From: Flavobacteriales bacterium
GTDB lineage: Bacteria; Bacteroidota; Bacteroidia; Flavobacteriales_F; PHOS-HE28
Assembly: GCA_016705545.1 (NCBI GenBank)
Contig: JADIYA010000006.1
Span: forward strand, 198,353 to 262,352
Length of the DNA: 64,000 bases
Reading direction: 5' to 3'
Part shown: positions 1 to 64,000 of the stretch, one piece after another
How the letters are laid out: every line of letters starts with the position of its first letter
How positions within the stretch are numbered: the stretch's first letter is position 1
Translations under genes and position numbers: made by a program
Notes under the pieces: model-generated
What the model was told of the DNA's origin: nothing
What the model saw: the letters and a program-made list of their open reading frames with translations, nothing else
Database searches by the model: none

Positions 1-1265
1 TGCATGCCCATGGCCACCAGCATGCGGCGCGCGCGCTCAACGCCGTGTTCTCTCAAGGCGCGCACTGCCGGCACGTTGAGCGAACGCGCCAGCGCGGCCG
101 ATGCGGGCACTGCCCCGGTGTACCGGCCATCGTAGTTGCGCGGTGCGAAGCCGTCGATGCTGGTGGGCAGGTCCGCAACGAGCTGGTCGGGCATGCGCTC
201 CCCGGTTTGCAGCATGGTGGCATACAGGAATGGCTTGAGCAGGCTGCCGGTGCTCCTTGGCGCCCGGATCAGATCAACCTCGCCGCCCTGCTCGGCATCG
301 GGCAGATTGCCGACGTAGGCCAATACTTCGCCGGAGGGCACATCGAGCACGAGTACCGCTGCATGATGAACTTCGTTGGCGCGCAAGACTGGGGCGTAGC
401 GCGAAGCGAGATCGGTGATGCGGGCTTGAAGTTGGCGATCGATCGTGCTCCTGATGCGCTTCCCTCTGTGGCCGTGCGCCTGAAGGGTGCCCAGGAGCTG
501 CGGCGCAGTTCGGGGCAGGGGCAATGGTGATTCCGGCAGAGGCTCTTGCTTGCTCAGGGACCATTCCATGCGGTCGATCGCGCTCACTTCCAGCAACCGG
601 TCCAGCAGGCGGTCGCGCTTCCTGCGCAGCGCATCACGATTGCGCCCCGGATGGATGCGCGACGGGGCGTTGGGCAGAACGGCAAGTGTGGCGCATTCGG
701 CCCAGCCCAACTCGTGCGGCGCTTTCCCGAACCAGCGCCACGACGCAGCCTCAAGGCCCACCACATTCCCGCCGAACGGTGCGTTGGCGGCATGCAGCCG
801 CAGGATCTCGTCTTTGGAAAGGCGGATCTCCAATCGAAGAGCAAGGCCCATCTCCAGCAGTTTATTCCAGAACGAGCGCTTCTTCCGCGCCAGCGCCATG
901 CGCGCCACCTGCATGGTGATGGTGCTGCCGCCGCTCACGGTCCGCCCTTCAGAGAGGTTCTGCTTTGCAGCGCGCAGTAATGAAGGAAGGCGGATGCCGA
1001 AGTGCTTCCGGAATCGCCGATCCTCGAATTCGGTGAGACACCTTTCGAACCGGCGTGGGATGCTGTCGGGCTCAGGCATGCGCCATTGCCCGTCGCTCGC
1101 CACGGTAGCGGCAAGCAGGGCGCCCTCGCGGTCAAGCAATAAGGTGCTGGTGGGGGCGTCGAAGAGCGGCTCCATGGGCCACCAACGCGCCCAAGCCAAC
1201 AGCAAGGCCAGAACGAATATTGGCCATCGAAGGCGCCTGGCCAACCGTTCAGCGCTCACCTTCAT
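1..1265 (-). CDS. pbpC: Penicillin-binding protein 1C (glycosyltransferase family 51 transglycosylase N-terminus). The 3' end is truncated by the window edge.
   Basis: Manual reverse-strand translation from the ATG at 1263-1265 gives MKVSAERLARRLRWPIFVLALLLAW...EDRRFRKHFGI...GGSTITMQVARM...SKDEILRLHAANAPFGGNVVGLEAAS, the hallmark GT51 motifs. The ORF has no stop inside the window, so it is missing from the ORF track. The plus-strand ORFs at 45-1300 lie in the wrong frame and are Arg/Ser-rich. Confidence 0.7.
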   Translation of the reverse strand, partial: MKVSAERLARRLRWPIFVLALLLAWARWWPMEPLFDAPTSTLLLDREGALLAATVASDGQWRMPEPDSIPRRFERCLTEFEDRRFRKHFGIRLPSLLRAAKQNLSEGRTVSGGSTITMQVARMALARKKRSFWNKLLEMGLALRLEIRLSKDEILRLHAANAPFGGNVVGLEAASWRWFGKAPHELGWAECATLAVLPNAPSRIHPGRNRDALRRKRDRLLDRLLEVSAIDRMEWSLSKQEPLPESPLPLPRTAPQLLGTLQAHGHRGKRIRSTIDRQLQARITDLASRYAPVLRANEVHHAAVLVLDVPSGEVLAYVGNLPDAEQGGEVDLIRAPRSTGSLLKPFLYATMLQTGERMPDQLVADLPTSIDGFAPRNYDGRYTGAVPASAALARSLNVPAVRALREHGVERARRMLVAMGM

Positions 1266-1356
1266 TCGATCAGTCGTTGACTTCCCCGGCAAGGTCGCAA
1301 GTTGGATCGCGCGCTTCAACCGTCCGCCTACATTCGCCCACTTCATCCCAGAACCC

Positions 1357-2982
1357 ATGCGCGCACCGCTGCTAATCAACGCTGTCCTCCTCGTATTCGT
1401 GCATACGGCCCAAGCTCAGGAAACCACCGGCGCGGTTCCGCTCAGCATGCGGTTGAGTCTCGCTCTTGAGAGCGTGCCGACTGTTTTCGCGGAACCGTTC
1501 GATCTGCCAGCTGCCATGGCTGCCGATGCGGTTCGGGAGGCCGAGAACAAGGTGCCGCTCTATGGCCGCTTCGTGGAATGCGCAGCGGCGTTGCATACGC
1601 ATGGCACGTGGACCGAATTGCCAGGCGGGGATCGGATCTGGCGCCTACGGGTGGAATCGCCAGGGGCTTTGGCTACTGAGCTCTTCTTGGAGAATGTGAA
1701 TCTGCCTGCAGGTTCGCAACTGCATGTGCTCGCAGCGGATGGCAGAACGTGGTTCGGGGGCTACACCTCGGCACATGTCCGCGATGGGCTGCTCAGCACT
1801 GACCGGATCATGGGCGCTGCGTGCGTGATTGAATACCAGGAGCCCGCATCCGTGAGAGGGGAAGGCACCTTCGACCTTCGCAGGATGGCCCACGCCTATC
1901 GCATGGAGGGCCTGCTATCTGGCGCCTGCCAGGTGGATGTGGCCTGCCCCGAGGGCAGCACATGGCAGGATCAAGTGCGGTCGGTGATGCGCATCCGGGT
2001 GGTGGATCCGGTAGGTGTGGGCTACTGCACCGGTGTGCTGATGAACAACAGCGCGCAGGATTGCAAGAACTACGTGCTCACGGCCAACCATTGCACCATG
2101 GACAGCAACACTGGCAATTTCTCCAGCTACCAGTTCCGTTGGAATTACCAGCAGCCCAGCTGCGATGGATCAGGCGTTGTTTCGGGCTTCAATGTGGTGG
2201 GCTGCACGCGCCGCGCGGACAGCAACGACAGCGGAGGTGACAACGGCTCCGATTTCACACTGGTGGAACTCAATGCGGCGATCCCCGCTTCCGTGAACCC
2301 GTACTACTCGGGCTGGGATGCCAATAACACCGCACCCGCAGGCGGGGTATGCATCCACCACCCCGATGGCGACTACAAGAAGATCAGCTCCTTCACCAGC
2401 ACGGCGGTGAGCACCACTTGGGGAGGTCCGAGCGGTACGCATTGGCGCGTGACTTGGGCGGCAACGGCGAGCGGTCACGGGGTCACTGAAGGCGGCTCAT
2501 CGGGCTCGCCCATCTTCAATTCAGCGAAGCGGGTGGTGGGCACGCTAACCGGCGGGTCCAGTTTCTGCGATACGCCAACTGCTCCCGATTTCTTCGGCAA
2601 GATGAGCTACCACTTCGGCACGGGCAATCCGAACCCTGCTGCGGAGGAGCTGAAGAACTGGCTCGCGCCAGAGTTCAACGTCACCACGCTCAATGGCAGC
2701 AATAACCCTTGCGCGACAATCGGTGTGGATGAGCGCTCCCTGCTTTCGCCCGAAGTTGCCCCCAATCCTTCGAGCGACCACTTCTCGGTAACCTTGCCTG
2801 AGGCCTTGAGTAGCGCCAATCTGTGGGAGGTACGCGATGTGACCGGAAGGCTCTTTGCCATTGGCCGTATTCAGGGCGAGCGATTCGTGATCGATGCCGC
2901 GGCATGGAGTGAGGGCGCCTACTTGCTCTCGGTGCTGAACGCTAGCCAAGTCTTGGGCGGCACGCGCATCGTGAAGCAATAG
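1357..2982 (+). CDS. Secreted trypsin-like (S1, lysyl-endopeptidase-like) serine protease with a T9SS C-terminal sorting domain
   Basis: An internal ATG at 1357 starts a signal peptide (MRAPLLINAVLLVFVHTAQA). Protease motifs: CTGVLMNN...YVLTANHC (His motif) and EGGSSGSPIF (catalytic Ser). The C-terminus (SDHFSVTLPE...GAYLLSVLN...GGTRIVKQ) matches the Por secretion tail pattern. Sequence upstream of 1357 in this frame is antisense to pbpC. Confidence 0.75.
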   Translation: MRAPLLINAVLLVFVHTAQAQETTGAVPLSMRLSLALESVPTVFAEPFDLPAAMAADAVREAENKVPLYGRFVECAAALHTHGTWTELPGGDRIWRLRVESPGALATELFLENVNLPAGSQLHVLAADGRTWFGGYTSAHVRDGLLSTDRIMGAACVIEYQEPASVRGEGTFDLRRMAHAYRMEGLLSGACQVDVACPEGSTWQDQVRSVMRIRVVDPVGVGYCTGVLMNNSAQDCKNYVLTANHCTMDSNTGNFSSYQFRWNYQQPSCDGSGVVSGFNVVGCTRRADSNDSGGDNGSDFTLVELNAAIPASVNPYYSGWDANNTAPAGGVCIHHPDGDYKKISSFTSTAVSTTWGGPSGTHWRVTWAATASGHGVTEGGSSGSPIFNSAKRVVGTLTGGSSFCDTPTAPDFFGKMSYHFGTGNPNPAAEELKNWLAPEFNVTTLNGSNNPCATIGVDERSLLSPEVAPNPSSDHFSVTLPEALSSANLWEVRDVTGRLFAIGRIQGERFVIDAAAWSEGAYLLSVLNASQVLGGTRIVKQ

Positions 2983-3022
2983 CGGGCCGTGCTTCGTTGC
3001 CGAGAGAATCGGTAACACGTCG

Positions 3023-3726
3023 ATGCGAGGTACTTTGTACCTCATGCGTGCATTCCTTACATGGCTGGTCATCCTCGGATTCTTCGTTCCAGCCTCCGGG
3101 CAGGATTCACCGGAGCAGCGCCTGCGCCTTCCCATCTGGACCTTTCATCAGAAGCACACCACGACGGTCGGTCTGAATATCGGACTGGGAACAGTTCGCG
3201 AGACCTCTCGTCATGTAAAGACCATCGGCGTTCATGCCGAAGCCATTGGTGTCGGCCTTTTCCTGCTCCTGGCCCCACGTGAAGCCACGGCTCGCGACTC
3301 GGTGGAGTGGGGGCAGCGGCTCGTTGATTCGCTGAGCGAGCGCATTTACGGCGTGAGTCTTTCACCGCTTGGCGCTGTTTGCGATTGCGCCGTGCATGGT
3401 CTGAGCCTGAATGGGGGCGGGGGCTATCAGCGACAGGTGAATGGACTATCAGCTGCATTTGCGATCAACCAAGTTGATCTGATGAGCGGTGTACAAGCTG
3501 CGTGTCATGTCAATATCGCCTTTCGTGCTTCAGGGCTGCAAGCCTCTATGATCCACAATCAGCGGTGGTGCTCCATGGTGTTCATGTGAGCGCTATGAAC
3601 AGAACCGCTCACGGATACGGGCTTCAGTTCGGCATTTACAACCAAGCAAAGCGCCTACGCGACGTACAGATCGGGATCTGGAACGTGAATCAGCGGCGCA
3701 AGTGGCCATTGATCAACTGGGCATGA
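3023..3726 (+). CDS. Repeat-containing putative surface protein (GLQxGxxN-type repeats, LA_2272-like) with an apparent frameshift near 3530-3590
   Basis: Two overlapping ORFs (3023-3589 and 3502-3726) carry the same repeat: GLNIGLG, GLSLNGGGG, GLQFGIYNQAKRLRDVQIGIWNVNQ...PLINWA. The N-terminus (MRAFLTWLVILGFFVPASG) looks like a signal peptide. The family assignment is from memory and is tentative. Confidence 0.35.
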
Positions 3727-3740
3727 GGGGAGAAAACAAC

Positions 3741-3764
3741 GAGCGGCCCTGACTTGGGCCGCTC
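3741..3764. terminator. Bidirectional stem-loop terminator between convergent genes
   Basis: GAGCGGCCC-tgactt-GGGCCGCTC forms a perfect 9-bp GC-rich stem. It sits between the plus-strand gene ending at 3726 and clpC ending at 3786. Confidence 0.5.
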
Positions 3765-3785
3765 GCAATAGAACTCTCGATTCGT

Positions 3786-6398
3786 TCACTCCGAGGGCGG
3801 CAATTCCTTGGTCTCATCGCCTTCGCCCTTGGCGATCTTCTTCTTGCCCTTGGTCACCTTGATGGCCACATCGGTCTTCTCCTTGTTCAGGCCGATGGAG
3901 ATCTTATCGCCTTCCTCCACGCCCTGGTTGATGATCTCCTCGGCCATGGGGTCCTCGATGAACTTCTGGATGGCGCGCTTAAGCGGCCGTGCCCCGAACT
4001 TCTCGTCGTAGCCCTTTTCGGCGAGGAAGTCCTTGGCCTCATCAGTCAGCTTGAGGTCGTAGCCCAGTTCGCTGATCCGCTTGTAGAGGTGGCCCAGTTC
4101 GATGTCGATGATCTTGTGGATGTCCTCGCGCTTGAGCGAGTTGAACATGATGATGTCGTCGATGCGGTTGAGGAACTCCGGAGCGAAGGCCTTGCGCAGT
4201 GCCTTCTCGATTATGCCGCGGTTGGCCTCGTCCTGCCCGGCGGTCTTGGCGCTGGTGCCGAAACCCACGCCCTTGCCGTAGTCGCTGAGATCGCGCGCCC
4301 CGATGTTCGAGGTCATGATGATGATGGCGTTCTTGAAATCGATGTGGCGCCCGAGGCTATCGGTCATCTTGCCATCGTCGAGGGCCTGCAAAAGCAGGTT
4401 GAACACGTCAGGGTGCGCCTTCTCGATCTCATCAAGCAGGATGATGGAGTAGGGGCGGCGACGAACCTTTTCGGTGAGCTGCCCGCCTTCCTCGTAGCCC
4501 ACATAGCCCGGAGGCGCACCGATTAGGCGGCTCACGGAGAACTTCTCCATGTATTCGCTCATATCGATGCGAATCATGGCATCATCGGTGTCGAAGAGGT
4601 AGCGGGCGAGCTCCTTGGCGAGCTGTGTCTTGCCCACGCCAGTGGGACCGAGGAAGATGAACGAGCCGATGGGTCGGTTGGGGTCCTTCAGGCCCGCACG
4701 ATTCCGCTGGATCGCCTTCACCACTTTGGCCACGGCCTCTTCCTGCCCGATCACCTTGCCCTGCATCTCCTCCTTCATCCGCTTGAGCTTGCCGCTCTCC
4801 TTCTCCGCGATGCGCGTCACAGGGATGCCGCTCATCATGGCCACCACTTCGGCCACGTTCTCTTCCGTCACAGTGGTGCGGTTGGTCTTGCTCTCTTCCT
4901 CCCAGGCTTTCTTGGCCTTCTCGAGCTCTTCGAGCAACTGGCGTTCGCGGTCGCGGAGCTTGGCGGCCTCTTCGTAACGCTGGCTGCGCACCACCTTGTT
5001 CTTCTCGTCCTTGATGTCCTCGATTTTCTGCTCCACATCGAGGATGCTCTTGGGCACCACGATGTTGCTGATGTGGACCCGGCTGCCGCTCTCATCCATG
5101 GCGTCGATGGCCTTGTCCGGCAAGTGGCGGTCGGTGATGTAGCGCGCGGTGAGCTTCACACAGGCTTGGATGGCTTCCGGGGTGAAGTTCACGTTGTGGT
5201 GATCCTCGTACTTCTCCTTGATGTTGTTCAGGATCTGGATGGTCTCGTCAACGCTCGTAGGCTCCACGAGCACCTTCTGGAAGCGGCGCTCGAGGGCACC
5301 GTCCTTCTCGATGTACTGCCGGTACTCATCCAAGGTGGTGGCCCCGATGCACTGGATCTCGCCGCGCGCAAGGGCGGGCTTGAACATGTTGCTGGCGTCC
5401 AAGCTGCCGCTGGCCCCGCCCGCGCCCACGATGGTGTGGATCTCATCGATGAAGAGGATCACGTCCGGGCTGTTCTCCAGTTCGTTCATCACCGCCTTCA
5501 TGCGCTCCTCGAACTGGCCGCGGTACTTGGTGCCGGCCACCAGGCTGGCGATATCGAGCGCCACGATGCGCTTGTTGAAGAGCACGCGGCTCACCTTGCG
5601 CTGGATGATGCGCAGGGCCAAGCCCTCAGCGATGGCGCTCTTGCCCACGCCGGGCTCGCCAATCAGCACGGGGTTGTTCTTCTTGCGCCGGGAAAGGATC
5701 TGGCTCACGCGCTCAATCTCCTTCTCTCGACCGACGATCGGGTCCAGCTTGCCATCCTCGGCCAGTTTGGTGAGATCCCGGCCGAAGTTGTCGAGCACAG
5801 GGGTCTTGCTCTTGCTGTCACCTTGCTTGCGCTGCCCGCCTCCGCCTTGGAAACTGCCGCTCTCCTCGTCATCATCGTCTGCGCTCTGTGGCCCTTGGGC
5901 GCGCGGCCCACTGGTGCGGGTAGGTTTATTGCCCTTCCCGGTGTAGGTACTGCCGCCATCGGCCAGGATCACGTCGAGCTCGTGCTTCACGGTCTCGTAA
6001 TCCACGCTGAACTTGCGCAAGGTGCGGGTGGCCAGGTTGTCCTCATCCTTCAGGATACTGAGCAACAGGTGCTCTGTGTCGATGCTCTGGCTCTTGAAGA
6101 GCTTGGCCTCGAGGTAGGTGATCTTCAGCATCTTCTCCACCTGCTTCAGCAGATTGATGCTCTCCTTGTCCTTGGGCCGGGTGGCGCTGGGCGGTTCCAT
6201 GCCCCGCTCAACCGCCTTGCGGAGCTCATCCACATCGACCTCCAGTCGCTGCAGGATGCGCAACGCATTGCCTTCGTTGTGCCGCAGCAAGCCGAGCAGC
6301 ACGTGCTCGATGCCGATGAAGTTGTGTCCGAGGCGAAGGGCCTCTTCGCGGCTGTAGCCGATGATGTCTCGGACTCGGGGGGTGAAGCGGGCGTCCAT
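3786..6398 (-). CDS. clpC: ATP-dependent Clp protease ATP-binding subunit ClpC (class I AAA+ chaperone)
   Basis: The 870-aa product has duplicated Clp_N repeats (ALRLGHNFIGIEHVLLGLL), two AAA+ modules (GEPGVGKSAIAEGLA and GPTGVGKTQLAKELA) and a UVR-like motif (YEEAAKLRDRERQL) in the middle region. Confidence 0.85.
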   Translation of the reverse strand: MDARFTPRVRDIIGYSREEALRLGHNFIGIEHVLLGLLRHNEGNALRILQRLEVDVDELRKAVERGMEPPSATRPKDKESINLLKQVEKMLKITYLEAKLFKSQSIDTEHLLLSILKDEDNLATRTLRKFSVDYETVKHELDVILADGGSTYTGKGNKPTRTSGPRAQGPQSADDDDEESGSFQGGGGQRKQGDSKSKTPVLDNFGRDLTKLAEDGKLDPIVGREKEIERVSQILSRRKKNNPVLIGEPGVGKSAIAEGLALRIIQRKVSRVLFNKRIVALDIASLVAGTKYRGQFEERMKAVMNELENSPDVILFIDEIHTIVGAGGASGSLDASNMFKPALARGEIQCIGATTLDEYRQYIEKDGALERRFQKVLVEPTSVDETIQILNNIKEKYEDHHNVNFTPEAIQACVKLTARYITDRHLPDKAIDAMDESGSRVHISNIVVPKSILDVEQKIEDIKDEKNKVVRSQRYEEAAKLRDRERQLLEELEKAKKAWEEESKTNRTTVTEENVAEVVAMMSGIPVTRIAEKESGKLKRMKEEMQGKVIGQEEAVAKVVKAIQRNRAGLKDPNRPIGSFIFLGPTGVGKTQLAKELARYLFDTDDAMIRIDMSEYMEKFSVSRLIGAPPGYVGYEEGGQLTEKVRRRPYSIILLDEIEKAHPDVFNLLLQALDDGKMTDSLGRHIDFKNAIIIMTSNIGARDLSDYGKGVGFGTSAKTAGQDEANRGIIEKALRKAFAPEFLNRIDDIIMFNSLKREDIHKIIDIELGHLYKRISELGYDLKLTDEAKDFLAEKGYDEKFGARPLKRAIQKFIEDPMAEEIINQGVEEGDKISIGLNKEKTDVAIKVTKGKKKIAKGEGDETKELPPSE

Positions 6399-6524
6399 GG
6401 GTTGAGGGCGCTAAGTTGAGTGGATCGGGGACTATAGCCGACGGCTTGAGCTAAGGTAACTACGCCTGCGGCGCGGGCAAGCTATCCCCACGGGCAACGG
6501 CGGTCCCGGATCGGGCAAATCCAA

Positions 6525-6556
6525 TTTTCCACATTGGCCTGTGGTGATGTGGAAAA
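6525..6556. promoter_or_regulatory. Perfect 10-bp inverted repeat in the clpC/gyrA divergent intergenic region
   Basis: TTTTCCACAT-N12-ATGTGGAAAA, located ~95 nt upstream of the gyrA start and ~130 nt upstream of the clpC start. It matches neither the CIRCE nor the CtsR consensus. Confidence 0.35.
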
Positions 6557-6652
6557 GTGGGGTCGGCTGGATCCTGTTGGCAGGGTACCTTCGGGCGCCC
6601 GAAAAAGAAGGGTCAAAACGGGTCGGCAACGGCCACTACGCAGCCATCCATC

Positions 6653-9252
<2,600 letters not shown>

Positions 9253-9268
9253 CCCACATACACGACCG

Positions 9269-10450
9269 ATGAAGAAGTACATCCTGACCACTGTGACCAT
9301 GGCTTTCGGCATGGTCGCGACCGCGCAGAACGCGAACGTGGTGAATGCATTCAATTACATGAAGGACGGCCAGTACGCCAAGGCCGTGGAATTCATTGAA
9401 CCCGCGACGCAGGACGCCAAGACCGGCCTTAGCGAGAAGACCTGGCGCTACCGTGGTGATATCTACCGCGCCATCGCCCTGGGCACGGACGAGGCCCTGA
9501 AAGGCCAATTCCCCGATGCCGTAGAGAAGGCAGCAGAGAGCTACATGAAGGCGAATGAGCTCGATGCCAAGGGCGCCTACAAGCGCGAGAACGCGCAGGC
9601 CCTCGCCGCGCTCCAAGGCGCTTCACTCAACGCGGGGAACGACGCATTCGGGAAGAAGGATTACCAAGGGGCGGTGGCGCGCTACCGGATGAGCGAGAAG
9701 ATCGCCAAGAGCTTCGGGCAAGTAGATACCAATGCCATCTTCAACCGTGCGCTGGCTTATGAGAGCGCGGGCGATGCCCCGAACGCCATCAGCAGCTACC
9801 GCGAAGCGATTGCTGCCGGCTACAGCAAGCCCGAGGTTTACCGGTACATCGCCAGTCTTCAGCGCAAGGGCGACGACCTCAACGGCGCCATCGCCACCTC
9901 CCGGGAGGGCCTCGCACGCTTCCCGGGCAACAAGGACCTGATGCTCGATGAGATGCAATTCCTTTTGGCCGCCGACCGCAGCGACGAGGCCGAAGCCAGC
10001 GTGAAGGCCGCGCTGGACAAGGATCCAAGCAACGCTGTGCTGTGGAGCGTGCTCGGCGGGCTATATGACAAGAAGGCTGGCATTGCAGCAGAGGCCAAGG
10101 ACCTGACTGCCGTTGACGAGTGGTACAAGAAGGCCGAAGGGGCCTACCTCAAGGCCATTGAGATCGACCCGAAGCTCTTCGACGCGTACTTCAACGTAGG
10201 CGTGGTGTACAATAACCGCGCAGCCTCGGAATACGAGAAGTGCAACTCCATCAAGGACGATGCGCAGTACATGAAGTGCAAGAAGGTGGCGGACGACATC
10301 TACTTGAAGGCCGTGCCCTTCTTCGAGAAGGCCCACGAATTGAACCCCACCGATATGCAGACCATCCAGCAGCTCATCAAGCTCTACGGCAAGACCAACG
10401 ATCAGGCGAAGTATGCCGCGATGAAAGAGAAGCTGGCGAAGCTGCAGTAA
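9269..10450 (+). CDS. Tetratricopeptide-repeat protein with signal peptide
   Basis: An internal ATG at 9269 gives MKKYILTTVTMAFGMVATAQ. The product has multiple TPR-like helical repeats rich in A, Y, K and E. Its position immediately downstream of gyrA is a common Bacteroidota arrangement. Confidence 0.65.
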   Translation: MKKYILTTVTMAFGMVATAQNANVVNAFNYMKDGQYAKAVEFIEPATQDAKTGLSEKTWRYRGDIYRAIALGTDEALKGQFPDAVEKAAESYMKANELDAKGAYKRENAQALAALQGASLNAGNDAFGKKDYQGAVARYRMSEKIAKSFGQVDTNAIFNRALAYESAGDAPNAISSYREAIAAGYSKPEVYRYIASLQRKGDDLNGAIATSREGLARFPGNKDLMLDEMQFLLAADRSDEAEASVKAALDKDPSNAVLWSVLGGLYDKKAGIAAEAKDLTAVDEWYKKAEGAYLKAIEIDPKLFDAYFNVGVVYNNRAASEYEKCNSIKDDAQYMKCKKVADDIYLKAVPFFEKAHELNPTDMQTIQQLIKLYGKTNDQAKYAAMKEKLAKLQ

Positions 10451-10470
10451 GTGAAACGCTCATTCCGTTC

Positions 10471-10494
10471 GAAGGCCGGGGATTCCCGGCCTTC
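10471..10494. terminator. Stem-loop terminator (bidirectional)
   Basis: GAAGGCCGGG-gatt-CCCGGCCTTC forms a perfect 10-bp stem. It lies between the TPR gene (ends 10450) and the last gene of the minus-strand SRPBCC operon (ends 10505). Confidence 0.6.
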
Positions 10495-10504
10495 GTCGTT
10501 CTCC

Positions 10505-11002
10505 TCAAATGAGAGCGCTTAGGCTATCCGCCAGCGCATCCATGCTATCGCACCAGCCGCCAATGTGACTATCGCGCGAGGCTGCGGTGGCCAAGCCCGT
10601 CTGGCGGAACTCGAGCCGAGTGCGTGGGCCTTCGTCATGCAGGTCAACGGTGACGAGCGTGCGGTGGCGCGCAGGGTTCACGTCCACAGGCGCTTTCTCC
10701 CATTGGTGCGTGAACGCCAGATGTGCGATGGGCCTTACCACCGTGTATGTGCCATAGCTAGGAATGTCCTCGCCATTGGGCGTGCGGAGCACCACGCGCC
10801 AGTTGCCGCCCTCGCGCAGGTCCGTTTCTGCGCTGATGGTGCTAAAGGCCGCACAGCCGAACCAGTGCACCAGCATGGCGGGCGTGACCCAAGCATCCCA
10901 AACCAAATGGCGCGGCGCATTGAACACACGGGTGATGAGGATCTCGTCCGGTGCGGGAGTGGAGACAGCATTGCGCGAACGCTGGGCGCTTGCTTGGTCC
11001 AT
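10505..11002 (-). CDS. SRPBCC (Aha1/AHSA1-like) domain protein
   Basis: Family signature ILITRVFNAPRHLVWDAWVTPAMLVHWFG...TYTVVRP, about 165 aa. Confidence 0.7.
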   Translation of the reverse strand: MDQASAQRSRNAVSTPAPDEILITRVFNAPRHLVWDAWVTPAMLVHWFGCAAFSTISAETDLREGGNWRVVLRTPNGEDIPSYGTYTVVRPIAHLAFTHQWEKAPVDVNPARHRTLVTVDLHDEGPRTRLEFRQTGLATAASRDSHIGGWCDSMDALADSLSALI

Positions 11003-11032
11003 GCCCGCAAATCTATCTGCTCGTGAAGAAGG

Positions 11033-11416
11033 TCAACCCTTGGTCATCGTCACAAGCCGCTTATGGTGCAATACGTACGACCACACCAGCACGCCGATGA
11101 AGAGGAACATCGGCGTCCATTGCGCCACAGGGTCGCCCACCGCAGCAAAAGAGACCATCGCAGCCACCAGATCGATGAGGAAACCGAAGTAGGCCCACTC
11201 TTTCACCCGAGCTGGCACCATGGGAAGCAGGATCACGACAGCGCCCAGCACCTTGGCATAGGAGATCAGCTTGATGAAGTAGAGCGGGTATCCCAGGTGG
11301 TCGTGCAGCATGGCCACGGATTGGGGCATTAGCGTAATTCCGCCGATGGAAGAGTAGATCATGAACGCGCTGAAGAGCGCGGTGACGATCCAGTAGGTGA
11401 GGTTGAGGCGTTTCAT
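11033..11416 (-). CDS. DoxX family membrane protein
   Basis: A 127-aa product with four predicted TM helices and a DoxX-like pattern (LISYAKVLGAVVILLP...FGFLIDLVAAMVSF). Its start overlaps the upstream gene by 4 nt. Confidence 0.6.
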   Translation of the reverse strand: MKRLNLTYWIVTALFSAFMIYSSIGGITLMPQSVAMLHDHLGYPLYFIKLISYAKVLGAVVILLPMVPARVKEWAYFGFLIDLVAAMVSFAAVGDPVAQWTPMFLFIGVLVWSYVLHHKRLVTMTKG

Positions 11417-11919
11417 GTGGCAGGTTGGGGGTTGTCTCGGGTCGAGCCCGGGATGACGACGGTTGAGCGTTGGGCCCTCAACAGCGCGTGAAGCCTATCA
11501 AGGTTCTCCTCGTTTGCGCGTTCGATGAAAACCCGGATCGGGGCTAGTTCCTCAGCCGTGTCGAAGCGCATGATCCAGTCGATGCGTGTGCCGCCGTCCA
11601 CCTCCGAGAAGGTCACCATCGCCTTGTAGAAATGCATCTCCTTCAGGTGGTCGAACTCCAGGTGGATGTGCGCCTCTATCCGTTTGAAGACGCACGTGTT
11701 GTTGAAGTCCATGCCATTCGGTCCATGCATGGTGAATTCCCACAGCCCCTCAGGCTTCAGCTCGAAGCGATGGAAGGTATTGGTGAAGCCATGCGGCCCC
11801 CACCAGATCACAAGCTGCCCGGGATCGGTCCATGCCGCGTATAACAGCTCGCGTGGTGCCGCGATCACGCGGCTAGTTCTCACTTCGCGAGCGGCCTCTT
11901 GATCCTCTGATCTTCTCAT
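11413..11919 (-). CDS. SRPBCC (Aha1-like) domain protein
   Basis: Internal start MRRSEDQEAAREVRTSRVIAAPRELLYAAWTDPGQLVIWWGPHGF. The longer ORF running to 12108 overlaps the upstream DUF1801 gene. Confidence 0.65.
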   Translation of the reverse strand: MRRSEDQEAAREVRTSRVIAAPRELLYAAWTDPGQLVIWWGPHGFTNTFHRFELKPEGLWEFTMHGPNGMDFNNTCVFKRIEAHIHLEFDHLKEMHFYKAMVTFSEVDGGTRIDWIMRFDTAEELAPIRVFIERANEENLDRLHALLRAQRSTVVIPGSTRDNPQPAT

Positions 11920-11936
11920 TTCCTGATTCTCTGATC

Positions 11937-12317
11937 CTACTTCACCGGCCAGCGAACTTCGATCTCCGCCACCTTCGATTTCACAATCGCCATCACCAGA
12001 GCTGCGGGCAACGGCTTGTCTGGCGTGAACTGAATGGCGCCTTTGCTGGTCTTGAATTCCTTGAGTTGTTCCTCGAAGCCGGTCGGCACCGATCCGTACA
12101 GCGCGCAATGGGCCTTGGCTGCTCCGATGTACAGCATGGGGTGCCCGTTGTACCTGAAGCCGGGCATTCCATAGCCGAAGTGTTCCTCGATGCCCGGCGC
12201 CGCAGCGAGGATCTGCTTGCGCAGCTTCATCAAGCCAGCGCGTTGGTCCTTCGGTAGTGCGGCCAGGTAGTCGCGCGCTGTTGGGTTCATCCCATAGGTG
12301 GGGTTGGGCGCGGTCAT
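11937..12317 (-). CDS. DUF1801 (YdhG-like) domain protein
   Basis: A 126-aa product with the pattern KLRKQILAAAPGIEEHFGYGMPGF...GAAKAHCALYG. Confidence 0.6.
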   Translation of the reverse strand: MTAPNPTYGMNPTARDYLAALPKDQRAGLMKLRKQILAAAPGIEEHFGYGMPGFRYNGHPMLYIGAAKAHCALYGSVPTGFEEQLKEFKTSKGAIQFTPDKPLPAALVMAIVKSKVAEIEVRWPVK

Positions 12318-12910
12318 TGGTGAAAAGCCTCTCCGCGTTCCATCATGGCGATGAACAATGCAAGGCGCTTGGCTCGCGTCTCATCCCTCTTAGCGGTCTG
12401 CAAGCGGTGTAGGAATGCATAGCGCTTGGTGCCAGTGAGCGTATCGAAGAACCCTTTGGCCTTTGTGTTCTTCTTCAGTGCGACCGCCAGATCGGGTGGT
12501 ACTTGGATGGTGCTGGCGGGCGCGTAGGCCTTGTCCCACTGGCCGTTGGACTTGGCGACCTTCACGGCAGCAAGCCCAGCCGGACGCATCAGCTTCGCCT
12601 TGATCAACTGCTGCACCTTCTTCCTGTTGATCTCGCTCCAGATGCTGCGCGGCGACCGTGGCGTGAAGCGCTGGAGGAAGGTCTTGTCGTCGTTGCTCCG
12701 TTTCACACCATCGATCCAGCCGTGGCACAGCGCAACTTCCACGGCTTCGGCATAGGTCACGGATGGTATCGCGCTGCCCTTCTTGGCGATGCTGATGTAG
12801 ATGCCGGGGGAAACGGTCCCGTATTTATCCAGCCAGGCATCCAAGGCTTGCGCGGTATCGAAGCCGACAACCTCGCGGTCTGTGGGAATCGCCGGTGCTT
12901 GCTTCTTCAT
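12314..12910 (-). CDS. YdeI/OmpD-associated family (DUF1905-like) protein
   Basis: Sequence ...ALCHGWIDGVKRSNDDKTFLQRFTPRSPRSIWSEINRKKV...KRYAFLHRLQTAKRDETRAKRLALFIAM. The internal start is MKKQAPAIP. Confidence 0.6.
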   Translation of the reverse strand: MKKQAPAIPTDREVVGFDTAQALDAWLDKYGTVSPGIYISIAKKGSAIPSVTYAEAVEVALCHGWIDGVKRSNDDKTFLQRFTPRSPRSIWSEINRKKVQQLIKAKLMRPAGLAAVKVAKSNGQWDKAYAPASTIQVPPDLAVALKKNTKAKGFFDTLTGTKRYAFLHRLQTAKRDETRAKRLALFIAMMERGEAFHQ

Positions 12911-12921
12911 GGGTGCCAAGC

Positions 12922-13383
12922 TCAACCGACCAGCCAATTCAATTCGGTGCGATAATCCTTAGGGTCCTTCACCTCGTCAGGGTTGTTCAGGTAGCGCTCG
13001 AAGAACCGGCCGTCCTCGGGCAGTTTCCGCTCGCGTACCCAGTCTTGCAGTTCGCGCCAGGCATCACCCATCCGCTCGTACGGACCTTGGTATACAGCAC
13101 GCACCACCTTCGCTCCGGGCAGGGCGCTATTCTTCACGCGTCCAGCTTCGTTCACGGACTTCGATACTGGGAAGCCGATCTCGAAGTCGAAGGTGTCCCC
13201 GGGGCGGCGATGGTGGTAGCTGAACATCGGTCCGGCCGGTTGCAGGCCTTGGTCGGTAAGCGCTTGGATGATCTCTTGGATCGCGGGGTCCATGTACTTG
13301 GGCATGTCGCGGCCGGAGATGACCAAGTGGATGGTGGCTGCTCGCTGTTCGGTTGTGGTGATGACTTCGGGTGGGGTGATCAT
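12922..13383 (-). CDS. GyrI-like small-molecule-binding domain protein
   Basis: A 153-aa product resembling the AraC effector-binding/GyrI-like fold (AVYQGPYERMGDAWRELQDWV...FFERYLNNP). Confidence 0.6.
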   Translation of the reverse strand: MITPPEVITTTEQRAATIHLVISGRDMPKYMDPAIQEIIQALTDQGLQPAGPMFSYHHRRPGDTFDFEIGFPVSKSVNEAGRVKNSALPGAKVVRAVYQGPYERMGDAWRELQDWVRERKLPEDGRFFERYLNNPDEVKDPKDYRTELNWLVG

Positions 13384-13424
13384 GGGGTGAAGATCAGACG
13401 ATCAGATGCTGAAAGGGCATCCGA

Positions 13425-13814
13425 TCAGGTGAGTTTGATCCAAGCGCTCAAGATGGCTTGCAACGCTTTTGCTTTTGCCTGGATATCCGCAGCATCCTTG
13501 AAGACGATCTGGCTGCGGTCGTTGCCGAGCCATTTGATCAAGTGCTCCGGATCGGGGATGCGGTCCTTCAAGACGATGCCTTTCGCTTTGGGGCCGGCGT
13601 GCAGGATGATCATCGGATCTTTCACGTGCCTAGGGCCGTTCAGCGTGGCGAACCAATCCATCGTTCGGAAGCTGGCCGTATTCCACTTCACACCTTCCTC
13701 GATCGACTTGTCGGCATTGAGGATGATGGTCCGTAGCTGGTCGAGTTCCTTTCGTAACGGATGCTTGTGCGCGTCAAGAAGGGTGGAAACAGCCGAATCG
13801 AAACGATGTGGCAT
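13425..13814 (-). CDS. DUF1801 domain protein
   Basis: A 129-aa product (EEGVKWNTASFRTMDWFATLNGP...) with a DUF1801-like pattern. Confidence 0.55.
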   Translation of the reverse strand: MPHRFDSAVSTLLDAHKHPLRKELDQLRTIILNADKSIEEGVKWNTASFRTMDWFATLNGPRHVKDPMIILHAGPKAKGIVLKDRIPDPEHLIKWLGNDRSQIVFKDAADIQAKAKALQAILSAWIKLT

Positions 13815-13820
13815 GGAGGG

Positions 13821-14300
13821 TCAGCTTCGGGAGGCCAGGTATTGATCCAATCGTGCGTAGCCCACCTCCATTTCATTGCCCATCTGCACGGCGATCACAC
13901 CTTCACGCGCAGCGGTGGACTCGTACTCAACGGTCAGTGTCATCAAGGTCCTTCCGCCATCCTCAGTGAGCACCATCTTTCCCACCGCTTCGCCCGGGTA
14001 CCACGATTGATCGAATTTCTCAGTGGTCACGAGGCGCTCGGGCCTGACGATCTCTTTGTAAAAACCGCTCATGCCCATCTCAATTCCGTCGGTATTCCGC
14101 CACACCCATCGGTAAGCCCCACCCACCCGAAGGTCGATCTCGCAGACCACGAGCGTCCAACCGGTCGCGCCATGGAACCAGTTCAACATCATCTCGGAAC
14201 TGGTCATCGCATCGAATACCAAGGCGCGTGGAGCCTTGAAGGTGCGCGTGATACGGATCGCGCGATCGCCGTGGGGAACGATTTCGACTTCAGTGCTCAT
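13821..14300 (-). CDS. SRPBCC (Aha1-like) domain protein
   Basis: Family signature AIRITRTFKAPRALVFDAMTSSEMMLNWFHG...RVGGAYRWVWRNTDG. Confidence 0.7.
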   Translation of the reverse strand: MSTEVEIVPHGDRAIRITRTFKAPRALVFDAMTSSEMMLNWFHGATGWTLVVCEIDLRVGGAYRWVWRNTDGIEMGMSGFYKEIVRPERLVTTEKFDQSWYPGEAVGKMVLTEDGGRTLMTLTVEYESTAAREGVIAVQMGNEMEVGYARLDQYLASRS

Positions 14301-14333
14301 GAAGGTTGCAGTCTAGGTAAGTCTGTATGAGGT

Positions 14334-14750
14334 TCAAGCCTGCCCCTCCGCATGCGCCTTGAACCGGTCCAGGATAGCCTGCCAGCCCCCACGTTGCATT
14401 TCAACGGGATTCTCGGATTCAGCATCGAAGGATTCCGTGATGCGCGTGCCGCCATCCTTCATCTCGAAGAGGATCTCGCAGCTGCGGCCATCGGCCATGG
14501 TGTAGGCGATGCGCTTGTTCAGTTGAACATCGTCATACACTCCGGCGAAATCGAAGCTGAAGCTGCCATCGCGCGCGGCCATGGTGCTGCTGAACGAACC
14601 GCCAATGCGCAGATCGTTGGTCGCCTTGGGGCAATGCCAGTCATCGCTGGCGGCGTTCCATTGCATGATGTGGGCCGGCTCTGTCCAGATCCTCCAGACG
14701 TGGGTCACAGGCTTGTTGACGTGGGTGGTGATGGTGATGCGGGTGCTCAT
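14334..14750 (-). CDS. SRPBCC (Aha1-like) domain protein
   Basis: Family signature ITITTHVNKPVTHVWRIWTEPAHIMQWNAASDDW...RIGGSF. Confidence 0.7.
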   Translation of the reverse strand: MSTRITITTHVNKPVTHVWRIWTEPAHIMQWNAASDDWHCPKATNDLRIGGSFSSTMAARDGSFSFDFAGVYDDVQLNKRIAYTMADGRSCEILFEMKDGGTRITESFDAESENPVEMQRGGWQAILDRFKAHAEGQA

Positions 14751-14790
14751 GTTGCATGGAGTTGTGGCGCCAGATTCCGCGCCCGTACGA

Positions 14791-15672
14791 TCAATCCTCG
14801 ATGGCTTCGATGCCTTGCTCCTTCAGGCGTTGCAGGTGTTCGTTCATGGCCTGAAGCAGTTCCGGTGCATGGCCTTGCCAGTCGGCCACTTCGCCCACCA
14901 CGCGCAAGGCGCTCTTGGTGCGGTATGACCTGGTCGGATTGCCGGGGAACTTCTTGTCGGTCAGGTTGGGGTCGTTCTCGAAATGCCCGGTGGGCTCCAC
15001 GATGTAGATCCGGCCGCGGCCTTCGCCCTGGGCCAGTTCGGCACCCCAAGTGGCGGCATCCAAGGTGGCTGTCAGGTAAACGTACTTGGCCGGCTTCTGC
15101 TGGCCGTAGTTGGAACTGAACCCCGGTTCGATCAGATCGCCCACTTTCACCTGAGCCTTGGTGCCATGGTAGTACGTGGTGCTCGACAGGAGCTCGTCCA
15201 ACTGCTCCAGTCCCATGGTGAATCCTTCTTTGAAGCCCATCTTGAGGATCTGCTCCAACGCTTCCGGAGAAGTGAAGTCCAGGTGCATGCGAACCGTCGT
15301 GGTGCCCCCGCTCTCGCTGAAATGGTTCTTCCAATGCGTGGCCGGCTTGAAGCCGTTGGCCGAACCATCCTCGTCACAGAACGCATCGTGCCCATCGAAG
15401 TAGGTCTTGGGCGTGATGGTCCCGTATTCGAAGAAGCACCAATGCCGGTCGCCCTGCGGACCCTCCATGCAGTAGAGCCACTTGCCACCTATGCGGAAGT
15501 CCAGCGACTTGATGATGCATTGATAAGGCCGTGGAGCCCACCACTGGCAGAGGATTGCGGGATCCGTCCATGCGGCCCACACCAGGTCCAACGGGGAGTT
15601 AAAGGTGCGTTCCACAGTGATGGTGCGGTCATCCTTGGCAATGATGAAGTTGAACATCGCGGGTGTCGGCAT
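14791..15672 (-). CDS. arr: Fusion of an N-terminal SRPBCC/Aha1-like domain to a C-terminal NAD+--rifampin ADP-ribosyltransferase (Arr) domain
   Basis: The N-terminal ~150 aa read ITVERTFNSPLDLVWAAWTDPAILCQWWAP...FRIGGKW (SRPBCC). The C-terminal ~135 aa read YYHGTKA...GDLIEPGF...WGAELA...GRGRIYIVEPTGHFENDPNLTDKKFPGNPTRSYRTKSALRVVGEVADWQGH...GIEAIED. These match the recalled Arr-ms motifs almost position by position: YHGTKA, WGAELA, YIVEPTG.FE.DPNLT.K.FPGNPT.SYRT, DWEGH, IED. Confidence 0.75.
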   Translation of the reverse strand: MPTPAMFNFIIAKDDRTITVERTFNSPLDLVWAAWTDPAILCQWWAPRPYQCIIKSLDFRIGGKWLYCMEGPQGDRHWCFFEYGTITPKTYFDGHDAFCDEDGSANGFKPATHWKNHFSESGGTTTVRMHLDFTSPEALEQILKMGFKEGFTMGLEQLDELLSSTTYYHGTKAQVKVGDLIEPGFSSNYGQQKPAKYVYLTATLDAATWGAELAQGEGRGRIYIVEPTGHFENDPNLTDKKFPGNPTRSYRTKSALRVVGEVADWQGHAPELLQAMNEHLQRLKEQGIEAIED

Positions 15673-15675
15673 GGC

Positions 15676-16158
15676 TCAATGGGTTTGCAGGGTCGTCACG
15701 TACTCAGCCAAGTGCGCCAGCGTCTGCTTCCCGCCTTCGATAGCACCGACGTTCTCCACCACGAAGTCACGCGCTTCTTTGGTCGGGAACACGGTCCGGA
15801 GCGTCACCAGCGTTCCATCGTCCTTCTGGTCGAAACGCAGCTCTCCTTCGAACTGCTTGGGATTAGCGGGATCGCCGTGATCGTAGGCGATGCGGCTCAT
15901 GGGCACGATTTCCCGGTAGGTGATCAGGTTGGGCCACACCTTGCCGTCCGGACCGGTCATGGTGTATTCCCACTCGCCACCCACGCGGAAGTCCATACGG
16001 ATGGTACGGTTGGTGAAGCCGTCCGGGCCCCACCAGCGATCGATGTGCGCGGCTTCCGTGCAGGCCTTCCACACCAGCGCTTGCAGTGCGCGCATGTGGC
16101 GGGTGATGGTGATCTCGCGATCGCTTGTTCCGGTTTGCATCTTGAACTCAATTGTCAA
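15676..16158 (-). CDS. SRPBCC (Aha1-like) domain protein
   Basis: Family signature ITITRHMRALQALVWKACTEAAHIDRWWGPDGF...RVGGEWEYTMTGPDG. Confidence 0.7.
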   Translation of the reverse strand: MTIEFKMQTGTSDREITITRHMRALQALVWKACTEAAHIDRWWGPDGFTNRTIRMDFRVGGEWEYTMTGPDGKVWPNLITYREIVPMSRIAYDHGDPANPKQFEGELRFDQKDDGTLVTLRTVFPTKEARDFVVENVGAIEGGKQTLAHLAEYVTTLQTH

Positions 16159-16555
16159 GCAGGTCCGTCAGAGCATAGAGCCGCATCTCCCAGCGATCCG
16201 CATAGCCATGGGTGATGAGCGATCCAATCGTCAGCGGCTCCATCGGGGTCATGCGGAGGTTGATATGGGTGAGGTGCTCGTCCTCCTCAAAATTGGCCTC
16301 GATGCGCACGGCATTCAAGCCATCGCTTTCTTCGGCTGTGAGGAAGGACGGGCCAATGGTGGTGATGCGGAACACTATTCCTTCAACCGGGGGTAGCCAA
16401 CGAACGCGCAATGAAGCCTCCTTCCAGAAAGGCGTTAGCCGCTCGAGGGATTCCCGCATCGAACGGTTGAAAATCAGGCAGCCCAAGTCGAGCTTGTGCA
16501 AGGGCTGGTCTTGTTGTAGGCCCACCGGCAAGTCGAGGAGATCCGTGTCGCGCAT
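16148..16555 (-). CDS. Hypothetical protein, possibly a divergent SRPBCC. Translationally coupled to the ArsR gene.
   Basis: Internal start MRDTDLLDL... The ATG overlaps the arsR stop in a TGATG arrangement. No confident family assignment. Confidence 0.4.
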   Translation of the reverse strand: MRDTDLLDLPVGLQQDQPLHKLDLGCLIFNRSMRESLERLTPFWKEASLRVRWLPPVEGIVFRITTIGPSFLTAEESDGLNAVRIEANFEEDEHLTHINLRMTPMEPLTIGSLITHGYADRWEMRLYALTDLLDN

Positions 16556-16887
16556 CACTTCTGGGGTTTCTTGCCTTGAAGTTCCTGGAGATAGGCATCG
16601 AGCCGATCGAAGCGCTCTTCCCACATCGTCCGGTACTGCTCGATCCAGGCATCGGCTTCTTTCAGTGGTTCAGCCTTCAACTCGCATGGGCGCCATTGCG
16701 CTTCACGTCCACGCTTGATCAACTGGGCACGCTCGAGCACTTTGAGGTGCTTGCTAACGGCAGGTAAGCTCATGTCGAAGGGTGCCGCCAACTCATTCAC
16801 GCTAGCGGGACCATTCGATAGCTGCGCGAGGATTGCCCTGCGCGTAGGGTCAGCAAGAGCCGAGAAGGTGAGCGAGAGGCGATCCAT
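16555..16887 (-). CDS. ArsR/SmtB family HTH transcriptional regulator (first gene of the SRPBCC operon)
   Basis: Signature LADPTRRAILAQLSNGPASVNELAAPFDMSLPAVSKHLKVLERAQLI, a winged-HTH ArsR pattern. Confidence 0.75.
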   Translation of the reverse strand: MDRLSLTFSALADPTRRAILAQLSNGPASVNELAAPFDMSLPAVSKHLKVLERAQLIKRGREAQWRPCELKAEPLKEADAWIEQYRTMWEERFDRLDAYLQELQGKKPQK

Positions 16888-16910
16888 GGAAGTGGCGCGG
16901 GGGCAAACGT

Positions 16911-16930
16911 ATTAAACCGAATGGTTAAAT
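16911..16930. promoter_or_regulatory. Candidate ArsR operator: imperfect palindrome ATTAAACC-gaat-GGTTAAAT, 24-43 nt upstream of the arsR start
   Basis: The inverted repeat matches 7 of 8 positions and is centred in the presumed promoter of the minus-strand operon. Confidence 0.35.
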
Positions 16931-16998
16931 ACAAATCCTGAACCAACGTGCAATCTTGGGGGCTACTCGACGATTACTGATCCTGGGAAACGGCGCCA

Positions 16999-19884
16999 CT
17001 AAGGCTCCGCCTCGATCAGCACCTCATCCGCGAAGATCCAAGTGGTCCCGCCCTTGCCGGGGTGCCAATCGGGGCACACGCCAGCATTCTTTGCCGTGAT
17101 GGCGATGTAACGTGCTTTCCTTCCACTAAGCTCGCGCCATAGCTCGCGCGTGATGCCTCCGTCAGCTTTGCGGCCAACATCGTGGCTGATCGTGGCACTG
17201 CTCCATTGCCGCTGATTCGTGCTCACGCTGAAGGTGACTTCGCTGGGCAGCCAGATCCAGCTCTTCTGGTCCTGCAGCACGCTCAGGCCCACGCGCTTCA
17301 GCTTCTGCACACGGCCCAGGTCGATTAACAATACCACGTCCTGGTCGCGGTAGCCCTGCCATTCACCGGTCCGGAAGTCCTTGCCGCCGCGCACGCCATC
17401 AATCAATGCGCTCGGTCCGCCCGCAGTGTACTCGTTGGCGTACTTGCTCTCCAGCGTGATGGTGCGGCCGCCTTCATACTTCACGTAAGTCGCGGTGACC
17501 TGCACCGAGGCGATCCTGTTCTTCCGTCCTTGCGCTCCTTGCACGAATGCCGTGGCACCGATCGAGCAGCTGCGGGTGATCCAGAACGGCGCTTGATAGG
17601 GGTGTGGCTCGGTTCCATCGATGCTGTATTCGATGCGCGCGCGATCATCGCTGCTGCCGATGGTGATGAGCAGGCTGTCGGTGAATGCCTGCCGCGCGGC
17701 CTGGATGACGGGCGCTGGTGTCCATGCGTCATCGAACTCGGGAATGAAACGTCCCGGTGATCCCCCCGGGCGCGGGCCTAGGGTGAAGCGCAACTCGCCG
17801 CCCTTCATCAGTTCGTCATGCGGGATGGTCCGATACGTCTCGGGCTGCTGGCCATTCCATGTGAAGCTCTCCACATGCGAGCGGTCGTTGCCCATCACCT
17901 CGGTGCGCATGCGCCATTTGCTGCCATTGCCCAGGTCAATGGTGGCTTCATCGAAGAGCGGCCAGCCGATGGTGTAGCTGGGATCACCGGGACAGATGGG
18001 GTAGAAGCCGAGCGCGCTCATCACCAGCCAAGCGCTCATCTGGCCGCAGTCCTCGTTGCCGATGAGGCCATCGGGCGCGTCCGTGTAGAAGTTCTGCATG
18101 ATGCGCCTCGCGAACACGTCCGTGCTCAACGGTCGGTCGCTCAGGTTGTAGAGGTAGGTGAAGTTGTGGCTGGGCTCGTTGCCATGGGCGTACTGGCCGA
18201 TGAGTCCGGTGATGTCGCTCTGGTCGCGTCCCGTGGTGTTCTCCTTCGCGGTGAAGAGCGCATCGAGCCTTCCCGCCAGACCGCTCGGACCACCGGTGAG
18301 GGACATGAACCGATCCATGTCATGCGGGACGAAGAAGCCGTATTGCCAAGCATTCGCCTCAGTGAAGTTGAAATTCACCTCATAGGGGTCGAAGGGTTGC
18401 ATGAAGCCGCCGTTTCGCCGCGCACGGAAGAAGCGCGTCTCGGGGTCGAATAGGTTCTGCCAATTTCGGCTGCGCTCGTAAAATCGTCGCGCCACATCAC
18501 CGTTGCCGATCATCTCTGCGAAGCGCGCGATGCACCAATCGTCGTAGGCGTATTCCAGCGTGCGGCTCACGCTCTCCGGTTCGTCCTCGCTGCTGATGTA
18601 GCCGCGCTCGCGGTAGGCCTTCAATCCGAAATGATCCGCATCGGCACTGGCCACCATCGCTTCCAAGGCCAGCTTAGTATCGAAGTCGCGGATACCCTTG
18701 GCATAGGCATCGGCGATCACGCTCACGCTGTGGTAGCCGATCATGCAATCGGTCTCGTTGCCCCAGAGCTCCCAAACGGGCAGTCGTCCGCTTTGCTTGT
18801 AGTGCAGCAGGAAAGTTTGGATCCAGTCGCTGGTCATCTCGGGTTCCAGCACGGTCATCAGCGGGTGCAGTGCGCGGAAGGTGTCCCACAGGCTGAAGAC
18901 GCTGTACACGTTGTGGTCGGCCTTGTGGACCTCACCATCCATGCCGCGGTACTGGCCATCCACATCGTTGAAGATGCAGGGCGCCACGTAGCTGTGGTAG
19001 AGCGCGGTGTAGAAGGCGCGCTGCTGCTCCTTGGTGCCGCCCTTTACTTGGACCTTGTTCAGCTTGGCGTTCCACGCATCCTCGGCTTGCTTGCGCACGA
19101 GATCGAAATCCCAATGCGGCACTTCGGCCTCGAGGTTCCTACGCGCGCCTTCGATGCTCACGGCGGAGATGCCGACCTTAACAATGAGGGGTTCAGCACT
19201 ATTCCGAATGCCCACGACAGCGACCGTGCTATCTGATGCCTCGCGCACGATCTGTACCTCCCGGCTGAAACGGGCGACGAAGTAGAGCTGCTGATCGCGC
19301 GTCCAGGATGAGCTGCGTCGCTTGCCTGCCAACTCGCTCTGCGCCGTTTGAATGATGGACGCACCAAGCAGCTTGTCGCGATGGCGCAGATCAACCACCA
19401 TGAACTGCTCTGGTCCGGCCGGGATCCGGTAGCGATGAACGCCCACACGCGGCGATGACGTCAGTTCAACGCGAGTGCCCGTTCGGTCCAATTGAACGGA
19501 GTAATAGCCAGCGCTGGCCTGCTCGGTTTCTTTCATGAATGAGGATCGATAAGCCGCCGGGCTCGTCGAGTACTTGTCCGTCATGGGCATCAACAGCATA
19601 TCGCACAGATCCGCCACGCCGGTGCCGCTCAGGTGCGTGTGACTGAAGCCGTAGATGAGGCTATCCGAATAATGGTAGCCTCCGCAGCCGTCCCAGTCCA
19701 TGTAGCCATCGGGGCGGGTATCGGGGCTGAGCTGCACCAGGCCATTGGGCACGCAGGCGCCGGGGTAGGTGTGGCCGTGGCCGCCGGTGCCGATGAAGGG
19801 GTTGACGAGGTCGCGGGCGGGGTTCACCTGAGCATGGCCAACGCCAGGCATCAGAATGCAGATCGCCGTTAACAATGGCAGCAT
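16999..19884 (-). CDS. GH92 family alpha-mannosidase with C-terminal carbohydrate-binding/F5-8 type C-like extension. Secreted.
   Basis: Signal peptide MLPLLTAICILMPGVGHAQ, followed by NPFIGTGGHGHTYPGACVPNGLVQLSPDT (GH92 N-terminal signature). The long ORF starts earlier at 20214; the biologically plausible start is 19884 or 19932. Confidence 0.75.
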   Translation of the reverse strand: MLPLLTAICILMPGVGHAQVNPARDLVNPFIGTGGHGHTYPGACVPNGLVQLSPDTRPDGYMDWDGCGGYHYSDSLIYGFSHTHLSGTGVADLCDMLLMPMTDKYSTSPAAYRSSFMKETEQASAGYYSVQLDRTGTRVELTSSPRVGVHRYRIPAGPEQFMVVDLRHRDKLLGASIIQTAQSELAGKRRSSSWTRDQQLYFVARFSREVQIVREASDSTVAVVGIRNSAEPLIVKVGISAVSIEGARRNLEAEVPHWDFDLVRKQAEDAWNAKLNKVQVKGGTKEQQRAFYTALYHSYVAPCIFNDVDGQYRGMDGEVHKADHNVYSVFSLWDTFRALHPLMTVLEPEMTSDWIQTFLLHYKQSGRLPVWELWGNETDCMIGYHSVSVIADAYAKGIRDFDTKLALEAMVASADADHFGLKAYRERGYISSEDEPESVSRTLEYAYDDWCIARFAEMIGNGDVARRFYERSRNWQNLFDPETRFFRARRNGGFMQPFDPYEVNFNFTEANAWQYGFFVPHDMDRFMSLTGGPSGLAGRLDALFTAKENTTGRDQSDITGLIGQYAHGNEPSHNFTYLYNLSDRPLSTDVFARRIMQNFYTDAPDGLIGNEDCGQMSAWLVMSALGFYPICPGDPSYTIGWPLFDEATIDLGNGSKWRMRTEVMGNDRSHVESFTWNGQQPETYRTIPHDELMKGGELRFTLGPRPGGSPGRFIPEFDDAWTPAPVIQAARQAFTDSLLITIGSSDDRARIEYSIDGTEPHPYQAPFWITRSCSIGATAFVQGAQGRKNRIASVQVTATYVKYEGGRTITLESKYANEYTAGGPSALIDGVRGGKDFRTGEWQGYRDQDVVLLIDLGRVQKLKRVGLSVLQDQKSWIWLPSEVTFSVSTNQRQWSSATISHDVGRKADGGITRELWRELSGRKARYIAITAKNAGVCPDWHPGKGGTTWIFADEVLIEAEP

Positions 19885-19942
19885 CGACCTTCTGGATCGA
19901 CCCGACAGAGTGGTATGATGTGGATTGGCCATTTCCGTTGAT

Positions 19943-20839
19943 TCAAAGGGTTCCCAGCGCCGCCGCCCCCAACAGCGCCGCATCGTCATCTGGCAAAGCC
20001 GATACCGTGAGGTCCACACGACCCTGATAGATATTGAGCAGGTTGGCGTGGAAGCGTTCGCGCAGCGGTGCCATGAGCAGGTCGCCGTTCCGCGCGATGC
20101 CGCCGAAGAGCACGATGCGCTTGGGTCCTGTGGCACAAACCGCATTCGCCAGTCCGATGCTGAGCCACTCCGTGGTGAGCTGGAAGCAGGCAATGGCTGC
20201 GGTGTCACCGGCATGCGCGAGGTCCGCGATGGTCTTCACGTCGGTGGGATTCGCCGCGCCGCCCTCTTCGGTGTAGGTGGCCAGCATGCCCCGGATGCTC
20301 ACATAGGCCTCCAAGCAGCCCTTCCTTCCGCAGGTGCAGGCCCGACCATCGGGCAGGAGGATCGTATGCCCGAGCTCGCCCGCATTGCCTGCGCTGCCCA
20401 GCACGAGTCGGCCATTCACAATGAACCCGCTGCCCACGCCAGTGCCGAGCGTTACCACCAGCAGATCATCAATCCCACGACCCGCGCCGTAACGCCATTC
20501 ACCGAGGGCTGCGGCATTCGCATCGTTGCCCAAATTGGCGGGGACACCAAGCCGGTCGCTCATCATCCTCGCCAAGGGCACATCGTGCTTCCAGGGCAGG
20601 TTGGGCGCCATCTCGATGATGCCCGTGAGTTGATTGGCGTTGGGCGCCCCAATGCCGATTCCAACAAACGGTTCACTATGCCCGCTGATCAACTGCTCGG
20701 CCGTTTCCGCCAATGCATCCGCGAAGGCATGATCATCGGCATGGCCGGTTGTGGCGATCCGCTCGCGGGCGACCACCTTACCATCACGCACCAGTCCGAG
20801 CTTGCTGGTGGTTCCACCGATGTCGATGCCCAGGATCAT
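19943..20839 (-). CDS. ROK family sugar kinase (glucokinase/hexokinase-like)
   Basis: MILGIDIGGTTSKLGLV..., ATCGRKGCLEAY (ROK zinc motif) and GIGAPNANQLTG. Confidence 0.7.
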   Translation of the reverse strand: MILGIDIGGTTSKLGLVRDGKVVARERIATTGHADDHAFADALAETAEQLISGHSEPFVGIGIGAPNANQLTGIIEMAPNLPWKHDVPLARMMSDRLGVPANLGNDANAAALGEWRYGAGRGIDDLLVVTLGTGVGSGFIVNGRLVLGSAGNAGELGHTILLPDGRACTCGRKGCLEAYVSIRGMLATYTEEGGAANPTDVKTIADLAHAGDTAAIACFQLTTEWLSIGLANAVCATGPKRIVLFGGIARNGDLLMAPLRERFHANLLNIYQGRVDLTVSALPDDDAALLGAAALGTL

Positions 20840-22227
20840 GCGGTGGGTGCGTGCTTCGAGCCCCGGAAGCCATACCATACCAGGAAAGCATAGCACAAGA
20901 GCGGCAACGCGAAGCTGATGTGGAAACCCATGGTGGTGTACTTCTGAACGCCCATGAAATCAATGATGGCCCCTTGCAACGGCGGGATGACCGCACCACC
21001 GACGATCATCATCACAAGAAGACTTGAGCCCTGCGCGGTGTCGTCTCCCAAACCATCGATGGCCAAGGTGAAGATGTTGCTCCACATGATCGAATTGAAG
21101 AGGCCGATGGCTACGATCGCCCACATGGCCCATGCACCATCGAAGAGGATCACGCCAACGAGCAGGCCTATGGCCGCGATTGCGAAGAGGCCTAGTGCGC
21201 GCGATGGGTTCGGTCCAGCGAGCACGAAGGCGATGAAGTTTGCGGCAATCAATGCGGCCATAGGCCACGCGTGCTTCAGCATGAAGCCCGAACCACCGTT
21301 CACCGTGACCAACAGAACGAACATGGCCGCACCAAGCAGCAGCATGCACAGGTAGCGCAAACCGCCCAAGCCCTTGTTCAATGCCACCGCACCCATGAAG
21401 CGGCCCGCCATTGCGCCGCCCCAGTACAAACTGAGATAATGCTTGGCGCTTCCTTCGGGCATGGCCATCACGCTATCGAGCTTGAGGAAGTTGATGAGCA
21501 AACTGCCGATGGCGACCTCGGCTCCCACGTAGCAGAAAATGGCCACCATACCCCAGCGCAGTTGCGGATGTCGCCAGGCGTTGCTTCGACCGCTGCTCAC
21601 ATGCGGTGGCTCCGGCAGTTCGGTGAAATGAACCCAAATGGCTTGCAGCAAGAGCAGCAGGGTGAAAGCCGCATACGGCCAACGCACCGCTTCATCGCCC
21701 TTGAAGACCGAGAAGATCAAGGCGCCCCCGATGATGGGCGCGAGGGTGGTGCCCAGTGAGTTGAATGCTTGGGCCATGTTCAATCGGCTGCTCGCACCGG
21801 CCGGGTCGCCGATGATGGCCACGAACGGATTGGCTGCGATCTGCAGCAAGGTGAACCCGAGGCCGAGCACGAACAAGGCGAGCAGGTAGAACGCGAACAT
21901 GTTCACGTAGGTGGCGGGAACGAAAAGGGCGGTGCCGAGCGCGGAAAGCAGGAGCCCTGCGATGAGCGCGCGCTTGTAACCGGCGTGCGCAATGGGGTCA
22001 ACACCGCCCTGCGATCGGATGTAGTAGACGAGCGAGCCAACGAAGTAGGCGCCGAAGAAGCAGAGATTCACCATCAGGGTCTGCCACCACGGCATGCCGG
22101 GGAAAACGGTGCGCAGGTGGGGGATGAGCACATCGTTCATCACCGTCATGAAGCCCCACATGAAGAAGAGCGTGGTGAGGACAACAAGCGGGTAGGTGGC
22201 GGAGCGCTGGTTCATGGTACTGGTCAA
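20836..22227 (-). CDS. MFS sugar transporter of the FucP / glucose-galactose (GluP) subfamily
   Basis: Twelve TM helices. The N-terminus LVVLTTLFFMWGFMTVMNDVLIPHL is characteristic of FucP/GluP. Confidence 0.7.
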   Translation of the reverse strand: MTSTMNQRSATYPLVVLTTLFFMWGFMTVMNDVLIPHLRTVFPGMPWWQTLMVNLCFFGAYFVGSLVYYIRSQGGVDPIAHAGYKRALIAGLLLSALGTALFVPATYVNMFAFYLLALFVLGLGFTLLQIAANPFVAIIGDPAGASSRLNMAQAFNSLGTTLAPIIGGALIFSVFKGDEAVRWPYAAFTLLLLLQAIWVHFTELPEPPHVSSGRSNAWRHPQLRWGMVAIFCYVGAEVAIGSLLINFLKLDSVMAMPEGSAKHYLSLYWGGAMAGRFMGAVALNKGLGGLRYLCMLLLGAAMFVLLVTVNGGSGFMLKHAWPMAALIAANFIAFVLAGPNPSRALGLFAIAAIGLLVGVILFDGAWAMWAIVAIGLFNSIMWSNIFTLAIDGLGDDTAQGSSLLVMMIVGGAVIPPLQGAIIDFMGVQKYTTMGFHISFALPLLCYAFLVWYGFRGSKHAPTA

Positions 22228-22245
22228 AGATGCTCGCCGCAGCGA

Positions 22246-22285
22246 TCCAAAAAGCAGAAGGGCCGCCCTCGCGGACAGCCCTTCT
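22246..22285 (-). terminator. Rho-independent terminator of the thrS-infC-rpmI-rplT operon
   Basis: On the minus strand: AGAAGGGC-N14-GCCCTTCT followed by GCTTTTT, immediately 3' of rplT. Confidence 0.5.
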
Positions 22286-22303
22286 TCAATTCTTGTGCTC
22301 GGC

Positions 22304-22648
22304 CTACTTCACCTTGTTCACGATCGCAGCAAAACCGGTGGCATCGCTATACGCGATCTCCGCCAGCGCCTTGCGGTCCAAGTTGATGTTGGCCTGCTTC
22401 AATTTGTTCATCAGCACGCTATAGCTGATGCCGTTGATCCGGGCAGCGGCATTGATGCGCTGGATCCAAAGGCCGCGGAAGTCACGCTTCTTGAGGCGGC
22501 GGCCATCGTAGGCGTGGGAGAGGCCCTTCTCAACGCTGTTCTTGGCAACGGTGAGCACGTTCTTGCGGCGGCCGAAGCTGCCTTTGGCCATGGCGAGGAC
22601 TTTCTTCCTGCGCGCTTTGCTGGCTACTTTATTCTGACTGCGTGGCAT
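22304..22648 (-). CDS. rplT: 50S ribosomal protein L20
   Basis: [30 protein letters not shown]... Confidence 0.9.
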
Positions 22649-22753
22649 GTTCCACTTGGGTTTTCGGGCGTGAGCGTCGGCTCGATGACCGGTCTTTGGT
22701 GCTGCACGTCCTGGTTAACGCTACCTATTGTTACCCTGGAGCGATTGGGGTTC

Positions 22754-22945
22754 TTACTTCAGAAGGTCGAGCACGTTCTTCTTGTCCACACCGGCAATGA
22801 TGCCGGTCTTGGTCAGGGCGCGCTTGCGCTTGGTCTCCTTCTTGGTGAGGATGTGGCGCTTGAAGGCGTGCTTGAACTTGATCTCGCCGGTGCCAGTGAG
22901 CTTGAATCGCTTCTTGGCGCCGGACTTGGTCTTCATCTTGGGCAT
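22754..22945 (-). CDS. rpmI: 50S ribosomal protein L35
   Basis: Internal start [36 protein letters not shown]. The longer ORF running to 23059 overlaps infC. Confidence 0.85.
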
Positions 22946-23055
22946 GGCTGTCGTCTTTGTCATTCCGGGCTTGACCGGAATCGCGTTGGTGTTTCTACTC
23001 TTCTCTTTCGTCGTTATCGCGTGCCATAGCGGGCGGATGGTCATCCGCCTCCATG

Positions 23056-23652
23056 TCATTTCTTCTTCTTGGGGATCAGGTACATGATCATGCGCTTGCC
23101 TTCGAGCTTGGGCATGCTCTCCACTAGGCCGATGTCCTCCAGGTCCTGCGCGAACTTCAGCAGCAGGATCTCGCCGCGCTCCTTGAACACGATGCTGCGG
23201 CCGCGGAAGAACACGAAGGCCTTCACTTTATGGCCCTCTTCGAGAAAGTTGCGCGCGTGCTTCAACTTGAAATTCACATCATGCTCATCCGTGTTCGGCC
23301 CGAAGCGGATCTCCTTCACTTCGGCAACGGCCTGCTTGGCCTTAATCTCCTTCTGCTTCTTCTTGAGGTCGTAAAGGAACTTCTTGTAATCCGTGATGCG
23401 GCATACGATGGGCACAGCCGTAGGACTGATCTCCACCAGGTCGAGCCCCAGATCCTCGGCCATGCGCAGTGCTTGACTGAAGGGATACACGCCTTGCTCG
23501 ATGTTCTCGCCCACCACGCGCACCTCATTCACACCGTAGATCTTATTGTTGATCCGGTGCGGGTCTTCCTTGATGACGCGACCGCGGAATGGACGACGCG
23601 AGCCACCACCACTGGGGCGCGGACCGCTTGGACGGAAGGGAGGACCTGCCAC
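23056..23652 (-). CDS. infC: Translation initiation factor IF-3
   Basis: ...[57 protein letters not shown]... The true start codon may be atypical (AUU/AUA), as is usual for infC. Confidence 0.85.
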
Positions 23653-23739
23653 TTAAGCTTGTTTGGTTCGGTGTCCGGCGCCTCTTGCCCCGGACTTTGA
23701 GGGCGCGAATATCAGCATCTTTCCCTATCCGCCAGCACG

Positions 23740-25689
23740 TTAAGCTGCCGTTGCCTGTCCCAGCTGCATCTCGATCCGCTCCTGGATCAGTCGGGCGAAG
23801 GCTACAACGGTCATGGCACCGGCATCGCCTGCGCCATGCTCACGCACGCTCAGGGTGCCGCTTTCCACCTCTTTCTCGCCGAGGATCAGCATGAATGGCG
23901 ACTTGGCAAGTTCGGCGTCTCGGATCTTGCGACCTATCTTCTCACTGCGCTCATCCAACTCGCACCGGATGCCCATGGCAGCCAATTGGGATTGCGCCTG
24001 CTTGGCGGCATCAACGAATTTGTCGCTGATGGGCAGGATGATGGCCTGCTCCGGGGTTAGCCAGAGCGGGAAGCGCCCGGCGGTGTGCTCGATGATGAGG
24101 GCGATGAAACGCTCCAATGAACCGAATGGCGCCCTGTGGATCATCACCGGGCGGTGGCGGGCGTTGTCGCTGCCCACGTATTCCAATTGGAATCGCTCCG
24201 GCAGGTTGTAGTCCACTTGGATGGTGCCCAACTGCCAGCGGCGTCCCAGTGCATCCTTCACCATGAAGTCGAGCTTGGGCCCGTAGAAGGCGGCCTCACC
24301 GTATTCAACCACGGTCTTCATGCCGCACTCGGCCGCCGCGTCGATGATGGCCTGTTCGGCTTTCTGCCAGTTCTCATCGCTGCCGATGTACTTGCTGCGG
24401 TCCAATTTGTCGCGCAGGCTCACTTGCGCCTCGAATTTCTCGAAGCCCAAGGCCCTGAGCACCAATAGGACAAGATCGATCACCTTCAGGAATTCCTCTT
24501 TCACCTGGTCCGGACGGCAGAAGAGGTGCGCATCGTCCTGCGTGAAGCCGCGCACACGGGCCAGGCCATGCAATTCACCGCTCTGCTCGTAGCGGTAAAC
24601 GGTGCCGAATTCAGCCAGCCGCAAAGGCAGGTCCTTGTAGCTGCGCGGCCGGCTGGCGAAGATTTCGCAGTGGTGCGGGCAATTCATGGGCTTCAGCATG
24701 AAGAGCTCGCCTTCCTGCGGCGTGCTGATGGGCTGGAAGCTGTCCTTGCCGTATTTCTCCCAGTGACCGCTGGTCTCGTACAGCGCCTTGCTGCCTATAT
24801 GGGGCGTGGCCACCTGCACGTAGCCGGCCTTCTCCTGGGCTTCCTTCATGAAGTTGATGAGCCGCTCGCGCAAGGCCGCGCCCTTAGGCAGCCACAGTGG
24901 AAGGCCCGCGCCAACGCGCTCACTGAAGGTGAAGAGGTCCATCTCCTTCCCCAGCTTGCGGTGGTCGCGCTTCTTGGCCTCTTCCAGGAGCGTGAGATGC
25001 TCGTCTAGTTCCTTCTGCTTCGGAAAGGTGATGCCGTACAGCCGCGTGAGCTGCTTGCGCTTCTCATCCCCGCGCCAATAGGCGCCTGCCACGCTCATCA
25101 CCTTCACGGCCTTGATGAAGGAGGTATCTGGGATGTGCGGCCCGCGGCACAAGTCGGTGAAGCTGCCTTGGGTATAGAAGGTGATCTCGCCATCGTTCAG
25201 GCCATCGATCAGCTCCAGTTTGTACTCATCGCCCTTCTCCGTGAAATAGGCCACCGCATCGGCTTTGCTCACCGCTTTGCGCTCGAATGCGCTCTTCTTC
25301 GAAGCGAGCTCTTTCATTTTGGCTTCAATGGCTGCGAAGTCACCATCGCCGATGGTCTTCTCGCCGAGGTCGATGTCGTAGTAGAAGCCGTTCTCGATGG
25401 GCGGGCCGATCCCGAATTTGGTTCCTGGGTAGAGTGCTTCGATTGCCTCGGCCAGCAGGTGCGCGCTGCTATGCCAGAAGGTGCTCTTGCCCTCCGCATC
25501 GTTCCAAGTGAGCAAGGAGAGGGTGCAGTCGCCGGGCAGCGGCCGGCTGGCGTCCCGCACTTCGCCGTTCACTTTTGCGCTCAGCACGTTCCGCGCGAGT
25601 CCATCACTGATGCTCTTGGCCACATCCATGGCCGTTGCGCCTTGCGCGAATTCCCGCACGCTGCCGTCCGGGAGGGTCACTTTGATCAT
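23740..25689 (-). CDS. thrS: Threonine--tRNA ligase
   Basis: [14 protein letters not shown]... (TGS domain) plus a class II aaRS core. Confidence 0.9.
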
Positions 25690-25814
25690 ATCGGTTCGCT
25701 TCACGTCCGTACAAATGGCCGCTGAAGGGCTGCGAAAGTAGGCCCATGGCAGTGAACCTTTGGACCATGCCGCGCCGAAGGCCCAAGCCTGCCAACGCCC
25801 ACGTCAGCCTGACC

Positions 25815-26234
25815 ATGAGCCGGATCAGGGCCAAGGACACCAAGCCGGAGCTCATCGTTCGTGCATGCCTTCGGGCTGCGGGCCTCACCGGATATCGCTT
25901 GCATTATGCCAAGGCGCCTGGCCGACCCGACATCGCTTTTGTGAATCGCAAGCTCGCGGTTTTCGTGCACGGCTGTTTCTGGCACGGCTGCCCGCATTGC
26001 CAGCCGCCCAAGCCCAAGCGCAATTCGTGGTACTGGGGGCCGAAGCTGGAGCGCAATCAAGAACGTGATGGCGAGAAGGCGGCGGCACTTCGACGTGAAG
26101 GTTGGCGCGTGATCACGCTGTGGGAATGCCGCATCAAGCGCACTCCCGATGCTCAAGTAGCGCGCGTCCTTAGGGCTTACGACGCCCGAACAGCCGTGCG
26201 AAGAAGCGCTTCTCGAAGGCCCAGAAAAAACTGA
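25815..26234 (+). CDS. vsr: Very-short-patch-repair endonuclease Vsr
   Basis: TKPELIVRACLRAAGLTGYRLHYAKAPGRPDIAFVNRKLAVFVHGCFWHGCPHC...WYWGPKLERNQERD...GWRVITLWEC, which is the Vsr signature. Start chosen at MSRIRAKD. Confidence 0.8.
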   Translation: MSRIRAKDTKPELIVRACLRAAGLTGYRLHYAKAPGRPDIAFVNRKLAVFVHGCFWHGCPHCQPPKPKRNSWYWGPKLERNQERDGEKAAALRREGWRVITLWECRIKRTPDAQVARVLRAYDARTAVRRSASRRPRKN

Positions 26235-26496
26235 ACTGCCCGAATAACGCGCCATATAGGAGCAGCAGGGCATTGTACACGGGCAGGATCAGGATGTAAT
26301 AGAGCACTGTGAACAGCAGGGGAGGGTCGCCTGCATCACCACTGGCCCAAGCCACCATCGGCTTCTTCAAGAACATCACGGTGAACCCGGTGAGGGCGAA
26401 GACCAGCAGGATGACCCCGACACGCGCAGGGGACACGCCCCAACGCTCCGCTAAGCGCCGCACCCAGCCAGCCTTCGACTCTTGTTGCTCTGCCAT
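26170..26496 (-). CDS. Small hypothetical membrane protein
   Basis: Two or three hydrophobic helices (VGVILLVFALTGFTVMFL, LLFTVLYYILILPVYNALLLLYGALF). Its 3' end overlaps the vsr 3' end by 65 nt in a convergent arrangement. Confidence 0.4.
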   Translation of the reverse strand: MAEQQESKAGWVRRLAERWGVSPARVGVILLVFALTGFTVMFLKKPMVAWASGDAGDPPLLFTVLYYILILPVYNALLLLYGALFGQFSFFWAFEKRFFARLFGRRKP

Positions 26497-26602
26497 CACG
26501 CGGCGAAGATGTGGCTGAGCCACCAAGCCTCAATCTGCCTGACCCAAAATGCCCCAATTGCGGTAGTCGGCCTCGCTCCTCCACTACTTCAATGCAGCCC
26601 GC

Positions 26603-27709
26603 TCAATCGGCCCACTCGGCCAGGAAGAGGTTCGTCTCCCGTGTGCCTCCATTGTTGCGGTTACTGCTGAACACCAGATAGCGGCCATCGGGACTGAACA
26701 CCGGGAATGCATCGAAGGTGTCGCCGTGGCTCACCTGCTCCAGGCCAGTGCCGTCGGCGTTGATCATGAAGAGCGTGAACGGGAATCCGCGTTTGCTGCG
26801 GTGGTTGCTGGCGAAAAGGATACGCTTACCGTCAGGATGCCAATAGGGCGCCCAGTTCGCCTGGCCCAGTGAGGTGATCTGCCGGGCATCGGTCCCGTCA
26901 GCGTTGGCCACCCAGAGCTCCATGTTGGTGGGCATCACGAGGCCCTCCTTCAGCAAGGCCAAGTATTCCGCTTCTTCATCCGCAGTGCGCATGCGCGATG
27001 CGCGCCAGAGCAGTTTGCTGCCATCAGGGCTGAAGAAGGCGCCGCCATCGTAGCCGAGGGTGCTCGTCACGCGTCGCACATCACTGCCATCGAGTTTCAT
27101 GGTGTAGAGATCCAGGTCGCCGTCGCGCATGCTGGTGAACACGATCCGGTCGCCTCTGGGCGAAACGGTCGCCTCCGCATCATATCCCGGTGTTTCCGTG
27201 AGCTTGCGGACCAGTTTCCCGCTCAATTCCGCCACATGGATGTCGAAGCTCGGATAAATGGGCCACACGTACTTTCCATCGGCCCGGCGCTCAGGCACGG
27301 CCGGGCAGGCGGCGTTGTGCTCGTGCGTGCTGGCGAAAATCACCTCCTTGCCGTTGGGCATGAAGTAGCTGCAGGTGGTGCGCCCGCCTTTTACGCTGAT
27401 GAGCGCGGGCTGCTTGGCGCGCAGATCATCGGTGAATGGATTGAACACATGGATCTGGTCGCAGCTCTCGCCCCAAGCCGGGTTGGTGCTCTGGAACACG
27501 AGCCGTTGGCCATCGAAGCTCCAATACGCTTCAGCGTTATCGCCACCGAAAGTGAGTTTCTTCAACCGCTTGAAGTGGCGCTCATCCGGATGGATCAAGG
27601 TGCTGTCCCAGCCAGTCACGGCCGCAGTGGGCGCAACGGGCGCCACGACGAACTTCGCTCTGGAGCATTGCACTAGTGCAGTGATGAGGGCGATAAGGGC
27701 GAGGCGCAT
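26603..27709 (-). CDS. TolB-like / PD40 beta-propeller periplasmic protein
   Basis: Signal peptide plus repeated DGxxIxFxS motifs (RIVFTSMRDGDLDLYTM, RILFASNHRS, YLVFSSNRNNG). Confidence 0.65.
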   Translation of the reverse strand: MRLALIALITALVQCSRAKFVVAPVAPTAAVTGWDSTLIHPDERHFKRLKKLTFGGDNAEAYWSFDGQRLVFQSTNPAWGESCDQIHVFNPFTDDLRAKQPALISVKGGRTTCSYFMPNGKEVIFASTHEHNAACPAVPERRADGKYVWPIYPSFDIHVAELSGKLVRKLTETPGYDAEATVSPRGDRIVFTSMRDGDLDLYTMKLDGSDVRRVTSTLGYDGGAFFSPDGSKLLWRASRMRTADEEAEYLALLKEGLVMPTNMELWVANADGTDARQITSLGQANWAPYWHPDGKRILFASNHRSKRGFPFTLFMINADGTGLEQVSHGDTFDAFPVFSPDGRYLVFSSNRNNGGTRETNLFLAEWAD

Positions 27710-27776
27710 GGCGGATCGTTCGGGCCGCGAATCTACCAGCCGCCTGATCAGCCGACGCTAGCGATAACTTGCCAGC

Positions 27777-28856
27777 ATGGACACTGCTGGGAAATCCGTC
27801 AAGGGGCGCGGGGCGGCTGATCAACCGGCCAATCGCTTCTTGAGCAGCAGCTACGGCATCGTGCATCCTGAGGGCATCGATGAACCGCTGGAAGACGCCC
27901 GTCCCACGCGTTATCTATTAGAGGAGCCCCGCACCATCGTGAACCGGGTGAACAGCCCCGACCTGCCTTTTGTGTACAGCTTGAATCCATACCAGGGCTG
28001 TGAGCATGGATGCGCCTATTGCTATGCGAGGCCCACGCACGAGTATTGGGGCTACAGCGCCGGCCTTGATTTCGAGCAGGTGATCCTAGTGAAGCGCAAT
28101 GCGCCGGATTTGCTGCGCATGCAATTGATGAATGCGCGTTGGGTAGTGCATCCCATCAGCATCAGCGGGGCCACGGATCCGTACCAACCGATTGAGCGCG
28201 CGGAACGGCTCACCCGCCAGTTGCTTGAGGTTGCGATGGAATTCAAGCAGCCGGTATCTCTGATCACCAAGAACGCGCTGGTGCTGCGCGATGCGGACCT
28301 GCTCGCAGAGTTGGCCGCGCAAGGACTGGCCTCCGTGGCCATCAGCATCACAACATTGAATGAGGGGCTACGGCGCGTCATGGAGCCGCGCACCAGCACA
28401 GCGGCCCATCGACTTCGGGCAATCGCCGAATTGCGAGCAGCTGGAGTGCCCGTGATGGCGATGCTGGCACCGATCATCCCAGCCTTGAATGAACCAGAGA
28501 TACCAGCCCTGATCAAAGCCGCTGCATCGGCAGGCGCGCTCACAGCCAGCTATACGGTACTGCGCACCAACGGCGCCGTGCAGAAGGTATTCGAATCTTG
28601 GCTGCGGTTGCATTTCCCCGATCGTGCGGATAAGGTACTTGCTCAGACCCGTGAGCTGCATAGCGGAAGCGTTTCAGATAGCGTTACCGGCCGCCGTATG
28701 CGCGGGGAGGGGGCGCATGCGACCAGCATCAATAGGGTGTTCAGCGTGCTGCGTTTGCGCCATTTCAGCGATTCGGGGATGCCAGCGTTGCGTTGCGACC
28801 TGTTCCAAAGGCCGCCCCAAGGCCAACTCGGCTTGTTCGATGTTCAGGGACCATAA
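27777..28856 (+). CDS. PA0069-family radical SAM protein (SplB-like)
   Basis: The N-terminus KGRGAADQPANRF and the CEHGCAYCYA cysteine triad (CxxxCxxC). Confidence 0.7.
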   Translation: MDTAGKSVKGRGAADQPANRFLSSSYGIVHPEGIDEPLEDARPTRYLLEEPRTIVNRVNSPDLPFVYSLNPYQGCEHGCAYCYARPTHEYWGYSAGLDFEQVILVKRNAPDLLRMQLMNARWVVHPISISGATDPYQPIERAERLTRQLLEVAMEFKQPVSLITKNALVLRDADLLAELAAQGLASVAISITTLNEGLRRVMEPRTSTAAHRLRAIAELRAAGVPVMAMLAPIIPALNEPEIPALIKAAASAGALTASYTVLRTNGAVQKVFESWLRLHFPDRADKVLAQTRELHSGSVSDSVTGRRMRGEGAHATSINRVFSVLRLRHFSDSGMPALRCDLFQRPPQGQLGLFDVQGP

Positions 28857-28916
28857 TTGCAGGCACGCCAACAACCCTCACCTTCGCGCAGCGTAAAGGC
28901 GCTGGATTCGATACCG

Positions 28917-31900
28917 ATGGCCTTCCGATTCTTCCGAGCTTTCATGCTCCTGGGCTTCGTGCACATGGGTGTGTTGCAGGCACAAACGCTCCCAGCTGGA
29001 TTCGTGTCGTCGTTGGTTTCCGATGGCTGGTTCAGCCCGGTAGGCGCCACTTGGGACGCGAATGGCCGGGTGTATGTCTGGGAGAAATCGGGCCGGGTTT
29101 GGATCATGGAGAATGGGGTGCGCCTGCCATCGCCGATGCTGAACCTGGTTGATGAGGTAGGCAACTGGGCCGATCACGGCATGCTTGGCTTCGCGCTCGA
29201 CCCGAACTTCACCTCCAATGGCCGCATCTACGCCATGTACGTCGTGGATAGGCACCACCTTATCCATTACGGTACGCCGAACTACAGCTCCTTAACGAAT
29301 GATTTCGGTACGGCCACAATCGGCCGGATCGTCCGCTACACGGCTATCGGTCCGAGCTTCAACACCGTGGATCCAGCGAGCCGTACGGTGCTGCTCGGAG
29401 AGACCATCACCACTGGTGCGCCCATCCTCTACAACACGCACGGTGTGGGAACATTGCTCTTCGCACCGGATGGCACCCTGCTCGCAACGATCGGGGAAGG
29501 CGCCAGTGCGGCTTCTGCCGACCTCGGTAGCGCATCGGAGAGCTACTTCGCCCAAGCGCTGAACGACGGCATCATCACCGCTGCAGAGAACGTTGGCGCA
29601 TTCCGCTCGCAGCTGATCAATTCGTTCAGCGGCAAGGTGCTGCGAATGGATCCCAATACCGGCGATGGCGTGCCGAGCAATCCCTTCTATGATCCGGCGC
29701 AGCCAAGAGCGCCTCGTTCGCGCGTTTGGGAACTTGGGCTGCGCAACCCATTCCGCATGACGCACAAGGAGGGCACTGGGAGCACCGATCCCACCACAGG
29801 CGATGTGGGAACGCTCTTCATCGGCGATGTGGGCTGGTACACCTGGGAAGAGATGAACGTTTGCACCCAGCCGGGCCAGAACTTCGGCTGGCCGCTCTTC
29901 GAGGGCTTCAGCCCGGCGCCCGGTTACCCGGACGTGAACATCGAGAACCGCGATGCCGAGAATCCGCTGTACAATGGCGTGAGCTGCACCCAGCGCTATT
30001 TCCGTTTCAAGGACGTGTTGAAGGAGGACACGCCTGTGCATGTGAACGGCCATCCAAATCCATACGACGCAGGACAGCAGGTGCCCAACTACATCCCCAA
30101 ATTCTTCCATAGTCGCCCCAGCATCGATTGGCGGCACGGCAACCAATCGCGGTGCGGAGCATTCAGTGGCGACACAGCCATCACGTTCGACCTCGACGAT
30201 CCGTTATCGCCCGTGCCGGGGCCGCGTTTCGGCGGTAACGCTCCTGTGGCAGGTCCATGGCGGGCATGGAGCGGTTTCCCGGCGCAATACCAGAACAGCG
30301 CCTTCCATGCGGACTATGCGCAAGGCTGGATCAGGCGCTTCGAGTACAATGCGCAAGGAGAAGTGCAGACCGTGCATGATTTCGCGAGCGGGTTGGGCAT
30401 GATCAGCTGGATGGGGCAGGGGCCCGATGGCTGCCTTTACTACCTGAAGTACGGAACCGGCGCTGAGCTGCGGCGCATCTGCAACACCACCACCGTGAAC
30501 CTGCCACCCGTAGCAATGGCCACACAGAGCGTGCAATTCGGTCCTGGGCCATTGAGCGTGAGCTTCACCGGCAGCGGGAGCAGTGATCCGGAGAATGGTG
30601 CACTCACCTACCTATGGAACTTCGGCGACGGCGGCAGCACGTCGAGCCTCCCGAATCCCACACGGATCTTCACGGCTCCGGCCGGGCAGCCGGCCATGTT
30701 CACCGTAACGCTGACGGTCACGGACAACTTTGGGCAGCAGGCCACGAAACAGCTGGTCGTGAGCGTGAATAACACTCCGCCTGTGGTCGCCATTACCAGC
30801 GTAAACAATGGCGCAACATCCTGGTGGGGATTGATACCATTTTCCAACTAGGCGCCTCCGTTTCCGACGCACAACATGGGCCTGCCCAACTCACCTATGC
30901 CTGGCAGGCCACCTTGGTGCATGGGAACCACGAGCATCAAGGGCCGATCTATTCATTCGTGAGCGGGAACATGACAACAAGTGGTGAAGGCTGCGACGGG
31001 CAGACCTACCATTACCGCATTGATCTCTCAGTGACCGATGCCCACGGCCTTACCGGAACAGCCAGCAATTTGCTCTTGCCACGGTGCCAAGCCGTGGCCC
31101 CGGTAGCGATCATCCAAGCATCTGCCTTGGCCGGCCTCGCGCCATTCGCTGTGCAATTCGATGGAACGGGCTCGTACGACCCCGGCACAATCGTGAGCTA
31201 TGAATGGGACTTTGGCGATGGCACGAGCAGTACGATGCCTGCACCACTGAAGACCTTCTTGAACGCCGGGGACCGGACCGTGACCTTGCGGGTGACGGAC
31301 AATGACGGCCTCTACGGCATTGCAACGCGCACCATCAGCGCATTGGCCTTGCAGCCGCCGCAATGCGCCGGGCTCTCAGGCGGCTTAACGCGCCAGGTTT
31401 GGAACAACATCGGCGGCACCAGCATCCCAGACCTCACCGGGCACCCAAGCTACCCGAACAGTCCTTCAAGCGCCGGTGTGATCACCAGCTTCCAAGGCCC
31501 TACCAACATCGCCAACAACTATGGCACGCGGATACGCGGCTACCTCGTGGCGCCCGAAACCGGCACCTACACCTTCACTGTGACCAGCGACGATGCCAGC
31601 GCCGTTTATCTCAGCCCGAATGCAGAGCAGATCCACAAGCAGCTCATCTGCTCCGTGCCGGGCACCACGCTTGCTGCCGAGTTCAATAAGTACGTTACCC
31701 AGACCAGCGTAGCGTTGCAGCTGGTGGCTGGTGCGCATTACTATGTGGAACTCCTGCACAAAGAGGGCTCCTCCAACGATCACTTCGCCGTTTACTGGCA
31801 GACCCCCTCGAACAGCAATCGCACGATCGTACCGGGAAGCGCGCTGGTGCAATGGGCAGATTGCCCACCGGGATTGCGTTTACGCGCCAACCTGCAAGGC

Positions 31901-32608
31901 CCGTTTGATGCATCCGTTAATCTCATGCACGACAATCTGCGCGCGGCAGGCCTTGTGCCGCTAGCCCAGCCCTATTCCGCCCTCGGTTACAGCTTCGTTG
32001 GCGGCGGAGGAACAGAAACAACCAGCGCTGCGAGGCTCTTGGAGACCGGCCCTAACGCCGTGGTGGATTGGGTCGTGGTTGAACTGCGCAACAAGAATAA
32101 TCCCGCGCAGGTGCTTGCTTCTAAGGCTGCATTGCTCGAACGTGATGGCGATGTTGCGGGAACCGATGGGTACGCTCGCCTCAACTTCGGTTTGCCTAAC
32201 GACGATTACTACGTGGCCCTCAGGCACCGCAACCACTTGGCCGTCATGTCCGCGGCACCGCAACGTCTCGATGCGAATGAGGCTGGGCTCGATTTCACGC
32301 TGGTCAGCACGCCTGCATACGGATTACAGGCGCAGGCCACGCTTTCCAATGCGCGCATGGCACTCTGGTGCGGCGACGTGAACCGGGACGGCACCTTGAA
32401 GTATGTGGGCTCGGGCAACGACCGGGACCCGATTCTTCAGGCAATCGGCGGAACGCTGCCCTCGGCCACCCTGGCGGGCTATCGTTTGGAGGATGTGAAC
32501 CTGAGCGGCGTGGTCAAATACATCGGTTCAGATAACGACCGCGACCCGATCCTGGTCAACATCGGAGGAAGCGTGCCCACGGGCACCCGAGCGCAGCAAT
32601 TGCCCTAG
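28917..32608 (+). CDS. Large secreted multidomain protein A: PQQ-type sugar-dehydrogenase-like beta-propeller, PKD domains, PA14 domain and a C-terminal duplicated NDRDPIL module. One apparent -1 frameshift at ~30818-30826.
   Basis: Signal peptide MAFRFFRAFMLLGFVHMGVLQAQ. Propeller (GSDH-like) motifs: GATWDANGRVYVWEKSGRVWIMENG, HGMLGFALDPNF, HGVGTLLFAPDGTLLATIGEGAS, GKVLRMDPNTGDG, WELGLRNPFRM. PKD-like segments: LTYLWNFGDG, YEWDFGDGTSS. PA14: GYLVAPETGTYTFTVTSDDASAVYLS. ORF 28857-30851 and ORF 30824-32608 are continuous with paralog B. Confidence 0.6.
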
Positions 32609-32678
32609 GGTACCTGGGATTGACTTTGGTCTATATGATGGCTAGTTTCGTCGCCATTATAAGCCTACTAGTCCTAAC

Positions 32679-35600
32679 ATGACCACGCTTTCTCCCGCCC
32701 GAACGCTCGTCGCCTTCGGCCTCTGGCTAATGGGGTATTCCCAGCCAATCGGTCTCTTCGGGCAGACCTACCAGCCGAACTTCAGCGATGCCTTGGTGAT
32801 GGGCGGATGGGTCTCACCGGTTGGCGCAACATGGGATACTAACGGGCGCCTCTACGTCTGGGAAAAGCGCGGCCAGGTATGGATCGTGGAGAATGGCGTG
32901 CGTCTTCCGAATCCACTGCTCAACATCAGCGATGAGGTAGGTGATTGGCGCGACCACGGATTCCTGGGATTCGCCTTGGATCCGAATTTCACGACCAATG
33001 GATACATCTATGGCATGTACGCTGTGGATCGGCACCATTTGATGAACCATGGCACGGGAAGCTACAACGCCAATACGAACGAATACTACGCGGCCACCAT
33101 CATGCGCATCACGCGATGGACGGCCATTGGGCCGAGCTTCAATGCGGTGAACTACGGAACACGGCAAGTGCTTGTGGGCGAGACGCGCTTCACCGGCGTG
33201 CCCTTGCTGCACGAATCGCACAGCACCGGCTCGCTCATGTTCGGCTCAGACGGGACCTTGTTGGCCACTGTTGGCGATGGCGCCAGCTACAACGTCGTGG
33301 ATGTGGGCAGCAGCAGCGACACCTATTGGTCGCAAGCACTGGTCGACGGGATCATTCGCCCGACAGAGAATGTGGGCGCCATGCGCTCGCAGATGCTGGG
33401 AAGCCATAACGGCAAACTGCTCCGCATCGATCCAGCAACAGGCGACGGCATTCCCAGCAACCCGTGGTACAATCCGGCAGCGCCCCGTTCACCGCAATCG
33501 CGCACGTTCGCGCTCGGCCTGCGCAATCCATACCGTGCCACCATCAAGCCCAACAGCGGCAGCACCAACCCGGCTGACGCCAATCCCGGCGTGATCTACA
33601 TCGGCGATGTGCAATGGGGCACCTGGGAGGATTTGAATGTGTGCTATGAGGGCGGCATGAACTTCGGCTGGCCGCTGTTCGAGGGCTTGACCCCGCACAG
33701 CGGATACATGAGCGCGCTCACCGCGAACCTCGATGTGCCGAATCCGCTCTACGATGGGGTGAGCTGCACGATCCAGTACCTGCGCTTCCAGGACCTCTTG
33801 AAGCAGGACACACCGATCCACCTCAACGGGCATCCGAACCCATGCAATCCCGCGGTGCAGATCCCCAACGCTATTCCGAAGCATTTCCACTCACGGCCCG
33901 TTGTCGATTGGCTGCACGGCAACCAAAGCCGATGCGGAGCTTCGATGGCAATACCGCAGTGACCTATGACCTGGGTGCATCCGGCTCACCGGTCTCCGGC
34001 CCGCAATTCGGCGGCAACTGCGCCGTGGGCGGACCTTGGATGGCCGGTCAGAACATGCCAGCAGGCTATCAGAACAGCACCTTCCACGGTGATTACGCGA
34101 GCGGCTGGATCCGCCGCTTCATGTTCAATGAGCAGAACCAGCCAGTTAGCGTGCATGATTTCGCAACAGGACTTGGTGCAGTGGTATGGATCGGTGCCGG
34201 TCCAGATGGCTGCGTTTGGTACATGAAGTACAACACCAATGAGCTGCGCCGGATCTGCTACACGCTGGCGGTGAACCTGCCTCCGGTTGCGGTGGCCACG
34301 CAGAGCGTGCAGTACGGACCAGGCCCGCTCACAGTGAATTTCAACGCGAGCGGCAGCTCCGACCCTGAGAACGGCGCGCTCACCTACTTCTGGAATTTCG
34401 GCAATGGCAGCCCCAACTCAACACTGCCCAATCCATCACGGACATTCACTGCGCCGCCTGGGGTGCCCACGACCTACACCGTGACGCTCACGGTCACGGA
34501 CAACATCGGGCAAACGGCCATTCAGCAGCTAATCGTTTCGGTGAACAACACTCCGCCGGCGGTCAACATCACCAGCATACCGTTGCCAGCGTTCTATCCT
34601 GTGGGCATCGATACGACTTTCCAACTGCAAGCCGCTGTGACCGATGCCGAGCACGGCCCGGCGCAACTCACCTATGCCTGGCGCACCACGCTTCACCATA
34701 ACACGCACACGCATCCTGAGCCATTCGATGACAACGTGAGCACGAGCACCGTGATCAGCGGTGTGGGCTGCGATGGCGAGACCTTTTTCTACGTGGTGAG
34801 CCTGACCGTCACCGATGCTGGCGGCCTCAGCACGACCGTGCAGCGCGAGATTCATCCACGGTGCTTCGCAATCGCTCCAACGGCCATCATCCTGGCAAGC
34901 ACCAGCAGTGGTGAATCGCCCCTCGCAGTGACCTTTGATGGCACGCAGAGTTACGATCCAGGGCAGATCGTCTCCTATGCGTGGGATTTCGGTGATGGCA
35001 CCAGCAGCACGAACGCGACGCCATCGAAGACCTTCACCGAAACCGGCGATCCCAAGTGACGCTCACCGTGACCGATGATGATGGCCTTACCGGCACTGCG
35101 GTGAAGGTGGTCAGCGTGCTCAGCTTCCTGCCACCGCAATGCCCCGGAGCCGCTGGCAGCCTCTTGCGGGAGTTCTGGAGCAATGTTTCCGGCAGCAGCG
35201 TGAGCGACCTGATCAACACGCCGAACTATCCGAATAGCCCGTCCGGAAGCTCCAGCCTGACCTCATTCCAAGGGCCAACCAACTTCGCGAACAACTATGG
35301 CACGCGCGTGCGCGGTTGGATCGTGGCGCCGCAAACCGGGAACTACACATTCACCCTCACCAGCGACGATGCCAGCGTGCTCTACCTGAGCCTGAATGCA
35401 GAGCCGCAGTTCGCGCAGATGATCTGCAATGTGCCCGGCTGGACCAACGAGACCGAATACACCAAGTACCCCAGCCAGGTCAGCACGACGATTCCGATGG
35501 TGGCAGGCCGCTACTACTATGTGGAACTGCTGCAGAAGGAGGGCAGCGGTGGCGACCATTTCGCTGTGCGCTGGCAAACGCCCAGCAACAGCACACGCGC

Positions 35601-36381
35601 CGTCGTTCCCGGCACAGCGTTGGTGCGCTGGCAGAATTGCCAGCCCAGTGTGCGCTTGCGTGTGAACCTGCAAGGTGCTTATGACAGCGCAACGGGGCTC
35701 ATGCGCGATGATCTGCGCGCGCTGAGCCTTGTGCCGCTGAACGAGCCCTATCAGTCGCTCGGCTTCCCGCAGGTCGGCGGGGGAGGGGAGACCACGACGA
35801 ATGCGCGGCTTTCGCAGTCCGGCAAGAACGCCGTTGTGGATTGGGTGCGCGTGGAATTGCGGAACAAGAACAACCCATCGCAAGTGCTGGCCGCGCGAAG
35901 CGCTCTGCTCGAGCGCGATGGCGATATCGTTGGCACAGATGGGTACGAGCGATTGATCTTCAATGTGGCGGCGGACAACTACTTCATAGCCGTGCGACAC
36001 AGGAATCACCTCGGCGTGATGAGCCAGTCAAGCATCGCCATGGGTGCCGCTGTGGCGGGTGCCGATTTCACCTTGGGCGCCGTGGCCACATGGGGAACCG
36101 AAGCGCGCGCCGCTTTCGACAACGGCAAGCACGGCCTCTGGTGCGGCAATGTGCAACGCGACCTCCGCCTCAGCTACATCGGTGAGCTCAACGATCGAGA
36201 CCCGATCCTCGCGCTCATCGGCGGGTCCAACCCGAACAGCACCACCATGGGCTACCACATGGCTGACGTGACCATGGATGGCATGGTGCGCTACATCGGG
36301 CTTGGAAACGACCGTGACCCGATCCTGGTGAACATCGGAGGAAGCGTGCCCACAAGCGTTCGCAACGAGCAGTTGCCTTAG
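32679..36381 (+). CDS. Large secreted multidomain protein B, a tandem paralog of A with the same domain order. Two apparent -1 frameshifts at ~33941 and ~35051.
   Basis: Three ORFs (32679-33962, 33842-35059, 35056-36381) align in order to paralog A. The frameshift at 33941 is a T-run contraction (gct tc gat, expected gct ttc gat giving RCGAFDGNTAVTYDL). The frameshift at 35051 is a C-run contraction (gat ccc aag tg, expected gat ccc caa gtg giving TGDPQVTLTVTDDDGL). Confidence 0.6.
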
Positions 36382-36646
36382 GTATCAGCCCTTCGCTCGT
36401 CCCATGGCGCGCAGGTAGGCCTGCAGAACGCGGCCGCGTGGCTCAGCATGCAGCGCGTTCAGCACCGCTCGGGCGCGCGCATCGAGCACGCGTTCATCAC
36501 TGTGATCCTTGGTGCGCTGCGCGAAACGCTTGCCGGTGGTCATGGTCTGCAGGGATTGATGCGGTCAAAGCTCTCTTCCACATAAGCCTTCTGCCATACC
36601 GCGATCGGGGTAATCGCTGGCGGTTCTGCCAACAACCGGATGTTGG

Positions 36647-37807
36647 CTAGAAGCCGTTGGGGTCCTTGCGCACCACCAAGGCCTGCCGTGAGGCTTCACC
36701 GAAGGACCAGCCCGCCGCGATGAATCCATCGGGCAGCGCGCTCAGTGCCAACAAGCGCTCTTCCTTGCCCAGATCCCATGCGCGCTCCCAGGTGAGAGCC
36801 CCATACGGAGTGAGCCTGCTGGCCCACGCATCGCTGGATCCCAAGGAAGCGCTGCGTTCGCCGCAGGCCAGCAAATCACCGTTCGGAGCGAATGCAAAGC
36901 CGAAGCAGCGGCGATCAAAGAGCGTGTCGCCAATGGCGCGGGTCCACAGCGAATCACCGTTGAGATCGAAGGCCACCAGGTAGAGGTGGTCCTTATGGCG
37001 CCCCTCACTGATATCGTAGGGCACCTCGCTGTTGGTGGTGCCTGCCAGCACGAATGCGCCGGGTCCGAATGCGGCGATGGCACGACCGATCTCGTTGCGA
37101 ACGCCTCCCCATGAGCTGGCCCATACAAGGTCACCGTTCATAAGGCTCAGCCTCGCGATCCAAGCGTCTGAGCTTCCGCCGAAGTTGAGCTGCCGGCCCG
37201 TGAGCATCACATCATTCCCTTGCACGGTGATACCATGAGCCTCTACGTCGGAGAAATCCGTGACCGCCTGGTGCCATTGCACCAACCCGAATGCATTGAA
37301 TCGCGTGATCCATGCGTCATGGCCATCGCCGATCCCGCGCACACCCGCAGCGATGCAGCCGCCATCGGGCAGACCATGAACCGCGAGATACTGCTGATCA
37401 CCAGGTAGGCTAGGCCGCGTGAGCCAGGTCATGGCGCCATCGGGATCAAGTTTCGCCACGAAGCCATCGTGGTCGCTGCGGCCTGGTGCGCATGAACTTC
37501 CCGCAATGAAGGTCGAGCCGCTCGTCCCTAGGGCCATGGCCTGGGCGAAGCTGCGGCCGTCGATGCCGATGGGCAGCCACGATTGCTCGCTTCCCGATGT
37601 GCTGAGCAAGAGCAAACCCGCTTGATGACCATTGCCTTGTCCGATAAAGCGCCGCGTGGCCACGTGGAAACCATTGCCGCCCATCGAAACACCGACCGCG
37701 TCGTCGGCGAATGCGCCGCCATAGGAATTCACAAAGCCTTGTGCAGTTGCTTGCATGGAACAGGCAAGGCCGGCGATGATGAGTATCGGAAGACCGCGTG
37801 CGTGCAT
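36647..37807 (-). CDS. Secreted beta-propeller-repeat protein (SBBP-like), hypothetical
   Basis: Signal peptide MHARGLPILIIAGLACSMQATAQG. Repeated xDAW(I/A)xRL / GxxxWxxxxG units occur every ~45-50 aa. Confidence 0.45.
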   Translation of the reverse strand: MHARGLPILIIAGLACSMQATAQGFVNSYGGAFADDAVGVSMGGNGFHVATRRFIGQGNGHQAGLLLLSTSGSEQSWLPIGIDGRSFAQAMALGTSGSTFIAGSSCAPGRSDHDGFVAKLDPDGAMTWLTRPSLPGDQQYLAVHGLPDGGCIAAGVRGIGDGHDAWITRFNAFGLVQWHQAVTDFSDVEAHGITVQGNDVMLTGRQLNFGGSSDAWIARLSLMNGDLVWASSWGGVRNEIGRAIAAFGPGAFVLAGTTNSEVPYDISEGRHKDHLYLVAFDLNGDSLWTRAIGDTLFDRRCFGFAFAPNGDLLACGERSASLGSSDAWASRLTPYGALTWERAWDLGKEERLLALSALPDGFIAAGWSFGEASRQALVVRKDPNGF

Positions 37808-37859
37808 GTATTCTGTGAGCGCACGAACTTACAGGCAATGCAAGGCTAGCTTCGCCGCG

Positions 37860-38519
37860 ATGCGCGACGAGAAACGAACGGTGCGGGTGTTCATGGCGAT
37901 CTGGGCCCTGCTCCTCTGCGTTGGGGCCGTATGGGCCATTTCCGGCGATAAGCTGGAGATCCATCGCGCCATGAACGCGTGGCACAGCCCTGTTCCGGAT
38001 CGCTTCTTCGCTTTGTTCACGCACTTCGCGGACGGCCTCGTGCCCACCGCGTTGGCCCTGCTGCTGTTGATCATCGGCACTTGGCGGTGGTTCCTGCTCA
38101 TGGGGCTGAGCTGCGGACTGAGTGCATTGGTGGCCCAGGCCTTGAAGCATGGTCCTTTCAGTCATCTGGATCGGCCAGGCATGTTCCGCGAGCAGCTCGG
38201 GGATCTGTCCTGGGTTGCGGGCATCGACCTGCACAGTCACCATAGCTTCCCGAGTGGGCACGCCACGGCCGCCTTCAGCATGTGCTTCGCAATGGCGGTG
38301 ATCCTTGCACGCCCCCGGCTGGGTGCTGCGCTCGCCCTGTTCGCTGCTCTGCTCGGCTATGCGCGTGTTTACCTCTCTCAGCACTTCCTGCAGGATGTAG
38401 CCATGGGCTCAGCCATTGGCACCATCGTGGCATGGGCGGTGTACCATATGCTGTACAGGAGCGCGTGTTCACGCGCGGCTTGGCTGTCGCGGCACCCATT
38501 CCGCGCAGTGCACAAATGA
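37860..38519 (+). CDS. PAP2-superfamily phosphatase (membrane)
   Basis: SFPSGHATAAFSMCFAM and YARVYLSQHFLQDV, which are PAP2 motifs 2 and 3, plus multiple TM helices. Confidence 0.65.
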   Translation: MRDEKRTVRVFMAIWALLLCVGAVWAISGDKLEIHRAMNAWHSPVPDRFFALFTHFADGLVPTALALLLLIIGTWRWFLLMGLSCGLSALVAQALKHGPFSHLDRPGMFREQLGDLSWVAGIDLHSHHSFPSGHATAAFSMCFAMAVILARPRLGAALALFAALLGYARVYLSQHFLQDVAMGSAIGTIVAWAVYHMLYRSACSRAAWLSRHPFRAVHK

Positions 38520-38623
38520 CAGAAGGCGCCCAAGCGCCTTCCGGACCAAGGCCTCTGGACTCTCCCTTCCATCGGCGATCGGGCATGAAGACGCCGGACC
38601 ATTCAATCGGTCACGGCTTTTGC

Positions 38624-39757
38624 TCACTTCGGCGGCGCATAGCCGATCCGATAGATCATGTCCGCGCCATCGTCGCTCACGAGCAACGCACCATCGGGCG
38701 CTACGATCAAATCCACAGGCCGGCCCCATGCACGCGTGCCATCCAGCCAGCCTTCGGCGAAGACTTCGTGCGTGGCGCTGCCATCGGCTTGCGGGAAGGC
38801 CGCCACAACCCGGTAGCCGGCGGGCGTACTGCGGTTCCAGCTGCCATGCTCCGCAATGAAGATGGCCCCGCGGTATTTCTCCGGGAACAAAGTCCCCGTG
38901 TAGAAACGCATGCCCAACGGTGCGACATGCGGGCCGAGCTTCGCGGCAGGCGGGGTGAATTCGGAGCATGCGCGCTCCTTGCCGAATTCCGGGTCGCTTA
39001 CGTCGCCAGCGTGGCAGAAAGGATAGCCGAAGTGCCGCCCAGCGCGATCGATCCGGTTCAGCTCGCAATCGGGACTATCGTCGCCAAGCCAATCGCGGCC
39101 GTTGTCCGTGAACCAGAGCTCACCGGTGCGCGGATGCCAGTCGAAGCCCACAGTGTTGCGCACGCCATGCGCCACGATCTCCCGGTCGCCGCCATCCGGG
39201 TTGATGCGCGTGATCGAGGCGTACACGCTATCTGCCTTCAAGCAGATGTTGCACGGCGCGCCCACCGGCACATAGAGCTTGCCGTCCGGGCCGAAGGCGA
39301 TGAATTTCCAACCATGATGGGTATCCGTCGGAAAAGCCTGTGAGACCAGCACCGGCTCAGGAGGATCAGCAAGGTGTGATTCGATGTCATCCAATCGGAG
39401 GATGCGGTCAATCGCGCTGACATAGAGCGCGCCATCGCGGAATGCAACGCCAACAGGCATGTTCAACCCTGTGGCCACCGTGAATCGCTCATCGGCCTTG
39501 CCGTCCCTGTCGATATCACGGAGGGCATGCACCTCGCCCGCGCTTCGGCTGCCCACGAAAAGGGTTCCATCATCACCCCAGCACATCGCACGAGCGTTCT
39601 TCACTTCATCCGCGAACACCGTGATGCTGAAACCTGGCGGCAATTCGACCCCCTCGACCTGAGGCGCCCCACCACGGATGCTGGGCACGCAGACCGAAGC
39701 ATTCAGCACCAGGGCGACGCCGATGGCCAACGGCAAATTCCGGGGTTCAGTGCTCAT
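38624..39757 (-). CDS. PQQ-dependent soluble sugar (aldose/sorbosone) dehydrogenase, YliI-like
   Basis: GFSITVFADEVKNARAMCWGDDGTLFVG, GKLYVPVGAPCN, GVRNTVGFDWHPRTGELWFTDNGRD, FGYPFCHAG, PAAKLGPHVAPLGMRFY. Confidence 0.7.
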   Translation of the reverse strand: MSTEPRNLPLAIGVALVLNASVCVPSIRGGAPQVEGVELPPGFSITVFADEVKNARAMCWGDDGTLFVGSRSAGEVHALRDIDRDGKADERFTVATGLNMPVGVAFRDGALYVSAIDRILRLDDIESHLADPPEPVLVSQAFPTDTHHGWKFIAFGPDGKLYVPVGAPCNICLKADSVYASITRINPDGGDREIVAHGVRNTVGFDWHPRTGELWFTDNGRDWLGDDSPDCELNRIDRAGRHFGYPFCHAGDVSDPEFGKERACSEFTPPAAKLGPHVAPLGMRFYTGTLFPEKYRGAIFIAEHGSWNRSTPAGYRVVAAFPQADGSATHEVFAEGWLDGTRAWGRPVDLIVAPDGALLVSDDGADMIYRIGYAPPK

Positions 39758-39853
39758 GACGAGATGGGACTGCAACCGAGGCGGGCTCCATTGCGGCCCT
39801 GAAAGATAGAGGCATCGGGCCGCGGTTTACTTTCGGCGCGTCAACTCCGCACC

Positions 39854-41182
39854 ATGCGCCGAATCACCTTGCTCATGCTCATTGCGCATGCCGCCTTCGG
39901 GCTTGCACAAGATGCCTACCTCAATACCGCCTTCGTTCCTCGCTACTGGAAGGCCAATGACCCGTGGCCGCTGAGCGCCCGCGTGCGAAACGCGTCAAGC
40001 ACGGTTCCGCTGATCACCTTTCGGGTGGATTGGCGATTCAACAGTGGGCCGGTCCAAGTAGGCAATACGCAGAGCACCACGGGAATACTGCCCGGGCAGT
40101 ATTGGCCCTACACGCATCCTACCGCGTTCAATGTTCCGGCCAGCAGCGGCACCTTGAAGATGTGGGTAGTGGGGGTAGGAGATTCCAACCACAGCAACGA
40201 TACGCTCTACTTCACAGTGGACGTGCTGAGCGCATGGGCCACGAAGAGCGTGCTCATTGAACAATACACGGGTACCTGGTGCCAGTTCTGTCCCTTGCCC
40301 AATGCCGCCACCAATACGCTCAACGACGACCCGCTGATCGTGGTGGCCAAGCACCACAATGGAGATGAATTGAGCAGCGCAAGCAGCACGGCATACTGGC
40401 AGCAGTTCAATGCGAATTACTCGCCAGCCGGGGTGATGGAGCAGGAGGAGTTCGGCACCCTGGGCGACGATGCCGCTTACGATCAGTGGGGGCCGCGTGC
40501 CGAACAGCGCAAGCAGGGGGTATCGCCGGTGAGCATAGCGGTCGCTTCAGGCTTCAATGCATGGCAACGGTTGCTCACCGTCGATCTTGCTGTGACCTTC
40601 ACCGCGGCGCAAACAGGGACCTTCGTGGTGAATGCCTATATCCTCGAGGACAGCATCAACGGCGTGCAGGTGGCTGGAGGGAGCCCATACATGCATCAGC
40701 AAGTGGTGCGTGAAGTGCTCGGCGGCGCGAACGGTACGGCGGATGTGATCCCCGCCACCACCACCGCAGGGAGCACGTACAGCCATCAGTACACCTTCAC
40801 GGTGCCGGAGCAATGGAATGCCGCCAACCTGCGCGTGATCGCCATGGTCACTGAGAAGCGCAATGGCACGAGCTGGACCGTGAACGTGTCAGACGGCGAT
40901 CTAACGGAAGTTCACGTCCCGGAGTCCGCCACGGCTGAAGGCTTCTTCCGGCTATGGCCCAGCCCCGCACGCGACATGGCCTTCATTGATTTCGAGCCCA
41001 GCGTCGGATCTGCTCAGCTGCAATTGATCGGTGCCGATGGACGCGTGGTCCTGGAACAAACGATCCAATCATCAGCTGGTCGTGTGTCGTTGCCGATTCC
41101 CCCGGATTGTGCAACGGGCAGCTACCTCCTCCGCGCGATTGCCGGTGATCGGGTGGGCACACGCACCCTTGTCATCGAATGA
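39854..41182 (+). CDS. T9SS-sorted Omp28-related (thioredoxin-like) outer-membrane/surface protein
   Basis: Signal peptide MRRITLLMLIAHAAFGLAQ. YTGTWCQFCP thioredoxin-like motif. The C-terminus FFRLWPSPARDMAFIDFE...GSYLLRAIAGDRVGTRTLVIE matches the Por secretion tail. Confidence 0.6.
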   Translation: MRRITLLMLIAHAAFGLAQDAYLNTAFVPRYWKANDPWPLSARVRNASSTVPLITFRVDWRFNSGPVQVGNTQSTTGILPGQYWPYTHPTAFNVPASSGTLKMWVVGVGDSNHSNDTLYFTVDVLSAWATKSVLIEQYTGTWCQFCPLPNAATNTLNDDPLIVVAKHHNGDELSSASSTAYWQQFNANYSPAGVMEQEEFGTLGDDAAYDQWGPRAEQRKQGVSPVSIAVASGFNAWQRLLTVDLAVTFTAAQTGTFVVNAYILEDSINGVQVAGGSPYMHQQVVREVLGGANGTADVIPATTTAGSTYSHQYTFTVPEQWNAANLRVIAMVTEKRNGTSWTVNVSDGDLTEVHVPESATAEGFFRLWPSPARDMAFIDFEPSVGSAQLQLIGADGRVVLEQTIQSSAGRVSLPIPPDCATGSYLLRAIAGDRVGTRTLVIE

Positions 41183-41264
41183 TCGGGAACGAATGCGCCC
41201 CGCCATCGAAATGGCAGGGCGCGTAGGCGCGGAATAGCAACCCCTCGCGAACCGCGCCCTACTC

Positions 41265-42962
41265 TCAGATCGGTAGGCGCAACAGGCCCAGGAGTGAAGG
41301 CAGGCGCAATGGTGCGGTCGTGCTGGCCTCAATCGTGCTTGAGCCCACGCGCTCCTTCTCCTTGGTCGGTTCCTGCTCTTTCGGTGAACCGTCGGCATCG
41401 TCGCGGTCCTCGCCAGGCATGCCCTCTTCAAGCCCTTTCGTCGTCATGCGCCAAGCCTTGCCGATCATGCGGCTATCGCGCGTATCGGTCACGTTGTCGA
41501 CGTCATGGATCACCCGCTTCGAACCGGCTCTGAAGAAGACGCCCTTGCCCACTGGCACCAGAAGCGTGAAGCGCGCCTGTTGCGCATGAATCTTCTCGGA
41601 GCGTGCATAGCGGAGCAGCGGTGATACACGGAGAACATCCCCCTCCATGCGGAACTCGGTTCGGATTCCGGACGCCGCGGCAGAGGCGAGCTTGGCGGTG
41701 CGCCCGAACGCCTCGCGCACAATCACCAGGTGATAGAGGCTGTCGGGGCTTTGCTCCACGTCAATACGCGCCCAATCGGCGGTGACGCTATCGCCTTCAA
41801 TCCAAAGGCCATTGCAAGGGAAGTCATCATCGTCATCGAAACTGAAGCGCAGGTCATCGCTCCCGTTATCCGCTCCGATCGCATCCAGGTACAGGAGGCC
41901 GGCCTGTGGCGAAGTCAGCGTTATGGCTTCACGCGATTTCTCATGGCGTTGGAACTCGCGAGCAAGGGAGAGGCCGCCAATGACGGTGGGCACGAGCGCG
42001 GCGATCCAGAGCAACCCGAGCGACCAAGCCAGCCATCCCGGGGTGCGCGTGTTCAGGAGCAAGCGGAAGCCGGCGAGCAGCACGGCTACGAGAGGGATCA
42101 AGCAGATCAGCGAAGCACCCACCAGCATCCAAAGTGCGTGCTCGCGCGTTGGGAACAGAAGAGCGCCGAAATCAAGAAGGCCGAGATCGTCGCTGCCCCA
42201 GGTGGCGTGCCATAGGCCAAAGGTGCCGCCGACAACGGCGCTCACCAGACCGAGGAGCAGGCTGAAGGCGAAGAGCACGATGCCCGCTCCAAGAAGTTTA
42301 GCGAGCACATCGGCGGCCGTACCGGAGCGCCTCTTCGCTTCTTGCCCCCACTTGCTGCCCATGTTGCGCGCCTCGTCAGCCACTTTCTTCCCGCCATCTT
42401 CGAAAGCCTTTTTCAGATTGTCCACGGTTACCGGCTCACCGTCCATACGAAGCCTGTCCGCAGCAGTCTCGGCCTTGGGCACCAGGATCCACAACAGCAC
42501 ATAGAGCAGGATGGGGGTGCCCTTGCCGAGCAGGATGAAGACGATCATGATGATCCGCAACCAGATCGGATCCATGCCGATGTAGGCCGCCAAACCACCG
42601 ATCACGCCACCCACCCATTTATCGTCCGGGTCGCGGAAGAAGCGCTTGTAGCCGCGCTGACTGGCATTGCCCGAGGCGGCACCATCCGTTGAACCTGAGC
42701 CATCTCCATAGTCCTCAGGCTTGCCCATCACGCTCATCACGTGCTGCACATCGTCGATGGTGACCACCTGCCGTTTGCCGCCGAGCCGCTCGTTGAAGAG
42801 CTCTGCGATTCGCGCTTCCACATCGGCTAGGATCTCCTCTCGTCCAGCGTTGGCATCGAGCTGCGCACGGATGCCGCTGAGGTAGCGCTGCAACTGGTCG
42901 TAAGCATCTTCCTCGATGTGGAAGACGGTGCCGCTGACGTTGGCTGTGACTGTCTTTTTCAT
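41265..42962 (-). CDS. PspC-domain-containing membrane protein (long form)
   Basis: KRFFRDPDDKWVGGVIGGLAAYIGMDPIWLRIIMIVFIL...LLYVLLWILVP (PspC domain), followed by a C-terminal extension with further TM helices. Paired with PadR. Confidence 0.7.
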   Translation of the reverse strand: MKKTVTANVSGTVFHIEEDAYDQLQRYLSGIRAQLDANAGREEILADVEARIAELFNERLGGKRQVVTIDDVQHVMSVMGKPEDYGDGSGSTDGAASGNASQRGYKRFFRDPDDKWVGGVIGGLAAYIGMDPIWLRIIMIVFILLGKGTPILLYVLLWILVPKAETAADRLRMDGEPVTVDNLKKAFEDGGKKVADEARNMGSKWGQEAKRRSGTAADVLAKLLGAGIVLFAFSLLLGLVSAVVGGTFGLWHATWGSDDLGLLDFGALLFPTREHALWMLVGASLICLIPLVAVLLAGFRLLLNTRTPGWLAWSLGLLWIAALVPTVIGGLSLAREFQRHEKSREAITLTSPQAGLLYLDAIGADNGSDDLRFSFDDDDDFPCNGLWIEGDSVTADWARIDVEQSPDSLYHLVIVREAFGRTAKLASAAASGIRTEFRMEGDVLRVSPLLRYARSEKIHAQQARFTLLVPVGKGVFFRAGSKRVIHDVDNVTDTRDSRMIGKAWRMTTKGLEEGMPGEDRDDADGSPKEQEPTKEKERVGSSTIEASTTAPLRLPSLLGLLRLPI

Positions 42963-42974
42963 GGTGGTGAGGGG

Positions 42975-43307
42975 CTATCGGTTCTTGCGGGTTGTTTTCT
43001 TCACGGCCAATGCGAGCTCTTCCCAGGTCTGGTCCAGTTCCGCTAGGAAGCCCTCGCCGGTTGGGGTGAGCTTGTAGTATTTGCGCGGTGGGCCGGATTT
43101 GCTTTCCTCCCAACGGTATGTGAGGAATCCGCCATCCTTGAGCCGCGATAGGAGAGGGTACAACGTGCCTTCTACGACGATCAGGCGCGCATCCTTAAGC
43201 TGTGCGATGATGTCAGATGGATAAAGCTCGCCCTGAGCTAGCACGCTCAGTATGCAGTATTCCAGCACGCCTCTGCGCATCTGCGCCTTGCTGTTCTCGA
43301 CCTTCAT
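42975..43307 (-). CDS. PadR family transcriptional regulator
   Basis: RGVLEYCILSVLAQGELYPSDIIAQLKDARLIVVEGTLYPLLSRLKDGGFLTYRWEES...RKYYKLTPTGE. Confidence 0.75.
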   Translation of the reverse strand: MKVENSKAQMRRGVLEYCILSVLAQGELYPSDIIAQLKDARLIVVEGTLYPLLSRLKDGGFLTYRWEESKSGPPRKYYKLTPTGEGFLAELDQTWEELALAVKKTTRKNR

Positions 43308-43456
43308 CTCTAGTGGCGTTAGTTCGTTGCGGGGCAAAGATGCGTGTTTCGCTTGGTACTATGCACAACAAGGTACCTTTCGTTATGAACGGCGGATGTT
43401 CATGTCCAGCGGCCAGGTGCGCACGGCTACCAGGCCACCATGCCGTCCTTTGCGCT

Positions 43457-45415
43457 ATGCAAAAAGCGGTGGCAGCGGTTCTCTTGATGCTTGCGCATGG
43501 GGTTCAAGGACAAACCCCGATTTGCACCATCCAAGGCACCGGTACGAGCAGCCCATTGGAAGGACAGTTGATCACGACGACCGGCATTGTCACAGCCATA
43601 TTCAGCGGCAGCGGCACAGTACAAGGCTTTTTCATTGAGGACCCCGCCTGTGATTCGAATCCAGCCTCGAGCAATGGCCTTTTCGTGTACAACCCGAACA
43701 CCGCAGGAATCAATTTGGGGCAGCGCGTGAGCGTGAGCGGCACGGTGACCGAGTTCCAAGGGCTCACGGAGATCTCCCAGGTCTCCAACATTTCCATTAT
43801 CGGTTCGGGCACGGTGTCGCCTACAGACATCAACCTGCCTATGGCCGCGATTACTGATTGGGAGCGCCACGAAGGCATGCTATTGCGCTTTCAGCAGGAA
43901 CTGGTGGTCATCGGCAATGACACTTGGGCGCAGTACGGCGAGCTTGTGCTGGCTCCCTCGCGCATGACCGCGCCCACTGACTATGCCGACCCAAACGACA
44001 ATCCCGCCTCAGGCACCAGCAGTACCGGCAGCAGCAACGTGGGGGCGATCGATGCGCTCATTGAACTGCAGGCGCGAAGCACCATCCTGCTCGACGATGG
44101 TCGCACGAGCACCTATCCGAGCCCACCACCAATGATTGGCGCGCAGGGTACACTCCGCTGCGGCAGCTCGGTTACGGGCCTCACGGGCGTGTTGCACTAC
44201 GCCTTCGACGAGTACCGTGTGCATCCGGTCGGCGTGATACCCCTGCAGCATGCTGTGCGGCCATCAGCACCGATAGTGGGCGGCGACATACTCATCGCAT
44301 CGTACAATGTGAAGAACTACTTCACCTCCCTGGGCAGTAACGGCGCGAGCACGGCCAACGAACTCCAGCGCCAGCGCACTAAGCTGGTTGCCGCCTTGCA
44401 AGCCATAGCAGCCGATGCATACGTGCTATGCGAACTGCAGAACAACGATGCCGCTTCGGATGACCTGCTCACTGCGTTCAACAGTGCCATGGGCGGCGAC
44501 TATAGCCTGATTGATCAGGATGAGCCCGGGGCGTTCACCCGCACGGTCTTCTTCCACAAGAATTCAACGCTAACGCCCATCACTCAGCTCTTCTCGCTGA
44601 ACACCTCCACGTTCGAGCGGGCCCATCTAACGCAGGGCTTCGTGGCCAATGCCAGCGGCAAGCGCTTTCTGCTCAGCGGCGTCCACTTGCGGAGCAAATT
44701 GTGCGACAATGCCTCTGGATCGAACCTCGACCAAGGTGACGGACAAGGCTGCTACAACGCCAGGCGGCGCTCACAGGTGGGCGAGTTGCTCAGCCACTGG
44801 GATGGGGTGCGGGCTTCTACCTGGGTGCCGGGGCAGCTTGTCGTGGGCGATTTCAATTCGTACGACCAAGAGGATCCCATTGATCGGTTGCGTTCCGGCG
44901 GGCTCATCGACCTGATCGCCGGCATTCCGCAGCCCTATTCCTTCGGCTACGCGAATCGCTTCGGGTCATTGGACCATGCCTTCGCCACGGCATCGATGGC
45001 TGACGCCATCACCGGCGCAGCTGTATGGCACATCAACAGCGACGAGCCGCCCAATCTCGACTACCGGGACTCGAACACGGCTTTCTATCAAGCCAATGCC
45101 TTCCGCAGCAGCGATCATGACCCGCTATTGATCGGTATCGATGCGCAACTGTTGCCGGTTGGGCTGGAGGAGATACCAAGGGCTGCCGCTGCAGTGCGTT
45201 TCCGATTCGACCCCATGAGCGGGTGGGCAGAATGGGAAGGGGAGGGGCTAGGGGAGGTGGAGTTGTTCGATGCCCTCGGCAGAACGCTGTGCGCTGCGAG
45301 CGCCGATGGGAGCGGAACTCTCAGGATGAACGCTACGGATGCTGAAAAAGGGCACCTGTTCTGGCGAGCGTGGTCGGAAGGCATGCCCTCCACCGGGCGT
45401 TTCACCTCCTGGTAA
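43457..45415 (+). CDS. ExeM/NucH-family extracellular nuclease (endonuclease/exonuclease/phosphatase fold), possibly T9SS-sorted
   Basis: An internal ATG at 43457 gives the signal peptide MQKAVAAVLLMLAHGVQGQ. ...IASYNVKNYF...VLCELQN...GDFNSY...SDHDPLLIGID are EEP-fold nuclease motifs. The C-terminal ~70 aa have a CTD-like character (ELFDALGRTL...GRFTSW). Confidence 0.6.
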   Translation: MQKAVAAVLLMLAHGVQGQTPICTIQGTGTSSPLEGQLITTTGIVTAIFSGSGTVQGFFIEDPACDSNPASSNGLFVYNPNTAGINLGQRVSVSGTVTEFQGLTEISQVSNISIIGSGTVSPTDINLPMAAITDWERHEGMLLRFQQELVVIGNDTWAQYGELVLAPSRMTAPTDYADPNDNPASGTSSTGSSNVGAIDALIELQARSTILLDDGRTSTYPSPPPMIGAQGTLRCGSSVTGLTGVLHYAFDEYRVHPVGVIPLQHAVRPSAPIVGGDILIASYNVKNYFTSLGSNGASTANELQRQRTKLVAALQAIAADAYVLCELQNNDAASDDLLTAFNSAMGGDYSLIDQDEPGAFTRTVFFHKNSTLTPITQLFSLNTSTFERAHLTQGFVANASGKRFLLSGVHLRSKLCDNASGSNLDQGDGQGCYNARRRSQVGELLSHWDGVRASTWVPGQLVVGDFNSYDQEDPIDRLRSGGLIDLIAGIPQPYSFGYANRFGSLDHAFATASMADAITGAAVWHINSDEPPNLDYRDSNTAFYQANAFRSSDHDPLLIGIDAQLLPVGLEEIPRAAAAVRFRFDPMSGWAEWEGEGLGEVELFDALGRTLCAASADGSGTLRMNATDAEKGHLFWRAWSEGMPSTGRFTSW

Positions 45416-45982
45416 TCACTCGCCAGCGGCTTCCGCGCGCTTTATCTCCTGGTCCAGGATCTCGTCCATCACCTTCAGCTCCTGCTCGCTCACTTTGCGG
45501 TCAGTGCGCGCCTGCTTCTTCATGAAGCGGAACATGGCAGCCTTGCGCACTTCGTAGGCCACATACACGGTGTATTCCTTGGTCTCTTCGTTGAAATAGG
45601 TCTCCTCGCCAACCTTACGCAGGTCGGCCAGTTCGGTGTTCATCACCTCGCGGATCAGGCTCTGGAACTTATCGGCCACATCGGCGGCCCGGGCGTTCTC
45701 CGTTTGGCCGAGGTATTGGTCGGTTACCGCGCGCACATTGGTGCCCACCTGGCTGGCCACTTGGTTCTTGGCATCGATATCAGCCTTGCCCTTAGCGATA
45801 TTGGTTTTCACGCTGACGCCCTGGCCAACGCCACGGAACCAGGCGCCATTGCTCTCGTACTTGCTCCCGCTGAAGGGCGTTTTCACCTTGGTTCCCTGCG
45901 GACTGGCGCCGCCTCCTTTGCATGCCGTGAAGGAAATCGCAGCGAAAAAGAGCAGGGCAGTGGCAGCTTGAATGGTTCTCAT
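45416..45982 (-). CDS. LPP20-like lipoprotein (hypothetical)
   Basis: Internal start MRTIQAATALLFFAAISFTACKGG (lipobox). Downstream resembles the LPP20 family (KADIDAKNQVASQVGTNVRAVT). Confidence 0.45.
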   Translation of the reverse strand: MRTIQAATALLFFAAISFTACKGGGASPQGTKVKTPFSGSKYESNGAWFRGVGQGVSVKTNIAKGKADIDAKNQVASQVGTNVRAVTDQYLGQTENARAADVADKFQSLIREVMNTELADLRKVGEETYFNEETKEYTVYVAYEVRKAAMFRFMKKQARTDRKVSEQELKVMDEILDQEIKRAEAAGE

Positions 45983-46087
45983 GACTGGTGCGGTGACGGA
46001 TGGTTGGCGCCAAGGTTGGAAAAATCCGTGCCGAGTGATGGTGGTTGGATTCCGGAAGGCATCTTTCGGATCCAAACCCAAGATTCC

Positions 46088-47104
46088 ATGAAAGCACTCA
46101 AGATCATCCTCATCCTCGTGCTGGGCATCGGTGCCATGATAGCCGCACTAGGCTTCCTCGGTGACGATTCATACCGCGTTGAGCGCTCAGTGACGATCAC
46201 CGCGCCTGTCGATGATGTATGGCTGGCCGTTTCCTCACTCGGTGCCATGGATAAATGGAGCCCTTGGAATGAACTCGACCCGAATATGAAGAAGAGCATG
46301 GAGGGCACCGATGGCCAGGTAGGCGCGGTGTCCCGCTGGGAAGGCAATGAAGATGTAGGCAAGGGCGAGCAGCGAATCGATTCCATCGCACGCAATTCCT
46401 TGGTGCGGACACGATTGAAGTTCATCGAGCCTTGGCAGAGCGAGAGCGATGCATTGATCGAACTCTCGACCGATGGCGATGGCACCAAGGTCACGTGGGC
46501 GATGGAGGGCGAACACACCTTCGGAAGCCGGCTCATGGGCCGATTCATGGACATGGATGCCATGTTGGGCAAGGACTTCGAGAAGGGCTTGGGCAAGCTG
46601 AAGGCCCAGGTGGAGGAGGCGTTCGCTGCCAAGCCGAAATTCGAGATCAAATCCTTGGAATGGCCGGCAACCTTGTTCATCGGCAAGCGCGGCATTGTAG
46701 CGTGGGCTGATATGAAGGCAGCCTTTGAAACCGGCTTTGGATCAGGCATGGAAGCACTGGCTAAGGCCAAGGCGGAGATGTCCGGTTATCCCAGTGGCGT
46801 GTACTTCGAGTGGAACGAAGCCGATCAGACCGCAGATATGATTGCTGGCATTCCCGTGTCAATGGATGCCAAGGACAAGTTAAAGGGCATCGAACTCTAC
46901 GAATCGCCTGCCAGCAAGGCGTTGGCGATTGATTATTACGGCGGCTACAACGGCATGATGGCCCCGCATCTGGCCATGGACGAGTACATCAAAGCCAACG
47001 GGCTCACGCACCATACCAATGTAATCGAGGAGTACGTGACGGACCCCATGACAGAACCGGACAGCACCAAATGGCTCACACGGATCATCTACTTGGTCAA
47101 GTGA
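46088..47104 (+). CDS. Membrane-anchored SRPBCC (polyketide-cyclase-like) domain fused to a GyrI-like effector-binding domain
   Basis: N-terminal TM helix MKALKIILILVLGIGAMIAAL. SRPBCC-like core (VERSVTITAPVDDVWLAVSSLGAMDKWSPW). C-terminal GyrI-like region (EWPATLFIGKRGIV...YFEWNEAD...IDYYGGYNGMMAPHLAMDEYIKANGL). Confidence 0.55.
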   Translation: MKALKIILILVLGIGAMIAALGFLGDDSYRVERSVTITAPVDDVWLAVSSLGAMDKWSPWNELDPNMKKSMEGTDGQVGAVSRWEGNEDVGKGEQRIDSIARNSLVRTRLKFIEPWQSESDALIELSTDGDGTKVTWAMEGEHTFGSRLMGRFMDMDAMLGKDFEKGLGKLKAQVEEAFAAKPKFEIKSLEWPATLFIGKRGIVAWADMKAAFETGFGSGMEALAKAKAEMSGYPSGVYFEWNEADQTADMIAGIPVSMDAKDKLKGIELYESPASKALAIDYYGGYNGMMAPHLAMDEYIKANGLTHHTNVIEEYVTDPMTEPDSTKWLTRIIYLVK

Positions 47105-47123
47105 ACCGCCCCGAAAGAGAATC

Positions 47124-47156
47124 GAAGCCCGGATCCAGGTCCGGGCTTCGTTCTTT
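47124..47156 (+). terminator. Rho-independent terminator
   Basis: GAAGCCCGGA-tccagg-TCCGGGCTTC forms a 10-bp stem, followed by GTTCTTTG. Confidence 0.6.
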
Positions 47157-47174
47157 GCACCGGTAGCCTGCACC

Positions 47175-48215
47175 ATGCCGCTTCGAATCTCCGTTTGCCC
47201 TTTCCGATTGCTCTTCAAGCACCCATTCGGCACCGCCCATGGACTGCGTGATGGCACCGACGCACTGTTCATCCGCGTGGAGGACGAGGGCGCAGTTGGT
47301 TTCGGGGAAATCGCATTGCCGCCCTATGTGCGTGAGAGCGTATTGGATGCGCGGGCCCGGCTCCGTCAAATAGCTGCTTTCAGGTCATGGACCCTTGATG
47401 ACCTTTTACTTCAGATCGATGAGCTTGAATCCTTGAAAGGAGCTCCCGCAACGCGTGCCGGTTTGCACTGTGCGCTCCTTGATGCGAGTGCACGTCGCAG
47501 TGGAAAGACGGTTGCGCAGGTGTTGGCGTGTTCTGTCAAAGAGTCGCCTTCAGTCCTCATGACCATCGGGATTTGCGACCCCGATCTGGTCTTACAGAGA
47601 ATGGCGGAGCTGCCGGCTACTGGAGCCATTAAATTGAAAGTCGGTGATTCTCTGGCATTCAAGAGAATATCCATTGTGGTCGAAAGCACTGATGCAAGAA
47701 TCCTTTTGGATGGTAATCAAGGCTTTTCCTCAATTGATGAGGCCGAGAATCTGGTAGCCCTGGTCCCGCCGATCAGATTGATCGGTTTGGAGCAGCCATT
47801 CAACCCAGCACACGATGACTGGAACCAAAAACTGACCAAGCGCACAGGGGTTCAGGTTTTCGCGGATGAGTCATTACAAGACCTAGGTGATTTGGTCCGC
47901 GTATCCGATTTCTTCAATGGGATCAACATCAAGCTCATGAAGTGCGGAGGCTTGGACAAGGCCCGTGCTCTGGTCGTTCAGGCAAAACAGTTGAACATGC
48001 GCGTGATGCTCGGGTGCATGAGTGAGAGCTCATTGGGATGCACGGCCATGGCGCAACTCACCGGCGAAGCCGCTGTAATCGACTTGGATGGACCTTGGTT
48101 GCTGCGCAATGATCCGTGGCTGGGAATCACGGTGGACAAGGGAACAATGATCTTACCCGAGGGCCCTGGGTTAGGTGTGCGAAGCGAAATTGAGCTTGAT
48201 TATTCTGACGCATAA
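47175..48215 (+). CDS. Enolase-superfamily enzyme (dipeptide epimerase / muconate-lactonizing-enzyme-like)
   Basis: KLKVGDSLAFKRISIVVE...ILLDGNQGF...LEQPF...VFADESL...INIKLMKCGGL carries the metal-ligand pattern D..E..D of MR/MLE enzymes. Confidence 0.6.
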   Translation: MPLRISVCPFRLLFKHPFGTAHGLRDGTDALFIRVEDEGAVGFGEIALPPYVRESVLDARARLRQIAAFRSWTLDDLLLQIDELESLKGAPATRAGLHCALLDASARRSGKTVAQVLACSVKESPSVLMTIGICDPDLVLQRMAELPATGAIKLKVGDSLAFKRISIVVESTDARILLDGNQGFSSIDEAENLVALVPPIRLIGLEQPFNPAHDDWNQKLTKRTGVQVFADESLQDLGDLVRVSDFFNGINIKLMKCGGLDKARALVVQAKQLNMRVMLGCMSESSLGCTAMAQLTGEAAVIDLDGPWLLRNDPWLGITVDKGTMILPEGPGLGVRSEIELDYSDA

Positions 48216-48337
48216 TTTATATTATGTAAACACGTATAATTCTAATATTCCGTCCCTTATCTGTTACCAATGGCAATTCTGCTTCCTACAATCACCTCCC
48301 AGTTGATCACTACTAGGCACCCCTACTTTCGCCGCCT

Positions 48338-49180
48338 GTGATGAAGGCCGTATTGCGCAGTCTCATTCGTTGGTTCGTTCGGACCTTCCCCGTGCGCGGC
48401 CGTCATCGGTTGGCCAACACTGTGGGTGGCTGGGCTGCCGAACCGGTAACGGTGCGTGAGATCAATGGCATACGCGTGGAACTGGATCGAGAGGTGCAGT
48501 ACCACCGCATGATGCTTTTTGACCTCTACGAGGAAAACGTGCTCGCCTACCTGCGGAAACGCCTCAAGCCGGGCATGGTTGTCTTCGATCCCGGTTGCAA
48601 CATCGGCTACTTCGCGGCGCAGGTGTTGGGCATGGTATCGCCAGGCGGGCAGGTCTGGTCATTCGAGCCATCGCCCCGTTGCCTGGAACGGCTCCATCGC
48701 CACAATCCGCCCAATGCCATTTCCGGTTGGCGGTTGATGCCCATGGCCTTGACGGACCGCACCGGCACGCTCACTTTCCACGATACGCCCCGGGTGATTA
48801 CCCGAGGCTACGCGGTTCTCGAGCAAGCCGGAAAGCCGGGGGACAGCAATCCGGTGGAAGTACCGGTCACCTCGGTCGATGCCTTCTGTGCAGAGCATGG
48901 CATCCAGCGCATCAATTTCCTGAAGCTCGATATTGAGGACTCGGAGCTTCCTGCGCTACGGGGTGCACAGCGCATGATCGCCGCGAAGGCCATCGACACG
49001 ATCCTCGTTGAAACCGAGGTGCGTCCCGATCGCGTGGAATTGAATAAGGCCATCTTCAACTTGCTCATGGAGGCTGGTTATCGACCCTTCCATGCGCGAC
49101 ATGGCGGTAAGCTGGTGGCCATTGTGCCAGAGCATCTTCCCCCTTCGAAGGAGGATATCATTTGGGAGCGCTCCCGGTGA
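48338..49180 (+). CDS. FkbM-family SAM-dependent methyltransferase
   Basis: VVFDPGCNIGYFA (SAM motif I) plus the FkbM-like C-terminal half (LTFHDTP...INFLKLDIEDSELPAL). Confidence 0.6.
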   Translation: MMKAVLRSLIRWFVRTFPVRGRHRLANTVGGWAAEPVTVREINGIRVELDREVQYHRMMLFDLYEENVLAYLRKRLKPGMVVFDPGCNIGYFAAQVLGMVSPGGQVWSFEPSPRCLERLHRHNPPNAISGWRLMPMALTDRTGTLTFHDTPRVITRGYAVLEQAGKPGDSNPVEVPVTSVDAFCAEHGIQRINFLKLDIEDSELPALRGAQRMIAAKAIDTILVETEVRPDRVELNKAIFNLLMEAGYRPFHARHGGKLVAIVPEHLPPSKEDIIWERSR

Positions 49181-49248
49181 TTGATGCGTGGCCATGGGAC
49201 TGACATTGATCAGTCCGCGCGACGGGTTGATTCCCGCTCTTTGCAGCC

Positions 49249-51485
49249 GTGGATGCCAAGACGCTGACCAAAGTCACCTGTTACCACTGCGGCGACCCTT
49301 GTGCTGATGAGCACCGCGTGCATGACGGCAAGGACTTCTGCTGCCATGGCTGCGAAGTGGTCTTCGACCTGCTGAGTGAAGCTGGGCTCTGCGACTACTA
49401 CGCGCTTGAGAAACAGCCGGGCGTGAAACAGGAATCCAGTGCTGACGAGCAGCGCTTGGAGCTCTTCGCCCTGCCCGAAGTGCGCGAGAAGCTCGTGGAG
49501 TTCAGCGAAGCGGGCATCACCCGAGCCCGGTTCCGCATTCCGCAGATGCACTGCAGCAGCTGCATATGGCTGCTGGAGAATCTGCATCGGATTGAGCCGA
49601 GCATCATCCGGTCACGCGTGAGCTTCACCGACAAAGAACTCTCCATCACGTTCCGCGAGGAGAAGTTGCCATTGCCCCAGCTGGTGAAGCTCTTGCGGCG
49701 GATCGGCTATGGCCCGCAGCTCACCGCCGGCAAGGACACCGGCCGCGCCGACCAGGTGCCGCGCATGCTCTACATCCGGCTGGGCGTGGCGGGCTTCATC
49801 TTCGGCAATACCATGCTGTTCAGCTTCCCGGAATACCTGGGTGCTGATGGCGAAGCCCAACTGCGTGTCGGCTTTCAATGGCTGTCGGCACTGTTCTCGG
49901 TGCCCGTCGTCCTTTTCCTCAGCACCGACTACTTCCGAGCGGCTTGGGCAGGCCTGCGAAGCAAGCAGGTGAACATCGATCAGCCCATCGCCCTGGGCAT
50001 CATGGCGTTGTGGTTCAGGAGCCTCCATGACGTGATTACCGGCGCCGGCCCTGGCTACTTCGACTCGCTGGGGTAAGGGACCAAGAACTGGTGCCCGTGG
50101 ATGCCGTACTACGCGAAGGCACCGGACACATCGACAACAGCTTCATCACCGGCGAACCGCTGCCTGTGCGCAAACAAGCGGGCGACACCATCAAGGCCGG
50201 TGGCCGACAGCGCGGCGCTGCTATTGAATTGGAAGTGCTGCGCTCCTTCGCCGATAGCCGGTTGAAGCGCCTATGGGCCGAGCAGAGCGGTGGTCAAGAA
50301 CGCCCGGCCATGCCGCGCCTGATCGATCAAGTGGCGCGGCGCTTCACACTGGCGGTGCTGCTCATCGCGCTGGGCGCGGGCCTTTATTGGTGGGGCAAGG
50401 ATGCCCGCATGATCTGGCCAGTGGTCACAGCTGTGCTTATCGTGGCCTGCCCTTGCGCGCTGGCATTGAGCATGCCCTTCGCTTACGGACATACCATTCG
50501 GCTGCTCGGTAAGCGCGGCCTGTTCCTGCGGGATGCGGAAGTGGTTGAGCGCATGGCCCACGTGGATGCGGTGCTCTTCGACAAGACCGGAACGCTCACC
50601 GAACGTGAGGCGCACCAGGTCGATTGGCATGGCATCAAGCTCTCCCGTGAGGATGAACAACGCATCGCAGCGCTGGCCAGGAACAGTGCGCACCCACTGA
50701 GCGCGGTCCTAGCAGGAAAACTGAAGAAGTCGTTGAAGCCCGATCAGGATCATCTCGCTCCGCGCGCGATGACAGAGGTAATGGAACAGATTGGCCAAGG
50801 CATCATGGGCGAAGTGGCTGGCCTGCCGATCCGAATCGGTTCGGCGGACTTCACGGGCGGTGAAGCAGCGGTGCGTTCCGCTGGCGAGGCCCATGTGCAC
50901 GTCTCCTTCGGTGGCGTGCATCGCGGGCATTTCGCCATCCGGAAGCAGGCCCGCTCGGGCATCGTGGAAGCGGTGAGACGCTTGGGGGCATCGCTGCGTG
51001 TGGGCCTCATCACCGGCGACCATCAGGTGGACCCCGACCTCGCCGAGGTGTTCCCGATCGGAAGCATCCGCATGCGGTGCGCACCTGACGAGAAGAGCGA
51101 AGCAGTTAAAGGACTGCAGCGCGATGGCCGCCGCGTGCTCATGGTGGGCGATGGCCTCAACGATGCCGGAGCATTGGCTCAAGCCGATGTGGGTGTCACT
51201 GTGACAGAGACCACCGCGGCCCTCACCCCTGCCAGCGATGCGATCATGGATGCCGACAGCCTGCAACAGCTCCCCCATTTCTTGCGGATGACACGACGCG
51301 CCCGGCGCATCGTGCTCGCCAGCCTGTGCATCTCCCTGCTGTACAACATCACTGGCGTGTCCATCGCGGTGGCTGGCCACATGACCCCGCTCTTCGCTGC
51401 CATCCTGATGCCGCTGAGCAGCGTGAGCGTGGTGGGCTTCGTGACAGTGGCCACGATGATCGCCGCGCGCAACGCACACCAGTAA
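49249..51485 (+). pseudogene. Heavy-metal (Cu) translocating P1B-type ATPase of the CcoI/FixI type. It is disrupted by a frame break, and the TM4 / early actuator-domain segment appears to be missing (~50040-50100).
   Basis: ORF 49249-50076 has the CcoI N-terminus (CYHCGDPC...KDFCCHGC) and three TM helices, ending ...GPGYFDSLG*. ORF 50091-51485 starts inside the actuator domain (VPVDAVLREGTGHIDNSFITGEPLPV), then CPCALALS (CPC transport site), DKTGTLT (phosphorylation site), GDGLNDAGAL and the final TMs. Only ~8 codons separate the two parts, where ~60-70 aa (TM4 plus the start of the A-domain) would be expected. Confidence 0.55.
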
Positions 51486-51501
51486 GGACCATCTTTCGTG
51501 C

Positions 51502-51783
51502 ATGCCCTCCTGGATCAATGAGTCGTCAGGCTCTTTCACGCTCACCTTGCACGTGCAACCCGGTGCCAAACGCACCGAAGTAGCAGGTACGCACGGCGAT
51601 GCACTCAAGATCCGGCTCGCCGCACCACCGGTTGATGGCAAGGCGAACGAGGCCCTCCTCTCCTACCTGGCCGCGCAGTTCGGTGTTTCAAGACGGCAAG
51701 TTGATTTGGTGAGCGGGCACGCCAGCAGACGGAAGATCGTGCGGGTGATGGGCGCCAAGCTCCGACCAGAAAAGGAGTGGTGA
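51502..51783 (+). CDS. DUF167 (YggU-like) protein
   Basis: A 93-aa product: LTLHVQPGAKRTEVAGTHGDALKIRLAAPPVDGKANEALLSYLA... Confidence 0.6.
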   Translation: MPSWINESSGSFTLTLHVQPGAKRTEVAGTHGDALKIRLAAPPVDGKANEALLSYLAAQFGVSRRQVDLVSGHASRRKIVRVMGAKLRPEKEW

Positions 51784-51786
51784 ACC

Positions 51787-52497
51787 TCAAGGCTCTTTCA
51801 GCACAGCCTGCAATCCGCTCAGGTCAACGATGCGCAATTCTGGCCCTACGGTCTTCAGGAGCTTCTTGCGCTGCAAGGCACTGAGGGCCCTGATAGTGGC
51901 CTCGTTACTGGCACCGGCATAATCCGCGAGGTCCTGGCGCGACGGTGTGAATGCCAACAAGTCGCCCTCATCCTTATCGAAACCGAAACATCGATGCGCA
52001 GCAAGAATAGCCTTCGCCACACGCCGTTCCACGCCAAGATTCAGCAGGCTCTTGCTTTGTTCCTCTGAGCGCCTCAATTCCTCGGCGAAGAAGAGCATGA
52101 AGTAAAATGCGAACGACGCATTCGCCTTCAGCGTGCTCAGGAAGACCGGCATTGGGATGCAATCCACCTCGGTATGAACCAGAGCTTCCGCCGAGACCGT
52201 GTAGGTGAAATCACCGCCGATGCCCCGATGGCCGAGCACCTGTCCATCGCGTGCGAATCGCAGGATGCGGGATGCACCAGGCTCGAATGTGCTGAACACC
52301 TTGGCCTTTCCGCGACGCACGATGAAGAGCGAGTCAGCGGAGTCGCCTTCACGGAAGATCAATTCGCCGGCTTCAAACGCATGCAGCGTCATCTTTTCCG
52401 CGACCAGGGCTTGCCACTCCGGGCTGCAATGCCGGCGCAGCATCTCCGCAAGCGTTTCTGGGACCCTGAAGGGCTCAATGGTCGAGACCTCTTTCAT
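51787..52497 (-). CDS. Crp/Fnr family transcriptional regulator
   Basis: cNMP-binding-like domain (FEAGELIFREGDSADSLFIVRRGKAKV) plus a C-terminal HTH (SRQDLADYAGASNEATIRALSAL). Confidence 0.7.
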   Translation of the reverse strand: MKEVSTIEPFRVPETLAEMLRRHCSPEWQALVAEKMTLHAFEAGELIFREGDSADSLFIVRRGKAKVFSTFEPGASRILRFARDGQVLGHRGIGGDFTYTVSAEALVHTEVDCIPMPVFLSTLKANASFAFYFMLFFAEELRRSEEQSKSLLNLGVERRVAKAILAAHRCFGFDKDEGDLLAFTPSRQDLADYAGASNEATIRALSALQRKKLLKTVGPELRIVDLSGLQAVLKEP

Positions 52498-52934
52498 CCC
52501 TTGATGTTGAACGAGCCTGCTTCAGCACCCAGTCGTTCCACGAGCTCACCGATCGTGGTATTCGAGAGCATCTCGCGCAGCCCGGCTCGTACCGCACTGA
52601 ACTGGTCGTGGACCGGGCATGGTTTTCTGCCGCTGCATTGCGGCAGGCCAAGGGCGCAACGCGTGAATACGCTATCGCCATCCATGCATCGCACGATCGC
52701 TTCCAGGGTGAGGCTCCGTGCGCGCGATCCGGTGAGCGTGAATCCGCCGCCGGGGCCGCGCATCGAGGCGATCAGGCCACCATGAACCATCTGCTGCAGC
52801 ACCTTGCCTGTGAAAGCCTCCGGCGCACCAATGCACTTGGCGACATCTTTTACCGTTGCGCGTTCATCGCGAGCAGTGGCGCGCGCGATGTGCAAAGCTC
52901 CACGTATGGCGTACTCACAGGCTTTCGAGAACAT
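52494..52934 (-). CDS. Rrf2 family regulator with a 3-Cys cluster-binding site (NsrR/IscR-like)
   Basis: MFSKACEYAIRGALHIA...VKDVAKCIGAPEAFTGKVLQQMV (Rrf2 HTH), then C..x7..C..x5..C (RCALGLPQCSGRKPCP). Confidence 0.65.
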   Translation of the reverse strand: MFSKACEYAIRGALHIARATARDERATVKDVAKCIGAPEAFTGKVLQQMVHGGLIASMRGPGGGFTLTGSRARSLTLEAIVRCMDGDSVFTRCALGLPQCSGRKPCPVHDQFSAVRAGLREMLSNTTIGELVERLGAEAGSFNIKG

Positions 52935-52963
52935 GATCGTTGTGCGCGAATGTACCGATGCGA

Positions 52964-54232
52964 TCAATCGGGCTCCGTGTGCTTCGTCATGTTAAGCGCT
53001 CGCCTATGCAGAAGCAGCAAGGCCACGCCGGTTGGCATCATGGCCGAGGCGATGAAGAGGTGCCAATAGTGGCCGGGAATCATGCCCCAACCTGCGTAGA
53101 AGAAGGTGCCCTGGGTAAAGAGCAGCAGTTCTGTGGTGATGATCCCGGCCATCAACAAGCCCATGCCTGTGCGAGCTGCCGGATTCGATGGTGCGCACCA
53201 GCCATAGGTGACGGCATAAGCGAGCAGCAAGGTGGTCATGGTGCCTAAAGTGTTCATGTGGATGAATCCCATGACCAAGTGGCGCACGGTGAGCGACATG
53301 ACCGCGACGGCGGGAACAGCTACGGCGGCCTGCACCAGCACCTTCAAGGCCATGCTCACCAATGCAATGCCGATGAGCACGCGCGCCCATGGCGTGAAGC
53401 GCGCATAGGCTTGGTCCCGAAAGCGCTGGAGCAGGCGTAGCGTGCGGATGGCCGCCCACGCTTGCATGGCCACCGCAACGGATACCGTCGCGAACACGGC
53501 GGGATGCGGTTCGCTCCAAGCGATGGCCAGCGCGTAGGTGAGTATTGCAGCGAGCACCCACAGCGCGACCGTGAACCGGTCGATGCGCAATTGGAAGCCA
53601 TTGCGCTCAGCCCACCGCGCTCCAATGGCCATGGCTGCGAACCAGAACCACCCATTAAACTGGAAATGCAGGAAGAACTGCACGGCCCAGTAATAGATCT
53701 CCTTACCCTGATTGCCGGTGGCGATGATCGCCGGCAAGGCCCAAGTGCCCAAAGTGCTGATTACAAAGAAGGCCAGGGACCAGCGCGTCAAACGCCCGCT
53801 GCCTTCCGCCGGCCAGTTGCGCGAAACGCGCCAGAGCATGTAGAGCAACGGGTAGGCCAGGAGCAAATGCGCTGATGAGGCCGCTATGGAGACCGCGCCG
53901 TATCCCTGTATGGGAAAGGAGACAAGCATGACGATGACAGTGACTTGGAGCCCGACCAGTAGCCAACGCAAGCGCTTGGTCAGTGCCCCGGTACCGCCAT
54001 CGTGCAGCAGGCATAGCGCCACGCCGATGAAAAGCCAGCCGAGAAGGGCCACGTGCGAATGGGCGTGCAGGAATGGGCGGAATCGAACGAACGGGATCTC
54101 CCAGATGTACATCGCCCGGAGCAATGCTCCGATCGTGGCTGCAAAGAGCAGGTTGATCAAGGCGATACGGAACCAGTGGCGCATGTGGCAGGAATCGCAG
54201 CGAACGGAATGAATCAACCGTTCGGATGACAA
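52964..54232 (-). CDS. Polytopic membrane protein, NnrS-like (NO-response heme-copper membrane protein family). Tentative.
   Basis: About 12 TM helices with conserved His-containing segments (FLHAHSHVALLGWLF, FIHMNTLGTMTT, GHYWHLF). Its position next to the Rrf2 and Crp/Fnr regulators upstream of nosZ fits NnrS. The family call is from memory and is not verified. Confidence 0.4.
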   Translation of the reverse strand: MSSERLIHSVRCDSCHMRHWFRIALINLLFAATIGALLRAMYIWEIPFVRFRPFLHAHSHVALLGWLFIGVALCLLHDGGTGALTKRLRWLLVGLQVTVIVMLVSFPIQGYGAVSIAASSAHLLLAYPLLYMLWRVSRNWPAEGSGRLTRWSLAFFVISTLGTWALPAIIATGNQGKEIYYWAVQFFLHFQFNGWFWFAAMAIGARWAERNGFQLRIDRFTVALWVLAAILTYALAIAWSEPHPAVFATVSVAVAMQAWAAIRTLRLLQRFRDQAYARFTPWARVLIGIALVSMALKVLVQAAVAVPAVAVMSLTVRHLVMGFIHMNTLGTMTTLLLAYAVTYGWCAPSNPAARTGMGLLMAGIITTELLLFTQGTFFYAGWGMIPGHYWHLFIASAMMPTGVALLLLHRRALNMTKHTEPD

Positions 54233-54298
54233 ACGTCATATATCGGATTGACTGGTCCGATGATTTTTGTCACGCGCAACAGACAAGAGCGCCTACCC

Positions 54299-54765
54299 AT
54301 GAGACTGCTGAAGACCTCCCTCGCGAAAGTGACCCTTTTTGCCGGCTTTGCTGCAATAACTGCTTGCGGTGGCGGCACCGCATCGACACCTCCTGGCGCG
54401 GGTGGCCTCCAGGTGCTGCAGCCGCTTCTGAGGAAGCTGCCCCAGCCGGATTGATCACTGCAGCCGAGATCACCCTAGGCGAAATTGATCAAGCCATGGT
54501 GGAGAAGGGAAAAGCCACCTACGATGTGAAGTGCCAAGCCTGCCACAGCACTGGCCCGAACCGCGTGGTGGGGCCCGGCTGGAAAGGCGTGACCGAGCGT
54601 CGTAAGCCGGAATGGATCATGAACATGATGCTCAACATCGATGTGATGCTCGAGACCGATCCCGAAGCCCAAAAGGGACTTGAAGAGTGCCTCGTACGCA
54701 TGCCCAACCAAGGCCTGAGCAAGGACCAGGGCCGCGAGGTGCTTGAGTTCATGCGGACTCTCTGA
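54299..54765 (+). CDS. Monoheme c-type cytochrome lipoprotein (cy-c of the clade II nos cluster) with an apparent -1 frameshift at ~54395-54412
   Basis: The lipoprotein signal MRLLKTSLAKVTLFAGFAAITACGGG lies in ORF 54248-54454. The heme domain ...KATYDVKCQACHSTGP... (CxxCH) lies in ORF 54226-54765. The two frames meet at a G-rich stretch (gcgggtggcctcc). Confidence 0.6.
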
Positions 54766-54805
54766 AGCCTCCCCCCGCCCACCAACAAACCACAACCAAT
54801 CAATC

Positions 54806-56803
54806 ATGAAACGACCGCTTCTTCTAACCGGCACCGCTTCAGGCGTCATCGCCTGCGCCTTCGTGCTGTTGAACAGCCTGCCCGGCTGCCGCCCATCGGG
54901 CACCACCAAGAGCGTGGTTACCGGTGATGCCGCTTCGAAAGTGTACGTGAAGCCCGGAACGCACGATGAGTTCTACAATCTGGTGAGCGGCGGATTCAGC
55001 GGCCAGCTCGCGGTCTATGGATTGCCCAGTGGGCGCCTGCTGCGCGAGGTCCCCGTATTCAGCGTGGATCCCGAGACCGGATATGGCTACAGCGAAGAGA
55101 CCAAGGGCATGCTCACCACCAGCCATGGGTTCATTCCTTGGGACGACAGCCACCACCCGGAGCTGTCGCAAACCGATGGCATCCCGGATGGCAAGTGGTG
55201 CTTCATCAACGGAAATAACACGCCTCGAATCGCACTGATCGACCTCGGCACCTTCCGTACAAACAGCATCATCGAGATCCCCAACAGTGCGGGTAACCAC
55301 AGTTCCCCTTTCACTACGGGCAACAGCGAGTACGTGGTGGCCGGCACCCGATTCAGCGTGCCCATGGGCGATGACGCTTCGCGCGATGTGCCCATCAAGA
55401 CCTACAAGGAGAACTTCAAGGGCAACGTGAGCTTCATCCATCCGGAACCGGAGACGGGCAAGATGTCCATCGCCTTCCAGGTGATCACACCGGGGATGAA
55501 CTTCGACCTGTCGCACACCGGCAAGGGCGTGAGCGAGGGCTGGTTCTTCTTCAGCTGCTACAACACGGAGCAGGCGTACAGCCTGTTGGAGGTGAATGCC
55601 AGCCAGCGCGACAAGGACTTCATCATGGCCGTGAATTGGAAGCTGGCCGAACAACTCGCCAAGGACGGCAAGGGCAAGCGCGTACCCGGCAAGCACCACA
55701 GCAACTGGTGGAACGAGAAGACCCATAGTTCGGAAACGACCGTGTATGAGGACGTGCTGCAACTTGATCCCAAGGATCATCCCGGACTGGTCTATTTCAT
55801 GCCCTGTCCGAAGAGCCCGCACGGCTGCGATGTGGACCCCACCGGCAAGTACATCGTGGGAAGCGGCAAACTGGCCGCGCTGATCCCGGTGTTCAGTTTC
55901 GAGAAGATCCAGAAGGCCATTGCGGGCAACGAGGTCGAAGGCGACTTCGCCGGCATCCCGGTACTGAAGTATGAAAGCGTGCTGCATGGCGAGGTGAAGA
56001 AACCTGGACTCGGGCCCCTGCACACTGAGTTCGATGCCAACGGCAACGCCTACACCAGTTTCTTCGTGAGCAGCGAGATCGTGAAGTGGAACGTGGAGAA
56101 GCTGGAGGTGGTGGACCGCGTGCCCACTTATTACAGCATCGGCCATCTGTGCGTGCCTGGAGGCGACAGCAAGAAGCCTTGGGGCAAGTACGTGATCGCC
56201 TACAACAAGATCACCAAGGACCGCTACCTCCCCACCGGCCCTGAGCTCACGCAGAGCGCGCAGCTCTACAGCATCGATGGGGATAAAATGGAGCTGCTGC
56301 TTGATTTCCCCACCACCGGTGAGCCGCACTATGCCCAGGCCATCCCTGCCGAATTGGTGAAGCCGCGTGAAGTGAAGTTCTTCAAGATTGAGGAGAACGA
56401 GCATCCCTTCGCTGCCAAGGGTGAGAAGGACACCAAGATCGAACGCCGTGGAAAAGAGGTGCATGTTTGGATGACCACCATCCGTTCGCACTTCGCGCCT
56501 GACAACATCGAGGGTGTCAAGCTGGGCGATGAGGTGTACTTCCACATCACCAACTTGGAGCAGGACTGGGACGTACCGCACGGCTTCGCCATAAAGGGGG
56601 CTGCCAACGCTGAGCTCCTGTTGATGCCCGGCGAGACACAGACCCTGAAATGGGTGCCCACACGAGTTGGAGTGACACCGATGTACTGCACGGACTTCTG
56701 CTCCGCGCTGCATCAAGAGATGCAGGGCTACGTGCGCGTTTCACCTGCCAATAGCAATGTGCCCTTGACCGCTCTCACGGTTTCCGTGGACGCAGAACTC
56801 TAG
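54806..56803 (+). CDS. nosZ: Nitrous-oxide reductase NosZ, clade II (Sec-type signal)
   Basis: Internal ATG at 54806 (MKRPLLLTGTASGVIACAFVLL). Seven-bladed propeller motifs (DSHHPELSQTDG, GNNTPRIALID) and the C-terminal CuA site CTDFCSALHQEMQGY. Confidence 0.9.
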   Translation: MKRPLLLTGTASGVIACAFVLLNSLPGCRPSGTTKSVVTGDAASKVYVKPGTHDEFYNLVSGGFSGQLAVYGLPSGRLLREVPVFSVDPETGYGYSEETKGMLTTSHGFIPWDDSHHPELSQTDGIPDGKWCFINGNNTPRIALIDLGTFRTNSIIEIPNSAGNHSSPFTTGNSEYVVAGTRFSVPMGDDASRDVPIKTYKENFKGNVSFIHPEPETGKMSIAFQVITPGMNFDLSHTGKGVSEGWFFFSCYNTEQAYSLLEVNASQRDKDFIMAVNWKLAEQLAKDGKGKRVPGKHHSNWWNEKTHSSETTVYEDVLQLDPKDHPGLVYFMPCPKSPHGCDVDPTGKYIVGSGKLAALIPVFSFEKIQKAIAGNEVEGDFAGIPVLKYESVLHGEVKKPGLGPLHTEFDANGNAYTSFFVSSEIVKWNVEKLEVVDRVPTYYSIGHLCVPGGDSKKPWGKYVIAYNKITKDRYLPTGPELTQSAQLYSIDGDKMELLLDFPTTGEPHYAQAIPAELVKPREVKFFKIEENEHPFAAKGEKDTKIERRGKEVHVWMTTIRSHFAPDNIEGVKLGDEVYFHITNLEQDWDVPHGFAIKGAANAELLLMPGETQTLKWVPTRVGVTPMYCTDFCSALHQEMQGYVRVSPANSNVPLTALTVSVDAEL

Positions 56804-56829
56804 GACCGACTCACATCACCCGACAGTGA

Positions 56830-56859
56830 CCACGGCCCCGGTTCATGCCGGGGCCGTGG
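56830..56859 (+). other. Very stable 12-bp GC stem-loop between nosZ and nosB (intra-operon attenuator or mRNA-stabilising hairpin)
   Basis: CCACGGCCCCGG-ttcatg-CCGGGGCCGTGG starts 27 nt after the nosZ stop. There is no downstream T-run. Confidence 0.5.
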
Positions 56860-56893
56860 CCCTGAAAGGACAGATCTCATCGACAAGAACACC

Positions 56894-57463
56894 ATGAAGC
56901 CCATCTCCCGCATCATGATCGCCGTGGCGGCGCTGAGCCTCCTCGTGCTGCTCTTCGTGCCCATCTGGCGAATCGACCTCCAAGCCCCCCAATATCCGGA
57001 GGGGCTCTACCTGCAGATCTTCGCCGATCGCTTCGCAGGCGATGTGGAGAAGATCAACGGCCTTAACCACTACATCGGGATGGGGCATATCCACGATGAT
57101 ATGTTCCCTGAGTTCGCGGTGCTCCCCAAATTGCTGATGGCGCTGGCTGCTCTTGGCGTCCTGGCCGCGCTCTGGGGCAAGCGGTGGGCCCTGTTCATGG
57201 GCCTGGTCACGCTTTCGCTCTTCGGCTTGTGGGCGCTTTGGGACATGTACCGCTGGGGCTACGAGTACGGTCACAACCTCGATCCACGAGCCGCTATCAA
57301 GGTGGAGGACATGACCTATCAGCCGCCGCTCATCGGCCACAAGCAATTGCTGAACTTCGATGCTTGGTCAACCCCCGATATCGGTGGCTGGGTGCTCTTC
57401 GGTGTGATGGCGCTGCTGATCGGCGTGTATATCATGGAGATCCGTTTCAACCCTCACAAGTGA
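56894..57463 (+). CDS. nosB: NosB-like membrane protein (the transmembrane protein found directly downstream of clade II nosZ)
   Basis: A 189-aa product with 4 TM helices. Its stop overlaps the nosL start (TGATG at 57461-57465). Confidence 0.55.
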   Translation: MKPISRIMIAVAALSLLVLLFVPIWRIDLQAPQYPEGLYLQIFADRFAGDVEKINGLNHYIGMGHIHDDMFPEFAVLPKLLMALAALGVLAALWGKRWALFMGLVTLSLFGLWALWDMYRWGYEYGHNLDPRAAIKVEDMTYQPPLIGHKQLLNFDAWSTPDIGGWVLFGVMALLIGVYIMEIRFNPHK

Positions 57464-57906
57464 TGAAGGCCCGCAACATCCTGTTCGCCCTGCTGCTCAT
57501 GCCCGCGCTCTGGTCGTGCGGCCAGCGGACGCCCACGATCGATTTCGGCAAGGCTGAATGCGCGCATTGCCGCATGAATGTGGTGGACCGTCAATTCGGT
57601 GCCGCATTGGTGACAGAGAAAGGCCGGCAGTACGTATTCGATGATGTTTCCTGCATGGTGCATTTCGTGGAGAAGGGCTCCGTTGCAGAGGACCAGGTGA
57701 AGGCCTGGTACATCTGTGATCATGCCGAACCCGGCAACTTGATCGATGCCACCACTGCGCACTATCTCCATGGCCCTGCATTCCGCAGTCCGATGCGCGG
57801 AGACGTGGCGGCCTTCTCGGATGAAGCCGCTCGGTCCGCTGCAGCATCCAAAGAGGGATCAACCACCATGGATTGGTCGAAGGTGCGCCAACAATTGTCT
57901 GAGTAA
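57463..57906 (+). CDS. nosL: Copper chaperone lipoprotein NosL
   Basis: MKARNILFALLLMPALWSCG (lipobox), then CAHCRMNVVDRQFGAALVTEKGRQYVFDDVSCMV (NosL family). Confidence 0.75.
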   Translation: MKARNILFALLLMPALWSCGQRTPTIDFGKAECAHCRMNVVDRQFGAALVTEKGRQYVFDDVSCMVHFVEKGSVAEDQVKAWYICDHAEPGNLIDATTAHYLHGPAFRSPMRGDVAAFSDEAARSAAASKEGSTTMDWSKVRQQLSE

Positions 57907-57914
57907 TCCAACCG

Positions 57915-59287
57915 ATGCGGATAGGGATGATCACGCTACTGGCCTGCATGGTGCACGGGCCTTTGGCAGCGCATAGCTGGGCTTATCGGTCTGGATCGTC
58001 AGGCACGCTGCAGCAAATGATCGGGAAAGCCGCGGCAGGAGATACCATCAGGGTCGAAGGCACCGTGCGTGAGGGCTCCATCCACGTGGACCGTCCACTC
58101 GTGCTGATCGGTGGCGCCAATGCGGTGATCGACGGCACTGGGAAGGGCGACGCTCTGCGTATCACAGCGGACAACGTCACGGTGCGGGCCTCACCATCAG
58201 CGGGTCGCGCCGCAGCAACCTCGACGACCTGGCAGGCATCAAAGTGAATGAGTGCCGCGGCGTGGTGATCGCAGACAACTTTATTGACCAGTGCTTCTTC
58301 GCCATCTACCTCAGCGGGGTGAAAGATGCCCTGATCGAAGGCAACACCGTGCTGGGCGAACCGGGCGACGAGGACCATATGGCCAATGGCATCCACTTAT
58401 GGAAATGCAGCAACGCCACCATCCGCAGCAATCGGATCGAATACCACCGGGACGGCATCTACTTCGAGTTCGTCACCGACTCGCGCATCACCGGCAACAC
58501 CTCCTTGCACAATCTGCGCTACGGCCTGCACTTCATGTTCAGTCACCGAGACGCGTACGAGGACAACCGATTCGAGGATAACGGTGCCGGCGTGGCGGTG
58601 ATGTTCAGCAAGGAGATCGCCATGCGCCGCAACCGCTTCCTGACCAACCGGGGCGCGAGCGCTTACGGCTTACTGCTGAAGGAGATCAACGATGGCGAGA
58701 TCATCGGCAATGCTTTCCTGGACAATACCACAGGGATCATGATCGATGGCTGCAATCGGATCAATGTGCGCGGCAACGAGTTCCGGCTGAACGGATGGGC
58801 GCTTCGGCTCTTCGCCAATGCCATCGACTGCGACTTCCAAGGGAACACCTTCACAGGCAATACCTTCGACGTGAGCACCAATGGATCGCTGGTCCCCAAT
58901 ACCATGAACGGGAACTTTTGGGATCGATACTCGGGCTATGATCTGGACCGTGATGGCTTTGGCGATGTGCCGCACCGACCGCTGGGGTTCTTCACCCTGC
59001 TGGTCGAGAAACAGCCCTACGCCATGGTCTTCTCGCGCAGCCTCTTTGTCTCGTTGCTCGACCGCGCCGAGCGCCTGATCCCGTCGCTGACGCCTGAGAG
59101 CATGAAGGACGATAAGCCGATGATGCGCCCGCCAGTGCTGTTGGGCAAAATCGATGATCGAGTTGAAGGGCATGCTGCGGAGCCTGCAGCAGTCCCTGCT
59201 TCCGAAGGCGCATCCGGAGAGGTCCTGTTGATCTGCGCCTTTGCGGCGGTCCTCGTTTCAAGGCGGCTAATCGTGCCCCATGCCTGA
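57915..59287 (+). CDS. nosD: NosD (periplasmic right-handed beta-helix copper-insertion protein) with an apparent -1 frameshift at ~58187-58190
   Basis: ORF 57915-58247 (GDTIRVEGTVREGSIHVDRPLVLIG...ALRITADNVTVR) and ORF 58244-59287 (parallel beta-helix repeats NTVLG.., IRSNRIEYHRDGIYFEF, ITGNT...) meet at the G-run cgggcc. Adding one G restores ...VRGLTISGSRRSNLDDLAGIKVNECRGVVIADN. Confidence 0.75.
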
Positions 59288-60014
59288 CGCGCGCATCACC
59301 TTCGAGGGAGTCGGAAAGCGCTACGGCAAGCTCTGGGCCTTGCGCAACGTGGAGTGCGCATTCCATCCCGGAGAGGTCGTCATGCTCATCGGCCCCAATG
59401 CCAGCGGTAAGACCACGTTGATCAAGTGCCTGCTTGGATTGGTGAGGCCCACTGAGGGTCGCATCACGGTGAACGGTGAAGCCATCGGCAGCGACCCGGC
59501 CTACCGCACGGCCATCGGCTACATGCCACAGATCTCACAGTATCCAGCTACGCTCACCATCGGCCAATTGCTCGAGATGATGGCCGACGTCCGCGGGATG
59601 AGCAACAACGAACCCGACGACAGACTCGTGGAAGGACTTGGATTGTCCGCTCAGTTGAATAAGCGCCTTTCGAGCTTGAGCGGAGGGACCAAGCAGAAGG
59701 TGAGCGCCGTTCTCGCCTTGCGTTCGCGTCCGAGCATCCTGGTGATGGACGAGCCGACAGCGGGCCTCGATCCGCTATCGTCCAAGCGGGTTCTGGAACG
59801 CGCTGCCGCCGTGCGTGATGCAGGAGGAACAGTGCTTATCACCTCGCACCTGATGGAGGAAGTGGAAGCACTTGCCGATCGGGTGGCCTACTTGGAGGAG
59901 GGCAGCTTGAGGTTCCTTTTGCCGGTTCAGGAGATCCTTGTACGCGCGGGTACGAAGCGCTTGTCGGAGGCTTTGCCGAGGATGTTGGAATCCAGAGCAC
60001 TATGCAATGCCTGA
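59280..60014 (+). CDS. nosF: NosF, ABC transporter ATP-binding protein
   Basis: Walker A GPNASGKTT, ABC signature LSGGTKQKV and Walker B ILVMDEP. Confidence 0.8.
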   Translation: MPDARITFEGVGKRYGKLWALRNVECAFHPGEVVMLIGPNASGKTTLIKCLLGLVRPTEGRITVNGEAIGSDPAYRTAIGYMPQISQYPATLTIGQLLEMMADVRGMSNNEPDDRLVEGLGLSAQLNKRLSSLSGGTKQKVSAVLALRSRPSILVMDEPTAGLDPLSSKRVLERAAAVRDAGGTVLITSHLMEEVEALADRVAYLEEGSLRFLLPVQEILVRAGTKRLSEALPRMLESRALCNA

Positions 60015-60089
60015 TGAAGTCTGGCAGTTGTTGGAGACTTCGCGCAAGGTGGATGACTGCCGATCTTGAACGAACATAGGGCACTTCGA

Positions 60090-60857
60090 ATGCTGAAAGT
60101 CTTCAAATACACGCTCATCGATCTGGCGCGCAACCGCTTCGTCTTGGGATATGCGGTGCTGATGCTGCTGGTCGCACAAGGCCTATTCTCATTGGAAGGC
60201 GACCCGACGAAGGCTTTGCTCAGCCTGGTGCAAGTGGTCATGGCGCTGGTACCGTCGATCGCATTGGTATTCACCGTGGTCTATTTCTACGACATCCAGG
60301 AATTCACGCAACTGCTGGCCGTGCAGCCCATGCGTCGCGGCGCCATCCTCGGCGGACAGGTCTTGGCATTGGCAGTCGCGCTGCTGCTTGCCCAGGCCAT
60401 TGGTCTCGGCTTGCCTCTGCTGGTCCACTCCCCTACCCTCGCTGCACTTGTGCTATCGCTCAGTGGCTCTGGCCTGGTGCTGGTCTTCATCTCCCTTGGC
60501 GCCTTGATCGCGCTGAAGCAACGGGAGAAGGCTCGAGGTGTCGGCGTGGCGCTGGCCATTTGGTTCCTCCTCGTTCTGGTGTACGATGCTTTGTTGATGT
60601 GGGGCATGTTCACGCTCAGTGACTATCCCATAGAGCCCTTCGTAGTGCCTTTTGCCGGTGTCAATCCCATCGACCTCGCGCGCATCATGGTAATGCTGCA
60701 GGTGGACCTGGCCGCCATGATGGGCTACAGCGGCGCCATCTACAAGAACTTCTTCGGCACTCAGATGGGCATGGCCGTGGCAGGGCTGATCATGATGGTC
60801 TGGGTGCTCGTGCCAGGCTGGTCAGCCATGCGCGCCTTCAATCGGAAAGACCTCTGA
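60090..60857 (+). CDS. nosY: NosY, ABC-2 type permease
   Basis: Six TM helices, positioned directly after nosF. The alternative start is 60066. Confidence 0.7.
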   Translation: MLKVFKYTLIDLARNRFVLGYAVLMLLVAQGLFSLEGDPTKALLSLVQVVMALVPSIALVFTVVYFYDIQEFTQLLAVQPMRRGAILGGQVLALAVALLLAQAIGLGLPLLVHSPTLAALVLSLSGSGLVLVFISLGALIALKQREKARGVGVALAIWFLLVLVYDALLMWGMFTLSDYPIEPFVVPFAGVNPIDLARIMVMLQVDLAAMMGYSGAIYKNFFGTQMGMAVAGLIMMVWVLVPGWSAMRAFNRKDL

Positions 60858-60949
60858 ACGGGCCGATGTCAGTTCATTGGATGATGTTGGTCATATTACG
60901 GATTAAGTTGTCCTCGTTCTTTCGATGCGGCCAAACCAACCAACCATCC

Positions 60950-61603
60950 ATGAAGACCTTCACTTCGACAAGCGCATTGCTGTTAGCATTCGCGCTCCCT
61001 TGCTTAATCGCCTGTGGCGGCGCTGAGACGCCTGCATCGGCTGAACCCGCATCATCCGGAAACGAACCTGCCGCCGGCCAGAGCGCCGTGAAGGACGACC
61101 TTAGCCAGAAGAACGTGGTGCAGATCGCCGTGGCATCACCGGATCACACCACTTTGGTGAAAGCCGTGCTCCACGTCAAGTATGAGGATGTGCTCGTGAA
61201 CGCCGGGCCATTCACCGTGTTCGCGCCCACCGATGCCGCATTCAATGCGCTGCCGGCTGGTACGCTTGATGACCTCATGAAGCCGGAGAACAAGGCAGCC
61301 TTGCAGAACATCCTGGAATACCATGTGGCGGTTGGCGTGTTCGCACCGGACAAGATGGCCAACGGACGCAAGCTGAACATGGCTAACCTGGCCGATACGA
61401 AGTTCACGGTGGGTGAAGACGGAAGTGTAATGATCAACGATGCGAAGGTGCTGGGCACGGCGCCCGCTTCGAATGGCCTGGTAGTGGTGATTGACAAGGT
61501 GCTCTGCCACCGCAGTGAACGATGGGAAGTCGCTGGTCCTAGGCTTTGGTACGGGAACGGTGAAAGTCAGCAGGGGCGTCCGCTAGGGCGCCCTTGTTGT
61601 TGA
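60950..61603 (+). CDS. Fasciclin (FAS1) domain lipoprotein. The true stop is possibly ~61515 (apparent readthrough tail).
   Basis: MKTFTSTSALLLAFALPCLIACGG (lipobox). The FAS1 domain reads VVQIAVASPDHTTLVKAV...FTVFAPTDAAFNALPAGTLDDL...VVVIDKVL. The tail after VIDKVL (CHRSERWEV...) is atypical. A -1 frame gives VLLPPQ*, and a hairpin with a T-rich tract lies at 61563-61592 inside the extended ORF. Confidence 0.55.
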   Translation: MKTFTSTSALLLAFALPCLIACGGAETPASAEPASSGNEPAAGQSAVKDDLSQKNVVQIAVASPDHTTLVKAVLHVKYEDVLVNAGPFTVFAPTDAAFNALPAGTLDDLMKPENKAALQNILEYHVAVGVFAPDKMANGRKLNMANLADTKFTVGEDGSVMINDAKVLGTAPASNGLVVVIDKVLCHRSERWEVAGPRLWYGNGESQQGRPLGRPCC

Positions 61604-61868
61604 GGCCATTTTCCGACGAAGAGCCATTTATCAACATGAGCGGTGAAGACGGACTGAAATGACGCATGAAAGCCGCACCAATCTTGGTGGTTAAAATGGA
61701 TGCCGCACCAGATAACGCCTAAATGAATGCGCACATAGGAGAGTGTTGTTGCACGCGGACTTTTACCTTCGTTGATATCCTTGTTGATGACCGGATCGTG
61801 AATCTGATGGGCATCATGATCGAGGCTGAGGGCCGCCTAGAGTTTTGGCGTCCATTCATCACGAACAC

Positions 61869-64000
61869 ATGAGTACGCTGATTGCAACACCGCCCGCACC
61901 TGTCATGAGCCCCCCCGAGAAAAAGCGCCTCAGCAAGGACGAAGTGCTTGCCGAGGCGCTTGCTTACTTCAATGGCGATGAGCTTGCCGCAACGACCTGG
62001 ATGAACAAGTACGCGCTGCGGGATGCGGAGGGACACTTGCTGGAGCGCACCCCGGCCGATATGCATAGGCGCATGGCGCGTGAATTCGCCCGAATCGAAG
62101 CACGTTATGGTGAAGCATCGGCAACCAAGCGTGAGCTGCTCTCATCATACGGTCAGCAGCGGGCAGAACTCGATGAGGATCGCATCTTCAGATTATTCGA
62201 TGGCTTCAAGCAAGTGGTGCCGCAGGGCAGCGTGATGGCTTCGTTGGGCGATCCCTTCCGCTTGGCCTCACTGAGCAACTGCGTGGTGGTGCCTTCGCCA
62301 CTCGATAGCTACGGAGGCATCTTCCGCAACGATCAGCAGCTCGCGCAGCTCTTCAAGCGCCGGTGCGGAGTGGGGTTCGACCTGAGCACCCTGCGGCCCG
62401 AGGGCGCACATGTGAGCAACGCCGCGCGCACAAGCACTGGGGCCGTGAGCTTCATGGAGCGATTCAGCAACACCACACGCGAGGTGGCGCAGAAGGGACG
62501 GCGCGGCGCGCTGATGCTCACCATGGACATCGCGCATCCCGACGTGGAGAAGTTCATCACCATCAAGCAGGACCTCGCCAAGGTGACCGGCGCCAACCTG
62601 AGCGTGCGCGTGAGCGATGCGTTCCTGCGTGCCGTGGATGCCGATGCGGAATTCACGCTGCGCTGGCCGGTGGATACGGACGATCCGGTTATCACGCGCC
62701 AAGTGAAGGCGCGGGAGCTCTGGAACACGCTGATCACCTGCGCGCACCGCACGGCGGAACCCGGTGTGATCTTCTGGGACCGCCAGCATCATTACAGCAC
62801 CAGCAGCGTGTATCCCGGATACCGCAATGAGAGCACGAATCCCTGCAGCGAGATCGCGATGCAGGGCGGTGATAGCTGCAGGCTCATGGCCATCAACCTT
62901 TACAGCTTCGTGCATGGCCCCTTCACGGCGCGGGCTTGGTTCGATCATGATGCGTTCGCTCATGCGGCGTATGAAGGCCAGCGCTTGATGGATGACCTCG
63001 TGGACCTCGAACTCGAAGCCGTTGACCGCATCCTCGCGAAAGTGGAGTCCGACACCGAACCGGATGAAGTGAAGCGCGTGGAGAAGGAGACCTGGGAGCT
63101 GCTGCGCGATACCGGGCGCAAGGGCCGTCGCACTGGATTGGGCTTCACCGGACTCGCGGACGCGCTGGCAGCATTGAACCTGAAGTACGACAGCGAGGAG
63201 GCGCTATCAGCCGTGGAAGAGATCATGCGAACCAAGTGCCGCGCTGAGTTCGATAGCAGCATCGACATGGCCGTCGAGCGAGGTGCGTTCGAGGGCTTCG
63301 ATCCGGCGATCGAGCGCGTATCGGAATTCGTGAGCATGCTGGAACGCGAGCTTCCCGAGGTGCATGATCGCATGATGCGCTACGGCCGCCGCAACATCAG
63401 CCTCAGCACCGTGGCACCCACCGGCACGCTCAGCCTGCTCACCCGCACCAGCAGCGGCATCGAACCGGTGTACATGCTCGGCTACACGCGTCGCCGCAAG
63501 GTGATGCCGGGCGATCCCAAGGCCAAGGTGAGCTTCACCGATGCCCTCGGCGATCAATGGGAGGAATTCACCGTGCATCATCCACGGGTACTGGACTGGA
63601 TGAAGGCTGCCGGGAAGAGCGATGCCGAAGAGAGCCCGTATGCGGGCGCCACGGCCAACGACATCGACTGGCACAAGCGCGTGCGCATGCAGGCCATCGT
63701 GCAGAAGTACACCACGCATTCCATCAGCAGCACCATCAACCTGCCGAGCACCGCTACAGTGGACGAGGTGGGCGGCATCTACTTGGAGGCATGGCATCAA
63801 GGCTTGAAAGGCATCACGGTGTACCGCGATGGCAGCCGTAGCGGCGTGCTCGTTTCCACGGAGGCCAAGAAGGAGCATTCGCACCAGAAGGCGAAGCGCC
63901 CAGAGCGCCTGGAGGCAGATGTATTGCGCTTCAACAACGAAACCGAACCATGGATCGCGGTAGTTGGCCTGCTCGATGGACAACCTTATGAGATATTCAC
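61869..64000 (+). CDS. nrdJ: Adenosylcobalamin-dependent (class II) ribonucleotide reductase NrdJ. The 3' end is truncated by the window edge.
   Basis: Manual translation from the ATG at 61869: MSTLIATPPAPV...LAATTWMNKYALRDAEGHLLERTPADMHRRMAREFA...SNPCSEIAM...LSTVAPTGTLSLLT...STINLPSTATVDEVGGIYLEAWHQGLKGITVYRDGSR. These are class II RNR motifs. There is no stop inside the window, so it is absent from the ORF track. Confidence 0.75.
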   Translation, partial: MSTLIATPPAPVMSPPEKKRLSKDEVLAEALAYFNGDELAATTWMNKYALRDAEGHLLERTPADMHRRMAREFARIEARYGEASATKRELLSSYGQQRAELDEDRIFRLFDGFKQVVPQGSVMASLGDPFRLASLSNCVVVPSPLDSYGGIFRNDQQLAQLFKRRCGVGFDLSTLRPEGAHVSNAARTSTGAVSFMERFSNTTREVAQKGRRGALMLTMDIAHPDVEKFITIKQDLAKVTGANLSVRVSDAFLRAVDADAEFTLRWPVDTDDPVITRQVKARELWNTLITCAHRTAEPGVIFWDRQHHYSTSSVYPGYRNESTNPCSEIAMQGGDSCRLMAINLYSFVHGPFTARAWFDHDAFAHAAYEGQRLMDDLVDLELEAVDRILAKVESDTEPDEVKRVEKETWELLRDTGRKGRRTGLGFTGLADALAALNLKYDSEEALSAVEEIMRTKCRAEFDSSIDMAVERGAFEGFDPAIERVSEFVSMLERELPEVHDRMMRYGRRNISLSTVAPTGTLSLLTRTSSGIEPVYMLGYTRRRKVMPGDPKAKVSFTDALGDQWEEFTVHHPRVLDWMKAAGKSDAEESPYAGATANDIDWHKRVRMQAIVQKYTTHSISSTINLPSTATVDEVGGIYLEAWHQGLKGITVYRDGSRSGVLVSTEAKKEHSHQKAKRPERLEADVLRFNNETEPWIAVVGLLDGQPYEIF

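Follow-up and report, generated by a model that had tools for sequence, protein, structure and literature searches.

Seven of eight apparent frameshifts in a contig of an uncultured wastewater Flavobacteriales bacterium look like one-base consensus errors

Results

Frame Breaks in the Window and in Other Assemblies

The window (the whole stretch of 64,000 nucleotides that was analyzed) contains, on its forward strand, a repeat lipoprotein gene, gyrA, genes for two giant GSDH-PKD-PA14 proteins (A and B), a P-type cation ATPase gene, cytochrome c and nosD genes of a nos cluster, and a gene encoding a fasciclin-domain lipoprotein. A preliminary description listed eight frame breaks among these genes. 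All eight are present, within ~5 nt of where they were first placed, and each is repaired by one added base, which joins the upstream frame to frame -1.

Same-species assemblies were used for comparison. They comprise short-read contigs (MEGAHIT/SPAdes-style) from several wastewater samples and two NCBI MAGs, and, with five or more independent samples or projects represented, they cover window positions 1-61787 at 99.3-99.8% DNA identity. The comparison was made between assemblies rather than read pile-ups, and the assemblies represent other strains, 0.2-0.7% divergent.

Seven of the missing bases are private to the window (8283, 30820, 33936, 35052, 54404, 58186, and 61503). Each site was compared with 2-6 independent assemblies, and at all seven the base is present and the gene intact in every other same-species assembly. 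Elsewhere, length differences between the window and its relatives are confined to a deletion of 172 bp, an in-frame indel of 3 nt, and a small number of non-coding changes. For example, there is one gap in 20,345 bp against contig L114, which is the break in giant protein A, and one gap in 20,451 bp against another same-species contig. Among the other same-species assemblies themselves, we found zero coding indels. Three isolated 1-nt differences between them (22974, 46047, and 54774) are all non-coding. At 54774, in the interval between cytochrome c and nosZ, the sequence is CCCACCC in L122 and L124 and CCCCCC in the window and L123; because another assembly has the same length, this site was left out of the count of private errors.

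gyrA

The gyrA gene (6653-9252) is split into two open reading frames (6557-8452 and 8302-9252), with its Pfam domains divided between them. The window has TT at 8283-8285 where every relative has TTT, which bears out the T-run contraction first proposed near 8285. This is the only coding indel against L001 (93% DNA identity) and the only indel of any kind in 20 kb against L131, L132, L133, L135, L140, and L143 (99.5-99.7%). The gene is intact in all same-species assemblies at this locus, and the repaired GyrA is 98% identical to the intact 866-aa protein P0001.

Giant Proteins A and B

Giant protein A (28917-32608) has one break. Relatives read ACATACCCGG at 30820 where the window reads ACAT-CCTGG, and a C>T change lies 3 nt downstream. 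The break had been ascribed to a C-run; it is private to the window, but the base lost is a lone A. Assemblies L116-L120 carry the same longer state, with an intact gene of 1221-1230 aa in each, and after repair the protein can be aligned over its full length with its paralogue, giant protein B.

Giant protein B (32679-36381) has two breaks. At 33936-33938, GGG or GGA has become GG, position 33936 being strain-variable (G/A). At 35052, CAC has become CC, and a lone A was lost (GATCACCAAG to GATC-CCAAG). These breaks were initially attributed to a T-run near 33941 and a C-run near 35051; both are very probably artefacts, as proposed, but neither run is the one affected. The two paralogues are 60% identical, and their alignment is gap-free at both repairs in giant protein B. 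Both extra bases and an intact 1234-aa gene were found in L116-L119, L148, L150, and L154.

The nos Cluster

A lipoprotein cytochrome c gene (54299-54765) lies upstream of nosZ. One frame encodes its signal peptide and lipobox (ITACGGG) and the -1 frame its haem domain; its N-terminus was also found in a homologue. One G is missing at 54404-54406 (GGG to GG): L122, L123, and L124 have GGGTGGGCC, the window has GGGT-GGCC, and the gene is intact in relatives (155-168 aa). In nosD (57915-59287), which is split into 57915-58247 and 58244-59287, one G is missing at 58186-58188 (GGGG to GGG), and tblastn placed the frame switch at 58187. The G-run contractions first read near 54400 and 58188 were thus both correct. 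NosD (457 aa) is intact in L002 (91%) and in L122 and L123 (99.3-99.5%); for the source contig (MBK6342273.1; 462,659 bp), only the downstream fragment of 363 aa (P0124) is annotated. P0372, a complete NosD in that accession series, is only 85% identical and therefore belongs to a different species. What looked like a cluster of indels in nosZ (55481-55496) proved to be an alignment artefact; on translation by hand it is a substitution patch of equal length (QIVTPGV versus QVITPGM).

Fasciclin Gene

The gene encoding the fasciclin-domain lipoprotein (60947-61518; 190 aa in relatives) has lost one base at 61503/61504, where CTT or CTG has become CT. Position 61503 is strain-variable, being T, or G with neighboring changes. 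Because of the break, the C-terminal LLPPQ* gives way to 33 aa of read-through that stops at 61603, whereas L002, L005, L122, and L123 end in VIDKVLLPP(A)Q*. A frameshift near 61510 that had been called only possible is in this way confirmed. Further frameshifts downstream, suggested by indels and a 73-aa gene call in L002, were rejected: the window has an in-frame stop created by substitution, so this region is non-coding. A B12 riboswitch was suspected upstream of the ribonucleotide reductase gene, and Rfam gave no match there at the gathering threshold or at E<=1.

Repeat Lipoprotein Gene

The LA_2272/VC2662-like repeat lipoprotein gene (3023-3726) has its -1 break at ~3555-3560, with an upstream open reading frame at 3023-3589 and a tail at 3553-3726. 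The C-terminal 57 aa are in the -1 frame with codons still open, and they align with homologues through the break, with a mismatch at only one of the positions that are invariant in the family. Single-frame homologues of 205-243 aa occur in other taxa, and the repaired protein gives NCBIfam matches. No tandem repeats were found in the gene. It shows no indel against L140, and the exact 188-aa truncated product was found in ERZ27280351, ERZ1764621, Logan ERR12160659 (all short-read assemblies), and GCA_963851565.1. The break placed at ~3530-3590 in the preliminary description is therefore present, but its explanation as an artefact does not hold. The gene is wholly absent from L001, the 93% relative. 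In two assemblies, an invariant Asn of the family is Lys in the out-of-frame tail, which is a weak hint of relaxed constraint.

P-type ATPase Gene and Other Candidates

A P-type (ATPase-cat_bd/E1-E2) cation ATPase gene (49249-51485) is divided into open reading frames at 49249-50076 and 50091-51485 by a 172-bp deletion private to the window (50071|50072). The deletion was absent from the preliminary list of breaks. Assemblies L122, L123, L124, L125, L128, L148, L150, and L151 have an extra 172-173 nt; the ATPase is intact (802 aa) in six of them, and L125 and L128 contain only part of it. The junction has a microhomology of only 2 nt. Either mis-assembly or a genuine allele of a minor strain may explain the deletion.

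Two other regions were suspected and rejected. A codon-usage frame plot suggested one 1,700-aa gene in three frames at 16999-22227, but by Pfam the region holds three genes (GH92, ROK kinase, and MFS transporter), each complete and separate. Suspected frameshifts at 36.6-39.8 kb are separate genes, including PAP2 and DUF7133 (Pfam). Neither region has indels against relatives. A genome scan with ThrRS returned only relatives at <=84% amino-acid identity, and a tblastn frame-switch screen there recovered only gyrA and nosD; a metagenome scan with a 732-aa EEP-family open reading frame returned only relatives at <=37%.

Error Signature

The seven private 1-nt indels are without exception deletions (p=0.008), and four of them fall in runs of >=3 nt, against 11% expected (p=0.004); for runs of >=2 nt the count is four or five of seven, which is not significant. 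At least two lie outside homopolymers, and two or three are losses of a lone A adjoining a C-run. Runs at the break sites are 1-4 nt long, with a maximum of 7 nt over the whole window. Two of the private sites are strain-variable (33936 and 61503). Consistent contraction at short homopolymers, as originally claimed for every break, applies to four or five of the seven and fails for at least two, so the generalization was only partly right. An added base that matches its neighbor always resembles a homopolymer repair, and the first reading could not have separated the two.

Codon differences against the short-read contig amount to 123 synonymous and 73 non-synonymous in 15,947 codons. The ratio is the same in the affected genes, read in the repaired frame (33:20), and elsewhere (90:53). 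No extra stops or further lesions occur downstream of the breaks in these genes. At the level of sequence, there is no sign of decay in the affected genes.

Discussion

Relatives are intact at seven of the eight sites, and the repeat-gene break is also found in other assemblies. The initial view that the breaks are sequencing indels rather than pseudogenes thus stands for the seven private sites but not for the repeat gene. Since the seven missing bases are present in every other same-species assembly, these breaks look like consensus errors in one assembly and not like dying genes. Very probably, judging from the aligned assemblies, uncorrected consensus deletions account for all seven, the repeat-gene frameshift is real, and the ATPase deletion is a mis-assembly or a minor-strain allele. 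The consensus of this MAG contig would then retain uncorrected one-base deletions at ~1 per 8 kb, and seven in coding sequence would make intact genes appear frameshifted.

The mix of errors (G- and T-runs of 3-4 nt, lone A, and strain-variable sites) fits nanopore-type consensus calling together with incomplete polishing of a mixed-strain population. We infer a nanopore-type platform and incomplete polishing for this contig. Homopolymers of 2-4 nt are below the classic problem range of nanopore sequencing. The lone-A losses and strain-variable sites are as indicative of mistakes in consensus building or polishing of a mixed population as of classic homopolymer miscalls. From the accession range (MBK6...) and the contig size, the source MAG presumably belongs to the activated-sludge long-read set PRJNA629478. 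The activated-sludge long-read MAG pipeline used ONT r941 data, Racon, Medaka, and one Illumina Racon round (PMC8012365), and residual frameshift-causing indels are documented for such long-read assemblies (PMC9262707).

Authentic mutation is the obvious competing explanation. The relatives are neither the identical strain nor the same clone, which in principle leaves room for each deletion to be a true mutation of this strain; a decaying lineage would then carry many fresh pseudogenes, gyrA among them. The same window does contain a demonstrably real frameshift in the repeat gene, and the 172-bp deletion in the same contig is atypical of consensus error. However, gyrA is essential and its loss is lethal. 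Seven frameshifts, every one a deletion and none lying outside coding sequence, set against ~250 substitutions, are also hard to reconcile with decay, as are the lack of secondary lesions or non-synonymous excess in the affected genes, the absence of all seven deletions from each of 4-6 sister assemblies, and the zero coding frameshifts among the sisters. Authentic mutation is thus highly improbable. Still less probable is that full-length proteins are made from the DNA as written by programmed -1 ribosomal frameshifting or transcriptional slippage. Every break has the same direction (-1), and the repeat-gene break is conserved throughout this species, but no X XXY YYZ slippery heptamer occurs between -40 and +25 nt at any of the eight breaks, or in the upstream frame up to 40 nt away, and runs of 2-4 nt are far short of the ~8-10 nt needed for transcriptional slippage. 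Two-frame organization is not conserved either: same-species orthologues of the genes at the seven sites are single-frame, and so are repeat-gene homologues in other taxa.

Strain heterogeneity may have caused some of the errors, a base being dropped where co-assembled strains disagree, with the 172-bp deletion as a minor-strain allele. Position 33936 is G or A among sister assemblies, 61503 varies with its neighbors, and 30820 has the nearby C>T substitution. Short-read contigs break or diverge in ClpB, and L141 is 98.6% identical with divergent patches, which indicates that strains co-exist. Yet 8283, 35052, 54404, and 58186 are invariant among sister assemblies, and the enrichment in runs of >=3 nt is significant. 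Heterogeneity as the main source is possible but rather unlikely, and it refines the consensus-error explanation rather than being a true alternative to it.

Known systems offer useful comparisons. Like errors in Oxford Nanopore R9.4.1-based hybrid-polished MAGs, the seven deletions are single-base, deletion-biased, enriched in runs of >=3 nt, and confined to one assembly, and they split conserved genes; unlike those errors, they fall in short runs (2-4 nt) and include two or three lone-A losses and two strain-variable sites. Reductive genomes (obligate symbionts and Mycobacterium leprae) also have multiple frameshifted conserved genes within a short stretch, and the fixed, species-wide frameshift in the repeat lipoprotein gene resembles theirs. 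The window differs in that none of the sister genomes has the seven lesions, an essential gene is hit, there are no secondary lesions, relaxed constraint, or insertion elements, and coding density and synteny are unremarkable. Programmed -1 frameshifting in dnaX and IS3-family transposases shares the direction of the frame change, but the window lacks a slippery heptamer at its breaks, and orthologues do not share the shift. The seven breaks are very probably an ordinary assembly artefact.

The surface-repeat lipoprotein gene is a separate case. Judged from the four other assemblies with the same product, its frameshift (~3557) is a real mutation fixed in the species, and the gene is most likely a pseudogene or encodes a C-terminally truncated product. 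It is very unlikely that the arrangement is functional, with either the truncation serving a purpose or a C-terminal repeat/anchor module being added by non-canonical recoding. Because this break proved authentic, not every frameshift in the contig is an artefact, and a blanket rule that all frameshifts are errors would wrongly mend one real and probably pseudogenic break. Repair of reading frames from a single sequence also cannot distinguish homopolymer contraction from loss of a neighboring base.

On comparison with their orthologues, the affected genes are almost certainly intact in the organism. In practice, gyrA, nosD, the nos-cluster cytochrome c gene, the two giant surface protein genes, and the fasciclin gene should be treated as intact, and the clade II nos (N2O-reduction) cluster should not be scored as defective over the apparent truncation of nosD and the cytochrome.

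Frame breaks and comparison with same-species assemblies

The preliminary description, made from the sequence alone, listed eight frame breaks as likely sequencing indels. Three-frame translation of the window recovered all eight at the places described, and one added base repairs each. Together with domain splits and homologue alignments, this shows that the given sequence does contain the breaks. The gyrA Pfam domains are divided between ORFs 6557-8452 and 8302-9252; repaired GyrA matches one protein from a JGI metagenome at 98% identity and many labelled "MAG: Flavobacteriales bacterium" at 81-89%. The giant proteins A (28917-32608) and B (32679-36381) are written in two and three ORFs, respectively, and after repair they align end to end at 60% identity, gap-free at every repair. 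Each of these tandem paralogues (28917-36381) combines a GSDH beta-propeller with PKD domains, a PA14/GLEYA domain, and a C-terminal region that is conserved, and the pair is kept together in all sister assemblies. Cytochrome c has its signal peptide and lipobox (…AITACGGG) in one frame and its haem domain in the next; its closest homologue carries that N-terminus in one unbroken frame. The nosD break is at 58187, and the source record already has the split gene, since the downstream fragment is 100% identical to P0124 (MBK6342273.1, annotated on an NCBI MAG contig of 462,659 bp). The fasciclin ORF runs past its conserved C-terminus (…VIDKVLLPPQ, then a stop).

Same-species contigs from independent assemblies were found through exact matches to proteins that are unbroken in the window (L20, radical-SAM, one of 93 aa, an AHSA1 protein, TPR, and PadR). 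The set included ENA ERZ27280359 k141_3116199 (58 kb), ERZ27280354, ERZ965218 and others (wastewater, k127), Logan assemblies, and two NCBI MAGs, GCA_963851565.1 (779-kb contig) and GCA_020051655.1. Jointly they span window positions 1-61787, with identities of 99.3-99.8%. Compared with them, the window has exactly seven private single-base indels, all seven in coding sequence and all seven deletions (p = 0.008 for direction). Relatives have TTT where the window has TT in gyrA (8283), ACATACCCGG for ACAT-CCTGG in giant A (30820), GGG or GGA for GG (33936) and GATCACC for GATC-CC (35052) in giant B, GGG for GG in cytochrome c (54404), GGGG for GGG in nosD (58186), and CTT or CTG for CT in fasciclin (61503). 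The sites first described were borne out, with three positions and contexts needing correction.

All of these genes are called intact in every sister: GyrA at 866 aa, the giants at 1221-1230 and 1234 aa, cytochrome c at 155-168 aa, NosD at 453-457 aa, and fasciclin at 190 aa (143 aa in locus L123, where the call begins at a later start codon). Gaps between the window and the sisters are otherwise rare (a single gap over 20,345 bp in one alignment and a single gap over 20,451 bp in another). No coding frameshifts were found when sister assemblies were compared with one another; their isolated 1-nt differences are only at 22974, 46047, and 54774, all non-coding, and they also differ in a divergent non-coding patch downstream of the fasciclin stop. 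The non-coding segment from that stop to the ribonucleotide reductase gene (61519-61900) is 91% conserved in L002, a relative with 91% DNA identity, and varies in length among sisters; a riboswitch was suspected there, but a search of Rfam found no match even at E<=1.

Nature of the private deletions

Runs of at least three bases hold 4 of the 7 sites, compared to 11% expected (p = 0.004). The earlier statement that all breaks are homopolymer contractions is over-generalised, as a lone A was lost between C flanks at no fewer than two sites (30820 and 35052). Such a loss creates a C-run, which the first reading had then "repaired." The intergenic difference at 54774 takes the same form. Strain-variable positions coincide with two sites (33936, G/A; 61503, T/G), and a substitution adjoins the missing base at 30820. 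No slippery heptamer was found at the sites.

The gyrA gene is essential. In the repaired frame, the "broken" genes have no additional lesions, and they differ from the short-read contig by 33 synonymous to 20 non-synonymous codons, the same ratio as overall (123 and 73 in 15,947 codons). Judged from these comparisons, the seven deletions have the pattern of consensus errors, at about one per 8 kb, and not that of gene decay. Reading the breaks as errors rather than pseudogenes holds for seven of the eight sites, where the deletions are private to the window and the sisters are intact; it fails for the repeat lipoprotein gene (3023-3726, forward strand; break near 3557), whose break is common to other assemblies.

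Among these is GCA_963851565.1, which has none of the seven private errors, yet matches the window exactly over 3000-3760; an artefact is accordingly rejected at this site. The exact 188-aa truncated product, out-of-frame tail included, also occurs in short-read ERZ27280351 and ERZ1764621 and in Logan ERR12160659. The match of the repaired protein to the LA_2272 repeat of NCBIfam spans the break, as does a weak one to VC2662, and homologues (205-243 aa) are in a single frame. In the window, the out-of-frame 57-aa tail agrees with the family alignment at all of its invariant columns. ERZ27280351 and ERZ1764621 have N>K at a family-invariant Asn in this tail, which hints weakly at relaxed constraint. 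Though present in this species, the whole gene (about 570 bp) is absent from L001, a relative with 93% DNA identity (window 2985-3786 against L001 6902-7026). It is best interpreted as a pseudogene that has become fixed, or as a truncated gene.

One further lesion was absent from the preliminary description. At 50071/50072 the window is without 172-173 nt present in eight sister loci (L122-L125, L128, L148, L150, and L151). A P-type cation ATPase of 802 aa (ATPase-cat_bd, E1-E2, and hydrolase domains; 49249-51485) is split by this loss into ORFs 49249-50076 and 50091-51485. The ATPase is called intact in all six sister loci holding the whole gene, and two partial loci also have the 172 nt. Microhomology at the junction is only 2 nt. 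Either a mis-assembly or a genuine allele of a minor strain could explain the deletion.

Gene content and neighboring features

The window (64 kb, about 60% G+C) is from an uncultured Flavobacteriales bacterium, and gene content was assigned by Pfam and gene calls in relatives. It encodes PBP, a trypsin-like T9SS protein, the small repeat lipoprotein, ClpB, GyrA, a TPR protein, a run of small AHSA1/SRPBCC, DUF1801, and GyrI-like genes, GH92, a ROK kinase, an MFS transporter, L20, L35, IF3, ThrRS, and a radical-SAM protein followed by the two tandem 1,230-aa GSDH-PKD-PA14 proteins. PAP2, Omp28, PspC, PadR, the P-type ATPase, Crp/Rrf2 regulators, a clade-II-type nos cluster, and an incomplete ribonucleotide reductase gene crossing the window end are also present.

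The short-read contig k141_3116199 (L141; 98.6% overall) stops inside ClpB (4320-5420) and is markedly more divergent there, its mismatches crowding at 5028-5049 and 5403-5413. This pattern is suggestive of strains that co-exist or of recombination in this segment. The small-gene run (10505-16887, minus strand) comprises about 13 tightly packed genes, mostly with AHSA1/SRPBCC, DUF1801, GyrI-like, DoxX, and OmdA domains; it has an ArsR/HTH regulator at its head and a shorter version in L001. In the complete Algoriphagus halophilus genome NZ_CP146486.1 (locus L053), one open frame ('+1|4011', from stop-to-stop ORF extraction) matches IF3 (residues 6-181) and L35 (190-258), and may reflect either no in-frame stop between infC and rpmI or an extraction quirk.

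The Bacteroidota-style clade II nos cluster (54260-61518) has lipoprotein cytochrome c, nosZ, a membrane protein of 189 aa that matches no Pfam family, nosL, nosD, nosF, nosY, and a fasciclin lipoprotein. Regulators of the Crp and Rrf2 families lie upstream, on the opposite strand. In the relatives L005-L008, nosY and fasciclin are separated by an additional gene of 160 aa, which the window species is without. Clustered substitutions in nosZ relative to the sisters (55478-55500; QVITPGM against QIVTPGV) leave the length the same, and BLAST draws compensating gaps; either a short tract of recombination or a local fault in the consensus may account for the patch.

Likely source of the errors

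A 162-aa Vsr (very-short-patch repair endonuclease) gene at 25746-26234 (forward strand), overlapping a DUF6787 gene on the opposite strand, is called in two sister assemblies, ERZ27280359 k141_3116199 (L114/L116/L131) and GCA_020051655.1 (L120). The usual companion of Vsr is a Dcm-type 5mC methyltransferase, and such methylation could bear on nanopore base-calling errors. No consistent methylation motif was seen at the seven error sites. The contig size and accession block suggest, by our inference, an activated-sludge long-read MAG collection as the source, whose pipeline used ONT r941 reads, Racon, two rounds of Medaka, and one Illumina Racon round (PMC8012365). Assemblies based on R9.4.1 are documented to retain indels that cause frameshifts (PMC9262707). 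The whole case is biologically ordinary: an assembly-quality issue together with one small authentic pseudogene.

Follow-up and report, generated by a model that had tools for sequence, protein, structure and literature searches.

A thirteen-gene ArsR-SRPBCC array with an SRPBCC-Arr fusion: a candidate operon for defence against toxic natural products

We describe an array of 13 genes in the window (the whole 64-kb stretch of DNA that was analysed, from an uncultured Flavobacteriales bacterium) in which an arsR gene precedes genes for small SRPBCC and other ligand-binding proteins, one of which is fused to an Arr domain. On balance we lean towards regarding it as a chromosomal, autoregulated operon, an enlarged ArsR-COG3832 module, that serves as a defence array against toxic natural products, including inactivation of rifamycins by Arr. 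The pair of ArsR and SRPBCC genes is widespread and still uncharacterised, and the array is a larger version of it; fusion of Arr to one array member provides a concrete handle for testing the role of the pair.

Layout and transcription of the array

An earlier note on this DNA had described the array, its Arr domain, the palindrome in front of it, and the hairpin behind it correctly, but not the overlap pattern or the number of SRPBCC genes. The ORF list bore out 13 minus-strand ORFs from 16887 to 10505 in the order claimed (Table 1), and this set is more than chance would give, since each gene has same-position orthologues in related genomes. Profile searches placed 12 of them in the expected Pfam families; g2 has neither a Pfam nor an NCBIfam match and is, tentatively, probably a degenerate or shortened SRPBCC restricted to this clade. 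Instead of seven SRPBCC paralogues in a row, six pass Pfam and are non-contiguous (g3-g6, g11, and g13). They share 22-38% identity with one another and each has its own orthologues (76-83% identical in the case of g5); judged by sequence, these paralogues are old. For g9, the gene call of a metagenome-assembled genome (MAG) gives DUF8412 plus OmdA, and a structure search did not find a solved homologue. At the family level, the products would be small cytoplasmic ligand-binding proteins (six AHSA1-type SRPBCC, one degenerate SRPBCC-like, two DUF1801, one CTR107-like GyrI-like, and one YdeI/OmdA) together with a membrane component, the DoxX protein (g12).

Table 1. Genes and predicted signals of the array, in order of transcription
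Feature	Position	Strand	Description	Evidence
-33 element TTTG	16932..16935	-	Bacteroidota-type promoter, 20 nt upstream of -7 box	Read from sequence
Candidate ArsR operator	16909..16932	-	GTATTTAACC-ATTC-GGTTTAATAC; core TTAACC-N4-GGTT(T)AA at 16913-16928	Core conserved
-7 element	16904..16911	-	TACGTTTG (TAnnTTTG)	Motif match and conservation in related loci
arsR	16555..16887	-	ArsR/SmtB-fold repressor, 110 aa, non-metal COG3832-associated subfamily	HTH_20, HTH_5
g2	16148..16555	-	135-aa clade-restricted orphan, probably degenerate/shortened SRPBCC	
g3	15676..16140	-	AHSA1-type SRPBCC, 154 aa from ATG at 16140	AHSA1 E 2e-24 (Pfam)
g4 N-terminal domain	15181..15672	-	AHSA1-type SRPBCC, residues 1-164	AHSA1 E 3.8e-17 (Pfam)
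g4 C-terminal domain	14791..15180	-	Arr, NAD+-rifampin ADP-ribosyltransferase, residues 165-293 and stop codon	Arr-ms E 1.2e-49 (Pfam)
g5	14334..14750	-	AHSA1-type SRPBCC, 138 aa	AHSA1 E 4.9e-21 (Pfam)
g6	13821..14300	-	AHSA1-type SRPBCC, 159 aa	AHSA1 E 2.2e-23 (Pfam)
g7	13425..13814	-	DUF1801, 129 aa	DUF1801 E 3.3e-10 (Pfam)
g8	12922..13383	-	GyrI-like small-molecule-binding protein, 153 aa, CTR107-like	GyrI-like E 4.2e-17 (Pfam)
g9	12314..12910	-	YdeI/OmdA-family, 198 aa from ATG at 12910	OmdA E 1.5e-21 (Pfam)
g10	11937..12317	-	DUF1801, 126 aa	DUF1801 E 1.1e-16 (Pfam)
g11	11413..11919	-	AHSA1-type SRPBCC, 168 aa	AHSA1 E 7.8e-19, Polyketide_cyc2 E 7.8e-7 (Pfam)
g12	11033..11416	-	DoxX_2 membrane protein, 127 aa	DoxX_2 E 8.4e-16 (Pfam)
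Possible secondary promoter	11008..11015	-	TAGATTTG, -7-like box 6 nt upstream of g13 ATG	
g13	10505..11002	-	AHSA1-type SRPBCC, 165 aa	AHSA1 E 2.9e-24 (Pfam)
Terminal hairpin	10470..10495	-	11-bp G+C-rich stem, AAUC loop, between convergent g13 and TPR genes	

If the start codons with the best support are used, the 12 junctions measure -1, +7, +3, +40, +33, +6, +41, +11, -4, +17, -4, and +30 nt; none exceeds 41 nt (range -4 to +41 nt). The listed start of g3 is used in the gene call of a near-identical MAG (alternative TTG at 16158), and for g9 the listed ATG was taken over a TTG at 12937. Overlaps of 4 nt, thought to be present at most starts, occur at only two of these junctions (g9/g10 and g11/g12), and the TGATG coupling of arsR and g2, with its 1-nt overlap, is as reported.

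Gene spacing and motifs support the array as one regulated operon, given the conserved promoter/operator, the short same-strand gaps, the terminal hairpin, and a consensus scan in which no terminator signal within the array rose above chance. The hairpin itself is real (-25.4 kcal/mol, z = -3.9, none of 200 shuffles folding as well), and the scan missed it because it lacks a T-run. The transcript would cover 12 genes, possibly with g13 read from its own promoter as well: the window contains just two TAnnTTTG matches, of which TAGATTTG is one, and a TAnnTT[TC]G-like motif is retained before g13 orthologues, even those more than 1 kb from g12, suggesting that g13 is probably driven by a promoter of its own.

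The regulator and its candidate operator

ArsR matches HTH_20 (E 8e-16) and HTH_5 (E 3e-13) in Pfam and NF033788 in NCBIfam (85.9 bits, cutoff 55), and its nearest solved structure is 3f6o (E 2e-26). It has no CXC motif, no alpha-5 metal site, and no conserved cysteine, its sole cysteine (Cys68) being replaced by Tyr in 48 of 69 orthologues, and NCBIfam metal-sensor models give sub-threshold matches only. Absence of the metal-binding site has also been described for the COG3832-associated ArsR subfamily (PMC2701414). By sequence, the protein resembles Rv2034 of Mycobacterium tuberculosis, an autorepressor with a footprinted palindrome of 4-bp spacer that ignores seven metal ions (Gao et al. 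2012, PMC3338718) and heads the Rv2034-Rv2035-Rv2036 operon, which includes an SRPBCC gene (PMC3338718).

The imperfect palindrome noted before arsR was confirmed, with arms that pair at nine of 10 positions. Its core occurs once in the 64-kb window (chance expectation 0.03 matches) and, in 20 related loci with diverged flanks, has been kept in front of arsR; moreover, the arsR genes of distant Bacteroidota have duplicated GCAACC-N4-GGTTGC sites, and an AACC-N4-GGTT core is common to these and the window site. The other TAnnTTTG match in the window is TACGTTTG, and the -33 TTTG is retained in most related loci. Comparative sequence evidence suggests that a Rv2034-type non-metal ArsR dimer would bind the TTAACC-N4-GGTT(T)AA palindrome, and because this lies between the -33 and -7 elements, ArsR binding would occlude RNA polymerase. 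The inducer that lifts repression would be an organic signal rather than a metal ion, and may reach ArsR directly or via one SRPBCC protein.

The SRPBCC-Arr fusion and its distribution

Fusion of an SRPBCC domain to an Arr domain in g4 was borne out (293 aa; AHSA1 at residues 26-162 and Arr-ms at residues 167-265 in Pfam), and profile and residue comparisons indicate that the Arr domain is intact. It scores 218.7 bits on the NCBIfam equivalog NF033144 (rifampin_ARR; cutoff 130), aligns without gaps to residues 11-142 of the Arr-ms structure 2hw2 (E 1.8e-47), and contains H169-G170-T171, S187-N188-Y189, Y199, D234, and LTDKKFPGN (237-245). Since every catalytic and NAD+-binding residue is present, it should ADP-ribosylate the C23 hydroxyl of rifamycins with NAD+ as donor; as far as sequence can tell, this chemistry is the only well-grounded biochemical step of the array. 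The N-terminal domain matches PDB 2lf2 (E 6e-44). In the structural model of g4 (pLDDT 84, pTM 0.78; SRPBCC domain pLDDT >90), the C-terminal helix of SRPBCC runs straight into the HGT-bearing Arr strand, with a linker of at most three residues. The fused SRPBCC domain would most likely capture or orient an ansamycin or related hydrophobic compound for Arr. A literature search pairing Arr with SRPBCC found no paper on this fusion, which also goes unmentioned in an Arr survey (PMC8492726).

Synteny of the whole array extends to about 25 Flavobacteriales MAG loci, and its chromosomal setting among housekeeping genes is stable. Among 58 distant loci from other Bacteroidota, about 50 have arsR immediately upstream of a g4-type SRPBCC gene, and DoxX homologues accompany arsR-AHSA1 pairs in distant Bacteroidota too. 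Such comparisons indicate that the array is a lineage-specific enlargement of the ArsR-COG3832 module. Within the array, Arr is an optional partner: some loci lack it, others encode it as a separate gene next to the SRPBCC gene, and in others it is fused. SRPBCC and Arr are fused in the window locus and in loci L001-L006, separate in L010 and L020 (13-nt gap or 4-nt overlap), and unfused in Pedobacter, in an arsR-AHSA1-...-arr arrangement. Most related clusters have no Arr, and its occurrence on trees is patchy. Arr joined an older array at a later stage and is optional there; as it is missing from most related clusters, the core array works without it, and what the array does is not defined by this dispensable accessory. 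Arr could owe its presence to regulatory hitch-hiking.

These observations bear on a reading that we consider rather unlikely, in which the array serves a non-antibiotic role (endogenous lipids or quinones, general stress, or regulatory SRPBCC), arr happened to insert into an operon inducible by stress, and the g4 fusion reflects neutral loss of a stop codon. The patchy distribution of Arr fits this reading, as do the unfused neighbours, because such tightly adjacent stages make a one-step fusion easy. It also agrees with the "regulatory" role proposed for some bacterial START proteins, with the ties of Rv2034 to lipid metabolism and dosR/phoP control, and with small predicted cavities; that of Rv2035 is 139 cubic angstroms (PMC13525633), and AHSA1-type cavities of this size are hard to reconcile with binding of a rifamycin-sized molecule. 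However, Arr is fused in at least three SRPBCC arrangements (with g4, with g3 in other genomes, and with g3+g4) and also in a second context at the phylum level (as 2xAHSA1-Arr in a planctomycete-like setting without arsR), which is unexpected of a neutral accident, and the fusion homologues are conserved over their full length. Further accessory genes of related clusters also come from toxin-resistance families, including DNA_alkylation (AlkC/AlkD-like), AlkZ-like glycosylase, Glyoxalase/Ble-like VOC (bleomycin-resistance fold), GNAT, and Cupin_2.

Predicted function and comparison with known systems

If the array is a defence system, its proteins would bind, and some would chemically disarm, toxic hydrophobic natural products. 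This reading, put forward in the earlier note, is independently strengthened by the recurrent AHSA1-Arr fusions, the unfused Pedobacter arrangements, the toxin-family accessory genes, and the proximity of g8 to CTR107, a multidrug binder of rhodamines and other drugs (nearest solved structures CTR107 and derivatives, 5kax and 9rtm; E about 2e-17). On the other hand, Arr is dispensable, and sponge or delivery roles are ones that the SRPBCC proteins may have, by inference. The member families are all broad "general stress" families, and therefore guilt by association holds at the family level only. A further protein at 46088-47104, thought to point the same way, does have the claimed architecture (TM, SRPBCC, and GyrI-like), but does not support that argument; the same architecture is found in a Xanthomonas citri protein without which type III secretion is not induced, a role other than drug binding, and the operator of the array is not shared by this gene in the 64-kb window.

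It is also conceivable, though we give it little credence, that Arr acts on another hydrophobic small molecule chosen by the fused SRPBCC domain and that the array is aimed at a different toxin class. Rifampin-binding site 2 (Arr-ms residues 126-133) reads MNEHLQRL in g4 versus MRQGLEEL in Arr-ms, possible non-rifamycin roles of Arr have been discussed by Morgado et al., and the accessory genes of related clusters suggest toxins that damage DNA, not ones that inhibit RNA polymerase. However, rifampin-binding site 1 is intact, the Arr score is far above the equivalog cutoff, and verified Arr enzymes span the whole Arr phylogeny despite diverged rifampin-binding sites.

A selfish module resembling a toxin-antitoxin system, multiplied in tandem, in which ArsR would be the antitoxin and the COG3832 protein the toxin, is disfavoured and very improbable. 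The pair was first found in a screen for type II toxin-antitoxin systems and shows lineage-specific expansions (PMC2701414), but the same authors preferred antibiotic resistance, and a COG3832 protein of Stenotrophomonas maltophilia was non-toxic in Escherichia coli and in its own host. The 13 genes, the stable synteny, the ancient, individually conserved paralogues, and the occurrence of the fused g4 architecture on no plasmid also argue against it. A metal/arsenic resistance operon or a polyketide cyclase biosynthetic cluster, suggested by the names ArsR and SRPBCC/Polyketide_cyc2 and by the sub-threshold metal-sensor matches, is hardly credible given the missing metal sites and unconserved cysteine, the metal-insensitive relative Rv2034, and the absence of ars, czc, cop, PKS, KS, or ACP genes from the cluster and its flanks.

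The preferred reading of the array as a toxin-defence operon is not new in kind, as the ArsR-COG3832 pair has been described with antibiotic resistance judged its most plausible role (Makarova, Wolf & Koonin 2009, PMC2701414). Like this pair, the array is chromosomal, prone to lineage-specific expansion, and has an ArsR gene without metal motifs immediately before AHSA1-type SRPBCC genes that run in the same direction, and its g4-type SRPBCC is the partner of arsR throughout Bacteroidota. Unlike the pair, it has 13 genes rather than two, with six or seven SRPBCC genes plus DUF1801, GyrI-like, YdeI, and DoxX, the orphan g2 right after arsR, and one SRPBCC fused to Arr. The Rv2034 operon likewise begins with an ArsR-like regulator, contains an SRPBCC gene, and has a palindrome with a 4-bp spacer; the candidate operator of the window overlaps the promoter and its ArsR lacks a metal site, in line with the metal insensitivity of Rv2034. 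However, the operator is CCGTAAGT-N4-ACTTACGG for Rv2034 and TTAACC-N4-GGTTAA, as predicted from sequence, in the window, and the two systems differ in phylum, promoter type, and gene number (three versus 13), with no Arr at the M. tuberculosis locus.

Comparison with known Arr enzymes (Arr-ms, PDB 2hw2; Arr-2, PDB 9iba) shows that the HGT and S-N-Y motifs, rifampin-binding site 1, Y49, and D84 are conserved in the Arr domain of g4. The enzymes characterised so far have 140-150 aa, stand alone, and are often found in integrons or plasmids, or under a rifamycin-associated element in Actinobacteria, whereas here Arr is the C-terminal part of an SRPBCC fusion in a chromosomal operon predicted to be ArsR-controlled. 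Among GyrI-like proteins (CTR107/SAV2435, STM3175/YgiV for albicidin, and cyclopropanoid hydrolases), g8 is likewise single-domain and nearest to CTR107, which, unlike g8, has no known membership in an ArsR array. Two papers (PMC5684135; PMC10414762) describe GyrI-like proteins as shielding cells through toxin binding or hydrolysis. The relatives named here do so against toxic natural products, which they bind stoichiometrically or hydrolyse, and g8 may act likewise. Finally, the SRPBCC fold is held in common with CalC, which confers enediyne resistance, and with CalU16 and CalU19, likewise part of the self-resistance of enediyne producers, which offer a precedent for neutralising a toxic natural product.

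Gene content and transcriptional organization of the array

The 13 co-directional ORFs of the array (arsR followed by g2-g13) lie on the minus strand and span positions 10505-16887. Profile searches of each ORF against Pfam and NCBIfam recovered the gene order and the families previously named for 12 of the 13 genes, the exception being g2, which had no match in either database. A word-indexed homologue search found three close relatives of g2, and when HMMER was run exhaustively against 1.84 billion representative proteins, it recovered nine sequences of approximately 135-143 aa, all belonging to one small family; a link to AHSA1 was obtained by profile-profile comparison only. Because g2 has kept its place between arsR and g3 in related loci at 37-43% identity, it is a real but fast-evolving gene. 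We read it as a probable degenerate SRPBCC. Pairwise identity among the six AHSA1 paralogues is 22-38%, and each has its own orthologue in related MAGs (50-85% identity), implying that the duplications are old and that every copy has been retained. Using start codons backed by orthologue N-termini and MAG gene calls, the 12 junction gaps from arsR to g13 are -1, +7, +3, +40, +33, +6, +41, +11, -4, +17, -4, and +30 nt. The earlier note was right about the TGATG coupling at the arsR/g2 junction but not in stating that most starts overlap by 4 nt, as only two junctions are 4-nt overlaps, although all gaps are at most 41 nt. The strong terminator it placed at the end of the array corresponds to a hairpin with a G+C-rich stem of 11 bp (-25.4 kcal/mol, z = -3.9) and no T-run; since this hairpin lies between convergent genes, it could end transcription both ways. 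Terminator-like sites within the array (4 vs 5.4 expected) are not above chance. The common strand, gaps of -4 to +41 nt, and the terminal hairpin would fit a single transcription unit, but a conserved -7-like box precedes g13. This box lies 6 nt before the g13 ATG, and g13 orthologues that insertions have parted from the array are still preceded by a similar motif, suggesting that g13 may also have its own promoter. An Rfam scan of the whole window (1-64000, both strands) returned no family at the gathering score; thus, no riboswitch or leader was detected. Two plus-strand antisense ORFs (316 and 410 aa) overlap the cluster; such ORFs are typical of high-GC coding DNA, their GC3 is below that of the minus-strand genes, and they were treated as non-coding.

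Features of the array, of the gene pair outside it, and of related loci (positions are those of the window, or of the related locus where one is named; scores are Pfam bits, and the gathering score of AHSA1, PF08327, is 22.1 bits)
Feature	Position	Strand	Description
-33 box	16935-16932	minus	TTTG, Bacteroidota-type
-7 box	16911-16904	minus	TAnnTTTG, Bacteroidota-type
arsR		minus	HTH_20 58.2, HTH_5 49.8
g2	16148-16555	minus	
g3		minus	AHSA1 86.7
g4		minus	AHSA1 63.1
g5		minus	AHSA1 75.7
g6		minus	AHSA1 83.3
g7		minus	DUF1801
g8		minus	GyrI-like
g9		minus	OmdA/YdeI
g10		minus	DUF1801
g11		minus	AHSA1 68.6
g12		minus	DoxX_2
g13		minus	AHSA1 86.1
Second TAnnTTTG copy	11008-11015		before g13
Terminal hairpin	10470-10495		
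Antisense ORF, 316 aa	12895-13845	plus	
Antisense ORF, 410 aa	14983-16215	plus	
Gene outside the array	46088-47104	plus	TM + Polyketide_cyc2 + GyrI-like
Adjoining gene	45416-45985	minus	lipoprotein-like, no Pfam match
Accessory inserts, L006	6057-6785, 7261-8151, 10699-11760		
Accessory insert, L010	6608-7351		
Accessory insert, L012	13762-14580		
Accessory insert, L013	14538-14948		
Histidine kinase gene, L013	16706-17884		RsbRD_N + HisKA + HATPase_c
Fusion gene, L085	5001-6323		2xAHSA1+Arr, 440 aa

A sigma-70 promoter scan gave no match, as expected for Bacteroidota, and a manual search was made for the -33/-7 motifs of this phylum. The sequence upstream of arsR is TTTG-TATTTAACCATTCGGTTTAATAC-GTTTG, and the palindrome reported before arsR is a 10-4-10 element, with arms matching at 9 of 10 positions, located between the -33 and -7 boxes. 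A single copy of its core, TTAACC-N4-GGTTWA, is present in 64 kb (0.03 expected by chance), and neither further operator copies nor paralogues were found elsewhere in the 64-kb window. In 20 related loci, the palindrome and the two boxes around it are kept as a block, with varying flanks and distances to the ATG. In distant Bacteroidota (Chitinophaga, Algoriphagus, Pedobacter, Dyadobacter, and others), arsR promoters contain two GCAACC-N4-GGTTGC-like palindromes, the first between the -33 and -7 boxes and the second just past the -7 box, and the AACC-N4-GGTT core is common to these sites and the window site. These comparisons give good support to the predicted autorepression by promoter occlusion. 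In related loci L023-L080, TTTG, GCAACC-N4-GGTTGC, TAtaTTTG, and a second GCAACC-N4-GGTTGC are arranged in this order approximately 100 nt upstream of arsR, such that two operators flank the -7 box; relative to these loci, the second operator has been lost from the clade of the window, in which the outer half-site bases have also changed. TAnnTTTG itself is present in two copies in the whole 64-kb window (7.9 expected from shuffles), both in this cluster, a scarcity that could reflect degenerate promoters in this high-GC Flavobacteriales lineage or counter-selection of the motif outside true promoters.

The ArsR protein scores 85.9 bits against NF033788 (NCBIfam cutoff 55), and its nearest solved structure is that of an uncharacterised Rhodococcus protein (3f6o, E 2e-26). 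Two modes of signal sensing were considered and rejected. For metal sensing, ArsR has no conserved Cys/His site of the alpha-3 CXC or alpha-5 His/Asp/Glu kind, its only conserved His being in the SKHL motif of the recognition helix, and all metal-sensor equivalogs score far below their cutoffs. For thiol/electrophile sensing, the single Cys (C68) is replaced by Tyr in 48 of 69 orthologues.

The Arr domain and its association with SRPBCC genes

The C-terminal domain of g4 matches NF033144, the NCBIfam rifampin_ARR equivalog for NAD+-rifampin ADP-ribosyltransferases, at 218.7 bits (cutoff 130; model positions 2-131 of 131), covers positions 1-99 of the 99-position Pfam Arr-ms model (E 1.2e-49), and aligns without gaps to the characterised enzyme Arr-ms (PDB 2hw2, E 1.8e-47). 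In the latter alignment, H169-G170-T171, S187-N188-Y189, Y199, D234, and LTDKKFPGN (237-245) are all present. The features named as essential by Morgado et al. are, in Arr-ms numbering, the NAD+-binding motifs HGT and S[NH][YF], Y49, the catalytic D84, and rifampin-binding site 1 (PMC8492726). Across 24 aligned fusion homologues, little or no variation occurs in HGT, S-N-Y, Y199, D234, and rifampin-binding site 1; rifampin-binding site 2 of g4 is conserved in part only. In the AF2 model of g4 (pLDDT 84, pTM 0.78), the C-terminal helix of the SRPBCC domain (residues 147-163) is followed three residues later by the Arr strand carrying HGT, and the model thus predicts a tight SRPBCC-Arr coupling. 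GC and GC3 of the Arr segment equal those of its neighbours and so show no sign of recent transfer. Neither the survey of Arr proteins (PMC8492726) nor our literature searches mentioned an SRPBCC-Arr fusion, and searches on ArsR + SRPBCC/AHSA1 operons returned nothing describing this array. We also observed that P0033, P0028, and P0091, cyanobacterial/Chloroflexi proteins of approximately 240 aa annotated in databases simply as Arr, have a tandem Arr-Arr layout, in which a complete Arr domain is preceded by a truncated N-terminal Arr core (FYHGTKA...YIVEP...LRVTGEV).

Among related loci, Arr is fused to g4 in the window, L001-L006, and L081, is a separate gene right after g4 in L010 (13-nt gap) and L020 (4-nt overlap), and is absent from several clusters (e.g., L008, L013, L017, and L019). 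More distant arrangements include arsR-AHSA1-(135 nt)-arr in Pedobacter ginsengiterrae and arsR-AHSA1-VOC-GNAT-arr-DUF4256 in Pedobacter sp. Leaf194. Other fusion architectures were also detected, namely a g3-paralogue-Arr fusion of 286-289 aa (locus L086; N-domain 79-82% identical to the window g3), a g3+g4+Arr triple fusion of 444 aa, and 2xAHSA1+Arr proteins of 438-456 aa, one of them with planctomycete-type neighbours and without arsR. Judging from these gene arrangements, Arr is an optional add-on to the array, yet one that is repeatedly coupled to SRPBCC. Quick NJ trees, built without support values for ArsR and the N-terminal domain of g4, intermix Arr-bearing and Arr-lacking loci, so that one gain followed by many losses is not separable from spread by recombination. 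In L085 (GCA_963852235.1), a locus with PSD/PSCyt neighbours in a planctomycete-like context without arsR, the 2xAHSA1+Arr gene directly follows an alpha/beta hydrolase gene and a DNA_binding_1 (methylated-DNA methyltransferase-type) gene.

Possible function of the array

Sister clusters (related arrays in Flavobacteriales MAGs) contain several inserted genes, including DNA_alkylation (AlkC/AlkD-like) genes in L006, L010, and L012, an AlkZ-like DNA glycosylase gene in L006, and glyoxalase/bleomycin-resistance-fold genes (including Ble-like_N) in L006, L012, and L013; further inserts are Cupin_2, DUF1428, and a membrane-anchored Polyketide_cyc2 protein. Self-resistance determinants against natural products that damage DNA are found among glycosylases of the AlkD/YtkR2 and AlkZ types and among VOC proteins of the Ble type. 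Together with a GNAT gene, the AlkD-like, AlkZ-like, and Ble-like VOC genes suggest that the array is a natural-product-resistance hotspot. Among the proteins of the array itself, g8 has its nearest solved relative in CTR107, a protein described as multidrug-binding and crystallised together with rhodamine 6G. GyrI-like domains are known to confer albicidin resistance via drug binding (PMC10414762), a passage of PMC5684135 describes a GyrI-like subfamily that hydrolyses yatakemycin and CC-1065, and the SRPBCC protein CalC neutralises calicheamicin. The families found in the company of the array point consistently to defence against toxic natural products, which is family-level guilt by association and not proof. 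With AlkC/AlkD-like, AlkZ-like, and at least two Ble-like VOC genes at variable positions, the array behaves as a genotoxin-resistance-type insertion hotspot; the histidine kinase gene of L013 lies between the DoxX gene and the g13 orthologue.

The membrane-anchored SRPBCC-GyrI-like fusion outside the array, which had been taken to point in the same direction, has the proposed architecture but adds little to the interpretation of the cluster, because no operator copy was found at this gene, which is thus not visibly co-regulated with the cluster, and because the same architecture is that of a Xanthomonas citri "polyketide cyclase" required for type III secretion induction. It is adjoined by a gene for a lipoprotein-like product.

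The gene content, intact Arr active site, conserved promoter/operator, synteny, and optional but repeated Arr-SRPBCC association are read from sequence, and they partly confirm the cluster as first described and lend partial support to its interpretation as a toxin binding/inactivation system. We slightly favour a composite explanation, in which an ArsR-repressed operon encodes toxin-binding or toxin-disarming proteins with Arr as an add-on. ArsR would repress transcription through occluding the promoter, an organic, non-metal signal would induce the operon, the small proteins might bind or disarm hydrophobic toxins, and the SRPBCC domain of g4 might capture or orient rifamycin for Arr. However, the reported cavity of Rv2035, an SRPBCC protein from M. 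tuberculosis, is small, which is a real caveat for a rifamycin-sized ligand (PMC13525633). The main rival explanation is that arr hitch-hiked by regulation into a stress operon of unrelated function and that the fusion is neutral; the dispensability of Arr favours such a history, but multiple independent fusion architectures argue against it. If the toxin-defence interpretation is wrong, the array would be an ordinary stress operon that carries a resistance gene.

A more ambitious version of the toxin-defence explanation, which we regard as rather unlikely, is that the AHSA1 proteins of the ArsR-COG3832 module are antibiotic-capture subunits and that the array is a modular cytoplasmic system of multiple specificities for sensing, sequestering, and disarming toxins. 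Each paralogue would then bind a different class of hydrophobic natural-product toxin, which would be sequestered or presented to a partner enzyme (Arr, GNAT, VOC protein, or DNA glycosylase), and the metal-blind ArsR may also be informed of ligand occupancy by one of the paralogues. If true, this would provide a function for a gene pair with hundreds of copies across soil bacteria, including Rv2034/Rv2035. A type II toxin-antitoxin reading was rejected in view of the 13 genes (not a small mobile pair), the chromosomal synteny among housekeeping genes, the absence of the fused AHSA1-Arr architecture from 72,556 plasmids (PLSDB), and the published non-toxicity of a COG3832 protein tested directly in Stenotrophomonas maltophilia.

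Relationship to the ArsR-COG3832 module

A 779-kb contig of MAG GCA_963851565.1 matches the window at approximately 99% identity and has the same 13 genes, between flanks of housekeeping genes (thrS-infC-rpmI-rplT, MFS, ROK, and GH92 at one end; TPR, gyrA, and clpB at the other). The nearest other genomes are those of uncultured Flavobacteriales from activated sludge and similar habitats, and the array, of 13 genes in the window, numbers 10 to 15 genes in related MAGs. As carriers live in wastewater and soil, the array is relevant to the environmental resistome. In other Bacteroidota, a g4-type SRPBCC gene is located directly downstream of arsR in approximately 50 of 58 loci, with 3-nt gaps or overlaps at these junctions outside the clade and often with a DoxX gene nearby. 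Since g4-type SRPBCC proteins partner ArsR across Bacteroidota, the window holds a lineage-specific expansion of a known, uncharacterised module, and the array is an expanded, Arr-fused variant of ArsR-COG3832.

The ArsR-COG3832 pair, known from 2009 onwards, ranks among the most frequent conserved bacterial modules of two genes and is expanded in Rhodococcus, Solibacter, and Mesorhizobium; the M. tuberculosis copy is Rv2034/35, and a 2026 review lists the function of Rv2035 as unknown. Makarova et al. (2009) described an ArsR without metal motifs and expansion in some genomes, and considered antibiotic resistance the most plausible role and a toxin-antitoxin role possible (PMC2701414). The latter idea failed its sole direct test and the former remains a prediction. 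In this respect, the recurrent fusion or adjacency of AHSA1 and Arr serves as a Rosetta stone that points to rifamycins and other ansamycins as a candidate ligand class, and the Arr fusion makes the function of the module, a question since 2009, open to simple experiments.

Compared with known systems, the array differs from stand-alone Arr enzymes of approximately 140-150 aa in that g4, with 293 aa and an N-terminal AHSA1 domain, is an architectural variant. It resembles the ArsR-COG3832 module in having a metal-motif-less arsR followed by the co-directional, SRPBCC-like g2 and AHSA1 genes g3-g6, although the module is a two-gene unit and the array has 13 genes. The characterised ArsR relative Rv2034 of M. 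tuberculosis heads the Rv2034-Rv2035(SRPBCC)-Rv2036 operon as an autorepressor, with a footprinted palindrome that has a 4-bp spacer and no response to seven metal ions (PMC3338718); the predicted site in the window likewise has a 4-bp spacer and lies between the -33 and -7 boxes, and it may be the target of an autorepressor of the Rv2034 type.

Follow-up and report, generated by a model that had tools for sequence, protein, structure and literature searches.

Arr enzymes, the NAD+:rifamycin ADP-ribosyltransferases, consist of a single domain and are about 140-150 aa long wherever their function has been verified (PMC8492726), as the original prediction for the locus described here had said. 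They are monomeric, begin with an N-terminal tail of ~15 residues, and are represented structurally by Arr-ms of Mycolicibacterium smegmatis (2HW2, 9IAF) and Arr-2 (9IBA). A 2021 survey of the family came across proteins with an Arr domain that ranged from 36 to 679 aa, and retained just the ones similar to Arr-ms. Rifampin phosphotransferase (RPH), also rifamycin-inactivating, combines a catalytic part with a separate rifampin-binding domain (PMC4844700), and CalC and its START-fold kin confer resistance by binding the antibiotic (PMC13525633). AHSA1-like proteins of the same superfamily fold have been solved by structural genomics (2LF2, 3UID, 2LDK, 1XUV); they share the helix-grip fold of the AHSA1 domain discussed below but, unlike the protein that carries it, stand alone, with no linked enzyme domain. 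Targeted literature searches turned up no description of an AHSA1-Arr fusion, and a 2026 review of START domains makes no mention of ADP-ribosylation.

The window (the whole stretch of DNA analysed, 64,000 nucleotides from a Flavobacteriales bacterium) encodes such a fusion, with the following parts.

14791..15672, minus strand: B::Arr fusion gene, 293 aa, joining AHSA1/SRPBCC paralogue 'B' to Arr (ORF, Pfam, NCBIfam, homologue clusters, dN/dS)
15184..15672, minus strand: N-terminal AHSA1/SRPBCC domain, residues 1-163, helix-grip fold (PF08327, 2lf2 match, pLDDT)
15163..15201, minus strand: fusion junction, residues 158-170, LDELLSSTTYYHG (split relatives, DSSP, alignment)
14794..15183, minus strand: C-terminal Arr domain, residues 164-293, NAD+:rifamycin ADP-ribosyltransferase (NF033144, 2hw2 match, conserved residues)
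14791-14793, minus strand: stop codon of the B::Arr gene

The gene is a single ORF of 293 codons with no interruption; B::Arr proteins of other genomes, such as MBL7962574.1, are labelled by NCBI simply NAD(+)--rifampin ADP-ribosyltransferase. Profile and PDB searches recover AHSA1 and Arr each in its own half, bearing out the proposal that an SRPBCC domain precedes Arr in one protein. At the N-terminal end the Pfam AHSA1 profile (PF08327) is matched nearly completely, positions 2-124 of 125 aligning with residues 26-162 (E 3.8e-17; 63.1 bits against a cutoff of 22.1), and the PDB sequence search finds the AHSA1-like protein CHU_1110 of Cytophaga hutchinsonii (2lf2; 43% identical, E 6.4e-44). 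Standalone orthologues of the domain, 166-167 aa long, are 66-71% identical to it. In the C-terminal half the full Arr-ms profile (PF12120, 1-99) is matched by residues 167-265 (E 1.2e-49; 167 bits, cutoff 25), the NCBIfam equivalog NF033144 rifampin_ARR by residues 164-293 (218.7 bits, cutoff 130), and the PDB search returns Arr-ms (2hw2/9iaf, E 1.8e-47) and also Arr-2 (9iba). All the Arr motifs cited in the prediction are present: YHGTKA, WGAELA, GRGRIYIVEPTGHFENDPNLTDKKFPGNPTRSYRT, DWQGH and the terminal IED. In place of the short tail of known Arr enzymes, then, the 293-aa window protein has an SRPBCC domain of 163 aa.

The fused gene lies within a run of co-directional, tightly spaced genes (gaps of -70 to +41 nt), followed by two further AHSA1-domain genes.

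16555..16887, minus strand: ArsR/SmtB-family regulator, 110 aa, first operon gene (HTH_20 + HTH_5), first also in all syntenic loci
16148..16555, minus strand: conserved 135-aa gene directly after ArsR, of no family (synteny)
15676..16158, minus strand: AHSA1 paralogue 'A', 160 aa, upstream of the fusion (PF08327, E 2e-24)
14334..14750, minus strand: AHSA1 paralogue D1, 138 aa (profile match, synteny)
13821..14300, minus strand: AHSA1 paralogue D2, 159 aa (profile match, synteny)
13425..13814, minus strand: DUF1801 protein (profile match)
12922..13383, minus strand: GyrI-like small-molecule-binding protein (profile match)
12314..12937, minus strand: YdeI/OmdA-family protein, last syntenic operon member (profile match, synteny)
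11413..12108, minus strand: fifth AHSA1-domain gene, downstream of the operon
10505..11002, minus strand: sixth AHSA1-domain gene

This is the layout of Bacteroidota operons with ArsR first and AHSA1, DUF1801, GyrI-like and YdeI genes packed behind it. The order ArsR-unk-A-B::Arr-D1-D2-DUF1801-GyrI-YdeI is conserved in five other loci (L001, L003, L009, L088, L091) and the operon is also present in L092. The window is most closely related to MAGs of Flavobacteriales or Bacteroidota, several of which were recovered from activated sludge, and probably derives from an uncultured bacterium of that kind. The regulator has no CXC metal site, as read directly from its sequence. The 135-aa protein has no Pfam match, and genes of 135-141 aa occupy the same position after ArsR in L001, L003, L088, L091 and L092. 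Paralogue A, whose stop sits 3 nt ahead of the B::Arr ATG, is itself fused to Arr in other genomes (A-Arr, A-B-Arr).

The operon has chromosomal surroundings of housekeeping character, with ClpB, a GyrA/ParC-type topoisomerase, ThrRS and a GH92-ROK-MFS sugar cluster on its flanks. GC content stays at 0.57-0.63 throughout, without an island, and the fusion is found in none of 72,556 plasmid records. On these grounds an origin in a mobile element was rejected. A regulatory RNA or riboswitch near arr was likewise rejected, no Rfam match reaching the gathering threshold in the window; the window contains no tRNAs. A sigma-70 promoter scan gave no match, the sigma-70 model being uninformative for Bacteroidota-type promoters, and a terminator scan gave background levels only. 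An 8-nt inverted repeat at 16891/16993, with arms 94 nt apart, is probably due to chance.

Related genomes carry the two parts separately. B and arr form split pairs, spaced by -4 to +15 nt, in L006, L010, L011, L013, L017 and L027. In L006, L010, L013, L017 and L027 the operon and the gene order are those of the window; the orthologues are 60-69% identical to the window protein in B and 71-77% in Arr. In L006/L007, L010, L013 and L017 the B gene ends ...LDELLTSGK*, and after 13-15 nt comes MEKDVFYHGTKA; in L011 the gap is 3 nt, and in L027 the genes overlap by 4 nt. The window sequence at the same place reads ...LDELLSSTTYYHGTKA: whereas each split pair consists of two genes, with a stop and a second ATG, here ~30 nt have been lost and one polypeptide results. 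Since related genomes hold both genes 13-15 nt apart, the fusion can be attributed to in-frame loss between neighbours. A tail of just ~5 residues ahead of the Arr domain in this subfamily would explain why Arr tolerated the loss. The B orthologue also occupies the same operon slot without arr, in L005 and in most of 80 Bacteroidota species representatives, where it is 47-66% identical. Arr domains linked to the operon group into one clade in a neighbour-joining tree (no bootstrap), where the split forms lie at the base and the fused ones are derived. The history requiring fewest steps has arr joining an ArsR-AHSA1 operon that already existed, at a place downstream of B, and being fused to B afterwards, an order of events that we infer from these distributions.

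To see how common such proteins are, we classified the best 120 protein clusters at 90% identity. AHSA1-Arr fusions account for 34 of them, in four architectures, listed here with the tandem Arr-Arr proteins.

B::Arr, 293 aa: 21 of the best 120 clusters; the window's type
A::Arr, 286-289 aa: 3 of the best 120 clusters; the partner is the upstream paralogue, B being lost (L088)
A::B::Arr, 444 aa: 1 of the best 120 clusters (L091)
divergent A'-X-Arr, 438-456 aa: 9 of the best 120 clusters (L004, L089)
tandem Arr-Arr, about 240 aa: 69 of the best 120 clusters

The genes for the A'-X-Arr proteins stand alone, away from any ArsR operon, in contexts that are Planctomycete-like or Myxococcota-like; the Arr domains of these proteins form a separate clade (neighbour-joining tree, no bootstrap), and the identity of their AHSA1 domains to A and B does not exceed 41%. 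AHSA1 and Arr have therefore been fused on at least two independent occasions. A third origin, suggested by a protein with an AHSA5-like partner (P0145), was not counted, being a single sequence on a 1.2-kb contig. The architecture had been called unusual, and relative to characterised Arr enzymes it is; in the databases it is not, given its share of the best clusters and its presence in several Flavobacteriales MAGs. We conclude that the AHSA1-Arr fusion is a real and recurrent architectural variant of a known resistance enzyme, undescribed in the literature searched.

Arr has other partners. A library of 1.84 billion proteins yielded 832 Arr-containing representatives at E ≤ 1e-10, and in the long ones Arr lies C-terminally behind GNAT, isochorismatase, SDR, Zn-ADH, MarR, Imm5-like or AHSA1 domains. 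Most of these long proteins come from short contigs and fall in clusters with 1-3 members, Imm5-like::Arr with its 28 members being the exception, and the GNAT, isochorismatase, SDR, ADH and MarR fusions are weak as a sign of generic fusion-proneness. Both Imm5-like::Arr (317 aa) and the tandem Arr-Arr proteins, from cyanobacteria and Chloroflexi, resemble the window protein in having Arr as the C-terminal module. Arr-Arr belongs to the same Arr subfamily (63-72% identity), but its N-terminal partner is a degenerate Arr copy lacking D84 and the site-2 helix, unlike the AHSA1 domain of the window. Gene neighbourhoods offer some parallels: Pedobacter sp. Leaf194 has the genes ArsR-AHSA1-glyoxalase-GNAT-arr-DUF4256 in a row, with GNAT directly upstream of arr, and P. 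ginsengiterrae JCM 17338 (L076) has ArsR-AHSA1-arr; that MarR was an upstream neighbour of arr before fusion is only surmised. Other junctions of the operon also fuse (A::B, D2::DUF1801, unk::B). These observations fit a tolerance by Arr of fusion to its upstream neighbour, whichever gene that may be, and on a neighbour-fusion view it is the residence of arr in ArsR-AHSA1 operons that makes AHSA1 its most frequent partner. The recurrence of AHSA1, in four architectures of at least two origins and in one case as a lone gene, argues for more than passive neighbour fusion.

The predicted structure speaks to the same question. An AlphaFold2 model of B::Arr, built from 38 aligned sequences, has a mean pLDDT of 84 and a pTM of 0.80, with pLDDT of 90-96 in the AHSA1 half, to which DSSP assigns seven strands and a helix at 147-163, and of just 58-92 in the Arr half. 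The AHSA1 half thereby shows the helix-grip arrangement, in which an antiparallel sheet curls around a long helix at the C-terminal end. Foldseek places the N-terminal half beside 2lf2 (TM 0.80, 43% identity), with TM of 0.80-0.90 across 2lf2, 3uid and 2ldk, and the C-terminal 130 aa beside 2hw2/9iaf (TM 0.77-0.78, 58% identity); no solved chain among the Foldseek matches spans both halves. CalU16 is also among the matches, and CalC and CalU16, as START-fold self-resistance proteins, share the superfamily fold with the AHSA1 domain; the likeness is distant (17-18% identity, TM about 0.55), their self-sacrifice mechanism is enediyne-specific, and we claim no membership of their group. At the junction the AHSA1 C-terminal helix (147-163) is modelled as passing through a 3-residue linker, with pLDDT of ~90, into Arr strand beta-1 (167-171), and the junction is ungapped and of invariant length in all B-Arr proteins, including those whose N half is down to 51% identical. 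The sister fusion A::Arr, modelled as a control from a shallower alignment, gave a pTM of 0.56 and a linker pLDDT below 50. The models thus predict a rigid two-domain unit for B::Arr and beads on a string for A::Arr, and this difference, as modelled, argues for more than a passive fusion of neighbours.

To judge the condition of the Arr half we aligned it to Arr-ms and compared the residues listed by Morgado et al. (PMC8492726) and Kim et al. (PMC6092378). The H-Y-D catalytic core (H19, Y49 and D84 of Arr-ms) is kept at all aligned positions (YYHGT, YVYLT, ENDPN), D84 falling at residue 236 of the fusion protein. The NAD+ motifs, defined as HGT and S[NH][YF] (PMC8492726), are both kept, as HGT and SNY, the Y corresponding to F39 of Arr-ms and falling inside the SN[YF] motif; W59 and the DPN[VL] motif (as DPNL) are retained as well. 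The rifampin site-1 loop (87-95) reads LTDKKFPGN against VTDKKLPGN in Arr-ms, and the site-2 helix residues M126, L130, L133 and I141 are retained. The window Arr and Arr-ms/Arr-2 thus share the catalytic triad, the motifs and both rifampin-site elements, and the sole departures among catalytic, NAD+ and rifampin-site residues are E at A139 and, in site 2, MNEHL where the motif is M[RK][DE]xL; judged from the alignment, small shifts in substrate preference through these are possible. The site residues are identical across fused, split and three-domain relatives, and hence there is no sign of a change of substrate.

Several explanations of the fused gene have to be weighed. That it is a decaying gene or an artefact, whether of frameshifting, chimeric assembly or meaningless read-through, is brought to mind by the many other 'long' metagenome Arr proteins that are single observations on short contigs. 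This one is not. An exact-sequence look-up of the window protein gave no match, but copies 99% identical recur in independent assemblies, namely the seven-member P0001 cluster and L092, whose gene has the same upstream ATG, and the ungapped 293-aa architecture is kept in 21 further clusters at 60-78% identity, so the ORF is not a product of assembly. It is also present on contigs of 238 kb and 881 kb, and dN/dS is far under 1 in both halves, at 0.16-0.26 for AHSA1 and 0.07-0.15 for Arr against five fused relatives, and at 0.09 and 0.15 respectively against the near-identical L092 copy. Purifying selection acts on the AHSA1 half and the Arr half alike, and we find an artefact scarcely credible. 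It has also been proposed that the SRPBCC domain retargets the transferase to a different small molecule; Arr would then ADP-ribosylate such a molecule, or a protein, presented to it by the SRPBCC domain. Reviews do point out that Arr makes few specific contacts with rifampin and that other substrates may exist (PMC8883491). The rifampin-site residues are nevertheless all kept, and are the same as in split and standalone relatives; the Arr half scores at the NF033144 equivalog level, and it is on this half that the strongest constraint, measured as dN/dS, falls. With HGT, SNY, Y49, D84, DPNL, site 1 and site 2 unchanged and fused proteins equal to split ones in these respects, the retargeting proposal does not hold up well, and we regard it as improbable.

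A more serious competitor, albeit one that we consider unlikely, has the helix-grip cavity of the SRPBCC domain binding rifamycins or related hydrophobic polyketides and either handing them to Arr or sequestering them, in line with the original suggestion that this domain could recruit the substrate; the effective KM would be lowered or the substrate range broadened, and being fused would bring a selective advantage instead of being neutral. It draws strength from the dominance of AHSA1 among Arr partners and its repeated origin, from the persistence of the A'-X-Arr type as a self-contained gene outside the operon, from the reach of ArsR-AHSA1-arr linkage into cultured Pedobacter, and from the invariant B::Arr junction with its higher pTM than the A::Arr control. 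CalC-type binding of antibiotics by a START fold (PMC13525633), with CalU16 among the structural neighbours, provides a precedent, and RPH a functional analogy for a possible capture-and-modify layout; the fold and chemistry of RPH (ATP-grasp, swivel His, phosphorylation) are unrelated to those of the window protein. Against capture, B orthologues are widespread in Bacteroidota operons without Arr, canonical Arr requires no partner, and Arr is also fused to other upstream neighbours. In a sample of 80 metagenome loci centred on Arr (64-88% identity), moreover, 67 of these close relatives are standalone with no AHSA1 gene nearby; ten of the remainder are cut by contig ends, two, the closest relatives, are fused, and one has an AHSA1 gene 6 nt upstream. 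Nor were any residues found that separate Arr-linked B domains from unlinked ones. The stronger proposition, that B-type AHSA1/SRPBCC domains are as such a binding module for rifamycins (ansamycins/polyketides), forming with Arr a unit that captures and inactivates, appears to us somewhat more doubtful still.

We favour, as the probable explanation from the sequence comparisons, an ordinary rifamycin ADP-ribosyltransferase that has been fused to its operon neighbour with its specificity unchanged, the SRPBCC domain having a role independent of Arr. This reading builds on the domain identities, the intact sites, the synteny, the coexistence of split and fused states and the purifying selection described above. 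The C-terminal Arr would transfer ADP-ribose from NAD+ to the C23 hydroxyl group of rifamycins, which in that form would lose their binding to RNA polymerase. In the presumed ancestor B and arr would have lain side by side as two genes with 13-15 nt between them, in a chromosomal operon that begins with ArsR, until an in-frame loss of ~30 nt removed stop codon, spacer and start codon and left one polypeptide. The operon appears to encode small proteins of ligand-binding and detoxification type and presumably answers to a non-metal ArsR-type repressor. Fusion would ensure 1:1 co-expression of the SRPBCC domain and Arr, with the former held rigidly against the latter, as AlphaFold predicts; Arr catalysis and substrate specificity would be unaltered, and the SRPBCC domain would retain the ligand-binding role that it is likely to have in the many genomes lacking Arr.

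Arr is a clinically relevant rifamycin-resistance enzyme whose characterised members are all single-domain, and a conserved two-domain form means that environmental Bacteroidota harbour variants that the length and coverage filters of resistance-gene surveys remove. If the SRPBCC domain is without effect, the locus neatly illustrates how neighbouring genes fuse in a densely packed operon. If instead the protein captures and inactivates, it would be the first among Arr enzymes to have a separate domain for recruiting its substrate, and it would give a first ligand and function, an antibiotic-sequestering defence, to the common bacterial family of ArsR-AHSA1 operons, for which there are many structural-genomics structures and no known function. 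That arr and AHSA1/SRPBCC genes are linked time and again is among the few clues to function in the very large bacterial SRPBCC family.

A single ligand-binding family is markedly expanded in one part of the window: six genes with an AHSA1 domain lie in a stretch of 6 kb (10505-16158, minus strand):

15676-16158, minus strand, AHSA1 gene
14791-15672, minus strand, AHSA1 domain in the N-terminal half, fused to Arr
14334-14750, minus strand, AHSA1 gene
13821-14300, minus strand, AHSA1 gene
11413-12108, minus strand, AHSA1 gene
10505-11002, minus strand, AHSA1 gene

The AHSA1-Arr junction is not the only one at which genes of this operon have fused. In other genomes' versions D2, the second AHSA1 paralogue downstream of the fusion gene, is joined to DUF1801 in proteins of 305-333 aa, and the A and B paralogues form a double-AHSA1 protein of ~320 aa that is common across Bacteroidota; one or other of these fusions is found at loci L001 (9392-10309), L006 (8374-9375), L008 and L011 and in protein cluster P0047, and ORFs of ~320 aa occur in many Bacteroidota loci. 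The 135-aa gene that directly follows the ArsR gene (16148-16555, minus strand), its start overlapping the ArsR stop, keeps the same operon position in L001, L003, L088, L091 and L092; its product resembles no Pfam family, even with the E-value limit relaxed to 5, and in P0104 its counterpart is fused to a B-type AHSA1 domain. The ArsR-AHSA1 operon is fusion-prone in general.

Alignment of B-type AHSA1 domains (15184-15672, minus strand, in the window) revealed four invariant or nearly invariant cysteines, at residues 42, 52, 79 and 99 in the motifs LCQWW, YxCV, HWCFF and FCDE, all four of them absent from the A-type paralogue. A role in redox chemistry or covalent capture is possible.

Arr itself has other partners. 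Of the 120 best clusters in a protein homologue search with the window's fusion protein, 69 were tandem Arr-Arr proteins of ~240 aa (examples are P0023-P0035, P0033, P0040, P0091 and P0092), their hosts including Phormidium, Desertifilum, Leptolyngbya and Litorilinea. On alignment, the N-terminal copy retains HGT, Y49 and W59, carries A at the position of D84 and PNI at that of SNY, and is missing the C-terminal helix of rifampin site 2; this copy is probably a pseudo-domain without catalytic activity. The only other fusion found to be clearly recurrent besides AHSA1-Arr joins Arr to an Imm5-like domain (PF21805) in proteins of 306-338 aa (cluster P0203: 28 members at 90% identity, one from a Nanopelagicales MAG).

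The ArsR-family regulator (16555-16887, minus strand) does not have the CXC metal-binding motif of metal-sensing members, and its sequence reads ASVNELAA at the position expected for ELCVCDL; a metal or metalloid is unlikely to be the effector of this regulator. The 111-nt intergenic region 5' of the gene is flanked by the arms of a perfect 8-nt inverted repeat, AGTGGCGC (16891-16898) and GCGCCACT (16993-17000), which is probably due to chance since the arms are 94 nt apart.

Upstream, the operon adjoins an MFS-ROK-GH92 cluster (16999-22227, minus strand; GH92 is an alpha-mannosidase family) that is syntenic with 1327-6577 of JGI contig L003; this synteny is evidence that the window and L003 are closely related. 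Arr also lies behind ArsR-AHSA1 in cultured Pedobacter: in Pedobacter sp. Leaf194 (L033, 3679-6984), where glyoxalase/bleomycin-resistance and GNAT genes stand between ArsR-AHSA1 and arr and DUF4256 follows arr, and in P. ginsengiterrae JCM 17338 (L076, 5636-7059). Either strain can be used to study the ArsR-AHSA1-arr linkage experimentally.

Follow-up and report, generated by a model that had tools for sequence, protein, structure and literature searches.

Two neighbouring genes, A and B, of an uncultured activated-sludge Flavobacteriales bacterium raise the question whether they encode functional surface proteins and which role is played by the C-terminal domain (CTD) at the end of both. They are located on the plus strand of the window, i.e., the 64,000-nt stretch of DNA analysed here, with paralog A (A-type) at positions 28917–32608 and paralog B (B-type, the widespread form) at 32679–36381. 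The tandem arrangement, its coordinates and strand, the identical domain order of both paralogs and all motifs quoted in an earlier sequence-only reading were borne out. Protein identity, estimated there by eye at 55–65%, is 60.7% over 1220 aa with 2 gaps after frame repair, and DNA identity is 66%. The two adjacent genes are real, but three frameshifts had been missed, and five ORFs are present in the window sequence. Unrepaired, A consists of two ORFs (28857–30851 and 30824–32608), which appear in GenBank as two CDSs (MBK6342245.1 and MBK6342246.1), and B of three (32679–33962, 33842–35059, and 35056–36381). With one base restored in A and two in B, the products comprise 1230 and 1234 aa, respectively.

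All three breaks are -1 shifts resulting from uncompensated deletions of a single A. The deletion in gene A is situated at 30819–30822 (CAT[A]CC in relatives), and those in gene B at 33937–33941 (GG[A]AGCTT) and 35051–35052 (GATC[A]CC), all on the plus strand. These deletions are almost certainly assembly errors, judging from sequence comparison, since the essential gyrA gene of the window is also split by a -1 shift, a heavy-metal P-type ATPase gene is broken likewise, relatives carry intact copies, and dN/dS is low. In detail, A and B are intact in three independent assemblies (L002, L085, and L086), and A is also intact in an independent contig with 99.55% identity to the window, relative to which the break is the sole indel in 8.5 kb. 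Compared to L085, A shows a dN/dS of 0.112 and B one of 0.064, and neither value exceeds the range spanned by the neighbouring genes (0.043–0.202).

If the frameshifts were real mutations instead, A and B would be true pseudogenes or under inactivation in this strain. We consider this very unlikely, although the clustering of the breaks is unexplained: at least five frameshifts occur in the window, and three of these fall into the 7.4 kb of A and B, which make up 12% of it (binomial p ~0.013, assuming uniform errors). Furthermore, all 15 other genes that share synteny with L002 are unbroken, and the deletion sites are not long homopolymers. On the other hand, the same kind of shift in gyrA, the loss of a single A at all three sites, which is the pattern of a systematic error, and the intact A gene in the nearly identical contig argue against inactivation, as do dN/dS values of 0.11 and 0.06, which indicate no relaxation, even if dN/dS would not yet register a very recent event. 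The possibility of misassembly had been raised in the sequence-only reading. A single gene doubled by misassembly, supported only by the similarity of A and B, has practically no probability: a collapsed or misassembled repeat was rejected due to the DNA identity of 66% (60.7% at the protein level) and because the copies are separately intact in relatives. Both are distinct and occur with the same flanks in four other independent assemblies, and the orthologs of the A-type and those of the B-type fall into distinct groups.

The N-terminus of A resembles a signal peptide (28917–28985, plus strand; MAFRFFRAFMLLGFVHMGVLQAQ, read by eye from the translation) in which a lipobox Cys is absent. Since the N-terminus of B is signal-peptide-like as well, secretion of both proteins, as claimed before, is plausible. 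The signal peptide is followed by a six-bladed beta-propeller of the sGDH/Asd type, located at 28980–30488 in A (residues 22–524) and at 32763–34264 in B (residues ~29–529), both on the plus strand. The GSDH-like nature proposed for it is supported concordantly by Pfam GSDH scores above the gathering threshold in A and B, by structure prediction (pLDDT 92.4), and by a Foldseek search with the propeller model that matched sGDH (E 2e-20). Target-normalised TM values are 0.77–0.82 relative to 3A9G, 2ISM, 3DAS, and 2G8S. The fold is shared with the soluble PQQ sugar dehydrogenases of PF07995, e.g., sGDH of Acinetobacter calcoaceticus, Asd/YliI of E. coli, and Asd of P. aerophilum, T. thermophilus, and S. 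coelicolor.

Three features of these enzymes recur in A and B, namely the His acting there as general base, the Arg-Asn dyad next to the quinone carbonyls, and the NYGWP motif; their roles were taken from PMC6881810 and PMC6881789, and in A they occur as THGVG, GLRNP, and NFGWP. These residues align with those of the known enzymes and, with NYGWP or NFGWP, are invariant over 44 family sequences, as is the spacing of the D-V-G-W loop, which was aligned to the Ca-binding loop by eye. In contrast to sGDH and Asd, the propeller of A and B shows only 16–19% identity, is fused to PKD, PA14, and a CTD of 245 aa, and lacks the two PQQ-carboxylate arginines; it exceeds the compact Asd-type enzymes (333–348 aa) by ~150 residues. 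The C-terminal Arg pair is absent from A (GMISWMGQGPDG), and both PQQ-binding arginines are replaced across the whole family. Retention of the PQQ ligands, raised in the sequence-only reading, is therefore partial: catalytic His and Arg-Asn dyad are kept and the two C-terminal arginines are replaced. Due to the loss of both carboxylate-binding arginines, PQQ-dependent catalysis by the propeller is possible but uncertain.

Between the oxidoreductase and the lectin that had been suggested, the evidence is accordingly divided. With odds somewhat short of even, the propeller may be a non-catalytic, HHIP-like or lectin-like ligand binder, in which case A and B would, together with PA14, represent adhesins or receptors rather than oxidoreductases. 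Among solved structures, the closest in sequence is that of the non-enzymatic HHIP (E 5e-6 for a single-sequence query and 1e-11 for a profile), and the score of the NCBIfam PQQ dehydrogenase subfamily model, 39.7 bits, is far below its cut-off of 434. Together with the family-wide replacement of the arginines, this favours a binder, as does the lack of a PQQ biosynthesis gene in the window, where an adjacent radical-SAM gene was rejected as PqqE because it is PA0069-type. However, PQQ is scavenged by many bacteria. HHIP, a protein of vertebrates, contains EGF domains and has Hedgehog and heparan sulphate as ligands. Its propeller has the same fold, is extracellular, and keeps the His, so that a retained His alone is weak evidence of catalysis; the profile match to A and B covers blades 1–2, i.e., the N-terminal third only, and implies no functional link. 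An enzyme is favoured by the invariance of His, dyad, D-V-G-W spacing, and NFGWP, and by the very strong constraint on the propeller of B, which exceeds that on any other part of A or B (dN/dS 0.029 compared to L085). Moreover, other arginines, e.g., those of the invariant GWIRRF, could stand in for the lost pair, since AA12 enzymes bind PQQ via a different arginine set (PMC6881789).

Three Ig/PKD-like domains are situated downstream of the propeller, at 30498–31318 in A (PKD 1, ~528–617; middle domain, ~620–725; PKD 3, ~728–801) and at 34274–35109 in B (~533–622, ~625–730, and ~733–811). Of the three PKD modules proposed earlier, two reach the Pfam PKD threshold, whereas the middle one (~620–725 in A) is a divergent Ig-like domain below it. 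They are followed by a PA14/GLEYA domain at 31394–31840 in A (residues ~827–975) and at 35155–35604 in B (residues ~827–976); spacers and PA14 are all encoded on the plus strand. In agreement with the earlier assignment, Pfam PA14 (40 bits, cut-off 24) and GLEYA (33 bits, cut-off 26.2) exceed their gathering thresholds in both paralogs. PA14/GLEYA domains of bacterial glycosidases and toxins and of yeast adhesins bind glycans, and the domain in A and B may do so, too; its combination with a GSDH propeller is uncharacterised.

The CTD spans 248 aa in A (31862–32605) and 247 aa in B (35638–36378), in both cases on the plus strand and with its terminus, RAQQLP and RNEQLP, respectively, directly before the stop codon. 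In A, it comprises a beta-sandwich core, in which DW and HRNH are invariant, and two repeats of ~39 aa, each a loop-strand-helix unit with the pattern D-V-x-x-[DN]-G...K-Y-x-G-x-x-N-D-R-D-P-I-L-x-x-I-G-G. This terminal segment is a clean internal duplication; in B, which belongs to the same family, the loop of the first repeat is degenerate (NVQRDL). In line with the sequence-only reading, which could not place the module in a named family, the last ~248 aa yielded no match in Pfam and NCBIfam even at E<=10. The module is, however, no peculiarity of the pair but a very large, uncatalogued, clade-wide family on thousands of unrelated secreted proteins. A word-indexed search returned 1193 matches with 49–63% identity, and an exhaustive search 13,313 protein cluster representatives. 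Among the best 150 of the latter, the CTD ends at the last residue in ~145, and the host proteins are 255 to 3228 aa long. Species-representative genomes contain at least 578 copies; the best 80 of these all derive from uncultured Flavobacteriales or Bacteroidota, with 3–5 copies per genome counted within these 80, and in 78 of them R-x-x-Q-[LIVM]-P directly precedes the stop codon. By a strict heuristic, a signal peptide is present in at least 51 of 63 complete hosts. The passengers include lysyl oxidase, MAM, PKD, P_proprotein, LVIVD, and PAD_porph as well as M12 and M36 peptidases, esterases, and phosphatases, types that are listed as cargo classes of the T9SS (PMC10202324). Some database entries label CTD proteins as "hemagglutinin protein", an automatic annotation behind which no experiment was found.

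Modelling of the CTD (pLDDT 86.6, pTM 0.86) partly supports the dockerin/EF-hand appearance noted earlier for the NDRDPIL region. The seven best PDB matches of the model are type II X-module-dockerin (XDoc) didomains of clostridial cellulosome scaffoldins (2B59, 4U3S, 5K39, 5G5D, 3KCP, 4WI0, and 4FL4) with probabilities of 0.92–0.99, but with marginal E values of 3.5e-3 to 2.8e-2, none reaching 1e-3, and query-normalised TM values of 0.31–0.41. Thus, the predicted fold weakly resembles XDoc, which is likewise a C-terminal didomain, in which a duplicated loop-helix segment containing D-x-N-x-D-G-like loops comes after an Ig-like beta-sandwich. XDoc serves as the cell-surface anchor of its protein. 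Sequence homology to dockerins was not detectable by Pfam, by a search of PDB chains with a profile of the duplicated segment (none at E<=10), or by HHalign (6–28%). The CTD further differs from XDoc by a K-Y-x-G-x-x-N insertion and an invariant NDRD in each repeat and by its occurrence in Gram-negative Bacteroidota; its Ca2+-binding loops are putative. The cohesin-like or T9SS partner that the sequence-only reading had proposed to look for was not found beside CTD-bearing genes, which have no recurrent neighbour.

A fixed terminal position, 50–60% conservation among unrelated cargo proteins, several copies per genome, and passengers typical of a secretome make the CTD a probable sorting or surface-anchoring domain that differs from the T9SS CTDs of types A, B, and C. 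It shares with these (type A, TIGR04183/PF18962; type B, TIGR04131; type C, ChiA-like cl41395) the obligate C-terminal position, a folded beta-sandwich, Sec-exported hosts, similar passengers, many copies per genome, and the restriction to Bacteroidota. Since an Omp28-like protein encoded in the window carries a type A CTD, the host genome uses the T9SS. The CTD may therefore constitute a fourth class of T9SS signal, for outer-membrane translocation and not primarily an anchor, which we regard as rather unlikely, even though T9SS signals are heterogeneous and type B requires >200 residues (PMC10202324). Pfam and NCBIfam, which should include the sorting domains of types A, B, and C, gave no match, HHalign with the type A CTD of the window yielded 1%, and no solved T9SS CTD is among the 50 best fold matches listed. 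In addition, the CTD (~245 aa) greatly exceeds type A or C signals (~70–100 aa) in length, its duplicated segment and fixed R-x-x-Q-[LIVM]-P terminus are distinctive, and an adjacent PorP/SprF-like gene, as known for type B cargo, is missing. Less probable still is a substrate-targeting module of the carbohydrate- or matrix-binding kind, which would bind an environmental polymer and have no sorting or self-anchoring role. The transthyretin/carboxypeptidase-regulatory type of the beta-sandwich core, as revealed by the fold search, is common in binding modules, and the putative Ca-binding loops and the hemagglutinin label would fit. Yet binding modules need not end at the last residue of their protein and lack an invariant terminal motif, and it would be hard to explain why proteases, lysyl oxidases, PAD, phosphatases, and esterases all share one such module at 50–60% identity.

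Taken as a whole, we favour, with a probability of roughly 0.6, functional tandem duplicates with breaks due to assembly errors that encode propeller, Ig/PKD, and PA14 proteins ending in a shared C-terminal tag. In this order, the ~1230-aa proteins would comprise a Sec signal peptide, the enlarged propeller, three spacers, PA14, and the CTD. Based on the N-termini, A and B would be exported to the periplasm by Sec; the CTD, via a common putative partner, might then direct outer-membrane translocation or surface retention, and at the surface PA14 could hold a glycan, with the propeller binding a sugar moiety or oxidising it. If so, the CTD would be an obligately C-terminal tag common to thousands of unrelated secreted enzymes and adhesins.

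The stand-alone GSDH-like gene (38624–39775, minus strand) and the GH92 gene (16999–20214) noted earlier are both present near the pair, but their proximity is not evidence of a functional locus because it reflects conserved synteny among close relatives. The architecture of A and B, previously called unusual, is common in the clade, with 2206 homologs at E<=1e-20; each of the best 120 spans the full length and shows the same Pfam domains. The B-type is widespread, and the A-type is a lineage-restricted duplicate.

The interval 28917-36381 (+) comprises five open reading frames (ORFs) instead of the two genes, each reading straight through, of the sequence-only reading, in which three interruptions had been overlooked. 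Two ORFs (28857-30851 and 30824-32608, +) belong to gene A (28917-32608, +) and three (32679-33962, 33842-35059, and 35056-36381, +) to gene B (32679-36381, +). At each junction, homology to the sister copy runs on in the -1 frame according to three-frame translation, and insertion of one base in A and of two bases in B restores proteins of 1230 and 1234 aa, respectively. The repaired translations, in which all motifs listed by that reading are found, are 60.7% identical (1220 aa aligned, two gaps) and thus bear out diverged tandem copies that share their domain order. A misassembled repeat of a single copy is ruled out, since the copies are 66% identical in DNA and four further assemblies contain the two of them. 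In the GenBank entry, A appears as two proteins, a "PQQ-dependent sugar dehydrogenase" of 635 aa (MBK6342245.1) and a "PKD domain-containing protein" of 594 aa (MBK6342246.1).

All three interruptions correspond to the lack of one A in the window, at position 30819 in A (CAT[A]CC) and at positions 33937 (GG[A]AGCTT) and 35051 (GATC[A]CC) in B. Window positions 24910-33435 are matched at 99.55%, with 37 substitutions, by L001 (GCA_020051655.1), an independent contig of metagenomic origin; the sole indel is the frameshift of A (ACATACCCGG versus ACAT-CCTGG), and the contig encodes an intact A of 1230 aa. Both genes are intact and in unchanged order in the related loci L002 (~82% amino acid identity to A) as well as L085 and L086 (~90% DNA identity), and in comparison with the latter two over ~20 kb, uncompensated coding indels are confined to the three A/B sites. 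Two further genes of the window are broken in the same manner. The gyrA gene (6548-9252, +) is split by a -1 frameshift near 8230-8290 into an ORF that aligns to GyrA residues ~6-552 (6548-8452, +) and one in the -1 frame that covers residues 557-868 (8080-9252, +), and a heavy-metal P-type ATPase gene (49231-51485, +) is split by a -1 frameshift near 50031-50076, with the ATPase-cat_bd and HMA domains in one ORF and the E1-E2 ATPase and hydrolase domains in the next frame. Pseudogene status is impossible for an essential gene, so the split of gyrA is an assembly error, and it provides a control for the frameshifts of A and B.

The interruptions of A and B are therefore most probably assembly errors as well. 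That A and B are pseudogenes is unlikely given the similar -1 shifts in gyrA and the ATPase gene, the intact relatives, and the low dN/dS values of 0.112 for A and 0.064 for B (window versus L085, dS ~0.3; neighbouring genes 0.043-0.202), although three of the at least five frameshifts found sit in 12% of the window, which leaves some room for a very recent inactivation. Programmed frameshifting is disfavoured, because the sites lie in unrelated places of A and B, relatives carry the additional base, and a slippery heptamer is lacking. That a context-dependent sequencing error occurred at single-A sites, perhaps in methylation motifs, is only a guess. In the public record, A is split by a single-base deletion, as are, judging from the ORFs, gyrA and the P-type ATPase gene, and hence the annotation of this metagenome-assembled genome (MAG) lists too few intact genes.

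Except for the middle Ig-like domain, the domains proposed upstream of the C-terminus are supported by profile searches. The glucose/sorbosone dehydrogenase (GSDH) profile PF07995 scores 73.8 bits in A and 65.1 bits in B (cut-off 25), covering profile positions 4-223 and 4-245 of 332, respectively, and PA14 (PF07691) scores 40.0 and 39.4 bits (cut-off 24), so that both homologies stand above the Pfam gathering thresholds. GLEYA is matched in both proteins with 33 bits (cut-off 26.2). Of the three PKD modules proposed earlier, two reach the Pfam thresholds (PF18911/PF00801 test; PKD_4, 108-121 bits, two stretches per protein), and the middle Ig-like domain of A and B falls short of them. The propeller is predicted with high confidence (pLDDT 92.4, pTM 0.92) as a six-bladed fold of the sGDH/Asd type, with a Foldseek E-value of 2e-20 to sGDH and target-normalised TM scores of 0.77-0.82 to the compact PQQ sugar dehydrogenases 3A9G, 2ISM, 3DAS, and 2G8S. 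The nearest solved protein by sequence is the non-enzymatic HHIP, and the score for the glucose/sorbosone PQQ-dependent dehydrogenase subfamily TIGR03606 (39.7 bits) lies below the cut-off of 434.55.

In sGDH, His144 acts as general base (PMC6881810, PMC6881789), Arg228 and Asn229 act at the quinone carbonyls of PQQ (PMC6881810), the catalytic Ca2+ is held by the carbonyls of Gly247 and Pro248 (PMC6881810, PMC6881789), and the PQQ carboxylates are bound by Lys377 and C-terminal arginines, of which Arg408 is named (PMC6881789). In profile alignments, the invariant His of the "THGVG/SHSTG" motif of the A/B family aligns with the catalytic His (HSGG/HNGG), GLRNP with G[HI]RNPQG, and NFGWP with NYGWP. 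The C-terminal arginine pair (Arg406/Arg408 of sGDH; pattern G-R-x-R-[DE]-V...GPDG) is absent family-wide in the gap-free stretch before GPDG and is replaced by A/M-I-T/S-W, as judged from low-scoring local alignments. This stretch reads G-a-I-t-W-l in the family, M-I-S-W-M in A, and A-V-V-W-I in B, versus R-L-R-E-V in 2ISM, R-I-R-E-V in 7CDY, and I-R-D-V in 2G8S. Thus, of the PQQ site anticipated earlier, the His, the Arg/Asn motif, and NFGWP are kept and the arginine pair is not, which renders the site only partly canonical. The propeller may catalyse with PQQ, perhaps bound through different arginines as AA12 enzymes do, or may bind a ligand only.

The architecture, regarded as unusual in the sequence-only reading, is instead common. 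At E<=1e-20, 2206 homologs were retrieved, the best 120 of which are all full-length, measure 1168-1307 aa, and have an identical Pfam set; those with a named source derive from "Flavobacteriales bacterium" MAGs and are titled "PQQ-dependent sugar dehydrogenase" or "PKD domain-containing protein". A and B are ordinary members of this large, catalogued but uncharacterised family, to which the pair itself is a new addition; the value of the finding is in the C-terminal module. Of 57 homologs assigned to the ortholog groups of A and B, 14 are A-type and 43 B-type. A lone B-type gene is located between the PD40/radical-SAM gene and the u386 gene in loci L008, L010, and, it seems, a number of further relatives, and this solitary occurrence wherever both flanks were checked indicates that the A-type is a lineage-restricted tandem duplicate.

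The upstream radical-SAM gene was ruled out as PqqE; it encodes a PA0069-family protein (444 bits), and its association with the pair lacks conservation, with only 4 of 13 A/B-type loci having it upstream. The putative stand-alone PQQ sugar dehydrogenase gene (38624-39775, -) does encode a GSDH propeller, albeit of the DUF7133/GSDH type, and its product is similar to the domain found at the N-terminus of PVC-type heme-binding proteins (TIGR02604, below cut-off). Of 13 A/B-type loci, 9 have kept this gene at a distance of 2-3 kb downstream. The GH92 gene, this GSDH gene, and A/B show no more than microsynteny shared by close relatives, and the stretch is interleaved with the housekeeping genes for ThrRS, IF3, L20, and L35. 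Its interpretation as one functional locus was therefore rejected, and that as a polysaccharide utilisation locus ruled out.

In agreement with the earlier statement that the C-terminal module cannot be placed in a named family, the last ~248 aa have no match in Pfam and NCBIfam even at E<=10. Searched alone, the module retrieves 1193 proteins with 49-63% identity, most of which are annotated as "hypothetical" or "hemagglutinin" and comprise 226-434 aa, while some possess other N-terminal domains. When 1.84 billion representatives were searched exhaustively with an HMM, 13,313 clusters (10,415 at E<=1e-10) with host lengths of 255-3228 aa were retrieved, and the match reaches the last residue in ~145 of the 150 best cluster representatives. 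Species-representative genomes contain at least 578 copies; the best 80 of these all belong to MAGs of uncultured Flavobacteriales or Bacteroidota, where a genome has 3-5 copies counting the best 80 alone, and in 78 of the 80 the exact end of the module is R-x-x-Q-[LIVM]-P followed by the stop codon. According to record titles, the host Flavobacteriales are common in activated sludge.

Passengers of 64 hosts other than A- and B-type proteins include lysyl oxidase, MAM, PKD, P-proprotein, and LVIVD domains, furthermore Porphyromonas-type PAD, M12 and M36 peptidases, esterases, phosphatases, fn3, and Laminin-G. This repertoire is that described for type IX secretion system (T9SS; PMC10202324) cargo. 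By a strict heuristic, a Sec-type signal peptide is present in at least 51 of 63 complete hosts. In many small hosts, the module is preceded either by GGNGRGD repeats or by a mini-domain with conserved "GFQQP", and module genes often adjoin one another, with 159 family ORFs in 80 loci (L005-L084). Clustering of all ORFs of these 80 loci revealed no recurrent neighbour save further module genes and local synteny, and a cohesin-like partner adjoining the module genes was not found.

The module is modelled (pLDDT 86.6, pTM 0.86) as a beta-sandwich followed by two loop-strand-helix repeats, which correspond in sequence to a clean duplication of ~39 aa with invariant NDRD. Its seven best fold matches in the PDB are type II X-module-dockerins (probability 0.92-0.99, E 3.5e-3 to 2.8e-2), followed by transthyretin-like sandwiches. 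The dockerin/EF-hand-like appearance noticed earlier finds some echo in the predicted fold, at marginal E-values, but has no counterpart in sequence homology: dockerin PF00404 is not matched at E<=10, the profile of the duplicated segment finds no PDB chain at E<=10, and HHalign against two type I dockerin probes of approximate sequence gave 27.7% and 5.9%. Likewise, the module matches neither T9SS type A (TIGR04183/PF18962) nor type B (TIGR04131/PF13585) domains in NCBIfam or Pfam at E<=10; the same result for type C (ChiA-like, cl41395) counts only if the library includes a type C model. A canonical type A sorting domain is present at residues 368-441 of the Omp28-like protein of the window (39854-41182, +; TIGR04183, 23.4 bits, cut-off 23), which indicates that the organism uses the T9SS alongside the new module, and HHalign between both domains gave 1%. 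Homology of the module to dockerins or T9SS C-terminal domains was accordingly rejected at the sequence level (Pfam, NCBIfam, HHalign). Judged by Pfam (2025 copy), NCBIfam (June 2026), and the literature searched, it represents an undescribed C-terminal domain family; in the literature, nothing beyond the three T9SS types (A, B, and C) and the classical dockerins turned up, an absence that is no proof.

Due to its fixed terminal position, its strong conservation across unrelated cargo, its occurrence in several copies per genome, and passengers typical of a secretome, we infer that the module behaves like a sorting or anchoring tag, and it would belong with the domains that sort or anchor Bacteroidota proteins from the C-terminus. 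The modelled dockerin-like fold suggests a protein-protein or protein-envelope interaction that is possibly Ca2+-dependent. The module may act as an outer-membrane translocation signal, which would make it a fourth T9SS class, or as an anchor after secretion. It is tempting to speculate, with a probability of roughly one in three, that the ~245-aa module defines an undescribed system for protein sorting or surface display in one uncultured clade of Flavobacteriales, be it a fourth T9SS signal class or a Gram-negative counterpart of cohesin-dockerin with a dedicated receptor, which tags a large share of the secretome (13,313 clusters). For A and B, a location on the cell surface is the most likely picture, with PA14 as the presumed glycan-holding domain and the propeller as the part that would act on a sugar, by oxidation or by binding. 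The module forms the terminus of proteases, oxidases, esterases, phosphatases, and adhesins, all secreted, in at least 13,000 clusters; if the proposal is true, a further class would be added to the C-terminal sorting signals of Bacteroidota, the exported proteome of uncultured Flavobacteriales would become predictable from sequence, and the module would be a candidate display tag.

Several other genes of the window deserve mention. A gene for a Vsr very-short-patch repair endonuclease (25752-26231, +) implies a Dcm-like 5-methylcytosine system in the genome. The MFS transporter gene (20851-22215, -) between the ROK and L20 genes shares 35% identity with the syntenic gene of L002, in contrast to 92-97% for its neighbours, which is suggestive of gene replacement. 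At 10505-16167 (-), small genes stand in dense succession; six of them carry an AHSA1/SRPBCC domain, one (14791-15675, -) as a fusion with an Arr rifampin ADP-ribosyltransferase domain, and genes of the DoxX-like, DUF1801 (two), GyrI-like, and YdeI/OmdA kinds are interspersed. An ExeM/NucH-family extracellular endonuclease is encoded at 43217-45415 (+; NF033681, 420 bits). A nitrous-oxide reductase cluster (54719-61603, +) consists of genes for a nosZ-like protein (nos_propeller, 54719-56803, +), NosL (57184-57906, +), NosD (58073-59287, +), an ABC ATPase (59271-60014, +), and an ABC-2 permease (60057-60857, +), followed by a fasciclin-domain protein (60866-61603, +).
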